DNA of 63,753 nt, the filler included. It is 8 parts of 8 records of this genome, joined end to end, with 100 filler letters (N's around TTAATTAATTAA, not from the genome) between each part and the next. Parts side by side here need not be neighbours in the genome. Positions count along the whole stretch, not along the records: positions 1 to 6,268 come from SRR7504441_739; positions 6,369 to 9,666 come from SRR7504441_742; positions 9,767 to 21,374 come from SRR7504441_743; positions 21,475 to 29,228 come from SRR7504441_758; positions 29,329 to 33,027 come from SRR7504441_759; 3 more parts are not named here. The stretch is one strand, 5' to 3'. Shown piece by piece: positions 1 through 63,753 of the stretch. Numbering within the stretch: the stretch's first letter is position 1; each line of letters starts with the position of its first letter. The translations under genes were made by a program, and so were the position numbers. The notes under the pieces were generated by a model. That model was not told where the DNA came from and ran no database searches. It saw nothing but the letters and a program-made list of their open reading frames with translations.

Positions 1-462
1 ATCGCAGTATTCCAGTATTTGCCCACTATGGATAGAACTTTAGGCTGTCACTTGGCGTATCGGGCCCATGCGTGTTGTGAGTAAGTGTAGTGCTTGTAGA
101 CTCGCGGCTCTAGCTAAGGTCGATCGGCTTTATTAAAGCGATCACAACGACCAGCCTAGAGCGTCTTGCTGGGGGAGGTCGCCGGACGTCTAGGCGTCTA
201 GGCCACTGAACTGAAGTAGGCTCAGGCGCTCACGTCATGATCAACGGACACCCCCTGGTCACCAGTCAATCCCAATTTTTCTCCCCAAACAATGCGCCCA
301 CAGTAGAGAGGCGCGACGGCGTACACTGCAGTGCAGCACCGGGACAAGTGATCAGCGTAGCCAGGGATTGACGCCACTCCCACCAGGGGAGACGCACCGC
401 GCTCTGCCGCAATGACGGCGGCTGTCGAGCTCTCGCTGGTGCACTGCTGAGCGCTGAACCAG

Positions 463-3089
463 ATGGAAGGCCAGAAAGTGTGGTCCGTCTACGAGGCGGC
501 GACAGGCGGCACGATCGAGCTGCCCGTCCCGGGCGAAGTGACTGTCGACGCGCTGCAGCACGCGCTGGCCGAGTCCACCGGCTGTCCAGTCAAGCAGCAG
601 GTCCTGATCAACGAGTCTGGGATCAATGTCCGTCCCGGCATGAGGCTCACCTCGCCGCGGCACGACTCGCCGATCTTCTTCTTCGACTTGCGGCTCATCA
701 CCTCGCCGTTCGCAGCGGGCAGCGGGTTCACCGAGCCGCCGATGCTTGTGGACCAGGCACCGTCGCCGACCAGCAGCGCGGAGGATAAGGCTGCCCAGAC
801 CAGCAGGGCGCTCCAAGTTCACGGGCAGCAGCTCGCGGACATGAGTCGCGCCAGCGTCGCTGCGCAATGCGTGATGGCACGCGCACTGCTCTCGGCGCGC
901 TGCAATCTAATGGTAGCACGCCCGCTCTAGTGCTGCGCTGTGCCCTGCTGTACCACTGTACCACGAGTTGCTCATCTGTGCGGCGGCCAGGGCCACGCCA
1001 CCTTCTTCTCCAAAAAGTTCCAGGTGACTGCCCCACACCGCACGGCCTTTGTGATCGACGTGCTGCTGAGCTCACACGTCGCTCTGTCGCAGGCGTTCAA
1101 CAAAGAGCTGAACAACGCCTTCAAGCACTACGACGGGATCCTAGCCTCGTGCGAAACCAGCATGGACGACCTCAAAAAGGTGCGGGCGCCAGCTCCGCCG
1201 GGCGACCTTTCTTACTGGTCGGAACGCAGATGCCGCTACCTTTGCAGCTGATGGGTGAGGAGTCAGCCGGTAACCCGCTCGAGGCTTCGATGAGTCAGTC
1301 CGCCTCGATCCAGAACATCCAGTCGATCCGGTCGTATGTCACCGGTGCGCTGCAGCAGCTCAAAGGTGCCCCAGGACCTCGCCGGGATCGCTGATCTGTG
1401 CGACAGGCCGGTTTGCAGAGTTGACCAGCAGCAACATGGAATGCAACGCACGGCTCGAGATAGAAATGGATATGTCCCAGCTAGAGGTGGGCAAGGGGGC
1501 GCACTTCACCAAGCTCGACGAGCTCTCCACCGAGATAGCCTCGCTGCACGCCGCGCAGAACAGCGCAGTAGGAAACAAGGCCCTGCTGGCTGGCATGTAT
1601 AGCACAGACGCCCGGCTGGTCACCGCGTGCCGGGCCGTGGCCAACTCGTATACCACCCTGCAGCAGGAAGCGCACGTGCGGATGCAGCATATCTGCAAGT
1701 TCCAGTCGCAGATTCAGAAAATGGCAAAGTCGATATCGGGATACCGAGACTCACTCCAGAGCCTGGAGCAGTACTTCGGAGAACTAGAGCATGTGCCTTT
1801 CATAGGGGCCGCCTTCGAGGCAGGACTCGCGGAAGTGCGGCGGCGAGGTAGCTTCCGGGACGCGTACGTGAGCAAAGCTAAGGAGTGCACGGATGGGATG
1901 AAGGAAATGGCCCAGGGTGAGGTGCAACTACGCAAGGCATTCGAGCAGACACACGGGCAGCACTTGCCGCCTGCGTTGATCCCGGGGCTGGCTGAGTACC
2001 CGCCGGTGATCGACATCGAGATCCCGCCGTTCGACACCGAGCTGCCGGACCTGGAGCCTGAATCTGGCATGCCTGGCTCGTGTTCGGAGCAGGCTCCGGA
2101 TCCAGGCTTTTACAGCCCCTCAAAGGAGCCGGAGGGCGTCGAGGGCAAGCTAGAGCTAGACGAAGTCAAGTCGCCAACTAGTGAGGTCAGGGAGCTTCGA
2201 CTGGCCTTGGAGACGGTGCGGTCGTGTTTTGTGTAGGGGTTAATGCAGTGGTAGGTGAGGCAGGAGCGGGATGTTGTCCAGCGGAGCATGTTAGAGGCAG
2301 AATGGAAGCTGAGCAATCACGAGGCGTTGGCCAAGTCGATGGACGAGATCAAGATGAACAACACTGATCTAGAGGCAACTCCCCGGCCTAACAGAGCGAC
2401 GGGCCTGAATGCTGCCCTGAGCATGCGGGTTGCAGCTACAACTTCAGGAGGTCAAGTCGTCATTAGGCCAAGCGATGACTGCCCTCGAAGCTCGGAACTC
2501 CGCTTTGAGCGAGGTGAGCGTCCCAAGCAGCCTGTTTTGATGCTCACTGGACGTTCAGGTAAGACAAATTGTCGGGCTTTCGACGAGCGTGCACAGCAAC
2601 TCCTCTAGTGACTGCAGCCTGGAGTCGACAAACGATGCAGCCCTGCTCGAAACGCTTCGCACCCATAAGGCTGCGACTGAAGAGGTAACACAGCTGACGC
2701 AGCAAAATTCAGAGCTGACCAAGCAATTGGAAACGGCTACTGCTGCGGCCTCTTCCCGTGTGGCACTCACAGAGGCCTCTCCAGGAGATCAATTGTGTTT
2801 CCTGCGAGTGAAGGGCTCGGAGCCTCCTGTGTATGAGGCCATTTTAGATGAAGGTGCGTACCTTGCTTGCCTATATTGACATGCTGTGCTTTCAGAGAGT
2901 GACACGCGCTGGTTTTTGGATCCTGACAGTGCGGCGCTGATGGCGGAGGGTAAGCCAAGGGTCTTGATAGGGACATTGGAGGAAGTCATGCCTCATGTTG
3001 CTGAGCCTGGTGGCGAAGCGCCATGTGCGCTTCCAGTGGGCACTGCGTACTGCTACGTCAAAGCCACAAAGCGCATGGCAATGCCATAG
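463..3089 (+). CDS. ATG11: Autophagy scaffold ATG11/RB1CC1(FIP200)-like protein, multi-exon
   Basis: N-terminal ubiquitin-like segment (…TVDALQHALAESTGCPVKQQVLI…), the ATG11-type motif EVRRR…EVQLRKAFEQTHGQHLPPALIPGLAEYPPVIDIEIPPFD, a coiled coil, and a C-terminal claw-like domain (RVALTEASPGDQLCF…WFLDPDS…LPVGTAYCYV). Introns at 913-990, 1024-1092, 1180-1247, 2216-2254, 2375-2435 (GC-AG) and others join the ORF pieces in frame. Confidence 0.85.
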
Positions 3090-3479
3090 CCGCCGGCTTA
3101 GGAAAGTCACCCGACGCCCGCACGCATGAATGATCATGACGGGACAAATTCAAAATACAATTGCAAGTTTACAAGTGTTATTCACGTTAACATACTATTA
3201 GCAGATTTCCCGGCCATATTGGTCAGGAGTAGGTCAGTAATTTGACACAATCGATTCTTCACTATACAGTTTGCCAACCTTTTTATTGCTATTTTATTGC
3301 TACGTTACTATGTAAACTTACTTGGTTGAGCACTAGTAGGTTGCTAGTAAACTACTAGTGAGCCATTGTTGTGTGCTTTTTTTTGCACACAACTCGTGGG
3401 CGGCGGCTCCGTCGAATTATGTGCAAGAGACGGGGCACGAGTTGCGTATTTACATGTCACCGTGAATGTACACGTCCGT

Positions 3480-5231
3480 TCAAGTACGGATTGCAGCAAA
3501 CTTCTCGGCGAGGTCTTGGATACTTTCGGCCATTTTGTCAAGTCGAGCATTCAGTTGCAGTTCCATCTCGTCAAGCCGAACAGAGTGTGGGTCAGCATCC
3601 TTTGCTGCACGTTGTGAAATCATCTGAGTCTCCTCACATGTGCCGATAGGCAGCCACCTGAAGCAAATGTCAGTCCGGCACCCGAATAACCCTGAAGAAC
3701 TGGATGAAATGACCTTCTGCCCTTATTAATTGTTATTCTACCCTTATTAATCAAGTGTACCGGAAACGATCTTCTGCCACTTCTCCCGCCACATAGGTGA
3801 CCATCCCGCTTCGAGTTGAGTATGTAGCGGTAGAATCAACATGTATCAAGTAATAGTATGCCAATGGGTTGTGGTCTCTAGTAATATGATCGTTGAATGC
3901 TCCCGGTTGGATTTGGTCAAGGTCAAACCTATCAGCTGAGCAAACCAGGCAGTACTGAGCCAGATCAGCCATCCGGCTGTCCCCCTTTCTGCGCATGGCG
4001 TTGAACGCGTCAACAATTTGACCCTGAATAACTGCACACAAAAGCAGTAATCAGGCGCTACGAAAGGAAATGCATTGCGAGTTTGAAACGCGTACAATGT
4101 TAGCACGGGGAGAAACTTACTGCCACGAAGAATGAAAGCCCAAAACACAAAGAAGGCGGTCAACATCCACCAGTGTAGCTGCTCCCGAGAGTCATCTTCA
4201 ATCTTGTCTGCATCGAATCGAACACCTTGCAACGAGAGCAAGTCGCCACGGATGCCGTTGTTGAATGTCTGGAATGTGCACTGGTATGCCGTTTATGTGC
4301 CAAATATTTGACAAGTACGAATGCTAGCATGGCCACCCTGGAGGGCGCAGATGTCTCTTCGTGTTGGAGATGTAGATCAACTTGGCCAGCGGCGGCACTG
4401 TAGTCTGTCGCAACTTTGCTGTAGTTCTGTTCAACTTCCAAGGGATTTGGGACGGTTTCTAGACTGTCGTCTGTTGTCGAATCGGTAGAAAAAGAACTCG
4501 GCTGCAATAACAAATATTCCAAAGCTGCTGTGCTCAACATCGAACCAACTTTAAACGGAATCGACTGCTTATTGACAGTATCGACAGAGGATAGTTGTGT
4601 GTGGAGCATTTGCGTTCTGAGAGCCAAACGGAAATGAGTCTGCTGGCAAGTACAGATCGTCCCGCAGCTTGTCGTTCATTTTAAATACATTAAAAAGATC
4701 CTTGAAGGCGCTGCGATGACGTTTAGGGACAGTGCCACTTTGATAAATCCTGAGCAACCCCATTTGTACACGATTGACGATGGAGCGATAGGTCTCATCC
4801 GACGTATCGGCATCAATGCGCTTGTAGATCCCAACCATTGCCGGCATCACTCCCTCATACACGTATGCTGCCATGTGATAATCCACGCTTCCAAGTGAGC
4901 TATCTGGTGTTGTAAGTGCCTGGGCAAACGAGAGCAGCATTGCAGCACCTATGGCTCTCCCAGCGACCTATCGTACTGCAGGTGTTGAACGCGAACGACT
5001 GCTTGGGGTAGATCTGAAAAATGGAACTCTTGACGTCGGTGGGCAAGAAGATCCCCTCATGCAGCTGCTCGCATGCCAGTGTGAACTCCAGGTTGCTGCC
5101 AAGCCCCGATCAGGTCAGAGCAGCCGGCTCCAGCACCCGCGGCCGAAGAGGAAGCCGCTCGAGTCGCTCGATATGACCACTTGGTCGCCATACCGCAGCG
5201 GCTCACGGGCCTGCACCCGGCCGCTCGGCAT
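3480..5231 (-). pseudogene. ITPR: Internally deleted IP3 receptor-like Ca2+ channel gene (remnant 1)
   Basis: ATG at 5231 begins an IP3R-like N-terminus (EPLRYGDQVVISSDSSGFLFGRG…SSIFQIYPKQSF). It is followed by central fragments, the pre-membrane motif PSRVAMLAFVLVKYLAHK, a pore helix (AYQCTFQTFNNGIRG), S6 (GIIQGQIVDAF), the C2H2 zinc site (CLVC…HITRDHNPLAY), WLP and a C-terminal coiled coil ending at TGA 3480. The total is about 1.75 kb, with at least three frameshifting junctions. Confidence 0.8.
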
Positions 5232-5515
5232 CGGGGCAGCTCGCCCGCCTGCAGCGGGCCTCCTTGCAGCGCGCAGCGGGTTGCCTGATGAAGCAAAAAC
5301 TTGGGAATCCTCGAGACCGTTTTCGTTCTACCGGTAGACTAGTGGACTGACAGGCCCACACAAGTACTTGTACGGCGATGCAACTTGAGTGACCGACTAG
5401 CGCAGCAGGTGAGACAATGCGCTCTGGTGAGTGCGGGCGTACCTATTGCTGACTCTGGTACTATGATCGAGCATAATTATTATTCAATCGTCTTAAATTA
5501 AAGCCGAAAGTGACC

Positions 5516-6268
5516 TCAACAATGGCTCAACACCTCGGAGCATAGACCTTCGATCTTGCACGCAATCTTCAGTCCAGATTTCTCCGCTCTAGTTTCACCA
5601 ATGTTAATAATCGCGATCGGGATACCCGCCTCATCCGCTGCCTTGGCCAGCCTGAAAGATGAGAGCACCTGGAGCGAGGTGCCAACAACCAGCAGCAGCT
5701 CAGCGCCCAGCACGGCAGCCTTGGCAGCCTCGGTCCTGTCTTTGGGCACATTGTCGCCAAAGAATACCACATCCGGCTTCCAGATCCCAGCCCCGCAGCT
5801 GTGGCACGATGGTACCACCACAGACCCGAAATCGGCGCCTTCGATATTGGCATCTCCGTCGGCCCGAAGCCGATCCTCGGTGGCGTGTTTCCAGTTCTCA
5901 GCGAGCCAGTCGCTGTTGAGCCCGCTCAGCTGCCGCTGGACCGAGGCTCGCGGCACCCGCGTGCCGCAGCTCATGCACACGCACACGTCATTCCTGCCGT
6001 GCAGGTCGGTCACCATGCGTGAGCCGGCCTGCTGGTGCAACCCGTCTACGTTCTGTGTGACCACAGCACCGAGCCGCCCCTCCCGCTCCATCGCCGCCAG
6101 GGCCATGTGCCCCTCGTTGGGCGCCGATCGGGCGAAATTCTCCCAGCCCACCATCGCCCGTGCCCAGTACCGCTGCCGTGCGAGCGGCTTGCGAAGGAAG
6201 TCCTGATGCATCACCGGCTTGTGCCCCTTGGAGTAGCTCCCCCCCGGAGACCTGTAGTCGGGAAGCCC
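5516..6268 (-). CDS. SIRT4: NAD-dependent sirtuin, class II (SIRT4-like); 5' end cut by linker
   Basis: Motifs GLPDYRSP, RQRYWAR, TQNVDGLHQQAGS, LHG…CMSC…CHSC, KPDVVFFGDNVP, VGTSLQVLSSFR, NIGETRA. Confidence 0.92.
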   Translation of the reverse strand, partial: GLPDYRSPGGSYSKGHKPVMHQDFLRKPLARQRYWARAMVGWENFARSAPNEGHMALAAMEREGRLGAVVTQNVDGLHQQAGSRMVTDLHGRNDVCVCMSCGTRVPRASVQRQLSGLNSDWLAENWKHATEDRLRADGDANIEGADFGSVVVPSCHSCGAGIWKPDVVFFGDNVPKDRTEAAKAAVLGAELLLVVGTSLQVLSSFRLAKAADEAGIPIAIINIGETRAEKSGLKIACKIEGLCSEVLSHC

Positions 6269-6368
6269 NNNNNNNNNNNNNNNNNNNNNNNNNNNNNNNN
6301 NNNNNNNNNNNNTTAATTAATTAANNNNNNNNNNNNNNNNNNNNNNNNNNNNNNNNNNNNNNNNNNNN
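6269..6368. other. Artificial contig linker
   Basis: 44 N + TTAATTAATTAA (stops in all six frames) + 44 N. Confidence 0.98.
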
Positions 6369-9300
6369 GCCGGGCTGGTGCTCTGCCGGCTGGTCGCTTG
6401 GATGTCGGACGGGTGTCACGGGGCGGACCACCTACTTGCTGCGGTTGCGAGCAGCCCCATCGCTGTCCGGCTCATCACCGACCTCGCCGAGGACGAGACA
6501 GCCGCTGGCACGATGGCCATCGCCTCCGCGGTCCGGCTGTGCAGCCTGGGTGCGCCAAATCTGGGTCGGGCGTGAGGTTGGACAGGTCCGGGATTTGCCC
6601 GAACGGTGGCAGTAGCTCGCTGCGGGGGTTCACTGCTCGCTGACTCGCCAGACGCCACGCGGTGCCTCCTGCTGCCTGGTGGACCCTCATGAGTCTGGCA
6701 GCTGTCGGCTGCAAGCCAGGCTACTAGAGCCGCTGTGCGCCGCTGGGGCGGTTGAAAGTCCAACCGCAGTTACCGCCGCCGCCAAACTGGCCATGCTCCC
6801 AGGGGCTGAGGCAGCGGCACTTGGTGCGGTAGCACAGCTCGCCCGTGGCTCGTCGCTCTCCGGGGGTGGGGCGGCTTTGGCAGCCGACACAGTGCTGAGC
6901 ACATACTTGTCGGCTCACGCGCCGCGGGGTGCGGTGGCGGAAGCGCTGCAGGGGCTCACCAACCGACGTTGCATCGCACAGCTCAGTGAGAAGCGGGAGA
7001 TGCTGGCCAGACTAACAGAGCTCGCAATGCAGCTGCTGGAGAGGCCAGCACTGCAAGGTTTGGGCGCCATGGACCAGTTGGCACTCTCTGCAGCCATCTC
7101 GGCCCTGGCAGTGCTCCTCTTTCGGTCGATGGCTGGCGCATCCGGGCGGGCTGCAGCTGATCTTATCGAGCTACCGCGAGCAGTGGCGGCCGTGACAGGG
7201 GCTGTGTCCGGAGCGGTTGAGCCTGCGGCTGTGATCGGGGCGGCGCGTTGTTTGGAGATCATTGCTGGGACTGGTCGTGTGGGTGGGGAGGCAGTCGCCT
7301 GCTCGGCTGCTCTCCCTGTGATAGTCGAGGCGTTGGGCTCCAGGTTGGCTGGCTGGGAACTGGAGTGGCAAGCAGCGAGGACACTCCGGGCGGTAGCTGC
7401 GAGTGGTGGGCGTTGGGCAGTGCTGCAGGCGGGCGGGTTAGAGCCGCTGCTTGCATGTATGGATCTGCCACTGCCTGAGGCTGAACATGCTGTGGTGGCG
7501 GCTGCAGAAGCGCTTGCAGTGCTCGTGCAGTCGGCAGAGGTCAAAACAGCGGTATGCGAGCTCCAGTCAGGTCGAATAGTGGAAACGGCGGTCGAAATGG
7601 TACGCCAACAAAGCAATCAGCTGCAATTGGGTGGGCTTCGACTACTTCGGCAGCTGTTATGGAGCCGACCAGCTGTCTCAAGCATTGCAACCTCACTGGG
7701 CGAATTCCAAGTGCCCGCCAAGCTGTTCAGACTCGCAATTAGCGATAGGACTGCTGTTGCTGGTGAGGCTGCGCTTGGCCAGGCCGCTGCCCTTGAGGTG
7801 CGTGACTTTGATCGGTTCAGCTGAGCTCTGCCAGGCTTACAGGCGGCATCCCGCACTACTGAGTTGGGAGTGTTCGCTAGAAGTTTCTCAGCTGAGGCTG
7901 ATGCTCCGCAGGGTGCGATGAGCTGTTTTACTGAGCCGTTGACCCGTCTATGGCAGGCCGGAAGCGACGGTGACCAGGGCTCAGTTGCAGCGCGTGCCGT
8001 CCTGCTTGCAGAAATTGTCCGGGCTGAGCCCGCTGTGGCGCTGTTGCTCGCTGCAGGGGGCTCGCCAGGCAGCTTATACAACCAACTGTCAGCAATGGCC
8101 GAGGGTTTACCCAGCCAGGTCCGGGGCACTGTGGGCGCTGTCGTGGCACGAGTGGCCTCAGGATCTGCGCCTGCCCGTCTCGAGCTTGCAATGCACCCAG
8201 CAGTAACCCCCTTGCTGTGTGCCCAGCCGCTCACTGGCCGCGCAGGCGTTGCAGCTGTTAGCGGAACTCGGCCGTTCGTCCTCAGAATCAGACAAACTCG
8301 AGGCAGTCTCTACTCTGCTGCTTGTGCTACAAGACAATGTGTGCCGATCTGAACTCGCCAACGCTCCGGAGGGAATCAAGATGCTGCTGGATCTGAGCTT
8401 GGCCGATGACGATTCGGTCCAGACTCTTGTAGCACTCGGGCTGCGGCGGCTTTGTGAGGACCCTGGTTGTGCAGTCAGGGCTGGCCAGTGCGGTGCTGTT
8501 GCTGGGCTGCTCAGATTGGCAGAATCTGACAACACTGAGTGCTCCAGAAACGCGGCAGCAGCGTTAGCAGGGCTTAGTGTGCACGCTTCAGACTACACGC
8601 AGCAAGTGATGATTGGGGCGGCAAAGCTGGCAAGAGGAGCTATGGCGGAGCGGCTTGTGCTGGCAGGTGGACTGCTTGAAGCGCTTGGTGCGGAGCCAGG
8701 GCATTGTGAGCTACTGGTTCGGGCTGGTATACTCGAGCCGTTGATTGTCATGGCAGAAAGCGGACTCGTGGCCGCCGAGCGGTATTTTCATCACAGTTAG
8801 CATCGTTTAGCTTATTTGTAGGTCGGCATTGCTGGTGATGGACAAGTTGATGCACTGTTATGCAGTACAAGAAGCAGTGAGTAAGCGCTCCGTACTGGTG
8901 GAGCTAGCTGCGCGCACAGTGCTGGGTGGAGCACGCGCGGGGCTGCGGGAAGCTGCGTGTCGGGTGTTGGCAACGCTGGCGGCAAATATGCAGTGCAGTG
9001 GAATGGAATCGGCAACAGCACGCTGGAAAATAGACTCAGTCGGAGATCGGCTTCGGTGAGCGCCACGTGATTAGTAGGCTAAACTGGCCGCAGGACGCTG
9101 TTTGGGGCACCCAGCGAATCTGGGTCAAAGGCTTTAGGCAGTGAATTAGGCAGTGAATTCAAACAATTGGCGATGGATCTATGGCATCGAGATGCTACTA
9201 CTGCTCTGCTCACAGAGCTAGCTACGAGGATGGGCGAACTAGCGGGAACTGTGGAGCTGGTGGAGGTAGACCAGGTGGCCGGAATGCATCTGCTTGTCGG

Positions 9301-9558
9301 GCTGCTCTCGAGGGCTTCGAGTGCTGAAGTCAAACTAAGTGCGGCTGAGGCACTCGGATCGCTTGCCGCACGAGCTCATCTAGCTCAGCAATTGACGCCG
9401 GAGATGGTGCAACAGGTGCGTATTGATGCTTTGAGGCTACTTTGAGCCGCCGTGACTTGTGACAGATTCAAGTTTGTGCGAGTTTGGGCAATAATGTGCT
9501 AAAGGAGCAGGTGGACAGATGCCTTGAGCTTGTGTCGGTTTGGGCGACATCTGATTAA
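6369..9558 (+). CDS. ARM/HEAT-repeat protein, multi-exon, 5' partial
   Basis: Repeated helical motifs (AGGLEPLLACM, CGAVAGLLRLAES…NAAAALAGLS, AGILEPLIVM). Short GT-AG introns (e.g. 7798-7842) link the ORFs; stop TAA at 9556-9558. Confidence 0.7.
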
Positions 9559-9666
9559 CACCACCACCCAATTATTAATTAACGCGCATTTGCTTATTGG
9601 TACTCGTATTTTTGTAACGTCCTGGCATCTTAAAATCAAGCTTGGCATTACGCTGTTACGACGTAA

Positions 9667-9766
9667 NNNNNNNNNNNNNNNNNNNNNNNNNNNNNNNNNN
9701 NNNNNNNNNNTTAATTAATTAANNNNNNNNNNNNNNNNNNNNNNNNNNNNNNNNNNNNNNNNNNNN
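9667..9766. other. Artificial contig linker
   Basis: 44 N + TTAATTAATTAA + 44 N. Confidence 0.98.
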
Positions 9767-10632
9767 GGAGGACAAGCCGAGCAAGAAGCCGGAGGAGACC
9801 CCGAGCAAGCGGCCGGCGCCCGAGATGCTGAGCAAGGCGTGGTGCCTGGCGCAGTTTGACGAGGCCGATCCTGAGAAGAGCGGGTTCATACCGAGGTGAG
9901 CAGCCGGCTGCGGCCGCTCAGACCGACTGCAGGACGGAGCTGGAGCGCACGTTCGCCTTGTACCAGACAGACCAACTCTGTGCGGCTTGGGGCGGCCGGG
10001 CTGCTCACGGGCCGGGCAGCCGGGGCGGACAAGGAGAAGCTGGAGCGTCTGACCAGCGGGATGAAGCAGTTTGAAGGGTTCATACTGGATAGAGACCAGT
10101 TTGAGGAGCTCTGCGACCAGTGCCTGAGGGTCACGCCGTCCAAGCCGGCCGGATCGCCCAAGCCCACGCGCTCGGGTGTGTTTGACATGGACGACGCAAT
10201 CGCCAAGGTCTCTGGAAGCTCGGACTCCAAGCCGGCCACCCCCAGGGCAAAGCCCGCAGCTGGTGGGTCAGCTGATCCGCGGCTGGCCGGTGAGCGTGCT
10301 GCAGCCAACCGAGGAGCGCAGGCCTCATCAGGAGTCAAGCGAGGAGCTCAGGCTGTGTTCAGCCAGCTGCAGCAGAAAGGCGACTCGTTTGTGTACAAGG
10401 TAGCTGCAAGCTGCGGGCGCGCCTGAGCTTGGCTAGCACGAGCTGCTCCGGAATCTGGCGAGGTACAAGTCGGACGAGCTGAGCAAGCAATCAGGCGCTG
10501 GGCTGGCTGGCAGTAGGCGAGCTGGTGGCAGATATAGATGCGATCACCGGGCTGATCGCCGACCTGCGCGGGGCTTCAAAGGACCCGGTAGTCGAGCTCA
10601 AAGAGTTTGAGAAGCTGCTCGCCCGGCTCTGA
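9767..10632 (+). CDS. EF-hand-containing protein, 5' partial, multi-exon
   Basis: FDEADPEKSGFIPRTELE EF-hand-like loop, further degenerate loops (ILDRDQFEEL, VVELKEFEKLL) and short introns. The last intron boundaries are ambiguous. Confidence 0.55.
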
Positions 10633-10941
10633 CAGTCTGCATGATTGCATGGAACGACGTATTGGTCTTGCATGAGCGCTCGACTAGCGCTCGACATCTA
10701 GCTCGGGACGAAATTTATACGAGTTCGTAGCTCTACTCTAGCTCTACTTCTTAAATGCGCACTAGTTAAATGCACACTAAGTTTAGATGCACATAAGTGA
10801 TAAAAGACACAAGTCATTGAGTCATAACAATCAGCTGACAGTCTGCGCAGAAGTCCCCTCAGGCTGTCCTGATCACCAAGACGGAAACCTGAGGTCCTCG
10901 AGTTGAGAGAGGGGAGCCACCACTCCTGGCACCGGACAGGG

Positions 10942-13900
10942 ATGGAGACGGGGCACGACCCGCCGGGCGACCCGCCGGGGGATCCGCCGGGGATCTCGTT
11001 GCCCGAGGCCGACAGCCAGGAGGAGGATCCGGCCCAGGAGGACCGGGGCAGCACCCCTCCTGAAGACCCGGCGGACGAGCTGGACGACGACGACGGCGAG
11101 GCCGAGTTGCTGGCCGCAATGGCGCTATCGCTGGAGGCAAATCGGCGGGTGGCCGGCCGCAGCGCTGACGGGCCGGTCTACAGGTGGATCTGGACGGCAA
11201 CGCCTACCAATACGATGAGCAGACCGGCAAGGTGGAGTACCAACATGAGGCCGAGCCCGAGGCCCCGCCGGTCCCGGACCCAGAGGCGATGATCGCGGCG
11301 ATCCTGCGCGACAGTTGCACGCTCCCGCCCCAGCCGGCGCTCGAGACCGGCAACTTCTCGTGCCTCAAGGGCCACCCGCTCGTCCGGGAGGTGGGGGCCC
11401 CGCCCTGCCGGCCGCTGAGCCGGGCGAGCAGCACCGGGAGCGCAACTGGTGCGATCGGTGCAACGTGACGAGCACCAGCTTCCGGTGTGCGCACGGGTGC
11501 GACTACGATATCTGCCAGGTGGCGGCCCCCGCTGGTCCCTCGCTGACTGGGTGGTGAAGGCGTGCTGGGACAAGGAGCTGAGCATAGGCAAGCTCGGTCT
11601 GTTCGTCTCGCCGTTTCTGATGGACCAGTGCCTGCGGGGCGACGTGCCCGTCCACTGGGACCATCGGGTAGAGAGCGTTCAGGCGTTGATCCAAAACCAG
11701 GCGAGCGTCCCCCAGCCCTGCTTCTTAACCCAGCTGCAGGGGGTGCTGGCTGCGCACCTGAACGCCTCGACCCTGAATGTGCTCAAGCTGTGCCGTGGCG
11801 GGATCATCGATAGCCTGACGCTCGGGCTGAACAAGGACTCACAGATCGATGAAGCCCCGCTCAGTGGTGGCTGCACGCTCAGCCGGGCGTTGATCGGCCG
11901 GGCAGGGATCATGGAGCTCTGTCACATGGTGATCTGCTCACTGTCCGAGTGGCACCCGGGTGAGATCATCTCGATGTTCAAAGTGGTGGCGCCCAACGGG
12001 GTCGCGTACAGGCATACGCCACAGTTTGAGGATAGAAAGGAAATCCGGAAGGCGCCGATGCACGGCGTGTGGGTCTCAGGCAGGATGGTCAAAGGGGCGG
12101 ACGGGATATTCTTTGTGCGAGTGGAGCAGGGCTATTTGCCGATGAGCTCAACAGACGGCACTCAGCTGCTCGTGCCGGCCCCTCTGGCTTACCAAGTGTC
12201 TGGAGCCGGCTCCGAGGAGGCCAATGGGCAGTACTGGCTGATCCACCACGCGAGCTGGGCCAGCTACGAGGGGGTGCACCTGCCTGAGTTCACCACCAAG
12301 GCCCCGCTGGTCGGGGGCGCCGGCTTCCGGAGCCAGCAGCTCGAAGTCACGGGTGAGATGGACGAGGACACTGTCAAAGCGCTCAGAGGACTGCTCAACG
12401 CAAACCTCGGCCGTGTGCACTCCAAGCTGCTCACTCTGGACTCGGGCAGCCTGGACGAGTCGGTCATAAAAGTGCTGCAGGCCTTCTTGGTTTTGAGAGC
12501 CAAGAGCTGCTGGGTGGCCTCCGAAGGCGAGTCTGCTGTGCTGAAGCTTGAAGGGCAAGACACTCCTGTGGTGGTCAAGTCCAAAGCGAATGAGGACCAG
12601 GAGGTGACTGTGCAGGTCGATGGGTCGGAGGTGCTCATCCCGGTGGCTGCTCAGAGCCTCAAGCCGGTTGATCCAATCAAAGCGACAGGCGAGATGGACG
12701 GCCCAACCATCAGCCAGCTGCAGCTGTTTCTTAACAAACACATTGAGCTCTGGGGACCCAAGGCTGGTCTGAGTAACCTCAGCGTGGACGGTCAACTCGG
12801 ACCGGTCACAGTGTCGGCGCTCCAAGGTCTGATCAACTCTTGCTGGCACCCCACATCGCCCTGCCCCCGGTACTGCAAGAGCGAAGCCAACACAACAATG
12901 CTGCTGGATCGGCGTGGGGGCAAAGAGTGGTGGATCACCAAAACTTGCTCGCCCAGCACTCCGGAAGCAGCCGACCTCCAGAGCCCGGCAGTAGCTTATT
13001 ACTTTGCCAAGGGAATCGAAGATCAGCCCGACTCTCTCAGGTGGGAGTCCCAGGCAGATGGGCTGGCGCGGGCCATCGGCGCGATGAAGCTCCAGATGAG
13101 CCAGGAGCAAGACCAGGCCGCCATCAAGGAGCTCGAGCAGAGGATTGAGAATCTGGAGGATGCTGTGGCGTCTGGGATCACGGCGGCTGCGAGTGAGCCT
13201 GGAATCCCGATTGGTGACTCGCCCGCTCCAACGGTCCAACCAGCCGACTTCAACCCGATCGCTGAGGCCACTGAAGAGGTTCACATTGAGCGACAGGCAC
13301 AATCGTGGGCGCAACGGCTGCACAAGACAGTGATGGGCATCGGACAGAAAACAGAGAAAAGGATCGGCGAGGTGCTTGGAATGGGCGACTGTGTGCTGCT
13401 GGAGGACCTCCTGGCCCGATTCTACGAGCAGCCGCCTCTACTTGAGGTGGTGGTGGCCTTGACGGCCAAGCCTGCTGAAATCCGGTCCCAGCTGAGCTCG
13501 AGGCTTGCACGCTACAAGGCTGCCGTGAGACAGCTGATGCTGCGGTATCAGATGCAGTGCGCTGCAGAGCTGCTCCCGGGGCTTGTGGATTGCTTCTCAC
13601 TGGCCCAGCCGCCGCGGATCGAGAAGATGGTGCTGCGCGAGATCCATCACCTGCTGCTGCACTCGCCGCTCGAGGCCTTTGAGATGGTTCAACCCGAGAC
13701 GCGCGCCGCGCTCTTCTCTCTCACCCATCGGCTGATCCGGCGCAAGTCGCTGGCCGATGTGGTTATAGGGCTCAAGCTGGTCCGGGTGCTGCTCAGGTGG
13801 GCCGACGAGACTGCGTACGAGCTGCACAGGTTTGGGACACTCCAGGCAGTCGAGGCGCTCTATAGAGTGGAGCAGCAAGTGCAGATTGGGATGCGTCGGG

Positions 13901-16900
13901 TCATGTCTGGCACCACAAAACCGTCTGTGGTGCGAGAGCTCGCGGTCGTGGTGGCTCAGGACCTGGCCGCCAATTTCACCAAGATGAAGACAGATCTTCT
14001 ACCTCAGCCTCTAGCCCAGCTGGCACCAAGGATTCAGAGTGGCGATGGCTCCGCACTGGCAGATCTTGCAAAAATGCTTGAGGAGAAGGGGAGCATCACA
14101 GCGTTTGAGCTCTCAGAGTGTGGCATTCCTGCTGCACTGTCAGCCTACTTGAATGCCGAGCTAGTTTCCGTCAAGGAGCACAAACGGCGATGCAAGGAGC
14201 TGCGGATCAAGCTGAGGCGCGTGTTGCCGCTGCTGGTTATTTTGTTGCACGACGCGCTCTTCTTGCTGGAAGAACTCCCCGTGTACCGGCACCAGGCTGG
14301 AGGGGCGATTCATGGCGTCAAAAGCTTGTTGCATCCGTGCAAAGTAAGTCTGAGGAACATCAACCCAGAGATGGCCAGACTCTCATCCCCTACCAACAGT
14401 CCCGGAGCTGGATGTGTCCAGAGGCACTCACCAACTGCTGGCAAAGACAGCGAGCTGATGCCGCCGCCAGCTGCTCCAGCGGAGGCCGCGGAGCCAGAAG
14501 ATGAGGCACCAAGCCTGGTGCTCACTGTGCAGGGCGCAGGATCAGAGGAGGTCAACGGACGGTACGAAAGGTGCGGCACAAGCGACGGAGTGCCGATGTT
14601 CTGCCAGCCAGGAACCAACCTGTACATCCTGCGATGGCACAACGCCGGGACAGACTCCCGACCAGAGCATCAAGGCAAGGAGTGGTTTATTGCTGACCTC
14701 GGCCAGGAAGGTCAAGCGGGAAGTGCACACAACAACGTGGACTACTATGTTGCTGACAGCTGTGCTGCATTACCTCCAAGGAGCGGATGGTCCAATGCGC
14801 CTCGGTCCACGTTCAAATCCCCTCAAGGCCTCATGCCTCCGCCTGTCATCAAGGAAGGCTCTGCCCCAACAGGCGAGCAGAGGGGCCAGAGCTCGATGGT
14901 GTACGTGGAGCCACTCACCGAGTACTCACTGATCAAGTCGCATGTGCTACGAACAGCCGCCATCCAGGACCCCAAGTGGCAGCTCTTCTGCCGTGAGCTA
15001 GTCGGTGCGAGGGTTCAAGAGGACACAGGCCGTGTGGCTAAGGTTCTCGCTGTCCGGATGGTTGGTACAGGTCAGCTGGTGCACAAGCTTGAATACGAGG
15101 ACGACAACACATCGATATGGGTGGTGCTTGCAGTCCGATCGTTCTCCATCATACAACAAAGCCCTGCCGATGCACTAGCTGATTTTGAGACCGAGACGGC
15201 TCTTGAAGAGTCGTTGAGTATCAGAAACTGTTTAGTGAGTGTCAACTTCAGCAACCCCGAGCCGGAGGAGCAAGCTCCTGAAGAGGAAGAGGCAGAGGCC
15301 CCAGAAGCTACCAGCGAGAAAGAGGAACCTGACGATGGGGTGCCAGAGGCTTGGGCTGAACCGCTCGAGTTCTTGCTTGGGATGGGCTACGCAGCTCAGC
15401 TCACGGAAGTGTACAATATGACTGAGAAAGAGATTTGCCTAGCATGTCTGCACAAGGCTCAGGGCAATGGAATGGTTGCTTTCGAACTCCTTGAAAGCCA
15501 GAACATTCCAGCGCTGCCAGAGCCACCAAAAAGCTGCCCACCGCCACCTTCAAATGTGCTTTGGGAAGCCCAGGACGACGAAAATAATTGGAGGCCGTAC
15601 AGCCCGGAGGAGGCAGCTACCATCGAGGAAGCCAAGAACAATGGCCAGTCTGAGGTAGCTGATATCAGCTTCATGGGCGAAGTCGGAGTGCTCGACCTTG
15701 TCGAGATGGTTCAGAGAAGACCACAGGTGGCGAACTGCTAGTTTAACCCATCCATATTTATGGTGACTGACTATTGTATTGCAGGACGATGGCCAGAACT
15801 CAGTGCGGCGGCGTGACTTGCAAGCCGAAGCCGAGGCCACAGTGGCGCAGGGTATCGAAGCATCGCTGTCTCAGCTGCACAATGACAATGTGGCACACAA
15901 CAATCCTCTCTTGTTAGAACTGAGGCAGATGCGCGAAGGTGTCGACCTGGCTCCATGTACTGTTCAAGTAATCGCAAACTTTATGAGAGCTGTAGCACTG
16001 ACAGCACTGCAAGACATGCCACATGGACTCGCTGCAAGTGCCTATCAAGAAGCAGCTCTGATCTTCCTTTTGGGAGAGGTGGTGGAGAATGGCAGTCATC
16101 CTGCCTTGAGCTTCTTGATGTCTGTATTGAAGACTGTCACAAAAGCAGCCACATCTGATGGTGGTCATGGAGCTGATGTGCTCCGCACCAACCTTGAGAG
16201 CTTTCCGGTCGCGCTCTGCATGCAAACAGCCAAATCTGCTAATTGCAAGACGAGCAAGTCTCTGACTCCAGAGGAGCAAATTGTCGTGTCATGCATGTGC
16301 TGGTACACTGGAGCAATTCTGATGTACCATAGTTGTAAATCAGCAAGTGCTTACTCTTCAAAGGAAGTGCAATCTGTGCACGTTGACCATGCCATTGCAT
16401 CGACTCCTGAGCTGGCGTTTCTGCAGCGTACACTCTGCGACCGCTTATCCCAGGCACCAGCGCTTCCTGGTGCGCTTCAGAGCTTTCTCAGACTCATTAT
16501 GGCCCCGCTGCGAGCGGCCATCACTCAGGCCGATCCGGGCGAAGCACCTTTCGGGCATCGCGCAGGTGAGGAGTACACCTTTCAATCACGAGGTTTCATT
16601 GGGGGTGAGATCGAAATGCTTCTGGAACTACGGAAGCTTGCAACAGAGAGCAGCGTGCCGATCGCACGTGGCCAAACAGAGCACGAGGCTAGCACATTAG
16701 TATCGCGAGTTGCAGGTCTTTGTGATCTTGATGTGAGCACTGTAGACGACTGTGGTACACTCTATCTAAAGGCTCCACTGCCAAGAAAACGCACTGGATA
16801 CGAGCCTGGTTCGCGGGTGCAGGCCAAAGCTAGTTTCAACGACTCCTGGACGCCTGGGACTATTTTGGCTCGAAAAGACAGCGTACATTCCATCGTGTAT

Positions 16901-19900
16901 GACAACGGCGTCTTTGAGGAACACTTGCCGGAGGCTCGGATCCGTACAGCGGCAACTCACGAGAGCAATGCAAAGGTGCGCCATGCTGCCTTGATGCCTT
17001 GGCATCAGATGGGTGTGCTGTGTAGGGCCGGCCTATGGGGGGGCTGACGCTCAAGAGGGAGCTGACTGTCTTTGAGACTCACGACCAGGCACATCATGTG
17101 GAGCACACTAAGATCCTTGAAAGGAATGTAACACCAGCCGAGACAGCAAATTCTACTCCTGTTGCCTCAAAGCTCAACCTAAAGAGAATGCGAGTGCCAA
17201 CATTGGAGGTTGCATTTGCGCTTAAGCAGCCTGTTGCCGGCGGTGGTCACACAACCTGGTTGACTAAGCGGGCGATGCACGTGTGGCGCAAGCCAGATAG
17301 CCGGCATCCGCCCATTGGACAAGTTTTCAAACCTGGCTGGGTGCTCACAGTGGTGGAGCAGCGGCCGTGTGCAGCTTCAGAGCGGATGCCCCTTGATGCA
17401 ATGTGGCTCAAAGTGGCTGTCCCACAAGGTGGCCTTTGCATTCTAAACAGCACATTTACTGTAGCCTTTGCTCTAGGTGCTGCTGCCTCGTGGGTGCTAT
17501 CTCAAGATCGACAATATACATACGCAGTGCAGTGCGAAAGCGCTTCATCTGAGGCCAACATGCAAATCCCAGACCCACAGCTTGCTGCGCTGCCTCCAAA
17601 CATGGTGCTGCTAGCGCTGCTGACTCGCATTGACCGCTTGTTTGTGCAGACATTCTTCCAGTCGATTCACAACATGCTCAATTCCACAGATTTGTGGCAA
17701 GCGCAGCAGTTGTATGAGCTTCAGTACTGTGTCAGCGTGAAGGACCCACAGAAAGGCAACCTCACCCGCACTGCTAGCTGGAACGCTGGAGCACTGCTTA
17801 AAGGCCGCCTCCCGCCGTGGAACATAGACTCTGTGGAGCAGAAAGTAGCCGAGCTCGGGCTGACCCGAACAGCATTTGTCAAGCAGCTCCAAGAGCTAGC
17901 CAAGCGCGAGTGGCTCGATCGGATGGAGATGCTCGGTAAGCCGGAGGTTGTGGCTCAGCGCAATGACTGGGGGCGGCTCTTCATGGTATACCGCATGCTC
18001 TGTGGGACCGGTTTAACCCCCCGCAAGATGCGGAGCCCGTCAAAGCGGCGGGGCAAGCGCTCTTTTGATGAGGAACTGGAGTCAATTGGGCTGTCGAATC
18101 CCAATGCACGAGCAGTCGTGACTGCACTTGCAGAGTTATATAAGAGTGTTGGCTCTATGTGCCCCCCTTCAGCTTGGGTCAACCAACAACTCAGTCAAAA
18201 GCTCGCAGTACAGCTGGATGACGCCTTGGCAGTCGCAAGCTCGACTATCCCACCCTGGTGCCCACACCATAAGGCTGGTTTTGCCTGAGAGCTGGCTTAA
18301 TGTGCAGGTGTCACAAGGTATCTAAGCTTTGCACCTTTTTGCTCAACTTCGAGCACCGTCGGTCTCTATTTGAGTGCACCGCCTTTGGGACTTCGCACGC
18401 TGTATACTGGCTACAGGAGCGCGCAATTGACAAGGAAGCGGGGGAGACTCGCAAGCAATTTAAGGAGGCGGACCGCAGGAATCAGGAGTTCAATCGTAAG
18501 CTCGAGGCCGGAAAACTCACCGAAGAGGAGGCCTCGATCTGGCAGAATAAAATCTTGCCCGACCGTGAATACTTTTATGAGAATCTCAAGGCTCACCAGC
18601 TGGGCCAGTTGAAAGCAGTGATTCGCAAAATCCCTCATCTCAAGTCTGTCTCCTGTCTGCGGTATGCAGGAGAGCTGATAAAGCAGCATCGAGAAGTCAG
18701 CGCACAGCTTGAGGTGCAGTTTGAAGAGGACGGAGGAGGCGGGTTTGGTGACGGTGTTACTCAGGGATTCTACGCTCGAGTGGCCAAGCTATTGCAGCAT
18801 CACGAATACAACTTGATGTTTGACCTCTGGTCTGATGTTGGCGCGGAAGCTGCACAGAGTAGCGCGAGCTTGCTCAAAACTGAATCGGATCAGCTCATTC
18901 AGCGAAAGCAGGTGGATCCACTGGACATCGATGAGCCGCTGGAGGCCTTGAGTCAGGAAGTGGAATCGATGCTGATTCAAGGGGAGGGGAACAGTGCAAT
19001 GCAAGAGACTATTGTAGAGAGGGTACGCCGGTACAGGCTAGCAAAGAAGGCTGTGGAGGTGGTCGTGGGTAAGGTCGAGGAGGACATGGCCAAGCACTTG
19101 GATAAAGACCAGCAGGCGTCGAGTGAGAAGGGCTACAGTGAATGGCGGGTAGTGTTCAGTGATGGTATTAACGTGAGGACAAATCCAAGCTTGAGTGATG
19201 AGCGCGTCGCGATGGCACCACAGGGAACAATTGTTCATGTGACAGAGACTCGATCTGAGGATGGTGAATGGGTGCTCCTAGCTGATTGGCAAGGACAGAA
19301 GGACTGCTGGATGCGCTACAGGCGAGGCAATGAGCACTGGATTGTGCCAACCCGTGCCTACTTTGCAGAGGTCAATCATAATACGGAATTAATGGATAAA
19401 CAAAAGAGGCTCCGGAGGCTAATCGCCAAGGCCGAGTGCGTTCACGTGCCAGATTCTGGGTTGTTCCCTCGTGCAATTCTGCAGGACAACGGAACACGTC
19501 TGCAGAACATGTGTGCACAATTCAAATTCATTGGGCGCTTGCTAGCAACAGCACTGCGCGATAATTTTGTGGTCGGGCTGCCACTATCTGTGGAGATTTT
19601 CGCAGCCTTAAGAGGAGATCGGATCGGGACCGGGTCTTTGCCAAAGCCACATGAGACAGGGGGGATAGTGTCCGTCTGCCTGGCAATAGGGGAGGAGCTT
19701 GAAGCTGCAGGTGATCAGGCCTCTACTCCAGAGCAGAAAAGCCGACTTGTCGACCAGATACTAAACGGGCCTTGCAAAACTTATGTCGATTCGGAGGGAG
19801 TTCATCACATCCGCTTTGCAGGCGAGGATTTCATGGGTGAGGACATGACGCTACAGCAGTACTATGCTGCTGCGCCTCTTGCATTTGTGGATCCGTGCGA

Positions 19901-20585
19901 CACTTCCGATCAGCCACATGAGCTGTGTGCTGGAGGCGCTAAGATGGAGGTAGAGCTCACCGCCGACAGCCTGCTGGAATATGCGCAGCTGGTGACCAGC
20001 TGGTGGTTCGAGCAAGGAGTCAAGCGGCAGATCCAAGCCTTCTGTGAGGGAATTGATGAGGTGTTCCCTGTCAGCTCGCTGCAGGCGTTCTCCGCGGGAG
20101 AGTTGCAGAGGATGTTCTGTGGGGACCTTCAAATCAAGTGGGCAGCAGGGATGACCACCACCACCACTAGTCCAGAAAGTGTGAGAAAGCACGAGCTCCA
20201 AGCGCTGACTCGACACCTGAATGTGATGCGGCCGTACACGAAGGACAGCCCTGTCTTCAAGATGCTGCTTGCCGCGCTGGTTGAGATGGACAACGAGCAG
20301 CGTGGCGACTTCTTAGAATTCACAACTGCAAAGAGGTGCTCGGCACATTTGGTTTCACAGACTAACACTGTTTGTGTGTGCAGGTGTTTGCCGGTGAATG
20401 GGCTTGCAGCTGCTGGGATTACAATTGCTACTGAGAAAAAACCTGGCGATGTGCTGCCATTTGGTCAAACATGTACTAAGACCCTGCATATACCTCCGTA
20501 TGGCAGCCAGCAAGAGCTGCAAGCTGCACTCAAAGCCTCGATGCTGAATGGGTCTGAGGATGTCGGCTTTGTCGAGAGGGGGTAG
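10942..20585 (+). CDS. Large TRIP12/UFD4/UPL3-like HECT E3 ubiquitin ligase with UIM, ZZ-like finger, SH3b-like, PG-binding-like, UBA, WWE, histone-fold-like and Tudor modules
   Basis: TRIP12/UFD4-type motifs ITAFELSECGIPAALSAYL, WVNQQLSQKLAVQLDDAL…IPPWCHKVSKLCTFLLNFEHRRSLFECTAFG, LEVQFEEDGGGGFGDGVTQGFY, and C-terminal LPFGQTCTKTLHIPPY (catalytic Cys). About eight short introns reconcile the ORFs. Confidence 0.9.
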
Positions 20586-20786
20586 AACTTACTTGTACGT
20601 AGTCTATTATAGAATGATGCGATTAAAATTACGTGGACTTATAATTTATAGGCGTAATTTCGAATTCTCTTAGAATTCTCTAACACAACTGCAGACTCAA
20701 ACAGTATACATGCACTTCGAAAATCCAAACTCTCGGCGTCGATGAGGTTGGTTGTATGCCAATGACGTATCTTGAAATGACGCAAA

Positions 20787-21374
20787 TCAATCATCCCTCA
20801 GCGGATGGCCGTTGACGTGGAGCGGCTCACCCACGGCGTCCACGGGCCACGTTGCTTCACTTGGTGCAGTGTCTGGTATGGGGTTGCTGTGATCCGAGCT
20901 GATCCGACTTAGCTCAGCCTTACTTGGACTCGAATCATCAACAATTGTAGCGACGGCGGTCGTATTGGCCGGCTTGTCCAAGGAGGCTGATTCAGAGACA
21001 TCCTTCAAGGAATTTGTATCGGCATGTGGAGCTGGAAGAGCCTTGGCCTTGGCTGCATTTTTCCAATGAGTGCCGGCATACGCAACAGAGGGAATTGCTG
21101 CATGTTGCAGGTCAGTGTGAGACTCACACTCCCAAGCACTTTGCTGCCTGCTCAGGAGATCATTCACCTGGTTATAGAGCACCATCTTATCCGACAATAC
21201 GAGATTTTCTGGGTGCTCAGAATTGACCATGTGTGTGAAGAAGGCCGCAGGCTGTAGCATGCCGATGTCAAGAGCAGTTTCACCATCAAAGTTCGTCATG
21301 AGTGGACTAGCGCCCTCCCTCAACAACAATAATGTCGCAGAAAGTCGCCCCGCAAATGCTGCCCAGTGCAGCGG
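20787..21374 (-). CDS. Ankyrin-repeat protein, 3' part
   Basis: PLHWAAFAGRLSATLLLLREGASPLMTNFDGETALDIG ankyrin consensus at the contig edge. Confidence 0.75.
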   Translation of the reverse strand, partial: PLHWAAFAGRLSATLLLLREGASPLMTNFDGETALDIGMLQPAAFFTHMVNSEHPENLVLSDKMVLYNQVNDLLSRQQSAWECESHTDLQHAAIPSVAYAGTHWKNAAKAKALPAPHADTNSLKDVSESASLDKPANTTAVATIVDDSSPSKAELSRISSDHSNPIPDTAPSEATWPVDAVGEPLHVNGHPLRDD

Positions 21375-21474
21375 NNNNNNNNNNNNNNNNNNNNNNNNNN
21401 NNNNNNNNNNNNNNNNNNTTAATTAATTAANNNNNNNNNNNNNNNNNNNNNNNNNNNNNNNNNNNNNNNNNNNN
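21375..21474. other. Artificial contig linker
   Basis: 44 N + TTAATTAATTAA + 44 N. Confidence 0.98.
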
Positions 21475-21530
21475 AAGAATTGAGCACCCTCGAACTTCCC
21501 TCGTTTATGCACTCGTCAATCTAAGAATTC

Positions 21531-22088
21531 TTAGGGTACGGCGTTCATCCAGTGATAAGCAGCTGCAGATGCCCCTGTGGCAATGCTGTGCGAGTATGAC
21601 GGCGGAGAAATAAAATCGCATCGCTGCTCAGCACCTGGGTTACCGCATTGGTATGGCGGCGGGAGATCTCCACCGCCTTTCAAATGAAGCCTCATCCACT
21701 GGCGCGAGAGCCCCACCCGCCTCGCGCCAGTGATCCTGTCTGAGTCGATGCGCTGACCAGTGCCCACACATAGGTGCTCTCCCGCTGCCGCCGGTCTTGC
21801 TGCTTCGATGTCTCGTGCCACCGGAGAACTATTCCCTTCTGACCGGAAGAGAGGGTTGGGCTCCAACGAGCCGATCCCAACGGGGCCAACGAGCTCAGTG
21901 CCCCGAGCCAACGAGCAGGCCTGCTCTGATCCGCCGGATTCGTGCGGTGCTAGGAGCTCCATCGTCCCCATGATGCCATCGATGCCACGGAGCTGCCACC
22001 GCTGCCAGGCCGCCGAGCTCGCCAGCTCGGCCGGGAGCTCCATCGTGGAGGCTGAGCTTGGGGCAGTCTGTGCGGCCGATCCGTCCAT
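21531..22088 (-). CDS. Hypothetical protein
   Basis: 185-aa ORF, divergent from the kinase gene. No recognisable motif. Confidence 0.35.
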   Translation of the reverse strand: MDGSAAQTAPSSASTMELPAELASSAAWQRWQLRGIDGIMGTMELLAPHESGGSEQACSLARGTELVGPVGIGSLEPNPLFRSEGNSSPVARDIEAARPAAAGEHLCVGTGQRIDSDRITGARRVGLSRQWMRLHLKGGGDLPPPYQCGNPGAEQRCDFISPPSYSHSIATGASAAAYHWMNAVP

Positions 22089-22260
22089 GCCGTGTGTGCC
22101 CCGTGCGTGCCGGCGTGAAGGTCATCACGGGTTGCATCCTAGTTCTGTGGCGCCGAACTGGTGGCGCGAAACCGGAGTTACCGGTATTGGCCCAAAGTTA
22201 CTCTAACGGAAAGCGCGGGAAGCCAGAGTTGTGCAATCGGTGGTGGTAAGGGGAGCCAGC

Positions 22261-24038
22261 ATGGACGAGATCGAGGCGCTGCAGGAGGAGCGGGAGGCGA
22301 TGGGCCTGCCCCGGCTGGACCCGGTCCCGTCCGACGCCCCCCGCTGGTCCGCCGCCCAGCTGGCCGCCTTCTTCGACTCGGACGGCGCCGAGATCCCTCC
22401 GCCGCTCCCGCCGTCCAGGCACATCCCACCGCCGCTGCCGCCGTTCAAGCGGCTGTCGTCGGCTGAGCTGAGCCAGCGGGCCGGGCGGGCGGCCCTGGGC
22501 GAGTGGTACCAGCTGGAGATCCCGACCCGATTCGACCAGCTCACCGCCCACTGGCTCACCACCGCCTTCCAGGCCGCCGGCACCCTGCCTAGAGAGAATA
22601 GCGTCAGCCGGGTGGTGAGCTGCACCGAGCTGCCGGTCGGGGGAGGGTTCGATTGCGCTGGCGGGGCCGGGCGGAAGGCGTTTATTACAGTCGAGTTCGC
22701 CGAGCCGAGCGATCAGCTGCACCGGGAGCTGTTCGTGAAGATGCCCTGGGAGGCCTCCAACAAGTACCGGCAGCTGATCTCTTCGGCGTACGGCGACGGC
22801 GACGCGCTCGAGCTGTCTGTGTATTGCTATCTTGAGAGCAGCCTGCCTGTGCGGATACCAAAGTTTTATTTCGGGGACATCAGCAGAGAGACCACGGACT
22901 ATGTGCTGGTGACCGAGCGGATAATGTACGGCCAGGGCGGGATCCTGCCGGCCTGCGGCAAGTACCAGGACTACACTCTCCAGCAGGCCCACCGATACTA
23001 CTACGCGCTCTTCCGGGCGCTGGCAAGGATAGCGGGCCAGGACAAGCTGGGCAGGTTCAAGCAGTTCCCGTGCGGCCCAGCCCCGGCCGCACTGCCGGCC
23101 ATTCCAACGGACAAGCTGGCCCGCCGGCGGGAGGCGGCTCGCTCGATGGTCTCGCGGCAGCTCACAGTGCTCGAGGAGTTTGTGCTTGAGATAGCTCCGC
23201 AGGTATTGTATAGGTATTATATATAGTGCTTGAGGTAGCTCCGCAGATATTCAACGAGCAGTCGCGGTCTAGCTGGCCCAGAGTGCGGGACCGGCTGCTG
23301 CAGGCGGGCGGGATGATCCCGGAGATCCAGGTATACACCTCGGGGTTCTCGGAGCTCAAGGGGCTGAGCCACGTCAATCTGCAAGTGGATAACGCCTTCT
23401 TCTGGGAGGAGATGGGCAGCGATAGGCTAGAGTGCGGGCTGCTCGATTGGTACAACTGCAGCCGGCTGCCGTTTGTGATGGTGTTCCAAGGGTAGCCGTG
23501 ATGGCCCATCCGGCTGGGGGTGAGCCGTGGGCAGCTGTTTGTCGGGGGGCGAGCCAAACGAGCTGGCTGCACACGAGGAGCAGTTTATCAAATGCTTCTG
23601 TGACGAGTACCAGCAGGCCGGCGGGTGAGCCGGCCAGTGGGGCATTCCGGTCAGTTGAATAATTGACAGGCCGAGGGTGGAGGCTGATGAGCTGTTGTTC
23701 CAGTATAGGCTGACTTATGTGGTCTCATTCATCGCTGGGATCCGGTTTATTACAGACGATATATTAGAGGAGATACCGAGGGGAGAATGGCACACAATCA
23801 AATCAGCTGAAGATTTGCAGGTGTGGCATGAGAGCCGCCGCTCGCTAAGTGCGTGGCAGCATGGGCCGTGGAATGCCCGGTGCCGCTCTGTTGCGCTAGT
23901 CCAGGGTGATCACCTTTAGTTTAGGCTGTGCTTTGACAGCGGTGCAACTGTGCAGGTCTCGCCACGCTTGCTATGCGCGACCACTTTTTCGACGCGGTTG
24001 ATAAGTTTATTCTCATGTCGCCCAAAGTAACCCAATAG
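22261..24038 (+). CDS. APH/ecdysteroid-kinase-like small-molecule kinase, multi-exon
   Basis: LFVKMPW, ELSVY, IPKFYFGDISRETTDYVLVTE, LSHVNLQVDNAFF (the usual catalytic Asp appears as Asn), GLLDW. Five short introns; stop at 24036-24038. Confidence 0.7.
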
Positions 24039-24257
24039 GCCTGAGAGAGAGGGTTAGGCTCCACGTTCAGTGGCTCAATATAATGTTACCGAGCCGCATC
24101 ATACATACGGTAATCTAACTATAAAGACTTCTAAGTAGCGACGTTAATCTAGCTATCAACACACCTTTCACATTAACTCCACGCTACCAGCACACCTCGA
24201 TGGCCCGGATCCTAACGGCTACTGACCACCGGCGGCGAGAGGTTTCGGGCGCGGCGG

Positions 24258-25249
24258 ATGTGGGGCTGTGGATACAATCGGTTCGGTCAGCTCGGGCCTG
24301 GCTCGCGGCAGCGGCGGCGGCTGGCCCGGTTCGGGGGGTCGGGCAGCGCCAGTTGCTCGTTCTGGAGCACGATGCAGGTGACGGGCAGCGGCCAGCTGCT
24401 GCTCTGGGGCGGGGCCGATCGGGCCGAGGCCAAGCAGCTGCTCGAGCAGTCGGTGCACACTGTCAGCTGCGCGCAGGACGGTCGGGCGCTGGCGCTGGCG
24501 GCGGACGGGGTCTGGGTCTGGGGCGGGGCTGAGCTGGAGCGGTGCGACGGGAAGGCGGCAGCCGGCTGGATCGAGCAGGCCGCCCCCCGGGTGGTCAGCG
24601 GGGGGCGGGTGGCCAGCCTGGTGGACGGCGCGCTGGCGGTCGATCCAGACTGGGCCGGATGGGAGGTGCTGGCCGGTTCGAGCTGTGGCGGACACGGCGC
24701 TGGGCTGGTGCAGGGCGGGCGGGCTGTCTGCTGGGGGCTTAATCTGCACGGCCAAGTCGGGACCGGCGGGACAGAGCCGGTGAGCGGCCCGACGCCGGTG
24801 GCGGGGCTGGCGGGACTGGTTGTGCGGTCTGTGGCGTGTGGTGGGTGGCACACTGCGGCTGTGCTAGACTCGGGCGATCTGTTCACCTGGGGCCGGGGGG
24901 ACGACGGCCAGCTGGGCCACGAGGGCGAGGCGCAAGCCAGTGCGGTGCCTGTGCTGGTGCAAGCGGTCGAAGCGGCCTCGGCTGTGGCCTGTGGTTCTCG
25001 GCATACAGTAGCGCTTAGTAGCGCAGGAACCGAGTGCGAGTTTAGTTGCTTTGAATCGGTCACGGCTTGGTCAGGTGTTGGACGTTTGGTTGGAACAAAT
25101 ACGGGCAACTAGGCCGGGAGGCCGAACAAGAGTCCGTGCTTGTGTCGGCACCTGAGGGGGTGCGCTGGACGGGAGTGGCTTGTGGCAGCTGGCACACAGT
25201 TTTATGGACAAGCGATGAGGTCACGACGCGTACTAATTGTATGCAGTGA
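24258..25249 (+). CDS. RCC1-repeat protein
   Basis: WGCGYNRFGQLG, CWGLNLHGQVG, VACGGWHT…FTWGRGDDGQLG, VACGSRHT, FGWNKYGQLG. One intron near 25033-25075. Confidence 0.88.
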
Positions 25250-25318
25250 TTTACGATCAGGCCTCAGTAGTACCTCCTCTCAGGCTAAGACTAACTAGCA
25301 TGACACTTTTATGACGTC

Positions 25319-26430
25319 TCAACAATTAAAGACTGATGCAAGCCTTTCAGCGATCTCATTATTGATTTGTTCGGCTACCAAGCTTAAGCATGCTGATGTG
25401 TTGCCGTCTCTACTATTAGTGACAGAAATTGGTCTCTTCACTTGGCGTCTATCGGGCTCATATCTATTTTGTTCGGCTGCCAAGCATGCTGTTGTGTTGC
25501 CATCCCTACTATTAGTGACGGAAATCGGTCTCTTTGCGTGGCGTTTATCGTGCTCACATCCACTTGTGGGACTCCACTCGTGGGGCGATGGTATCTTTAA
25601 CAGCTTTGCTTCAATTCCTGCAAATGCCGAAAGCACATCCCTTGCCGACCCAGTAGTCTTAGAAAGCACGGTCACAATAGTTTGTACAAGGCTCGTCACC
25701 AAAGCTGTTTGTGGGTTGGTTGAATCTCTGCTGCCCTGAGCACCCAACAATCCGGCCTAGGTAGAGCCTAATATACCTCTAGTCGAAGCTCAAGCTGTTG
25801 GCAAAGATTTCTGATAGCACCAGAAATAAACAATTCCCGTCTCGGGCCTATGGCATTTTCACTCCTGAAACACATCAAGTCAGGCACTTGAGCAAGTATC
25901 CTACACCGCTTGGTCCAAAGTGACAGATTGAGCTCAATTTCCAATCGCTGCAGGAGATCTGAGTGAGACAAAATAAGATCTGCCTCTAAGCTTATGTTCT
26001 GAAGTTTCTCAATACATTGCTGTGGAGAGCATGAAACTGTCCCAGCGATTCAGGAGGTTAGTACGGCACTCCTACCAATCAGTGCAGCGGAAGGACAGCA
26101 GGTTCGCACCCGCTTCATGAATACAGCATGCTCGGTGTCATCGAGGAGGTTGCAAACTACAAGAATGACATCTGGTCTGGACTCGATCTGGGATAGAACC
26201 TGCAGCAAATCGTCTTCGACCACGCAACGCAGGGAGATGGCTGATGAGCTCGAGATACGCTCCCGAATATGCAACCAGGGATCATTGGCCTGTCGCCAAT
26301 CGCTACGGACGTTACAAGGTAAGGTGCAGTCGTATCCGGGTTAGAGCGGAAATATAGAGGCGATTTAGTCACTAGAGTGGGCACTGTAAGTCCTCCTAGG
26401 ATGCAATTCAGAACTTGATTGATTGATCAT
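25319..26430 (-). CDS. Hypothetical multi-exon protein with a degenerate receiver(REC)-like segment and a C-terminal ~31-aa tandem repeat; start uncertain
   Basis: Three GT-AG introns join ORFs 26050-26274, 25768-25971 and 25319-25750. Segment EDDLLQVLSQIESRPDVILVVCNLL…FMKRVR…AALIVS…ADLILS. Confidence 0.5.
25365..25560. repeat. Two imperfect ~95-nt tandem repeat units within CDS
   Basis: Encodes KRPISVTNSRDGNT(T/S)ACL…AEQ twice. Confidence 0.85.
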
Positions 26431-26506
26431 ATTGCGTCCAGGTTACGGTACAGTACAAGTGCACAGCTAACGGCAAGCGGCAAGCGAGACTTCACCTTGA
26501 CCCTCG

Positions 26507-28057
26507 ATGTCTGCAGCGCTGGTGTGGTTCCGTTCCGACCTGCGGCTGCACGACCACCCGGCGTTGACCGCGGCCGCGGCCGGGCACCGCGTGCTCGCGC
26601 TGTTTGTCTGGGACGGCAGCCAGGGCGGAGCGGCCCAGTGCTGGCTAAGGGCCGGGCTGGAGAGTCTTCGGCAGAGTCTTGAGGCGCACCAAGTCAAGCT
26701 GCTCGTGCTCCCCGGCCCGGCCGACCAGACGGTGCCCAGGCTGGCCCGGGCCTGTGCGGCGGACACCGTGTTCGCCACCCGGCGCTGGGAGCCGCGCGGG
26801 GAGGCCGAGGATCATCGGGTGGCCGCGGCGCTCCAGGCTGACGGAAAGCGGCTCTCGCTGCACCGCGGGGCTCTGCTGTACGACCCGGACCAGGTGGCCC
26901 AGCTGCACGGGCGGTGGGCCGAGTTCTTCAGCCCGGGGCACGACTGCTGGGGCAAGCTCTTCCCGTTCTGGCGGGCGTGCCTCGCGCTTGGGCCGCCCGA
27001 TAGGTGTCTACCTGCCCCGGGCCGGATCGAACCGCTGTGCGGGCCGGTGGATGGACTGGACGATGTGGTTGATACAGGGGGCGAGCACGAGCCGTGGCGG
27101 ATCAAGCTCAGCGAGGCGATAGGCCAAGTGAGCGAGCGGCGGGCGCGCGAAGAGCTGGCTGAGTTTGTGGCCGCCCAGCTGCGTGGTTACGAGCGCAAGA
27201 GGCACATGGCCGACCTGCTGGACGCGCAGAACGCCAACAGTGGGCTCTCGGCCTATCTCCGTTGGGGCCAGCTCTCTGCCCGCGAGCTGTACTGGGCAGT
27301 TGAGGATGCCAAGCCTGACATGCCAAAAAAGCTCTGGAACACGTTCGCGCGACGAGTCTTCTGGCGAGATCACGCCTACTACCAGCTCTGGCTATTCCGG
27401 AGCATGCCAGACCAGCCGATCCGGCCGGCCTATCGCTCGCTCGAATGGCGGTCGGACTCCGAGCTGCTCGAGGCTTGGCAGAAGGGCCGGACGGGGTTTC
27501 CACTTGTGGATGCAGCCATGCGGGAGCTCTGGGCGCGCGGCCGGATGCAGCAGAACATGCGGATGGTGGCGGCTGCCTTTTTGGTCGAGTATCTCCGTAT
27601 CTCTTGGGTCGAGGGCCGCAAGTGGTTTGACGACACGCTTGTCGATGCCGATGAGGCGATCAATGCAATGATGTGGCAGTCGGCTGGCCGGACTGGAGCC
27701 GACCAATGGACCTTCAGCAAGAGCCCGTCCGCCGGTGAGGCGGTGGACCACAGCGGGCGGTACGTGCACCGGTGGGTGCCAGAGTTGAGCGGTCTGCCGG
27801 CGCCACTGTGCCATCGGCCGTGGGAAGCCGACTCAGCCGCACTCGAGGCGGCTGGGGTGGAGCTGGGGGGCAACTACCCGCACAGATGCGTGTGCGAGCA
27901 GACGGACGCGTTTCACGAGGCTGTGCTCAGGGTGCGGCAAGGGATAGCTCACGATGCTGGCCAGAACAGCGAGCGCGGGTATGATATGGTGCAAGTGCCC
28001 GGGCTAGGGCTGGTCGAATTAGGCACCGAGGAGCGGTACCGAATCACTGCCGTGTAG
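26507..28057 (+). CDS. Cryptochrome/DNA photolyase family protein (plant-like/marine CRY clade suspected), intronless
   Basis: VWFRSDLRLHDHPAL, SGLSAYLRWGQLSAR, WQKGRTGFPLVDAAMREL, NMRMVAAAFL, LVDADEAINAMMWQ, GRYVHRWVPEL, GVELGGNYP. Confidence 0.93.
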   Translation: MSAALVWFRSDLRLHDHPALTAAAAGHRVLALFVWDGSQGGAAQCWLRAGLESLRQSLEAHQVKLLVLPGPADQTVPRLARACAADTVFATRRWEPRGEAEDHRVAAALQADGKRLSLHRGALLYDPDQVAQLHGRWAEFFSPGHDCWGKLFPFWRACLALGPPDRCLPAPGRIEPLCGPVDGLDDVVDTGGEHEPWRIKLSEAIGQVSERRAREELAEFVAAQLRGYERKRHMADLLDAQNANSGLSAYLRWGQLSARELYWAVEDAKPDMPKKLWNTFARRVFWRDHAYYQLWLFRSMPDQPIRPAYRSLEWRSDSELLEAWQKGRTGFPLVDAAMRELWARGRMQQNMRMVAAAFLVEYLRISWVEGRKWFDDTLVDADEAINAMMWQSAGRTGADQWTFSKSPSAGEAVDHSGRYVHRWVPELSGLPAPLCHRPWEADSAALEAAGVELGGNYPHRCVCEQTDAFHEAVLRVRQGIAHDAGQNSERGYDMVQVPGLGLVELGTEERYRITAV

Positions 28058-28231
28058 CTTTAGAAGACGACTCGCAAGTGCATGATTTGAGTAGTACGTA
28101 TAAAACATGTTTGGGGGTACTATACCTTTTTCGGAGATCACCGGCTCTGATCACTATAAAGCCATTGATATAATATACTCGTTGTACTTGTACTTCATTG
28201 ATCATGAGTACTTCATTCTTCTACGGAACAC

Positions 28232-29039
28232 TTACGTTCGGAAGTAGTCGTGCTCCGAATTCAAGCTGTCGCTAGTCACCGCCCTAGTTATAGAATCGCG
28301 GTCGTCGGCCTCCTCGATCAAGCCGGTCCCGCGCTTGCCGCTATCTCTCCTGGTCTGGAACACGTCGCTCGCTCCGGCAGATCCTGTCAGCTGGTCCGAG
28401 TGTTGGAATATAGTGTCGTTATACCAGTAGCTCTCTCGCACCAGCAGCAGCGCCACCACCATTGGCAGCCACTGACACACCTTATACACCTGCCCACTAA
28501 CGCTCAGCTGGCGAGCTGCCGGCGCCCACCTCGGCGAGCAGGTCGAACGGGCCGAACCCGAATATGTACGGCAAGTACCAGCCCAGGTACTCAACGAAAA
28601 CCACCCCCACTAGGCAGCAGTAGAGCGACCAGCCGCGCAGGCTGGGCACTACCCAGAAGAGCGCCTGCTCCACCGCCATGATCGCCAGCTGGTAGAAACA
28701 GCCCTGCCACATGATGTAATTGCTGAGCTTGCGCGTCTTGTGCCCGTTGAAATCCTTCCACTGGCCGTTGCCGCACCCGTCGGTGACGCAGTTGAAGTCG
28801 TCGTTTCCGCACATGATGAACTGGTTGGTCAGGTAGCCCACCTGGACCACCAGAGACGTCCACGCCAGCCCACGCCCCAGCAAGAGTCGCTTCCCGGCCC
28901 CCGACCCGCGCGAGCATTCCCACTCGTTGGCTAGGTACCGCCGGACGGGCGGGAGGAACAGCGCCAGCGCGCAGGCGCCCAGGCAGACACCGACTCCGAG
29001 CAGCACCCGGGCGCCGGTCCCCCACTCCTCAGCCGTCAT
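28232..29039 (-). CDS. Multi-pass membrane protein of unknown function, two exons
   Basis: About five hydrophobic segments and a Cys-rich loop. One GT-AG intron joins ORFs 28497-29060 and 28232-28594. Confidence 0.6.
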
Positions 29040-29228
29040 CTCCAGCAGCAGGTCGATCAAGGCAGTGGAGATCTTGGAGGGGCGCGTAGGCTATGCCGAG
29101 GCGCGACTCCTCTCCTCCCCTCTGGCCAAGCCCGCCCCTTCACCACAGGCTGCTGCCGTTGCGCTTGGCGGTTGTCTGTCTTGTCTTGCAGCAGTGGATT
29201 TTTTTTTTGAAAGACAAGGCGTTTTATT

Positions 29229-29328
29229 NNNNNNNNNNNNNNNNNNNNNNNNNNNNNNNNNNNNNNNNNNNNTTAATTAATTAANNNNNNNNNNNNNNNN
29301 NNNNNNNNNNNNNNNNNNNNNNNNNNNN
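29229..29328. other. Artificial contig linker
   Basis: 44 N + TTAATTAATTAA + 44 N. Confidence 0.98.
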
Positions 29329-30725
29329 GGGCGAGTTGGGGGCTGTCCAGGGATCTAGCGTTTAGGACAGCCGGTGCAACTACATATAAGCCGTCCAGTG
29401 CCGCTGACTCCTTGGACTTTTGCTCGCGGAAGTGCTCTACCAGCTCCTTGAGGTCGCTATTTCCGGCCACCTGAATCCGCCACTCAGTCCGAACCCCACT
29501 GCTAACCGCCGGGACTAAAGCTCGTGCAACGCCGGACAGCGCCTAGGTGAACATCTAGGGCGAGCGTGCCCTCACCTCTTCGAGGCTCTGCTCGTGCGCT
29601 TTGAGCATATCCGAGCTGCCCTCCACCCCCTGCATGCACTCCCACAGCGACTCCTCGTATTCCTCCGCGTACACCGCCCGCGAGACCACCCGCTGCAGCC
29701 CCGAGCCCCGGAGCAGCCTCACCGTCTGCTCTGGCCCCAGCTGCCCCCTGATCAGCCAACCCCAGCTGCAGCTGCCTGGAGCTGGCTCGCTTTGAGCAGC
29801 GTGTCGGCCTGCTTATTGGGCTGTTTGCCGTCCAGCCACACCGTGCAGCAGAACCGGGGGCTACGCGCCGGCAGCACCCTGTGCAGGCACCGTTCACTCA
29901 TGAACAGCACCACTCGGCCCATCAGCGGCTCGATCACCACCCGCTCGCCCAGAAACGGCTGGATAACCAGCTCGCCCCCGTCCCCTGCCCACCGCTCAGC
30001 CTGGCCTGCCCGGGACACGGCACCGGCCGCCCAATTGCTGTTGAGGTAGACCAGGCAGGTTACCGCCCGCCTGTTTGGCGGCCCGGGGTTATCATAGTGC
30101 AGCGGGAAGCACCCGCCCTCCCCGGAGTTGTACTGCAGCTGCTCCCCGCTCATAGCCCGCCCGCCCGGCCCGGCGCCTTGACGGTCTGCCCGCTCGGGCC
30201 GTGCTCAAGCTCCAGCCCGGGGACGGCCGCCTCCAGCGCCTCTGACAGCGCCGTCGAACTGACCCTTCGGTCGGGCCGGCCGGCAGGCAGGGCACCGCCA
30301 CAGCGCTTCGAACTCGGGGAGCCGGCGGCGGAGCTCTTGGTCGTGCAGGTCGACCTCGAACACGCCGGGCTTGGAGAACTGGCGGGGGCCGTCGGCGGTG
30401 GTGAACTGAGTCTTGTTGGGCAGCATGAGCCGCATCCGGGTGAGCCAGTCCAGCTCGGCATGGAGCGCCTCGGGCCAGCCCACCGGCAGCGCCCCGTCCA
30501 GGCTCACCCAGCTGCCCGGCCCGGTCTGGCCCTCACCCCGGCGGCGGGGCACCCGCGCTGGCTGAGCCGCTCGCAGGCGGCGGGGGAGAGCGCCCGGGCC
30601 CAGCAACCCAGGTCCCGGGAGAAGCCGGCCGGGTACGGGCCCGGGAAGCCGGCCGGGGCGCACTCGTCCATCAGCGCGAAGAACTCGGCCGAGTCCAGCG
30701 GCTCGCCCTCGCTGCTCGAAGACAT
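29329..30725 (-). CDS. 2-oxoglutarate/Fe(II) oxygenase (EGLN/2OG-FeII_Oxy_3-like), multi-exon, 3' end at contig edge
   Basis: KLQYNSGEGGCFPLHYDN (HxD), VTCLVYLNSNW, GGELVI, LFMSERCLHRVLP…RFCCTVW (distal His and Arg). Confidence 0.85.
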
Positions 30726-30863
30726 GTAAAAGTAACGGACTTGGCGCCCAAAAGTCGAAAAAGTGGGAAGTCCTGATCGGGAACGGCTTCGCACCTGATA
30801 TGGGCATGGGTGCACAGTGACTGCCGGCGCCCAGTGCGACTTGTGTGTGAGGCGAGCTAGCCG

Positions 30864-32059
30864 ATGGACCCGAGCATGATGTGCGAGCCGTTGCGGATCG
30901 GCGACCGGATCACTCTCAACTTCCAAGACGTCATGGAGCAGCACAGCGGCCAGCGAAGTGACATCCTTGTGGAAAAGGCAGAAGAGCAGGCAGTTGTTCT
31001 ACTCGAGGGGTATACCACGCTGGAAGAGTACGAAAGCTTGACAAGTTCGCTCCCAACAGACAGATTCCTTGTGCATAAGCACAATATTGCTCCAGAAATT
31101 GTGGAGATCAAGTACCTTGCTCTTCAATTCGTGGAACAGTACTACATACCACGTGGTCAAACGGCCCTTTGTTTACGTGCTTGATCATGTCTACATTGAT
31201 ACTTATCCTGTGATGAGTGACGAAGTTGCCTTAGGTATGGGATGACCCTGAGGTGACTGTACGCTGTGAACAGCTTGGCAAGCGTTACGCACTCCTGATC
31301 TATGCACTGGATGATCAAAAGTGCCTTCAGCACCCATTGGAGCAGCTACTCAAGGGAGCGTTAATGGAGTATGCCTTCTTTTCACAAGGGATACTCCAGC
31401 TTGAAATTGGTGTTACGCAAAGGAGGCAAGCTACAACCACGAAATTCGTCGTTTTGGTTCCTGCTGCTATTCTTTTCTTTAAAGGATCCCCTATTTGTGT
31501 GGTTTGCAGCATACGTGGTCGTCAATCAAATGGCCTACAACAATCCGTTCTTCTATACTCTTTTATTCCTTGACATCATGACCTGGTGCAAGCCTATCAA
31601 AGAGGCTCTGATTGCAGTGAGATCCAGGCTTTATAGACTACTGATGCTTTTGATCCTGTACATATTCGTGCTGCTAATCTTTGCGACATATGCTTACTAC
31701 TACTTCCGTGACGACATCCGGGCTGAATCTGGAGCTGTTGTCTGTGATGTACTCTGGAATTGCTTTTTTGTGATTTTCCACAAATCGCTACTGAAACAAG
31801 GTACGGACTACGTTGGAGGAGACTACGAGGAAGGCGTTGATGACAACCAGGAGCGGCTGATTCTTGGCACTTTCTTCTACGTTTTCTTCGGGCTGTTGTT
31901 CCTGTGCCTCTTTCTGGGTGAAATCATTACAGCCTACCAACTACAGATGCGCAGAGGATCGAACGACAACTTCAAGAAATGGAGGACAAAGTGACAAATC
32001 GCTTGGATAGAGTGGTCGTTGTAGTGGGCCGAGCCACGCGCGGAACAAGCGATGATTAG
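30864..32059 (+). pseudogene. ITPR: Internally deleted IP3 receptor-like Ca2+ channel gene (remnant 2)
   Basis: In order: N-terminal EPLRIGDRITLNF; EIKYLALQFVEQYY; VKRPFVYVLDHVYIDT; YAFFSQGILQLEI; the membrane block (FFYTLLFLDI…CDVLWNCFFVIFHKSL…LFLGEIITAY); and a C-terminal coiled coil (RIERQLQEMEDKVTNRLD) ending at TAG 32059. Total about 1.2 kb, pieces in different frames. Confidence 0.8.
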
Positions 32060-32211
32060 ACGAGACTCCAAAGGTAGAAGGCGTGTAAAGGGAAGTACTT
32101 CGGTCGGCCATCCAGATGATGTAGCGTGTTACATGCCGGATGATTGCCTAGTGCAACTCCTTGCAACCGGCTTACTATTGAGTCTAGCATAGTATGGCAA
32201 TAAAGCTTAAG

Positions 32212-32230
32212 TTAGTTAGTTAGTTAGTTA
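32212..32230. repeat. (TTAG)n microsatellite
   Basis: ttagttagttagttagtta. Confidence 0.8.
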
Positions 32231-32369
32231 CCTCAAAGCTCATACTAGCTATCAACCCCGCGGCTTCCTTCCCTTCGTCTCCATAATTATGCATCGCGGC
32301 ACGTGCATCTTGGGCCGTTGGGAGGCGTGCCGTTGAAGGTTGCCTGGCGGCATTGGCCGTCGCGGCCAG

Positions 32370-33027
32370 ATGCGCCGGGCTGCGCTCAAATGCTCCTTCC
32401 AGGCGGCGGTCCTGCGGGTCAAGCTCCAGGCCTCGCAACAGGCCGCCATCCGCAAGCTCGCCTCTCGGCTATTTGTCCAAGCCGCCCTGCGTGACGCGGC
32501 CTTGCCGACGCCCGGCCCAGCGGCTGCAGCCCTCGGACAATGGAAGCAAAACCTGCGATCCGGCCCTCCGCCGACCTCGCTCGGGGCACCAGCGGTGGCG
32601 GGGATCCGGCTGCTGCGGGTTTCAGTGGGCCGGCGCGGACTGGAGCGGGCGGCGAGCGCGTTGTCGCTCTGGGGCCGGCAGTGCAGCGCGCACAAGACGG
32701 CGGCAGCCCACCGGTGCGGCGGCTGGTGAGCCTGAGGAGCCGGGGACAGGGGGCGGCAGCAGCAGGCGGCGGTTCGCCAATGGATCCGGCAGACGGTTCA
32801 GCGGCTGGAGGCCGAGGTCAGGCGGGGGCTGCATCGGTGGCGGCTCGCCTGCAGCGCCCAACGGAGCGTCGAAGCGGTAGAGCAGGCGCCGACGCCGCCG
32901 GGGACAGGCTGATCCTGGGGCAGGCTCAGCAGATGGCGGTGCAGCAGACGGCCCTGGTGCAGGAGGTATCGTCCCAGCTGCAACTGAAGGAAGAAGGCGA
33001 TCAAGCGGCCGAGCTCTCAAAACTCCG
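32370..33027 (+). CDS. Coiled-coil protein with spaced Trp motifs (Sfi1-like?), 3' truncated
   Basis: ALGQWK, ALSLWG, AVRQWI, GLHRWR motifs followed by a Gln-rich coiled coil, via short introns. Confidence 0.35.
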
Positions 33028-33127
33028 NNNNNNNNNNNNNNNNNNNNNNNNNNNNNNNNNNNNNNNNNNNNTTAATTAATTAANNNNNNNNNNNNNNNNN
33101 NNNNNNNNNNNNNNNNNNNNNNNNNNN
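33028..33127. other. Artificial contig linker
   Basis: 44 N + TTAATTAATTAA + 44 N. Confidence 0.98.
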
Positions 33128-33439
33128 GGTGGCGCGCCGACCGGTGAGGAACCAACCAAGCCACAGCTCGTACAGCAGCAACAGCAGGAGCAGCGCCCCC
33201 CAGTCCCGCGCCCTCAGCTCACGCCGCAACATCCCGGCCAGCCTTCCCGACGCCTTCATCAATCCGAGCGCTTTCTGGAATCCGTCCACAAAGTGAAGGG
33301 ACATCCGTTGCTGACGAGGGTGACGGCCGCCGACGAAGTACCACCATGGTACAAAGTGACCTTCGGGAACAATCGTTTCGTGCTCAATCCGAAGAAATCC
33401 GACCGGACTACGGCGGTCAGCGGTATTGACAATCATTAG
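33128..33439 (+). CDS. 3' end of an unknown gene
   Basis: Open frame from the contig edge (GGAPTGEEPTKPQLVQQQQQ…PPWYKVTFGNNRFVLNP…) to TAG 33437-33439, followed by an AT-rich tail. Confidence 0.45.
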   Translation, partial: GGAPTGEEPTKPQLVQQQQQEQRPPVPRPQLTPQHPGQPSRRLHQSERFLESVHKVKGHPLLTRVTAADEVPPWYKVTFGNNRFVLNPKKSDRTTAVSGIDNH

Positions 33440-33524
33440 AATAACTGATCAACTATTGTACATAGACTCTACACGACGTCGACAATGATTTTGTAAACTG
33501 CATCGAAGCACCCGAAGCACCTTT

Positions 33525-36500
33525 TTAATCGATAGAAGGGCCACGTTTCAAAGTGTGGTTACCAGCACCATCTGCTGAATCCTCAAATGCAGTGTACTCA
33601 TACGACATCTCTAAAAGAGGGCCCGAGACGGTACCACTTGGTTGCTCCTCCGACTTTGCTAGCTCAAAACTCTCGCGTATCTTTTCAGTGAAGGATTCGA
33701 CTTTCTGCCAGCTATTTCGTAGTTGCTTGATTGCCGGCTTAAGCCCCCTACTCGTCAATAATACGACCCATGACAAATTCAGTACTATAAAAACGACTGT
33801 TGCCACATGCTGCCCTGACTCATGTCCTGTTGGATTTGAGCTTTCAGTCCAGGCCACATACACGGCTAGCAGTAGACTTGAGAGCGACAATGACTGAGTC
33901 AGAACCTCCATCGTGTGCATGCTAATACGCCGCGCCGATGTCTTTTCTGCATATGGTCTACAGTGCATCTGAAGCATTACCGAGAACAGCATCAAAAACA
34001 GCATCAATATAGTCCTTCCAGCCAGGTTTAGGGTGGGTGGTGTGAGCATTACTATTGTCAACAGCCCACATTTTCTCGAGAAGACCCACAACTCCCAGTA
34101 GTAGTATTCTGGTTTGTAGCCCAAAAAGAGAAAACCTGCGCTCCAGTCAGCTCCAGGATCTACTCTGTCGTCATAAAAATTCAACACAGGCAAGGCAAGA
34201 AGCTACCATATTTCACTCGCAACTCTCTGTGTACTGCTTCGTCTCCACAGCCCATGGCTTCAGTTACAGCGTGCCGCTGGGATACTAAGCAGAACCCTAA
34301 ACGCCATGCAACCGCACTGACCATCACTAGCAGCCCCACTGCAGCTGAGACGAAGACACGAGTGTCATGCCAACAGGACTCTCCCGGATTATAGACCATC
34401 ATGGAACCAACAACGCCATCGTAGCACGGAAACGCCATAAGTAAAGTGCCGATTGCAAACGGAGCATAGGTGTAGAGTGATAGCACTGCTAGAGTCGACA
34501 GTGTAGTACGGAATCCACCTGCAAGAGAGTGTCACATAACCTCATGTTAAGACAATATTGGCATCAAGTGTGGGGCTAAGGTTGAATACCGAAAGGCGAG
34601 CGTCTGCAACCACACATCAGTATGCACGCCAGCACAATGATGGTTGCCAGCGCGTACGGCAGAATCAAGCCAAAATAAAACTGAGTTTGGAAACCTGATC
34701 CGTAGAGACATCCCATATCAAGATCTGTAATTGAGCCCGATGCGGAACTAGATAGGTGCAGTGCTCTCCTGACTGCTCCCTCCCAAGCCCAGTCCACGTG
34801 TATCACTGTGCTGAGAATTGTTGTGTGCGCCTGACCAGTCACAGGGTCAATTCTACTGGCGCCAAACTGAGACAGCTTACCATGGCCATCTTGAGCAAGC
34901 TCGACAGCTCTGACCTGTTAGCTTGCGCAAGCTCAGCACGGCCTGTTGCAGAGTATGCAGCCAATAACAAGATCCCTAGGTTTTTCACGATGGCAAAGGT
35001 GACACTGAGTGCTGCATTTGGGCACGTATTGCAGGTTAGGGGGTCTGTTGCTGGTGAGTACCACCGACCGCTGCAGAGTGCGCACATTGTGCCTAAATAC
35101 CCTTCCTTGCACTGGTCATCGTCAACTGAACCGCCACCACACGCATCGCTGTTTGGACATTTCGAGACCTGCAATGTTTGGCCATTTCGTCTTGAACCTT
35201 GCTCATCGGCGAAACCCACAAAGTACCCTGGTTGTGCTTTAACATCGCTTCCTGCACAGCAAATGTGCTCAGTAAATTATAGGACCATCATCTACCGCCG
35301 GAGCAGATAACACGCGTTGTGTCTGAGCTTGGGCATGGTTTGCAATCAGAAACTGCAGCTCCGTGGGCCATTACGCCGACGTCTAAATTGTAGTGTCCCT
35401 CAGGACAGCGAACACAACTGTATTCTGTGGCTTTGGGTGCCACAGTCGTAGAGATGCTCATGCCTCGTGGACATGTCAGGACAAAGTCTGAGTTTGAGCT
35501 AAATGCTGCTTTGAGGGCCAGGGTTTGATTTGGCAGGCTGAACCGAGTATTTCGGGCGTGTGCTGACCCGAGCGAAGCGGCTCCAAAGATTAGGGCTGAG
35601 TTTCCGGCAAAGGAACAGTTTAGCAAGTCCACATGTGAATCGCACTGTAGCGCTCCCGCTAGGGTCGGGCTTGAATTGTTTGTAAATGTCACATTATCAA
35701 ATGTTGTGTTACTGCCTGTGATGGCAAGCCCGCCTGCAAGACACTCTCGAGTGGCACACCTTAGATTGTTGGATGTGAAAGTTGTGTCAACAAATTCCAC
35801 TGCTGGTGCTCGAGCCTGGGACAGCGCAATCCGCACGCCACCAGCTGCTCCGATGCCTTCTACAAAATCTACTTCTGAGCTGCCGCCAGTATTTGCTTCA
35901 AAGTCACACCCTTGAAGCGTTGCCTTAAATCTAGTGGTGACTCCTGCACCTCCAGTAGATAATGCCAGAGCACCCGCACCTTGTGTCCAGTCTCCACCGG
36001 TACAGCGAGCCAATTTCATGCTGCGGAAATGATGACTATTATTATCGTTTGTGTACTCTGTATAGTAACCGATTGATGCTCCCCCTGATCCCAGCCCTGT
36101 TATGTTATGTCCTCCATAGCAGTCCATCAGAGTGCCATTGGTAAAGATGTGATCATTGTTACTGTTGCTGCCCTGACCTTTGGCGATAAAGCTGATGGCT
36201 ATCCCCCCTGCACCATCGTGTCGAGATTCGAATGTGGTTTTGGCGCCCTGAGATCGAGCGTCACTGCCACCATTACACCCAGCTACGTGAACATCATTGA
36301 ACCTGTGCTTGTTGAACTCGTTATTTTGTGCAGCTCCATAATAGCTAAGTGCAATCCCACCCGCTCCGACCCCACCTATAGCAGTACTTCCTACTCCACC
36401 CCTGCAGTTGCTCACAGTGACATCATCAAAGCTCTGTGTATTATTAAAATTGCCGCTGCTAGTCGAGCTGCTATAGTAGCTGATCGAGATACCACCTGCT

Positions 36501-38499
36501 CCGCTGCCAGCTTTGCCCATCGCGCCATTGCCACCAGTGCAGTCTGCCACCCTCATATGTTTGAATCTGTTTTCATGGCCTTGATTGCTGCCACTGGATG
36601 AGCTAATTGCAATGCCGCCAGCCCCCCCATACAAACCACCATCGCACTTGGCAATGGTGACATTCTCGAAGCTCTGACTGTTGGCAGTGTGGCTTACACC
36701 AAATCCACCAGTGCCTGTATTGAATGCTACTGAGATTCCACCCGCCCCAGTGGCCTTCTGCACAGCATTCCCACCTTTGCACTCTGTGACCCTCATGTTA
36801 GTGAACTGATGCTCATTCCAAGCACTGGCCCCAGGATACGAGACCGCAATCCCACCAGCACCCCCGTAGTCAGCATCATTACCGCCGGTACAGTTCAAGA
36901 CTGTGCTCGAATCGAAACTGATCTTGTTATTTGAAAATGGTATAGTGCCCCCATAAGGCTTGAAGGTGATTGAGACGGCGCCGGCCCCTGCACCGCCAGC
37001 GCAGGAACCTTGCGAGTCTGTGGACCCTGTGCAGCTACCTCCAATAGAAGTGTAACCACCGCCAATGCAGCCCATGGCGTGCAGATTTTTAAACTCGTGG
37101 TTGTTGCTATTGCTGCCACCGTCAGAGTTGTAGACAATAGCAACAGCACCGGCCCCACCAGCTCTATTGCTACCTCCAGCGCAGTTGATGGCCGTCAAGT
37201 TCAGAAATGTATGAGAGTTGGAAGCACTACCCGAACCAGCACCGCTATGATAGTTGATCGCGATCCCACCCGCACCAACAGCTTTTGTATTCAGATTATT
37301 GCCACCTCTGCAACCCTCAAGAGTCACAAATTTGAAGATGTGGTGGTTGTGGTTGTTGTGCGCCGGCAGCTGTGTCATCCCAGCGTCAATGTTCTTATAG
37401 CTAATGCTAATACCCCCCGCCCCACCATCCATTGACGCGCGGCTGCCGCCGCTGCAATTGATCACTCGTAGACGTGTGAATTCGTGAAGATTCCAGTTGT
37501 TGTGCTGCATACAAATTGTAACGAACACAACAAATATAATGGCAAATGAATAAAAATAATGACCTGTGCCTCGCCTTCTAAAACCCCACTCTCGTAGCTG
37601 ATGGCTATCCCGCCCGAACCTCCGCCATAAGGGTTGCTGTCACCACCACTGCAGTTGCTGATACTTACATCACTAAATTCATGTGTATTCGACCAGGAGC
37701 TCTTGGCATAATAGCTAATTGAAATCCCTCCTGCCCCACCCCCGGTGGTAGTGCTGCTGCCTCCAGTACAATCGACCACAGACACGTTCGTGAAGCTGTG
37801 CTTCTGACCGTCGATGGCCGTGTTGCCAGCGTGACTGATGGAGATCCCTCCAGCTCCGCCGCTGAGCGCACCTCGGTTCCCATGGCAGTCGGAGATAACC
37901 AAATCTTTAAACGACACATCACGCCAAGAGCCAGATGAATGCACTGCAATCGCTCCTGCTCCCGAGCCGGTACAATTATGGAAGCTGGCACGGCTGACGG
38001 TGAGAGACTTGACCCCCGAGGCCCAGATCGCACCGGCGCCTACCCCTCCGGTGCACAGCCCGAGGCCACCTGGACACCCCTGTGCGCCATCAACGCCGTA
38101 CTGTGCCGTCCAGCTGCTGTACGCGACCATGTTGGCGAATTGCAGGCCCTGGATGCGCACACTGACTAAAACACCGGACGGCGGGCTCGTGATTTTGATC
38201 CCCCCGCCGCTGCCGCCGCAGTCTATCCGCGCTCCTGGCTGTCCGCTGAGGGTGAGTGCTTTGTCTACTGTGGCCAGAAACCCACCCGCCGGGCAGCCGC
38301 CGAAGGTGCCTGTCACACAGACTGTGCTGTGCTCAGCAGCTGCGTCGATGCCTTCCTGCAAGCTGCCACACGGCGTCGAAGGGGCACTGCCGCAGGACGC
38401 CGCTGCCACACGACTGGCACTGGTGCTGTTCACCCACAGGTCGCAGCCCTCGGTGGCTGCCAGCAGCAGGGTGAGAACGGTCACCGCCTTCGAGGCCAT
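33525..38499 (-). CDS. Surface protein: signal peptide, parallel beta-helix repeats, Cys-rich stalk, multi-TM C-terminal domain
   Basis: MASKAVTVLTLLLAATEG signal peptide; CGSAPSTPCGSLQEGID cap; more than ten GAGGI(S/A)(I/V)xY…HxFxx(V/M)xVxxCxGG repeats; CKEGYLGTMCALC; KYGFLFLGYKPEYYYWE and PY motifs typical of protist TM tails. Five introns. Confidence 0.8.
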
Positions 38500-38602
38500 C
38501 AGGAGCTCCGAATCGAGCGGCCACCGCCTTTGCGAAAGGCTCTCCGAAACGAGATGAGAAAGTTCCGTTACGCATCGAGGAGCCCCCCGGAAGTGTGAGG
38601 CG

Positions 38603-40850
38603 ATGGGCGGCGGGCTGGGGTGGCCGGGGGTGCTGGTGCTGGTGCTGCGGGCGGGGGCGCAGGCGCCGGCGGGGTACCACGCGGCCTGGATGGCGCGGGA
38701 CTACGCCCGGGCCGCCCGGCTGGCAACGGACGACCCGTTGCTGCTGGGGAACGCACTGCTGCAGCTCGGCCAGGCCGAACGCGCTGTCCGGGCCTTCGAG
38801 CGTGCCTGCGCCACCCAACCGCAGGCAGCAGCCCGCCCCGTGCGCGCACTGACGGGCGGGGACAGCGGGCAGCGGGGTATAGCAATCTTGCTGTGGCGCT
38901 GTCGCGGGGTCGACGGTGGAGCGAGGCCGCCACCGTCATGCAGACCGCCCGGCTGCTGGACCCTTCAGCAGCCGCCCCGCGGACCAACCTAGGAGTCATG
39001 CTCACCCGACGTGGCGCCTACCAGCCGGCCAAAGCCCAGCTCGCTGCTGCGGCCGAACTGGCGCCTTCCGACCCGATTGTAGCCTACAACAGCGCCCTCG
39101 TGCGGCATTACAGTGGAGACTCGCGGGAGGCCGAGCGGATGCTGGAGCGGATGACCGAGGGAGGCGAGTGGCCGGTGTTGGTGCCGGCTCTGCTCGGTCG
39201 GGCCTCGCTGGCGTATGTGCGAGGTGAGAGCTCACTGGCAGAGCGACTGTTGCATAGGGCGATTGATCTACAGCCGACCAGCGCTGTCGGTCACGCGCAC
39301 TTGGCGCACATGTTGACACCAGTCCCGGGGCTCCTGCTCAACCGGCAGCCTGCCTGGGTCCATGCGTCGCAGGCGCTTAAGCTGCAGCCGGGGCTCCCGG
39401 TGGCACTCCTGGTCCGAGGCCACCTGCTAGGGGACGCGCGCCTGCTGGACAAAGGCACCCAGCAGCCCCAGGCCGAGCCCATCGCCTTGTGTCAGCTGCG
39501 GCACACTTCCGGGCCGCCCGTCGGGCCGAACCTGCCAGCACCGAAGCGATGCTGGGGCAGGTTACTGCAGGCTGGGGTGTGGGAGAGTGATCGGCCAGGC
39601 ATACTATGAGAGTCTTAACTGCGAGTGGAGTGGCCACAGGGCCCACCGACAGCAGCTACGACAGCTGCTCGTCCAACCCGAAATGCCACCAGACACGGTG
39701 CTCGCACAGTTGGTGCTTATGCAGCAAGGAGGGTGGCAGGTGCTTCCAGTCTCCACTGTGTGGCTTGCTGCCTCGCTGCAGCTCGGAGGCCAGATGGTGT
39801 TGGCAGCCGCCCGAGCGCTATCCCGGCAAGCCAAAGAGCCGTGCCGCGGGAGGGCAGCCTGGAAGGGGAAGCCCGATCGGCTGGTAGTGGGCTATATGAG
39901 CAGTGATCTGGGCAGTGGGCATCCAGTGCTCAAGGTGCTATCATCGGCCTGGAGAGCGCACAAACAGTCAGTTCGGGTTGTAATGTACTCCACTCGGAGG
40001 CACCAGCAGTCGTACGGCTGCCCGCCTGGCCAGCTATGTCGGGATGTGGTCGATTTGCCTGTGGCAGAGCTAGCCGAGCAGGTCAAAACTGATCAGATTC
40101 AGCTGCTCGTGGATCTCAACGGCAACACGCTTGGGCACCGGCGAGCGGTGCTCAGCCAGCGTGCGGCGCCTGTACAACTCACGCTGATCGGGGATAACAA
40201 GAGCATGGGCGACAAGTGCGGATGGGATTACATTGTCGCCGACCGCATTGTGGCGCCCCCGAGCGCTGCCAGGCTGTACGCTGAGCGGCTGTTGCTGCTC
40301 CCACACGCTTACCATGCGAGCGCCGGTCGAGGTCGCGCAGTGCTGAGCCAGCCAGCTGGGCCCAAGCTAGTAATGGAATCATTCAACCGCGCAGAGAAGC
40401 TTTGTCCGTCGGGGCTTGCCATATGGGCCAATCTTGTCCGGCGGTCAGCGGGCCAGCTGCGGTTGTTGGCAGACCCACCGTCGGCTGTCCAACCGCTGCG
40501 GAGTGAGCTAGAAGGACTGGGGGTAGAGCGAGCAGAGTTGAGCCCCAGGGGCAGTAAGGATGCGTATCTTGCCAGGATTGGGTCGGCCGACATGGCGCTC
40601 GACTCTACGGTGGCCAATGGCGAGTCTACGAGCTTGGATCTGCTTGGGATGGCGGCAATGCCCTCGGTGACCCTAGCCGGCGAGCTGATGATGGATCGGT
40701 TCGGGGTGATGGCTGCGAATCTCTTGCTTGCACCAGAGATGGTATATATTGGTCTGTAGCAGCCGCACTCACTGTGGTGTGGTACAGGTGGTGGACACTC
40801 GCAAGGAGTACGAGGACTTAGCTTTCCGATGGACCACGGAGGTGACGTAA
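38603..40850 (+). CDS. TPR + GT41 glycosyltransferase (OGT/SPINDLY-like), multi-exon
   Basis: TPR repeats, then NCEW, VGYMSSDLGSGHPV, IQLLVDLNGNTLG, RAAPVQL, DYIVADRIVAPP…YAERLLLLPHAY, SFNRAEKL, ADMALDS…NGESTSLD. Confidence 0.85.
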
Positions 40851-40932
40851 AAGTCCAACCGATCTACGAGTAGTACTAGCTATTTATTTCTTTGGCTTTA
40901 TCTTAGCTTATTGGCATTGGTTTGGCTAGCAT

Positions 40933-41032
40933 NNNNNNNNNNNNNNNNNNNNNNNNNNNNNNNNNNNNNNNNNNNNTTAATTAATTAANNNNNNNNNNNN
41001 NNNNNNNNNNNNNNNNNNNNNNNNNNNNNNNN
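40933..41032. other. Artificial contig linker
   Basis: 44 N + TTAATTAATTAA + 44 N. Confidence 0.98.
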
Positions 41033-41191
41033 TAGAATACAGATCGACGCGCCTCCACCGGAGGCTATTATCATTATATCAAAGTGAATGTTTAGTAAGT
41101 TATGAGTAGCTACGAGTAGCTATATATGTACACTGAGCTATGAGGTCACAATCATTCATGCCTTCGACGATTAGCGTTAATTGAATTACTG

Positions 41192-44100
41192 TTAGAGCTT
41201 CTTCATCGGGATCCCAACGTTCAAAGGGTTGTCATGCCGCTCTAGTGAGTCCATGGCTAGATCTAGATCCACAACGTCTGCCTTGGGCTCCACCAAGTCC
41301 GAGTACAGGTCCTCCTCATTCTGCTCGTCGCTATCAAATTCCGACCCCTCCCGTGCTTCATTCGTCTGTATGTCGGCCCACTGGATCGGTTCCGCATGGC
41401 TCACCTGGCCGTAGTCGTGCTCGCTCTGCTTCATCTGCGTTATCAGTGCGGCAGCCAATGCCATCAGCAGCATCGACACCCCGATCGCCAGCATGATCCA
41501 CTCGCCGACACTCACCGGGATTTCAGTCAGCTCTATCTCGGGAATGTACCCACACAGATACCTGCGCCATTGTGAGGGCTGGATCAAGGCTGCTGATCAC
41601 CCTATGGTGCTGCCGGTGCAGTCGCAGCTCGCCACTGTGATGTTTGCTGTATATGGAACCGAAAGCTGGTCGCAAACTCCATTACCATAGCAACCATGTG
41701 GACACCTGTACAACTGATCAGTTCCCTGGCGATTCGGATCTCACGATGCTGTGGTGATCAGGTCACAGGCCTCTGACTCGTAGCCCTCGTGGCACTCGCA
41801 CTGCCCGCCGTTGCATCGCCCGTGCCCGAAGCAGTTGCTGCTCTCGCACTCCGAGATTTGGCAGCTCGAGCCAGCCCAATCTTCGAAGCAGTCGCACCGG
41901 CCACGACACCTGGACACGGCAGCTCAGGCTCGCCCTCAGATTGGCGCACCCAGTGCAACTCCCATGAGCTACAGGCCCAATGGCAGGAGCAGGCATCGGA
42001 TGCGAGCAGTTGCTTGGGCACTGCGGCTGGACTAAGCCGACTTGGAGATAGAAGCTTGAGTATGGCTGGCAGGTCGCCTGAACTTCTGGTCAGACGGCAC
42101 AGCTGATCAAAAGTACCTTGCGGTTTGTAGCAATGCGGCTGAGGGCATAGTATGGAGTGTACTGTATGCATGGTGTGGTCACGCCAATATAGAGCGGCCC
42201 CGCCGTGAATCCTGGCTGAGTGCACAGTTTCATTGTCTGTTCACCAGCTGCGTTGCTCCCACCTAGTAACCGTTCGGTTTTGAATATAGGAACATGAGAT
42301 GTCTGCAAATCGAGCGCAGTCTTGGGATGGTATGCATGTTGCGTGACCATGAACGCAGCTGCTGAGGCACCAGCCATTTGCGTGACTGTCTCGATGCTCA
42401 GCCCAGCTTCAAGGTCATTCAAGCAGGTGGGCACCCAGACCATCTCGCCCTGGAGCACCGTGTCTGTCAGCATGAATGGGATGCTGTGCTGTGCGTGCTC
42501 CACTCTCTCGAGATCCAGCTGCCACCGAGCGCACCCAGCCGATGCAGTGCAGCATACTCGCACCACCAGCGAGTCAGCCTCATCCTGCCCAACTACGCCA
42601 GGTGGCAGCCAGAGTGTAGATGTGGACTCGGAGCTCTGATTGAAGCACTTGATGCTGTCCCAGGGCATGTTGCTGAAGGTGCCCGGAGTGCTGTCCCAAT
42701 GGTAGAACGAGTGCGCCGAGCTGCTTACTGAGATCGACTCAGGCGGCTGCACCGTTAAGCTCCTCTCGGTCCAGCGCCTGCCTGAGCCAGCCCGAGCATC
42801 TGGATCGGCGAGCATTGGGGGCGCTGCTGAGAGCTGCAATGCTAGGCCTTCGCATGGGCCGGGCGGCTGAATCGAATACTCGACACACTGATTCTCCACC
42901 ATGCTCTCGTTCGCTGGCCTCTCAAAGCGCTGGCAGTCATTTGTCCGGCGAGATTGGCTGGAAACACTGCTAACCATGTTGTCTTGGGCCTGTTTGGCCC
43001 GTCTGTCAGCTGCAATAGGATTGGTTGCTATCGTGATATTATACCAAGATGTTTCATACGTAGTCCCAGCATGGCGCACGTTGATATAAAGCATGCCAGC
43101 TTCGTAAGCATCTGTACGTAACGTCCGGAGTGTGGACGTGGCTGCAGTGGTGATATTATCCGGAGATGCGAACCAAAGTAGCGGCAGCCAACTGCTCACG
43201 CTCAAAGCCAACCGACCGGGCTGGCTGTAGCATAGGCTCACCCAGTCACTCTCGACACCATGCTCAAGTAGCCTTGACGCTGACCAGCGCACTGGGGTCT
43301 CCAGTGATCTCTTTGTGATATCAATAGTATACTGCGCTGGGCAGGCAGCCATGGTGCTGCACTTGACAGCAATATAGTATCGGCCGAGCTTGGTCCCCGG
43401 GCTGGATGGACGAAGAATTAGCTTGTCGCTGCCAACTCTCCACGAGTGCCAGGTGTAAGATTCCGCTGACACCCTGCGATCAACATTCGAGATGTACAAG
43501 TCCGGATCTCCCTTGTGTGCCGTAACAGTTATCTCAAGCTCAGTGCATGGATCTGACGTCTCAGTCGCATACAGCACCTGCTGGCCGTTGCCAACCACTC
43601 CACCTAGCGGCCTGGCCTCTGTGTTGAGAGCAATGGTGCACATGCCAAGGAAGCGCTGTTCATCAGCACCTCCCGATACGTCAGACACGTGCGAGCTGTT
43701 TGGGGGTGCATTGTTGACCAAATTGGCGGTGAGTAGCTCAGAGTATGCGATCGTTCGACTGTTGTCTAGATCAAACTGCCGGAACGTCGCGTCAATCTGC
43801 TGCTGGTCTTGTGCCCCGTAGATTGCCAGAGTGCTCCTGAAGACTTCGATTGTAATAGAGCATTTGATGCCAGCAACGAAAGCCTCGAGTTCAGTGTCAT
43901 TTGCCGTGTTGCCATCTGGTGCGCAGTGGGCCAGCAGCTCGTTGTGTAACCCTAGCCGATAGAAGAGCCTGATTGATTCGGTAGGAGGCATGGCATACAG
44001 GTGAAACGGGACTGTGAGCGTTTGGCAGTCAAGCAGCTGACAGTCAACAAACACACCAATCCAAATGGTACCTGCCTTGAACCCTGGACTTCCTGCACAC

Positions 44101-47100
44101 ACACACGCTCATTCGACGTACACTGTGCGGCCCACCTGGACACAGTTTTAGCATGTTGCTGCTATTTGAAGTGTAGACAGTGTCATCGTTTCCCCAAGTG
44201 GTTGGCCCGGTCCGGTTGAACGTCTGGTCTAGCGAGCTCCACACTGGTACTTCCCACTGTGTGCGCTGGGATGGGAGTTGCTCCCACGCCATTGGTGGTA
44301 CTGCTGCATGCTGCTGCGTCCTCTGTGGCTCGTACGGACTGACTACAAACGACGCACGGACTCCTGCAGCACTTAGGCTGTCAGATACTAGTGTCTCGAT
44401 CTGAAGGCCCCTGGATGGCTCCGATATGCACCTGGGCCCCAACATAGGTAAGAGGGCACGCTGCTGGAATAGTCACATTTTAAACCAGTTGATCTTGGTC
44501 CCAGATACCGAGCTTGTCAGGTTGAGAACCTGGGGAAGAGGCTTGGTGCTCTTGATTGACCAACTCGAGATGGCTGGACAGTCGAGACAACGAACAGCCA
44601 CAAACCACAGACCGGGCCGGAAGTGCTTGTCTGTATGCTTTATGTGCACCTTTGAGTAAACAGGAGTCAGTCCGGTAACGCTGGGAAAGCACCTCAACAG
44701 TGTGCGGCTGAGCAGCAAAAAGCCCATCAGCACTAGTGCTTGACCAGGTCCAGTTAGTCTCCGTCGGTAGAACATCAGGTGTGTTGGATACAAGCATCCT
44801 GATCCGTCCCTGGGTGACATTGACAGTAAAGGTGAGGTCGGCGCACGGGTCCAAATTTTCGTGCTGAAAGTAAAACCACGGATCGGGGTCTTGGGGGGCG
44901 GGCTTTTGCAGTATGGCTGGAGCAGAATTAAAAAATGTCGGATGATTGCCTTCTTCGACTTGCGGAAGCGACTGACACATCGGACCAGGCCCGCAATAGT
45001 AGCGTCCACCTGCCAATTCCAGACCGAGCAACTCAGTTCAAAGCCGGTTAGGCCGCGTGGCACCGCAGGTTGTTCCACGGAGGCAAAACGCGAGCCTCGG
45101 GATGTCGGCCATGACACATTTGGGATAGGTCCGGTCATAATCGGGGTGGTCAGATGGCATCACCACATAAGAATCTATGAGCACATCGTTCGAACCAATG
45201 CAGCGGCACCGGCGGAACTCGCCAGTCAAGCTGGCATAAACGTCCTGCTCCGAGTTTGCAGGGCATGGCAGGACACGTGGAACGGTCAGGACGGTATCGA
45301 AGGTTTGGAAGCCCGCTTGTGCGGCTGCTGCCCGGACTGAAACAGACTCGGTGCGAATAGAGACGTTGAATTGCCCCCCCCTGGTGTCAGGTGCGGTGTA
45401 CTCCACGCCGTTGTGGTAGATGGACTGCTGAGTAGATATTCCCATGTAATAAAGTCCAAAGTCAAATCCAGCCATCAGATGGTCCAATGCAAAGTACTTG
45501 CCATTGAATGGCACCCAGCAGCTTCCAGTGACACACGTGACTTCTTCGAGATGTGAGAACCCCTCGGGGCCAGAGCGGAGTGTAGGGCCTGGGTACCTGA
45601 CACCAGCGCATGTGAGAGCCTCCTAAGTGGCCGTGTACCTCTCCAGGTTCGAATTCGGTAAATTGAAGGAGCTGAGCGCAAAGTTGTTAGCCGCAGGCTC
45701 GAGATTGGCGAGTGATACACGCAGTGCAGTTTGCTCGTCGCCAATACAAACACTAGGCAGTCGGCGCAGCTGTGCAGAAGTGACCGTGTATGTAATCTGG
45801 TTTACATTTTGCGAGTGCAGCGTGGTTCGGGTCCTGAGCGTGAATAAAGCAGGGCACTGCTCTGCCAGCTCGCAGTAAACAGTGATGTATTGCCTGCCAG
45901 ACTTATGGCTGGCCATCGCTGGATGAGTCGAAGTAAACGCAGTCCGTCGTAAGGCGAATCCAGAAGCAGTAGGATCACAGTCATCAGCCGAGAGGTAGAT
46001 TGATGGTTGTCCTTCATGTCGGATCAATTCGATGTCCACGCCTGGAATTCTGCTATGAGAACAAGGTCGGGCCAAGCAGGGCTACCATCGCATACAGTGG
46101 AGAGCCCAAGGGATAGTTTTACCACCTCCCCAGCTCTGACCAACGCGCTCTGTACTGAGATCTCAGTAGGCAGCAACCAATCTACATGACCTGGGTCGAA
46201 TTATCGACAAGCGATGCTTGACAATCGTGCTCGAATGGTGTCGTGTACAAGTTAAAGCTAGTCGAGTTGTCGCATCTGTTCTTATCTAATCCAGTGTAAG
46301 TAAATGAGTGAGGCTGCGGGTCGTATGAAAAGAAAGGTTCGTTCGGCATGCAGTAGGAGAACACTCCGATCAGGTATATCCCACGGCTAACCCCTGCTGT
46401 GCCAGCGCAGAGCACAAGGGAGTCTGCCTTCCGGGTCAAGTGGGTACAGCCATTGAATTCATCGTATGTGTAGCAGTAGTCCTGGTTTGTTGGATACCTA
46501 CCCACAATCAAGCAGCGAGATTGCATGCAGGAGGATACCAGAAATGCGGACTAGTCCAGGCTGGGGTCTCTAAGTCATTGATACTGAACTGGAGCGCTCG
46601 TGCATCGCGTGTGACTACAAAGTGCGGTTGCACGTGGCTATCTCCAACAACTGTGATGTTCAAACCATGGTAAGCATCCTCGATACAAACCTGCCAACAG
46701 AAATTCGATTGAATCAGCATGCAGTCCTGGATTGAACAGCCACCTGGTGCCATGAGACAGCTTGGGGCACGGTCTTTTCACCAAGGACCATCAGCTGCGA
46801 TGGCCACTTGTCTGCGCGGGCCGATATTCTGCATGCAGCTCTTGAACCAGCACGCGGTGCCAGCCAGATGTACAGGATGCCCTCATCGTATTGCTCATGC
46901 AGCGGACCGACCTGGATTTGTTTGCTCTGCTTGAGTGAGCTGTCTCTCCACTGGAAGGAGCCTGACTGGAATTTTGGATTGGCATCGAAAGCCGCATGGA
47001 TAGCAAAGTTTTCTGAATCGCAGCCGGCTGCAATTGTCACGTTGGTGCATGTGTCAGTAACGTTGAACCTGAAGACTTGGTCGACGTAACCAATTATGCA

Positions 47101-50100
47101 ATCGCCATCCTCCAGTAGTAGATACCTTGGCTTTGTCCAGCCCAAGGCAGACCATGTAAGGGCAGTTGGTGTGTTGAGTTGGATCTGCGCTGCTACCATC
47201 TGAGCCAGGGTGATGACACCTGCCGGTGAGGGCAAGGATTCGTCATACAGTTGCTCGTTTAGTTGATCCGGATCACAACCGCCTTGCTGGCACCATAGAG
47301 ATGAAGCGTCTGCTGGGTTGACGATCCATACTGTAGGATTGCTTGCAGCGATTTCAACGTATGCAGCCACCAGTCTGTTCCAGTAGTCTCGGATCAGCTT
47401 AATTTCGGGCTGTGACTGGGCAGCTTCCGACAACGCTATGGATGGGTCTGTTGGGCAGACGATCACAATATTTTTACCAGCCTGCATTTCCCTCTCGATG
47501 AACTTCTTCATGCTCTGCACATTCTCGGTTATAACCTCGCCCCTGAGCCTGCCTGCGGTATCTACTTGCAGCGGCGCCGAGTTTGGGATCATCCCAGCCG
47601 CTATAATACTCCAGTGACAGGATGGATTGCAGGAGCATGCTGTTTGATCACGGTACACTGCCTCCAAAGATGTCAGTCCATTGGCGGTGTTCAGCACGAC
47701 TGTGCCAAGCTCTTTAGCCAATGTTTTCTCTAGTAGGTTTACAACGCGGGCACCATCCACTGATGTATCGCCTACCACCATTACAACGCCGTACAGGCGA
47801 GAGACACCATCTTCATTGGATGCACAAGAGCCAGGCTTAAAACTGCAGCAGACGCCGGTTGTTTGTAGCGAGGTGAGCTCGCAGTCCCCTAGGGCTCGAA
47901 GTTGATCAGTAGTGCTGTCAGTATCATGCGGTTCAAGGCCATCTTCCACAGTGCCGTCAAATGCTGCTGCTCTGACCGTAAAGGTGGACGTCGAGACCTC
48001 GCATGGTTCCTGCGTACATGGATAATGCATTCCAACCTCATATTTGCCTGCGGGCAGCCGCTGTGTCGCCTTGAAAACGTATGTGGCAGTACAGTTGTTC
48101 CAATTAAAGGTAGCAGCTGCGCTTCTGTGGGTGGGGCTGCTTCCTCCTCGTCGCAGGTTCACTTCAGGCAGGCGGCATCCCTGATTTCTTGAGTGTCCTA
48201 CTCCACTGACAGTCAGCTGTACTGTGGAGTTGGGCTCAAAACATATTGGTACAACAGTGATGTCCCGAGCTAAACAACAATTTGCAGAACTAGCATCGCC
48301 ACGACACGACAGGTCGCAAGCACGAGCAAAGTGCGAGGTCTGAAAGGCTAAGCTGGTGAACACTTCAGATTCCTCTACACGAAGCAGAAATGAAGCAGGA
48401 CAGACCTGTACGCGCATATCAGTCGCAACGTTCTGGCTAGCGCAGACTCACCTCGTCACCCTCACATGTAACGCCAATTCGCACTAGATTGCTGGTGCTG
48501 TCTCGAGCCATCCGTGTTATGGTGAGTCGGTCATTTCCAGATTTCCTTGACAGCCATGAGTTAGAGGTCCAACTGGCCATCGGCTCCGTGTTAGTGGCAT
48601 AAATATCTGGATCTCCAGAAACTGAGGTCAAAAACACGTCCAGTTGGGTGCAAAGCCCCGAAAGTTCGACTTCGTACTGAGCGATTTGACTGTACTGCAC
48701 GACTCCAGATACTACCTTCCCCTTCTCTAGTCGAATCACTCGGCCCAAAGGTAGAAGCCATCCTTGCAGATGGAAGGAGGTCCCTGGATCACACCGAGAC
48801 TCGCTCATATACTCGGGCCAAGGCTGTGGATTTGGGACAAAGAACGGTCTCGCGATCAAGCAAGTCGTGTAGACACCTATCGTCCCATTAGCATCACCCC
48901 TTACTAAGCCAAACAGGTACCTATGTAAAGCGGACCAGGTGCTGCACCCGATAACTCCTTGGTGACCAGAAATTGCCGTTTGTTGTTGCCCTCCAGCACA
49001 AAATCTGTTCCAGTCGCGCTGACATTTAGGTTGCTTGTTGCATTATTGTTCACAGACATGCGCCATCGCGGTCCATCCCAGGTCTCTTGCTCGAGAGTCG
49101 GAAGGGGCAGTGACTGCCTTAGCACAATTTGTGCAGGAGTCACTCCTGGCGTGGCTGTGGAAACGAGGAACATCTGGTCTGGCTCGCTGTTGATACAGGT
49201 TTCGAACCATGAGATCGTGCCTTGCTGCACATGGCCCATCCTCTCGATGTTCCCAGGTCCAAAGTCACGGAGATGGACCTTGATCCGATAGTGCAGCAGA
49301 CAGTCGCTTGCCCCCGTTCCAGCGCAGAAGACAGCAATACTGTACTTACCAACACTAAACATTTCGTCAGAATGCGGAACTGTGACAATGCAGCGCCTGA
49401 TTTCACCTGCGGGGGAGCCCACTGTCTGCCGTACTGTCGCTGCAGTTTCAAGAAGTGTACTCCAAGTAAACGTTTCGACGGTGGGCCGCATTTGATCTCT
49501 TGAGACCAACACTTCAAGCTGATGGGTCGCTGATGCGTTGTACTCGAGTGTGACCACCAGATCGGTACATGCGTTGTCCACGCTTGTGGAATAATAGTTG
49601 TACTGGAGCCTAGCCGAGTCAAGCAAGCCTTGTGCAAACTCGTCAGGGTAGAGGAGGATAATTGCTGCAGTTTGAGCACCTTCGTAGGTAGGAGCAGGAA
49701 CTGCTGCAACTGTAAAGTTGAGCAAAAACTGATCCTCGCCGATCATTCCATCGATGGTAAATATCCCTATGTACGCAGATCCCATCTGCAGGCCTGAGGC
49801 TGCCCCGCTCACAGTCATAGATATGCTATTGCCTTCGCTTGTGACTCCAAAGCTGGGCAAAGTTGTCACGTTTGAACCGCTGTATAACTCACTGAAGTTA
49901 CTGAGTCCAACCTCGCGTGACTGCATCAGGACAATTGCCCTGCTTCGGAATGATTCAAACACAGCAGTCATCTTGACACTGATCTGCACAGGATCTTCGG
50001 AACCAGGTTGAATAATACACACAGGTATCCACCTGGCTGCGCGTAGATTGAGCCCTTTTGTACTGGAGTGATAGTACAACGGACCGGGCAATTCTGGAGT

Positions 50101-53100
50101 GTGATATGTGTCGGCATCATGTGTGGTCCAGCGTACTTCGATCGTGTACTTTACTGCACAGCCAGCAGGCGCTTCACAAAATACAGAGACGATGTAGTTG
50201 CCGGGAGCGTAAAACGGATCAGTGTGACGCACTGCAAGGCGCTCGCCGCCTGGGGTGTTGTTATACCATGCAAAATCGACAAGTTGAGGAATGTTATTAG
50301 CTGCTGTGACCATTAGGCCTGGGTCCCCTCTGCTTGGTACTATGCTCACCCCGATGTCCGTACATGGGTTTGGGATATCTATGTTGTAGAAGGCGGCCTG
50401 GGTCTTTGAAGCCATCCCATTGAATGATATCTTGTTGCAAGTCGGGCACGTCTGAGGAACAGGGATAGCACACGTATCTTGGCTCGGCCTTATATCGACC
50501 GTCAATTTGGCACACTCGAGTTTCAGCCATGATTGTTCTGTGAACTGATTCTGTGTTGGCTCTCCACACACACCGCCGCCACCATCAGGACCTAATGGCG
50601 CAAGTCATCACGCGTCTGGTGCGCAAGGCGTCACCTGTGGGGTCAGATTTTACTTTCACATCGCTTGATCTAGGCTGATAGCCACAGAAGGATGGATCGC
50701 ATTCAGGTATAAACTTGCCAACTCGGGTGATACCTTTACAGAGTGGTCCAGCTGCATCACACCTGCCGCTATCCATCAGACATATCGGGAATTGAGGTTA
50801 GACCAGTCTTTAGCCTCTTGCAGTGTTCTAAAGAACGTCTTGAATAGCTTGTCTGGCTGGTCCATTCTTGGCACACAGCCCATCAGCTTAGTGTCTTCCC
50901 AAACCCCGGACCAGCAATCCTTTCTGCCCTGATCACAGAACAGATGGTCGATCGTGCCGTTCTTAAAGTGATAATTTGACGAGCATCTCCAGAAAGTTCC
51001 AACTTTGTACAGCCCTGGTTCAATCCCGGAGCTTTCACACAAATATCTTTCGTCTTCCCTGGGATCAAGCCGCTGTGAGTTGTAAAAGCCCAATGTGCGC
51101 CAGCTGCTTAGTGGAAGCTGGCCTGGCACTTCATCATCAAGTCCGAGGGTAGGTCCTTTCACAATGATCGAGCGGGCATAGCCTGTCAGCACGCTCAGTG
51201 TGACTTCTTAGTCCTAGTTAGGCTTAGGGCTATAGGGTCAGGGTCGACAGAGATCAGTTACCGGCATAAAGCGACGGATCATGAGGCGGGGATTTCACGA
51301 CAGAGTTGAGGCTGATGCCGCGGGTAGAGTCAACCACACAGAGATCAATCCAGTTGAACCGGTCTTGCATCCCAACTAGCTCGTACTCCATATGTATGGC
51401 CTGAGGCGTGGTCTCTGTTTCCGAGACTAGCACGCGAACAGCCTCATTGCATGAGTAACCACGCCGGCAGCGCACTGTAATATGGTAAGTGCCATTGATA
51501 AACGAGACCGCTCGGTGAGAGACCGAGACGTTGTTATCTCCCCAGGAGTAGAAACTCGAGCTCTCATCTGTAGGCCTTGCCTCCTCTAGTGAGGCTAGCA
51601 CATCAAATGCGCCACTCGCTGAGTCTACGGCAACCTTGAACGAGGAGCAAATGCTGTGGTGAAGATAGAAGAAGTGAAGAAACTGGCCCTCTTGCAGCCA
51701 TCCGGAGAATGGCGCGTCGAGGACTAGACGAGTCGTGTAGTTGCCAAGCTGAGCTTGCGACAAACATGATAGATTCTCACGCCCATCCGCACACAAACAG
51801 CTTGCAGAGTGCTGTGGAAGAGACTTTGTTGGCCCAGCCGGTGTCCTTTGAGTTGGAAGCTCGTCAGCCTGACAGAGCATCTCTTCTGAAAGCATCTTAG
51901 CCTCCGAAAGCTCAGTAGTGCAGTCATCGCCCGCATAGCCAGTGAAGCACTTGCATAGCCCAGCAGCACAGATGCCATGACCTGCACAGTCAGCAGGGCA
52001 CGGATCTGTGCTGATCCTGATTTGGAACGCTGAGTCTTGATATGCCTGCGCACAGCGTGTGGCATTTGTCATGTTCAGGTCCCAGCAATCGTAGAAAATC
52101 CCAACCCACAGCATGCCCCCGAGATGCTGGGTGCCTTCAGATATCCTGAGTACTGAAGTATTCTGCAGACTTTCAGCAGGTGAGCCTGGAATAGCCGACT
52201 GTAGTTGCACTGAATTGTATCCAGTCGAAACAGACCGCCACGAGACACCCTCCCAGCTGTTCGAGCTAGCATACTCAGTCGCGCCTTTGTATTTGGTTGC
52301 TACTATCTTGAAAGATCGCGGGCCCCTGTATGGCGCTCTTGCCATTGAGCTTATCTGTTTGGCAGTAGCAGAGACACCAATAGGGACTGCGCCCTTGGTG
52401 TTATCGATGCAAACAGGGAACCAGTGAATGTGGCGATCAACGTATTCATAAGATCCATCTGATCTTAGCCCGTTTGCTCGGGAAACCATTTGGGCCCGGA
52501 ATATGTACTCCATGCCCTGTTGACAAGCATCTGCGTCCTTGTCAGGGTTGCACGAGACCGAGATGCTGTAGCGCCCAGGTGAGAATTCGAGATTCTCACG
52601 GCTGAGCAAATAAACGTCGCTCCCAACCGCTGTCGCCATCAAGTTGAAACCGTATGTCAAGGGATGTTCGTATTTGCTGATGTAGATGTCTGGGTCAGTT
52701 GACTTGTTTCCTACCGGGCGCACCTCCAGCAGGAAATCTACGCAGGGGCTTTTTACTTCGAACTCGTAGAGTGAAGGCTGTCCGAGAGGATCAAGAACAC
52801 CGCTCACAATCGTACTGTCTCGGACAGTAGCCTTGCAAAAAGTTTCGAAAGGTGTGCCATACAGCGTGAAGGTGGATTCACCGATACAAGTTTGCTTTTC
52901 TCCGAGGCTTGCCGGAGGCGCAAGCTCCTCTGCGAAGGCTGGGACGTAGTTCATACAGTATGTGAATACACCAATGACGTAAGCACCCGGATTGAATCCT
53001 TTTGTTGTAGGGCAAAGGCTTAGCGATGCGACTGTCCCACCCGAGTAAGCACTGAACAGGAGAGTCTCGAAGGACGTGTCGCGCCAAGACTCTGTCTCGT

Positions 53101-56100
53101 AAGCGTCTGACATAGCTCCCCGACTCGTATTAATGTCGTCAGGGTCCGAGAATCTTTTCACCACGAAATGGGCACGAGCATCCCCCGGGCGAACAGAGGT
53201 TGTGATGTTCAGCCCATGCTCCACTGATTGTAAACAAAGAGGATACCACCGCAGCCCACCCGGGGCGAGGATTTCATCCTCGACGAAAATTTGGCTCCGG
53301 GTCTGATCCTGAAGGTTGCCAACAATCTGGAAAAAGGCTTCTGCACCATCCGCCAAGTGCTCGACTGTGACGAACAAAGGCTGCCCCTGTTGATATTTTC
53401 TTGAAGAATGAGAAAGCGAGAACTTGACAGCATCTTGATCCCAATGCCACCCGTAGGTAGCCTGAGTTTCAAGAAGGCTGGAGTACCAAAACACTCTCGA
53501 CAACCTGGAAACACCCACGGATCAGAGTCAGCAAAAAAGGTCAGATGGAAGTCACCGGCTTGGTGTGTAATACTGCTCTCCCCCGCTGTAGGACACAGTA
53601 ACGCGCACGGGCTTGTCTGAAACCATCTCGAAAGCTATATCGTCACACACATGCCTCGGAGTGACGGAAAATCGTCTCAACTTTGTCTGTGTGCTGACGT
53701 TGGACATGACCGAAACACCAGGCTGAAGCCGGAGAAGTAACTCGGTCGATGCGCGCTTTTGGCGAATCTCCCCAGATTTCACACCCATCGTCAAGTTGAA
53801 CGTTCGCAGTGCAAGAGGTTGGCAGTTGGAAGAACCTACCGGGCAAGGGTTGACAAATTTAAGGTCGTAAATCCCCGGTGTGGCTCCGCCAATGTCTAAA
53901 ACTAACTCTCGCGAGCACCCACTCTGGCATAGTTCTGGCGGCATCCCATATAAGCAGCTGATAGGATTGTCACAGGTGGTCGACTGGTGCCACCCAAGAG
54001 GACCGAAGTCACACGAAGTCGTGCCAGTTGTACCAGTAGCTGCAGGTGAGACACCAAACAGATTGCACTGCGTGCTGTTGACTGAATCTATTTGGGCAAC
54101 TATTGCGGGAGCACTGGTGCTCTCCCCTTCGATGCAGATTTGGAAGGATTCAGTTAACTGTGCTGCGCTATACAACCTGTACTCATGCACTGAGGTCGGT
54201 ACAATCTTTGGTGTAACGGTCAGAGTGAACCCTGCAGGGCATTCCATTCCTTCGAGGCATATCACACCAATTTGGAATGACTGTGAGGACGCGACATTTG
54301 TAGATCCAGGTGCAGGTGGCGTGAGCGTAACAACATCAAGTCCTGGGCGAAGAACCGCTTTGCTCTTGCTCCGCCAAGTGGCAGTCGCGTCGGTGTTTGT
54401 CACAATAAGGTCTGCCTCCCCTGAGTACGAGTTCAGCGCGATCTCGATGGTCTCACAGGGCGATGTCAGATTGATATCAAATCGAGCTATATCGCCAGTG
54501 CCCACCACACCACTTGTAGTTATATGGTTGTTGAGTGGTACTGCACACGTCGTCTCGGAAACCTTTGCTGCCATGCTGTAAGGCCTCGCATAAGGAATGG
54601 GCTTGCCGCCAAATAGTCCGACGTAATACACTCCCGCTGGCAGTATACCAACCGTTGACTTGCACATGATCATGCGGGAAGAATCATGCGCAGCTGGGTC
54701 ACGGTAAGGGAGAGAGAGCTGCTCCGGGTTGTAAAACTGCTCTAGGCTCTTGAGAGTCTTTCCTAGGACGTCGTCCAGACTTGTGCTTTCCCACCCTGGG
54801 TCTACAAATGGAGTCCTCATCACAGCGATATGCGGGAGTTCTAGGTCAAGATGACTCAAGTTGACCCACGATGCAGTGATCTCCAGGCCACGATGATCAA
54901 ACCGACCAGGAAGGACGTCTGTGACCGTCTGTGGGACATACTCATCCAGGCAGATTCGCTGCCACAGTGTGCTTGAACCTGACTCTAATGATCCTGTCAA
55001 GCGCAAATCTTGATCCAACGACTTTGCCTCAGGATCGCTGTATTCGTGCGCTAGCTTAGCGGGAATCTCCATGACTACTGCTCTGATCTCAAAGGAGGAC
55101 ACGCAGTTCATGTGCCGAAGACAGTGAACAGTCATGTAAAAGAAGCCTGGTCCAAATCCTTCTTGGTCTGGGCTGATCGTGATATTAGCACCTTCAGCCG
55201 GAGCTAGCAAGTTCCACCCAGGGTCGGCTGGCCTTGGCTGTGCTGCGGACTGAGACACCATAAGCTCGAGCTCTGGAGTGGTTCCTTCCCATTCTGTCGG
55301 CTTCAGAGAGATAAATAGCTCAACACAAGTGCGTTCCACTAGAAATTTAAGCTGCTGAGAGCGACGAGCTGGATCAGAGGAATTCACAAACCCGAAGAAG
55401 GTTGAATCGGATTCCATTTCATAAATCACCGCATCATGGACGACCGCTAGCTCTGGCGCATCGATTGGCACGACTTCGTCCAGTACCTTAGTTTCGATGC
55501 GGTAGACCCAAGAGTGTGGTTGGAGGGCGCAGGATTTCACGACCGGACAATCAGCAACAACTCCGACATATTGTATCCCAGGCCGAAGAGTCCGAGACTC
55601 TGACGAGAAGGTCACTCCGTCGCTTTGAAGAATAGCTTCAGAAGGCGCATACTGAAGCTTCTTCGATGCTGGGATGGAGTTCCACACGCCACTGTATTCA
55701 TCACTCTGCCAAGTATGCGTCATATCACTAGCTGCAGCTAGTTGTGTGCTCATCCATGTGCTACCTTGGAACTCGTTTTCGGGGCCCTTTTGCAAGCTCA
55801 AGATCACCCTTGGTGCATACTCCCCGTACAGCGCAAACGACTGTATTTGCACCCTCTGATGAGATGGGATGCATATGCTGTCCCAGGTGAAGTTGCGCCC
55901 AGCATTCAACAGGCCGTCCACATTCAAGAGGCTCTTGTAAGGTACAGTATGTGCCCGAAGCACATAGGTTGATGGACAATTTCCTCCTGGCTTGCAAAAG
56001 ACGTTGATGTAGTATCTTTTACCCTTGTAGCCTGGGTTTCGAGGCGAAAGCACCAAGCTCTCGCTTCCAAGAGAGTTCGAAATGTACCATTTGGAGCTAG

Positions 56101-59100
56101 GCCCAGTCCTAGAGAACCAGTTCCAGTCGTGGGCTCCTGTTGCTGGACCACTGTTCGTGATGTATAAATCAGGGTTGCCTTTGACCGAGCCCACCTGTAT
56201 ACCAATCCGTCAAGTGAGCGCAGCCAATTTAGCACCTGAACATGAAGCGAGTCACATTCGTTCTCCAGGTCAAAAGTGTACATATTGGCAATACTGGCCG
56301 AACTGATCCCGGCAATTGGGATGTTGTCGTAGATCGGTATGGTGCAGGCTTTTGTCGACGGTGAGGCTCGCAGGGTGTAGCTCCCTTGTACCGTATCGCT
56401 GCAGTCCGTGCAGGTGCCAGTGACACCAACCATATACCTCCCAGGCCGAAAATCAGGAGTATGTGGACATAGCCAGAGAGTCTCTACGACTTGTAACGTC
56501 GGTTGAATTTTGGACCCCCAAAATGAGCTACTTTTCCACGAGGGGCTTGTCGTTGAGCTGAATTTCCATGGCAGACGGTGTACATAGAGCTTTGGCTTCC
56601 ACCCAGGTGTGTGAGTCGTTGCGCTGATCTCGATGCCAGCTGCAACATCGTTTATACAAAGCTCGTGCCAGGAAAACTCGTCCATAGAGATTTGGTTCGA
56701 GCTGACCAGCTGAGTTGGTGCACGTTTGGATGGGGTTATCTTCAAATCAAAATGGCACTCGTACTGGGCCATGTACTCACTAACACCTGATGCATTCAGA
56801 CTGGGTACCACAACTCCTGTTTCGGTCGAATTCATATAAAACCAATCGTACGGACCAGCGGGACACCATAGCCCAATTGCAACACGGGCAGGATATTCGA
56901 TACTATCATCCATTGTCAGTACTGTTGACTCGCGGTCGAACACTGTGGTGTCATTTCTCTTTCCAGTCCTCAAATACCAAGTGTAATCCTCAGGTCCCGG
57001 CTGCGAAACAGCGGTCGAGACATAGACATCGAGCGATGCATTGCTCCGAGACTGCACTTGCAACGTGAGAACGTCGCATGCATTATCCAGTGCAATGTGG
57101 AAGAAAAGCTGCCTTCCGTTTGCGAGCGAACCTTTGTAGCTTGCGTTCGTGCTCATGATTGCAGGCACTAGATCTATTCCTGGTAGCTGCGGGGGTGGGT
57201 CTGCCTCTCGGATTGCCTCTGGTATCTTGTACCCGGCAGTACTGTACGCACTCGCACTGAATTCGTAGGTCACGCAGGTATTATTGCACTCCGCAACTGG
57301 ACATGTATGTGAGACAAGCGCGTAGTAAGTTCCTGGACCGAATCCAGGGGTAAACTCTGGGTTGAAAGTCTTGTACATGTAGCCTTTGGTCTTCCGCCTT
57401 CTACGCTTGAGCGTATCTTCATAAACCACATCGAAGTCTCTCCAGCCATTGTAATCTCCGAGAACAAGTGAAGACGTATTAGAGACATCCACTTCTCGCC
57501 CATTGCCACCTCTAATCAATATAAAATCGAGCTTTCCATGTTTTGGGACTTTAATGGCGAACTCCAGCCCTTGAGACGCACCCGCGTACAATTCATAACG
57601 CATCGTGCGGTCGAATGTGATCGTGCACGGCATCTGGCAGTCTGGGTTGCTCGCGTTCAAGCAGCTAGGGCTATTTGGACAGAAGGAAATGTTGGGCCAG
57701 CTGCCTTCGTAGAGCTCAGGCGAGTAATAGTATGGACTCTTAGAATCTACCTCGTCAGAGGGGCAGGGGCCGTACTCCCATGGCGTGGTACCATTGATTG
57801 GCGAGTACACAAAACGCTTATAATGCGTGAGTGACTCCTCATAGCTGCTAGCGTAGGTCGACACAGCAACCTTTGGCTCGCCATCTCGAGCAATGACGCT
57901 GAGCAGAGCTTCCGGTTGGGCCCCAAAGGCTTCACGGGTCAGCTTGAGACTGTAAGAGGAGCCCCCAGTCGACGGATCAAAGTTGAAATCATCTGCGGGT
58001 ATGTACCTCTGGTGTCCGTAAGGAGTTGCTTGTGTGTCACTTGTTCCAAAGTATGCGTCGATTGTACCCTCTGATGCAAACACCTGGTACTGAAAGGTCC
58101 TGCTTCGCTCCATCTGAATTTTGACAAATGCGTCCGGGTCGGATGGATTGAGTTGGTAATTCCGATAGCCCGGAATGGAGGGTTTCTGTGACTGAGCGCA
58201 GTGGTCAGTACTTTGCTTCAGCGTCATGTAGAAATCTGCGCTTGTATCTTGAGGCTCAAGTGCGAAGAACCCAATATAATAGGTTCCTGGCTGGAGCCAC
58301 GGCCACGAGTTGCAAAAGCTTGGACCTTCAGAATTGGTCGAATTGACATTATTGTTCGTATCGTAGTCAAAGTTCACCCATGAAGCCTGACTGGCGAATG
58401 CCCGGCTACTCCAACGGGTTGCGGGTGCAAGCGGATCCATACTCATCGAGATTGGGTGTGCATTAAGCGTCTTCACAATCGCCGTGGGGAGATCCCCCGA
58501 AGCGGTTGCTGAGAAGCCTGGCTGGGCTGTTGGCAGGCAAAATTTGGTCCATACAAAATCGCCTGTTCTAGACGGTGTGGTGAAGTTCCATAAGAAGGGA
58601 GGGGTAATGTCGCTAGTCCAGAGCTGGGATATTCCTATCCCAGCTGTTCTGGGAAGTTTTGAGATCTGAAATGTGAAGTTGCTCGGGCACACAGTCCGAC
58701 AGGACACTGTGATTATGAATGGTCCTGGTGAGTATCCCAGAGCTTCGTGGTGCACATCAACAGAGTCCCCACCGTTGGTTGACCAGGCATAGGAGCGGAT
58801 TGTAGGTTCGCTCTCATACCGCGTGACGGCAATATCTACTCTGTCAAAAGGTGCCCCTTGGCTCGAATTGGTTTTTAACCAGGTCGCATTTCGATCGCTG
58901 TAGGAATAGCCTATTGTCTGAGTAACTCGGAATCCAAGGCACACGTCATCGTGACGATACAGGTACCGGATGTAACCTCTTCGATCTCGATTCCACAGAT
59001 GCACAGGATTGGGCCCTTCCACAGGCTGTGTATATCCTCGAGCAGCAAAGCTGTAACCCTGATCAAAATTTAGTGGAATCTCTGGGGTGTAAGCTGATTC

Positions 59101-59825
59101 GCACCATCGGCCATTGTAACCTGGAAAGCACCTGCATGAGCTGCCTCCAGGTTCCAGCACGCCCCGCCCCGTGCAGTTGGGCTCCAGTGTGGGGTCGGGA
59201 CACTCGAACAACATCATATCGAAAGCATAGCAGGTGCATATCCCTTCAAAGCAGACGCTATACCCATTATCCACGCAATTGGGGGCACAACCAACGCGAC
59301 ACCCTGTCCATGTCAGCACCTCGCCCTCGCCCTCAGAAGGCGCAACCCATTCGTATATCTTCTGTGCGCAGCTTGCCTCGGCCAAGGCTTGCCGGCAGTC
59401 CTCATCACATTCGTCAAACATCCGTATTTGTTCGGTGTCGTCGATCGAGCAGTTGACAACTTGGTACAGCTCCGTCGAATTTATCATCGAGGTGGCGTTG
59501 CCATACTTTTGCCACTTTTCAAGATTGTGTTGCTCGACACACGTGCAATTCCCCCTGAAACATCCAAACATCAGCAGCTTGCACTCAGAGGGGCAAGCAC
59601 CCGGCATTGCAGGCTGATACTCCGTGACAATCAGGGGCGCAGCCAGTGCGACAGTCTGACGTCTCCGGTGCGGGGCACTGGCCAAATATGCAGTCCTGAT
59701 CGTAACAAACACAGTTGCCATTCTGGCAAATGCCTCTATCGTGGCAGTCGCTTGGGCAGGATCTGGCTGGATCGACACTCCAAGTGTTGACGCCAATCAG
59801 ACTACTCCAACTGGCGCTATCCCCG
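41192..59825 (-). CDS. Giant (~5,900 aa) type-I membrane protein with many PPC-like beta-sandwich repeats, EGF/tenascin-like repeats, an EF-hand and an SGNH-like domain; 5' truncated
   Basis: About 19 short GT-AG introns join consecutive minus-strand ORFs into one frame. Recurrent GDPDLYIS / GNPDLYIT / TDPDIYIS and PGxYYIxVxC motifs; CPADCAGHGICAAGLCKCFTGYAGDDC; single C-terminal TM (WIMLAIGVSMLLMALAAALI) and an acidic tail. Confidence 0.82.
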
Positions 59826-59925
59826 NNNNNNNNNNNNNNNNNNNNNNNNNNNNNNNNNNNNNNNNNNNNTTAATTAATTAANNNNNNNNNNNNNNNNNNN
59901 NNNNNNNNNNNNNNNNNNNNNNNNN
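59826..59925. other. Artificial contig linker
   Basis: 44 N + TTAATTAATTAA + 44 N. Confidence 0.98.
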
Positions 59926-60069
59926 AGGGACGAGGTGATGACGATAGTGTATGACTGGCGCTATTCCCAAGCAAAGTTCAAGACGGCACAAGCTAGAGAG
60001 CTGGAACGGAGCATCGCCGAGGTGCAAGCCGCTGCAATGCGAGCTGGACTAGCAATGAAGCGTCATTAA
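59926..60069 (+). CDS. 3' end of an unknown gene
   Basis: Open frame RDEVMTIVYDWRYSQAKFKTAQARELERSIAEVQ…KRH* followed by an AT-rich tail. Confidence 0.4.
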   Translation, partial: RDEVMTIVYDWRYSQAKFKTAQARELERSIAEVQAAAMRAGLAMKRH

Positions 60070-60576
60070 TCTAGTGCTCCCATAAGAGTACTCTTCAGTG
60101 ACGCCTACCTCGTTTACATATGTATACGTAAGCTTATGACATTGCGTATTAATCATTGTACCGGTATTACGGTACATTGTACCTGATAGATCTAGACTTG
60201 CTGGCCACTCTTGACGGACTCCGCGACTCCGGCGGAGTGACCAGCAAGCCCTGCTGCTCCAGGGCCCATGTGCATCCCAATCGGGTCTAAATCGGGTCGC
60301 TGCGAATATCTACCTCCTAGCCCCGGGCTCTGAGATGCTCCAGACTCTTATGGGCAAGGGCGACAGCAACGACTGCGGTAAGAAAACGGGCAGGCCCGGA
60401 CATTGCACATGCAACAGTGACAAACAGAGCAGTCAGTGATCGCTAGAGCCCTCGTATACGTATGCCCCTGAAGGTGCGTAGAATCAAATTAGGTAGCTAT
60501 TGCTGATTAATTAAAACCCGAGTTGTACGGTAATAGAACGATCAAACAAGCTTTGATAACAGATGCTCGTTAACTA

Positions 60577-61859
60577 TCACGGTGGATCTGCCCGGTAGAA
60601 CACCGCCTTGTTGTCCGAGAGCCCAAAGTCACTCTGCCTATTGCACTGCTGAGCGGTGTGGCCCTCTTGCAGGCAAACATAGCACCGCGAGTGATCATGA
60701 GGGCAATCGCCCGAAGCCAGCCTCAAGCACTTATCAAAATTGTGGAACCGGCACAAAAACAGCTCGGGCGCCGACTTGTGATCCAGCCCAGCCGGCACAT
60801 CCCCTACCGATTTGGGTGGATAGTAGAGCGGGTGCCTGATAAACCTATATACAGCATAAAGTCGTTAGTACACAGCAGCCTTAATCTGGCTGCCTGCTCC
60901 CGCCCGAATGAACCCTTGAGGCCGCCCCAGCGTGCGCCGCCGCCTCCAGCTTGGCCCACCAGCCTCGGCAGCCGAGCACAGGGTCGCCCACTAGCTCGGG
61001 AGGCGCCGGCTCGCCTGGCTGGCCACGGCAATGATTAACAGCGTCCCTGCTAAAGCTAACGCGCACAAGCCGCCGTGCGGGCTGACCGGTGCAGGTTCCG
61101 GGCCTTGACTACTATCAGCCGAGGCCGAACCGCCTGCTCTATTAACGGCAAGATCAGCCCGAGCGCTTCCTTCTGCCGATCTCCGCCTGCAGATCCGGTC
61201 AGCTATTAATCGTAATAATGAGTGGCTTTGCACCGATATCGACAGCCACAAAGCTTGGGTCAAACTGCCTGGCTATCTCAAGAAACTCGGACACGGCCTC
61301 CAGCACGTTGCACTGCTCGAAACGGATCTGCGGGTACTCGGCCCGGGCCTGCATCACCTGCCTCGGGTTGGCCTCGGGGACCGGGGGCCGATGGCACCGC
61401 CTCCTCGGACACATCTAGCCCGAGACAGTGGGTGCTGCCAACCATCTCGGCGAGCACTGCGGTGGACAGCCCGTACGACGACCCGACGTCCATGCAACGC
61501 TCGCCCGCCCGCGGCTGCGACCGGCACAGACTGCGGAACTCGTCTGTCTTGGCGCAGACTACTACCGCGTGCGGCCGACTGCACTGGCGCTGGACCCGGG
61601 AGCGGCGGCAGAGAAAGCTGCCGCCAACGTCGTACCGCACCATCACCCGCTCCCTAGTGGCCTCGGGGCTGGATACCACCCGGCCGCGGCCGGTGCTTCG
61701 GTCCGAGGCGAGCCGGACGTAGACCGGATCCGCAGGCCGGAGCGCGGCGGGTGGGCCCCGGGCCGGCCAGGTGGTGTAAGCGAACCCGTGGCTGTCGCAC
61801 CAGCTCGGGTCCTCCCAGTACGACCGGTGCGGCGGCGCAGCCGGCTGCCACTGGCTCAT
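60577..61859 (-). CDS. Class I SAM-dependent methyltransferase with C-terminal CCCH and CCHC zinc fingers, multi-exon
   Basis: CMDVGSSYGLST…LGLDVS, YPQIRFEQCNV, VDIGGDR, PRLIVVK; CRFHN…C…CPHDH and CYVCLQEGHTAQQC. Four introns. Confidence 0.8.
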
Positions 61860-61944
61860 TTTATTCAGCGTCCGTCGGGCCGCCTTGGGCGTGCGCTGTC
61901 CGTTATTCATCTGCAAGCTGACCGGGCGTGGTGCTGATCGTCTG

Positions 61945-62584
61945 ATGCAGACGCCGAACTTCAAGGGCCTCGACGGGCTGGGCGATCTCACCCGGGAGGG
62001 ACGGGACCGGCTCGGCTGCGCGCTGGCACTCGGGCTGTGCGCGCCTCGCTGGGCCCCGCCGAGCCGCCGGGGGCAGCGCAACAGCTTCCGCCGCCTCGGT
62101 GGCGATATGCACAGCGGATAAGCTCAGCTGCACCAGCCGGGCCGCGCGCGGTTCGGTGGGGCTGGCGGCCGGTGGGCTGGAAGTGCCGGCTGGCGCTGTA
62201 GCAGGGGCAGGTGCCCTGATGGGCGGGGCGGTGGCTCTAGGATGCAGTGGCAAATCGGTGGGTCTGAGTCTGACCGGATTGCTGGCTGGGGCGGCCGCTG
62301 GACTGTATGCGGCCGATCAGGCCAGGGGCTGAGCGGGAGGCAGGCTCGGGGCGATGCAGGCGCTGCCCGAGGATGGGGAAGGCGGCAAGGAGAGCACCAA
62401 ACGCAAGAGCCGTAGCCGGGAGGGCCGTTCGGAGGGCAAGCCAACGGCCGAGGGAGCGGAGTGGCCGCGGCTGCTGCGCGAGATGAACGAGCTGCTAGAG
62501 GCCGGGCTGATAAGCCAGGATGAGTTTATTCGGGAACGGAAAATGTTGTTTGACCGCAGGGGCGCGCATGCTGACAAACCGTGA
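61945..62584 (+). CDS. Small membrane protein with C-terminal SHOCT domain
   Basis: Gly/Ala-rich hydrophobic helices; LREMNELLEAGLISQDEFIRERKML fits the SHOCT consensus. Two GT-AG introns (second 62306-62343). Confidence 0.65.
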
Positions 62585-62842
62585 TCACGTACGCAGTGCG
62601 CAGTGTAATTTGTGCCAATTGATATAACCTATTGCAACGATCGTTTTTACAATTGTTTACTATAGTGCTCAGTCGAGTGTTGCGTACTGTGTAGTAACCT
62701 GTATACATGTACAGTCTGAGACTGAACCTCGAATCATGTGTCGAGTGTTTTTAGAATGTTCCGGCCGCCTGACAACTTGCGCGAGCTGCGTGGCTTGGTC
62801 GGCGGTTATCAAAGCTGCTGCCGGGATGAGTAGTCAGAGTAG

Positions 62843-63711
62843 TCATCCTTCTGGTAGCCGCCCTGCAAGCAATCTTGGTGATGGGCAGTCAAGTGGCGGC
62901 ACCTCGACTGGAGGGTAATTGGCGCCTCCTCCATGAACGCTGCCTCCTCCTCCCCCGGGCTGAGTATAAATCGGTTCAGTGTCCATGAGCGGTGCGGCCG
63001 CCTCATCAGTGGCGCCGCAGCAACTGAAGCAGTTGTCGCAGCATTCACGGCTGCAGTCACAGCAGCCCATTTCGCGACAGGGGCCACAGGTGATCAGGTA
63101 GCCAATCTTTTCGCAGCAGTCGTTCTCTTTGCATATCCACACCACGGCGACGATGCATCCAATCAAAAACCCGAACAGGGCGATACTGCATATGATGAGT
63201 CCAGCCAGGTAGGAGGCGTGGTCCTGTTGCAAATAAATACATCATTCCAACAAGATCAATGCAATGACTAATTAATCATCACCTCTTCGCATTGGCTCAA
63301 CTTGGCTTCGGTGCCATATTGGTCAAACCAGCAGGGAACGACGGAATTGGCGGCCGCATACGCGTCCAGCAAACTGCCCTTGTCCGTGTTCGTGAATCCT
63401 GGCCCGCACCAGCTCGCCTCTCGGGTGCCTGAGAAGTCGGGAACTGTAGAGACTACGTAGACTGTGGCTCTGTAGGTGCAGGTATCACAGGTTTGGGTGT
63501 CCCCGGAGCCGACGCAGTTACAAGAGTAGGTGCCAGTTGACCCGGCCCCGGTGACCTGGCAAGTTGTGGCCGGCCAGTCCTGGTGACTTTTCTGAGTGTT
63601 GTAGTTGTCGTCGCAGGCATAAATACCATATGAGAGACCGGCCATCGCGCCAGCCGAAACCAACAGGCATACGATCGCACAGCACGTGTTGTCGCCCCTG
63701 CCCTTCCCCAT
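62843..63711 (-). CDS. Two-TM protein with Cys-rich extracellular loop (BK-channel beta-subunit-like topology) and Cys-rich tail
   Basis: TM1 (AIVCLLVSAGAMAGLSYGIY), WPATTCQV, VVPCWFD, TM2, then CC-rich tail. Intron 63224-63282. Confidence 0.6.
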
Positions 63712-63753
63712 GACGAAGTTGGCGCCCGCGTCGGGCGTCCGCACTGTGACTTT

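Follow-up and report, generated by a model that had tools for sequence, protein, structure and literature searches.

Ordered pieces of two IP3R/RyR-superfamily channel genes in draft eukaryotic contigs probably reflect joined assembly islands, not family-specific DNA loss

Introduction

Two loci in the window studied here (the whole stretch of DNA analysed, 63,753 nucleotides) resemble the calcium-release channels of the IP3R/RyR superfamily, in that solved RyR and ITPR chains can be aligned with their transmembrane, pore and S6 region and with their Cys/His domain. They differ from these channels in what is retained: the window keeps about 1.2-1.75 kb per gene, and no ligand-binding/MIR domain is detectable. 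Full-length relatives are 2200-3900 aa long, and 43 of the 151 collected proteins (the query included) measure 2200-3000 aa. Among the relatives, RIH, RIH_assoc and Ion_trans domains are found.

Errors of draft assemblies are another system to which the loci can be compared. That genes come out incomplete or wrong in short-read assemblies is the subject of one report (PMC5632298). The loci share with such errors ordered, same-strand, blunt-joined pieces that are near-identical to longer true sequence and, in the second gene, joins that independent data do not support. A limited literature search found no description of read-sized islands that follow one another with no Ns between them. Decayed pseudogenes are also resembled, since the joins break the frame and most of the gene is gone; however, the pieces in the window are free of substitution decay, internal stops and broken splice sites.

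In ciliate-type scrambled genes, and in those interrupted by internal eliminated sequences, one DNA form shows segments without their neighbours. The gene segments of the window likewise stand without their neighbours, but they have neither pointers nor spacer DNA, and the long form is the one that is transcribed. Stop usage moreover looks standard, and GC content is 0.53-0.61, unlike the ciliate-type systems. The original prediction for this DNA had described two IP3-receptor genes collapsed by family-specific DNA loss that outran point mutation. Deletion bias after lost selection, programmed elimination or scrambling, and assembly short-cuts within a multigene family were offered as causes.

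The window and its contigs

The window consists of eight short eukaryotic contigs with spacers of the form N44-TTAATTAATTAA-N44 between them. The two genes lie on separate contigs (1-6268 for gene 1 and 29329-33027 for gene 2), as had been predicted, and no terminal or flanking repeats that would hint at a mobile element turned up when these contigs were searched. The long genes of contigs 3 and 7 hold one frame over kilobases, which agrees with the earlier remark that they show no comparable loss. The whole window was scanned for Rfam families and tRNAs without a match, so it offers no taxonomic marker. A photolyase is also encoded; its Atlas search returned bacterial clusters only and is uninformative on taxon.

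Anatomy of the two genes

The pieces of both genes are collected in Table 1.

Table 1. Coordinates of the gene pieces and joins, counted along the window.
Feature	Position	Strand	Description
Gene 1	5231-3480	-	N-terminal piece, middle and C-terminal piece
Gene 1 N-terminal piece	4930..5231	-	start codon at 5231; 41-nt GT..AG intron at 5136-5096; 87 open codons when spliced
Gene 1 middle	4300..4929	-	four or more short stretches that look coding, in shifting frames (codon-usage frame profile), at about 4925-4610, 4600-4540, 4526-4490 and 4472-4380
Gene 1 C-terminal piece	3480..4292	-	pore helix and filter, S6, Cys/His domain, coiled coil; introns at 4120-4032 (89 nt) and 3760-3658 (103 nt); 206 codons open down to the stop when spliced; stop at 3482-3480
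Gene 2	30864-32059	+	six pieces, each with an open frame; frames 0,0,1,2,0,2
F1 and 5' flank	30656..30953	+	start codon at 30864, then 29-30 N-terminal codons; GC 0.61
F2	30954..31146	+	193 nt; internal helical region 5' of an RIH domain
F2b	31147..31240	+	94 nt; single open frame
F3	31241..31393	+	153 nt; 3' of the RIH_assoc region
F4	31394..31938	+	545 nt; transmembrane helices, pore and S6
F5	31939..32220	+	C-terminal 39 codons; stop at 32057-32059; 3' UTR; AATAAA at 32199-32204; poly(A) site near 32220
Gene 2 joins	30951/30954, 31146/31147, 31240/31241, 31393/31394, 31938/31939		

Given these frames, four of the five joins of gene 2 are out of frame, and the description of open fragments joined out of frame is correct for this gene. 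Its pieces are read-sized (94-545 nt). At 59-87% identity they run collinear with P0152 and P0001, two partial proteins from metagenomes, which confirms the order that had been proposed. Residues 32-98, in F2, correspond to P0152 97-163 (70% identity), while positions 31241-31408 match P0001 68-125 (tblastn, E 2e-14), positions 31395-31937 match P0001 307-487 (70% identity, E 2e-56) and positions 31940-32056 match P0001 670-708 (87% identity). Compared with P0001, about 180 aa are absent at each of the last two joins, and at least about 80% of the coding length of gene 2 is absent overall. At each of the five joins, the pieces on the two sides share no more than 0-2 nt of overlap; the joins are thus blunt and share neither a k-mer nor microhomology.

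The three introns of gene 1 are all GT..AG and in-phase, and they look as normal as had been claimed. Its C-terminal piece (3480-4292) drew 151 tblastn matches from collected family members, with a best E of 3e-17, and beyond 3751-4292 all collected proteins gave weak matches only. The middle of the gene, at about 4930-4300, has no significant homology, its one weak match being to P0125 44-124 (E 0.007), and the proposed family order of the fragments there found no support. The frame switches of gene 1 lie near 4960-4925, 4600, 4530, 4480 and 4370-4290. A search for relatives of the 132-aa piece of gene 1 found none, and its best Atlas score was 0.87, with no family.

The N-terminal motif was compared through our own profile of 43 full-length relatives, run against 282 ORFs, in which channel pieces alone were placed significantly. 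The N-terminus of gene 1 fell at profile positions 23-47 (E 0.61) and that of gene 2 at positions 20-42 (E 0.25); the former also aligned weakly with P0031 114-211 (E 0.06). With no Pfam match to add to these values, the predicted motif is tentative. Among the N-terminal ORFs, the suppressor/MIR/IP3-binding core had no Pfam match at E<=1. Most of the N-terminal ligand-binding region is absent from the window.

Superfamily membership

Genes 1 and 2 are ordered pieces of IP3R/RyR-superfamily channel genes, and the channel or pore sequence expected in both was found. In gene 2, window positions 31365-31994 (+) match Pfam Ion_trans at 27.2 bits (cut-off 25), the sole Pfam match among 10 ORF pieces, and align with RyR2 residues 4709-4872 (E 6.5e-6). 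In gene 1, positions 3751-4050 (-) align with RyR2 residues 4855-4930, covering the S6 end and the Cys/His C-terminal domain (E 1.1e-5), and the alignment to RyR2 and ITPR2/3 chains runs through that domain. The transmembrane channel domain (S5, pore, S6) is therefore represented, in gene 1 through the S6 end, and the Cys/His domain stands straight after S6 in gene 1. In gene 2 this domain falls within an absent segment; it is present in P0001, P0002 and L001. The original call of IP3R genes is sound at the level of the superfamily. It does not extend to IP3R over RyR or another member, because the best structure matches are RyR.

Pfam found neither RIH (PF01365) nor RIH_assoc (PF08454) in the pieces of the window, and the two domains occur in the close relatives P0152 (RIH, E 2.7e-5) and L001 (RIH_assoc, E 1.8e-9). 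L001, of 2563 bp, is the one locus recovered by a metagenome scan with alignment A1; its 5' end is cut off, so it is no full-length reference. A metagenome scan with P0001 gave no match, and two scans of viral contigs gave no relatives.

Gene 2 in public marine runs

The contig of gene 2 was compared with Logan contigs from four public marine runs of four studies, and 23 records were aligned to it. X1 is a metatranscriptome and X4 an oligo-dT library, while X2 and X3 are taken for DNA as no more than a guess. The joins were checked on contigs of other samples, the best run containing 0.22 of the sampled words of the gene 2 contig, and parts with no cover in the four runs (e.g. 29949-30444) are uninformative.

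Between 30656 and 32220, 14 listed pieces amount to 2306 aligned nt with four substitutions and one indel (99.8% identity). None of the 14 crosses a join: 11 terminate exactly at the joins and three are internal to pieces of the window. Five pieces and five loose ends of the comparison fall outside the listing, and the depth bookkeeping implies that one such X2 piece is in 31189-31312, an interval that includes join 31240/31241. By way of control, two runs (records 14 and 17) span the flank at 32799. X2 record 8 spans 30656-30951 of F1 and continues for ~42 letters off the window, and F2 has loose ends before 30954 and behind 31146. F2b lies inside X2 record 12 (470 nt), with foreign sequence flanking it on both sides. 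X1 records 2 and 3 stop at 31241 and 31393, with loose ends there; X1 records 4 and 5 and X2 record 13 terminate at the ends of F4; and F5 starts at 31938 in X1 record 6 and X4 record 19.

Ten loose ends are listed at the joins. Seven were translated by hand, which accounts for nine of the ten rows, the end before 31938 being listed for both X1 and X4. In all seven, the frame of the piece carries on into the expected absent residues. Before 30954, ..LPVMFPLLDS/RSDI (the slash marking the join) compares with P0152 ..PHIFPLLDSRSDI; behind 31146, YY/NLRIDHQFTR with P0152 YYNQRLDFQFTR; before 31241, LYEVVDED/DDP with P0001 LYEQVTDDDP; and behind 31393, FSQGI/AELEILQED with P0001 FSQNVSCIEIVQND. 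Further along, IYDRETKER/ISSLKLVLRK before 31394 compares with P0001 IFDRKKKERVSTLRFILRK, AY/HELSNDHHSK behind 31939 with P0001 AYMELSTDHKDK and LKNQLDMS/ATTDAQ before 31938 with P0001 LKTYLDIKNTTDAQ.

X1 record 6 enters a run of A after 32220, so gene 2 is expressed, and its 3' end is also found in X4. A near-identical full-length gene 2 therefore exists and is expressed in other samples. Near-identical, polyadenylated and running on through the joins wherever letters are listed, this gene leaves the notion of DNA loss outrunning point mutation unsupported for gene 2. The original prediction had named unspanned junctions as a mark of an assembly artefact, which is in essence what was seen at gene 2, on contigs of other samples.

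Probable joined islands and the alternatives

We put at roughly 0.7 the probability that the skeletons arose by post-assembly concatenation of covered islands rather than by family-specific DNA loss, an estimate based on contigs of other samples. The shrinkage is most likely an assembly error because other marine data hold one of the genes full-length and expressed: for gene 2, independent data lack the joins and contain the uninterrupted sequence. Both loci would then be real, long calcium-release-channel genes of the IP3R/RyR superfamily from an uncultured marine protist, of which the draft assembly would show only read-sized islands butted together. The skeletons would be a product of sequence construction and not of an evolutionary deletion process. 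The joins could have come about where gaps of unknown length were closed up to zero, where a consensus lost its uncovered positions, or through chimeric library molecules. We infer the same cause for gene 1, as well as the pipeline step behind the joins, gene 2 alone having been compared with public runs. That two genes of one family are affected is something we cannot explain otherwise than by their length and recognisability.

An unlikely alternative is a real DNA variant, namely a source strain or a very recent duplicate carrying several large blunt deletions while other strains remain intact and express the gene. In a plain de Bruijn contig, every k-mer has been seen in reads; if the contig is of this kind, every join lies in some reads, and a variant or a library chimera, not post-processing, would be indicated. 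The skeleton of gene 2 is also flanked by its own 5' and 3' flanks (X2 record 8, 208 nt before the ATG; X1 record 6, 3' UTR), and a private variant is compatible with contigs from other samples, the more so as the four runs are stored as contigs from which rare variants are dropped, making the absence of a deleted form unprovable. However, at least five blunt deletions would be needed in each of two paralogues, and no DNA similarity could target both, since their C-terminal domains share only 26-28% protein identity. The gene pieces carry the few substitutions given above while the flanks diverge by up to 2.6% from other runs (records 7 and 15), and no junction-crossing contig is among the listed pieces of the four runs. 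Eight ORF products read from ATG to stop, of which three span joins of gene 2, were all absent from a collection of 15 billion proteins (0/8), a weak indication that depends on gene calls. It is decidedly improbable that the skeletons are real DNA copies in the source organism, beside or instead of intact expressed genes. Were they so, they would point to targeted somatic or strain-specific DNA removal acting on particular genes, blunt, ordered and without decay by point mutation.

Among the causes put forward originally, an assembly problem comes closest to concatenation of islands, though not as a short-cut through a de Bruijn or overlap graph by way of sequence shared among paralogues. Public data do contain many family members (3346 proteins match P0001 at E<=1e-3), but no word is shared at any join, the 30-nt ends of the absent segments do not resemble the ends of the window pieces, and the join sites are not repeat boundaries in X1 and X2, since contigs run through them unbroken. 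Blunt joins with no shared k-mer make this form of error very unlikely.

Unitary pseudogenes of long standing, reduced by strongly biased deletion once selection was lost, would account for the out-of-frame joins and for the missing coding length of gene 2, and are nevertheless barely credible: the pieces are near-identical to an expressed full-length gene elsewhere, they contain no stops or frameshifts, and the introns of gene 1 are intact and in-phase. From this identity and intactness it follows that the loss has not become fixed in the species and is not an old one. Frames and splice sites are intact in what is retained, which shows none of the substitutions, stops or broken splice sites of decay, and the near-identity of the pieces beside more divergent flanks is unlike a decaying relic.

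Programmed DNA elimination or gene scrambling, with the window as one nuclear form, is equally far-fetched. It would have the gene exist as DNA both in short form, in the window, and in long form, in X2 if that run is DNA. However, RNA of X1 and X4 shows that it is the long form that is expressed, no pointer repeats, conserved boundary motifs, GT..AG or TA limits or spacer were found at the five gene 2 joins, stops read as in relatives and fit the standard code, and the other long genes of the window are untouched. Nothing speaks in favour of this predicted cause.

Implications

Where genes seem to be decaying in a draft or metagenome-derived eukaryotic assembly, the reads should be consulted before any interpretation is drawn. 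The findings suggest that the same assembly may conceal like collapses in genes that lack a recognisable motif. Both loci are easily mis-scored as loss or pseudogenisation of calcium-signalling genes in an uncultured marine protist. On present evidence, gene 2 is intact and transcribed in the sea.

Window and Family Identity

The window sequence is eukaryotic, with ORFs of up to 1440 aa and short GT..AG introns. Its contigs are 3.3-18.8 kb long, have a GC content of 0.53-0.61 (n = 8 contigs) and are separated by N44-TTAATTAATTAA-N44 spacers. The introns are very short (~35-103 nt, GT..AG), and several carry a CTGAC-like box closely 5' of the 3' end. A strong intragenic gradient takes GC from ~0.70-0.75 near gene starts to ~0.50 downstream. 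Besides the two genes discussed here, gene 1 (5231-3480, minus strand) and gene 2 (30864-32059, plus strand), the window encodes a WWE/SH3/HECT ligase, a photolyase, a giant protein with teneurin-type EGF and an ATG17/11-like protein, in which the ATG17_like domain is matched at profile positions 235-355 of 355 only.

The long ORF of gene 2 (31365-31994) scores 27.2 bits against Pfam Ion_trans (cut-off 25) and aligns with RyR2 residues 4709-4872 (E 6.5e-6). The gene 1 ORF at 3751-4050(-) aligns with RyR and ITPR chains over the S6 end and the Cys/His C-terminal domain (best E 1.1e-5). With these matches, the original prediction of IP3R-like genes at the two loci largely holds. The search for longer relatives yielded P0001 (709 aa, 70% identity) and P0002 (536 aa, 60%), both of them incomplete proteins from metagenomes. 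Another, P0152 (393 aa), is 70% identical over 67 residues to the N-terminal ORF of gene 2 and contains a Pfam RIH domain; L001, a related 2563-bp metagenome contig with a 774-aa ORF open at its 5' end, contains RIH_assoc and Ion_trans. At E<=1e-3 the relatives of P0001 number 3346, and lengths of 2200-3900 aa are common among them. The family is therefore the IP3R/RyR superfamily, to which both loci belong on homology grounds, with putative gating by IP3.

Anatomy of the Two Genes

P0001 aligns with gene 2 in three blocks by tblastn: residues 68-125 at 31241-31408, 307-487 at 31395-31937 and 670-708 at 31940-32056. Approximately 180 residues are absent at each of the two joins between these blocks, and with them the first transmembrane helices as well as the Cys/His domain. 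The division of gene 2 into six pieces also uses contig evidence from public runs. Each piece has an open frame, the frames from F1 to F5 being 0, 0, 1, 2, 0 and 2. GC is 0.61 in the first piece and 0.45-0.50 in the later ones, which fits an origin far apart in a long gene.

The C-terminal piece of gene 1 is interrupted by an 89-nt intron (4120-4032) and one of 103 nt (3760-3658). A codon-usage profile picks out, in the middle of the gene, at least four short stretches of changing frame; none of these has significant homology, and their weak matches lie in positions consistent with the expected order. The N-termini of genes 1 and 2 weakly match the same positions, 20-47 (E 0.61 for gene 1 and 0.25 for gene 2, among 282 ORFs), of a profile built from 43 full-length relatives.

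Features of the two genes and of the surrounding window
Feature	Position	Strand	Remarks
Gene 1, N-terminal piece	5231 to ~4930	-	87 codons open with 41-nt intron 5136-5096 spliced out
Gene 1, C-terminal piece	4292-3480	-	last 206 codons open to stop after splicing
Gene 2, F1	30864-30953	+	
Gene 2, F2	30954-31146	+	
Gene 2, F2b	31147-31240	+	
Gene 2, F3	31241-31393	+	
Gene 2, F4	31394-31938	+	
Gene 2, F5	31939-32059	+	
ATG11/ATG17-like gene	451-2900	+	adjoins gene 1; weak ubiquitin-like N-terminus
Gene >18 kb	41033-59825	-	ORFs up to 1290 aa; teneurin-type EGF is the sole recognisable domain
Short introns	15733-15785; ~17010-17090; ~18270-18310		GT..AG
5'-to-3' GC fall	throughout window, e.g. 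9767-21374 (+), 33128-40932 (-), 26501-28057 (+)		

Gene 2 in Public Marine Runs

When the gene 2 contig was compared with public runs, 19 were listed, 14 of which, from 12 studies, shared sampled words (best share 0.22). Logan contigs of four marine runs were aligned to 29329-33027 at a likeness of >=88%, giving 23 records. X1 is a metatranscriptome (2016) and X4 is oligo-dT RNA (2025); X2 (2022) and X3 (2025) are DNA by our guess. Fourteen of the 19 listed pieces fall in 30656-32220, and they differ from the window by 4 substitutions and 1 indel in 2306 aligned nt. The five joins of gene 2 are absent from every listed piece: none of the 14 crosses one, these being contigs of other samples, where a rare or private deleted form could escape. 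Eleven stop exactly at a join and three fall within gene pieces. Five pieces and five loose ends lie beyond those listed; one of them, an X2 piece placed at 31189-31312 by depth, may or may not cross 31240|31241.

The listed pieces show ten loose ends at the joins, where contig sequence runs past its match to the window; the record ending at 30951 extends ~42 letters more. All seven translated by hand, which account for nine of the ten rows, keep frame into residues that agree with the corresponding position in P0152 or P0001, as in AY|HELSNDHHSK behind 31939 against P0001 AYMELSTDHKDK. X1 record 6 closes past 32220 with a stretch of A's, 16 nt downstream of an AATAAA. An uninterrupted, near-identical and polyadenylated gene 2 is therefore present in other samples. 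A short TTAG repeat of about five units (32209-32232) lies exactly at the poly(A) site.

Two 61-nt X2 contigs over 31028-31088 form a SNP bubble (A/C at 31058) that accounts for surplus depth there; the population in that sample is therefore polymorphic in gene 2. Other X2 contigs match only from 32799-32924 and 32495-32552 onward, preceded by >250 foreign letters. The total depth of 19 at 32813 puts one X2 contig at ~16 deep, and 32799 is bridged by other contigs. The probable explanation is a GC-rich repeat, or else a domain that another locus or organism shares.

Origin of the Joins

The comparison of the gene 2 contig with other samples makes it probable (roughly 0.7) that the skeletons are an artefact of assembly or of post-assembly processing; by analogy, the same would apply to gene 1. 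The most parsimonious account has covered islands strung together once assembly was done, whether through gaps closed to zero length, removal of Ns or a consensus skipping uncovered positions. Piece lengths of 94, 153, 193 and 545 nt resemble islands covered by one or few short reads.

The original prediction was largely right in its observation; its favoured interpretation, real DNA loss specific to the gene family, is not supported for gene 2, given the intact gene and unseen joins of other samples. A private deletion variant in real DNA is unlikely, although better placed than the other alternatives. Should the contig be a plain de Bruijn product, the joins must occur in some reads, which would lend weight to library chimeras or a real variant. 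A dead relic would be expected to diverge no more slowly than its flanks, yet the flanks (29393-29851) show ~2.6% divergence from X2 and X3 (12 differences/468 nt) and the gene pieces are almost identical. Real loss also needs at least five blunt, ordered deletions in each of two paralogues only 26-28% identical in protein, and so a targeted process that has no other support.

A short-cut in the assembly graph is improbable: the pieces on either side of each gene 2 join have an overlap of just 0-2 nt, and the missing segments have 30-nt ends unlike those of the window's pieces, which also argues against microhomology-mediated deletion. An old pseudogene is very improbable given the near-identity of the gene pieces, and programmed elimination or scrambling is no less so: the long form is the expressed form, contrary to somatic elimination, and neither GT..AG nor TA bounds the missing gene 2 segments.

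That both affected genes belong to one family may perhaps be due to their great length and to a collapse being recognisable only through well-known motifs, and patchy frame maps on other short contigs may leave room for more hidden collapses. The case is a caution against inferring gene loss from such assemblies.
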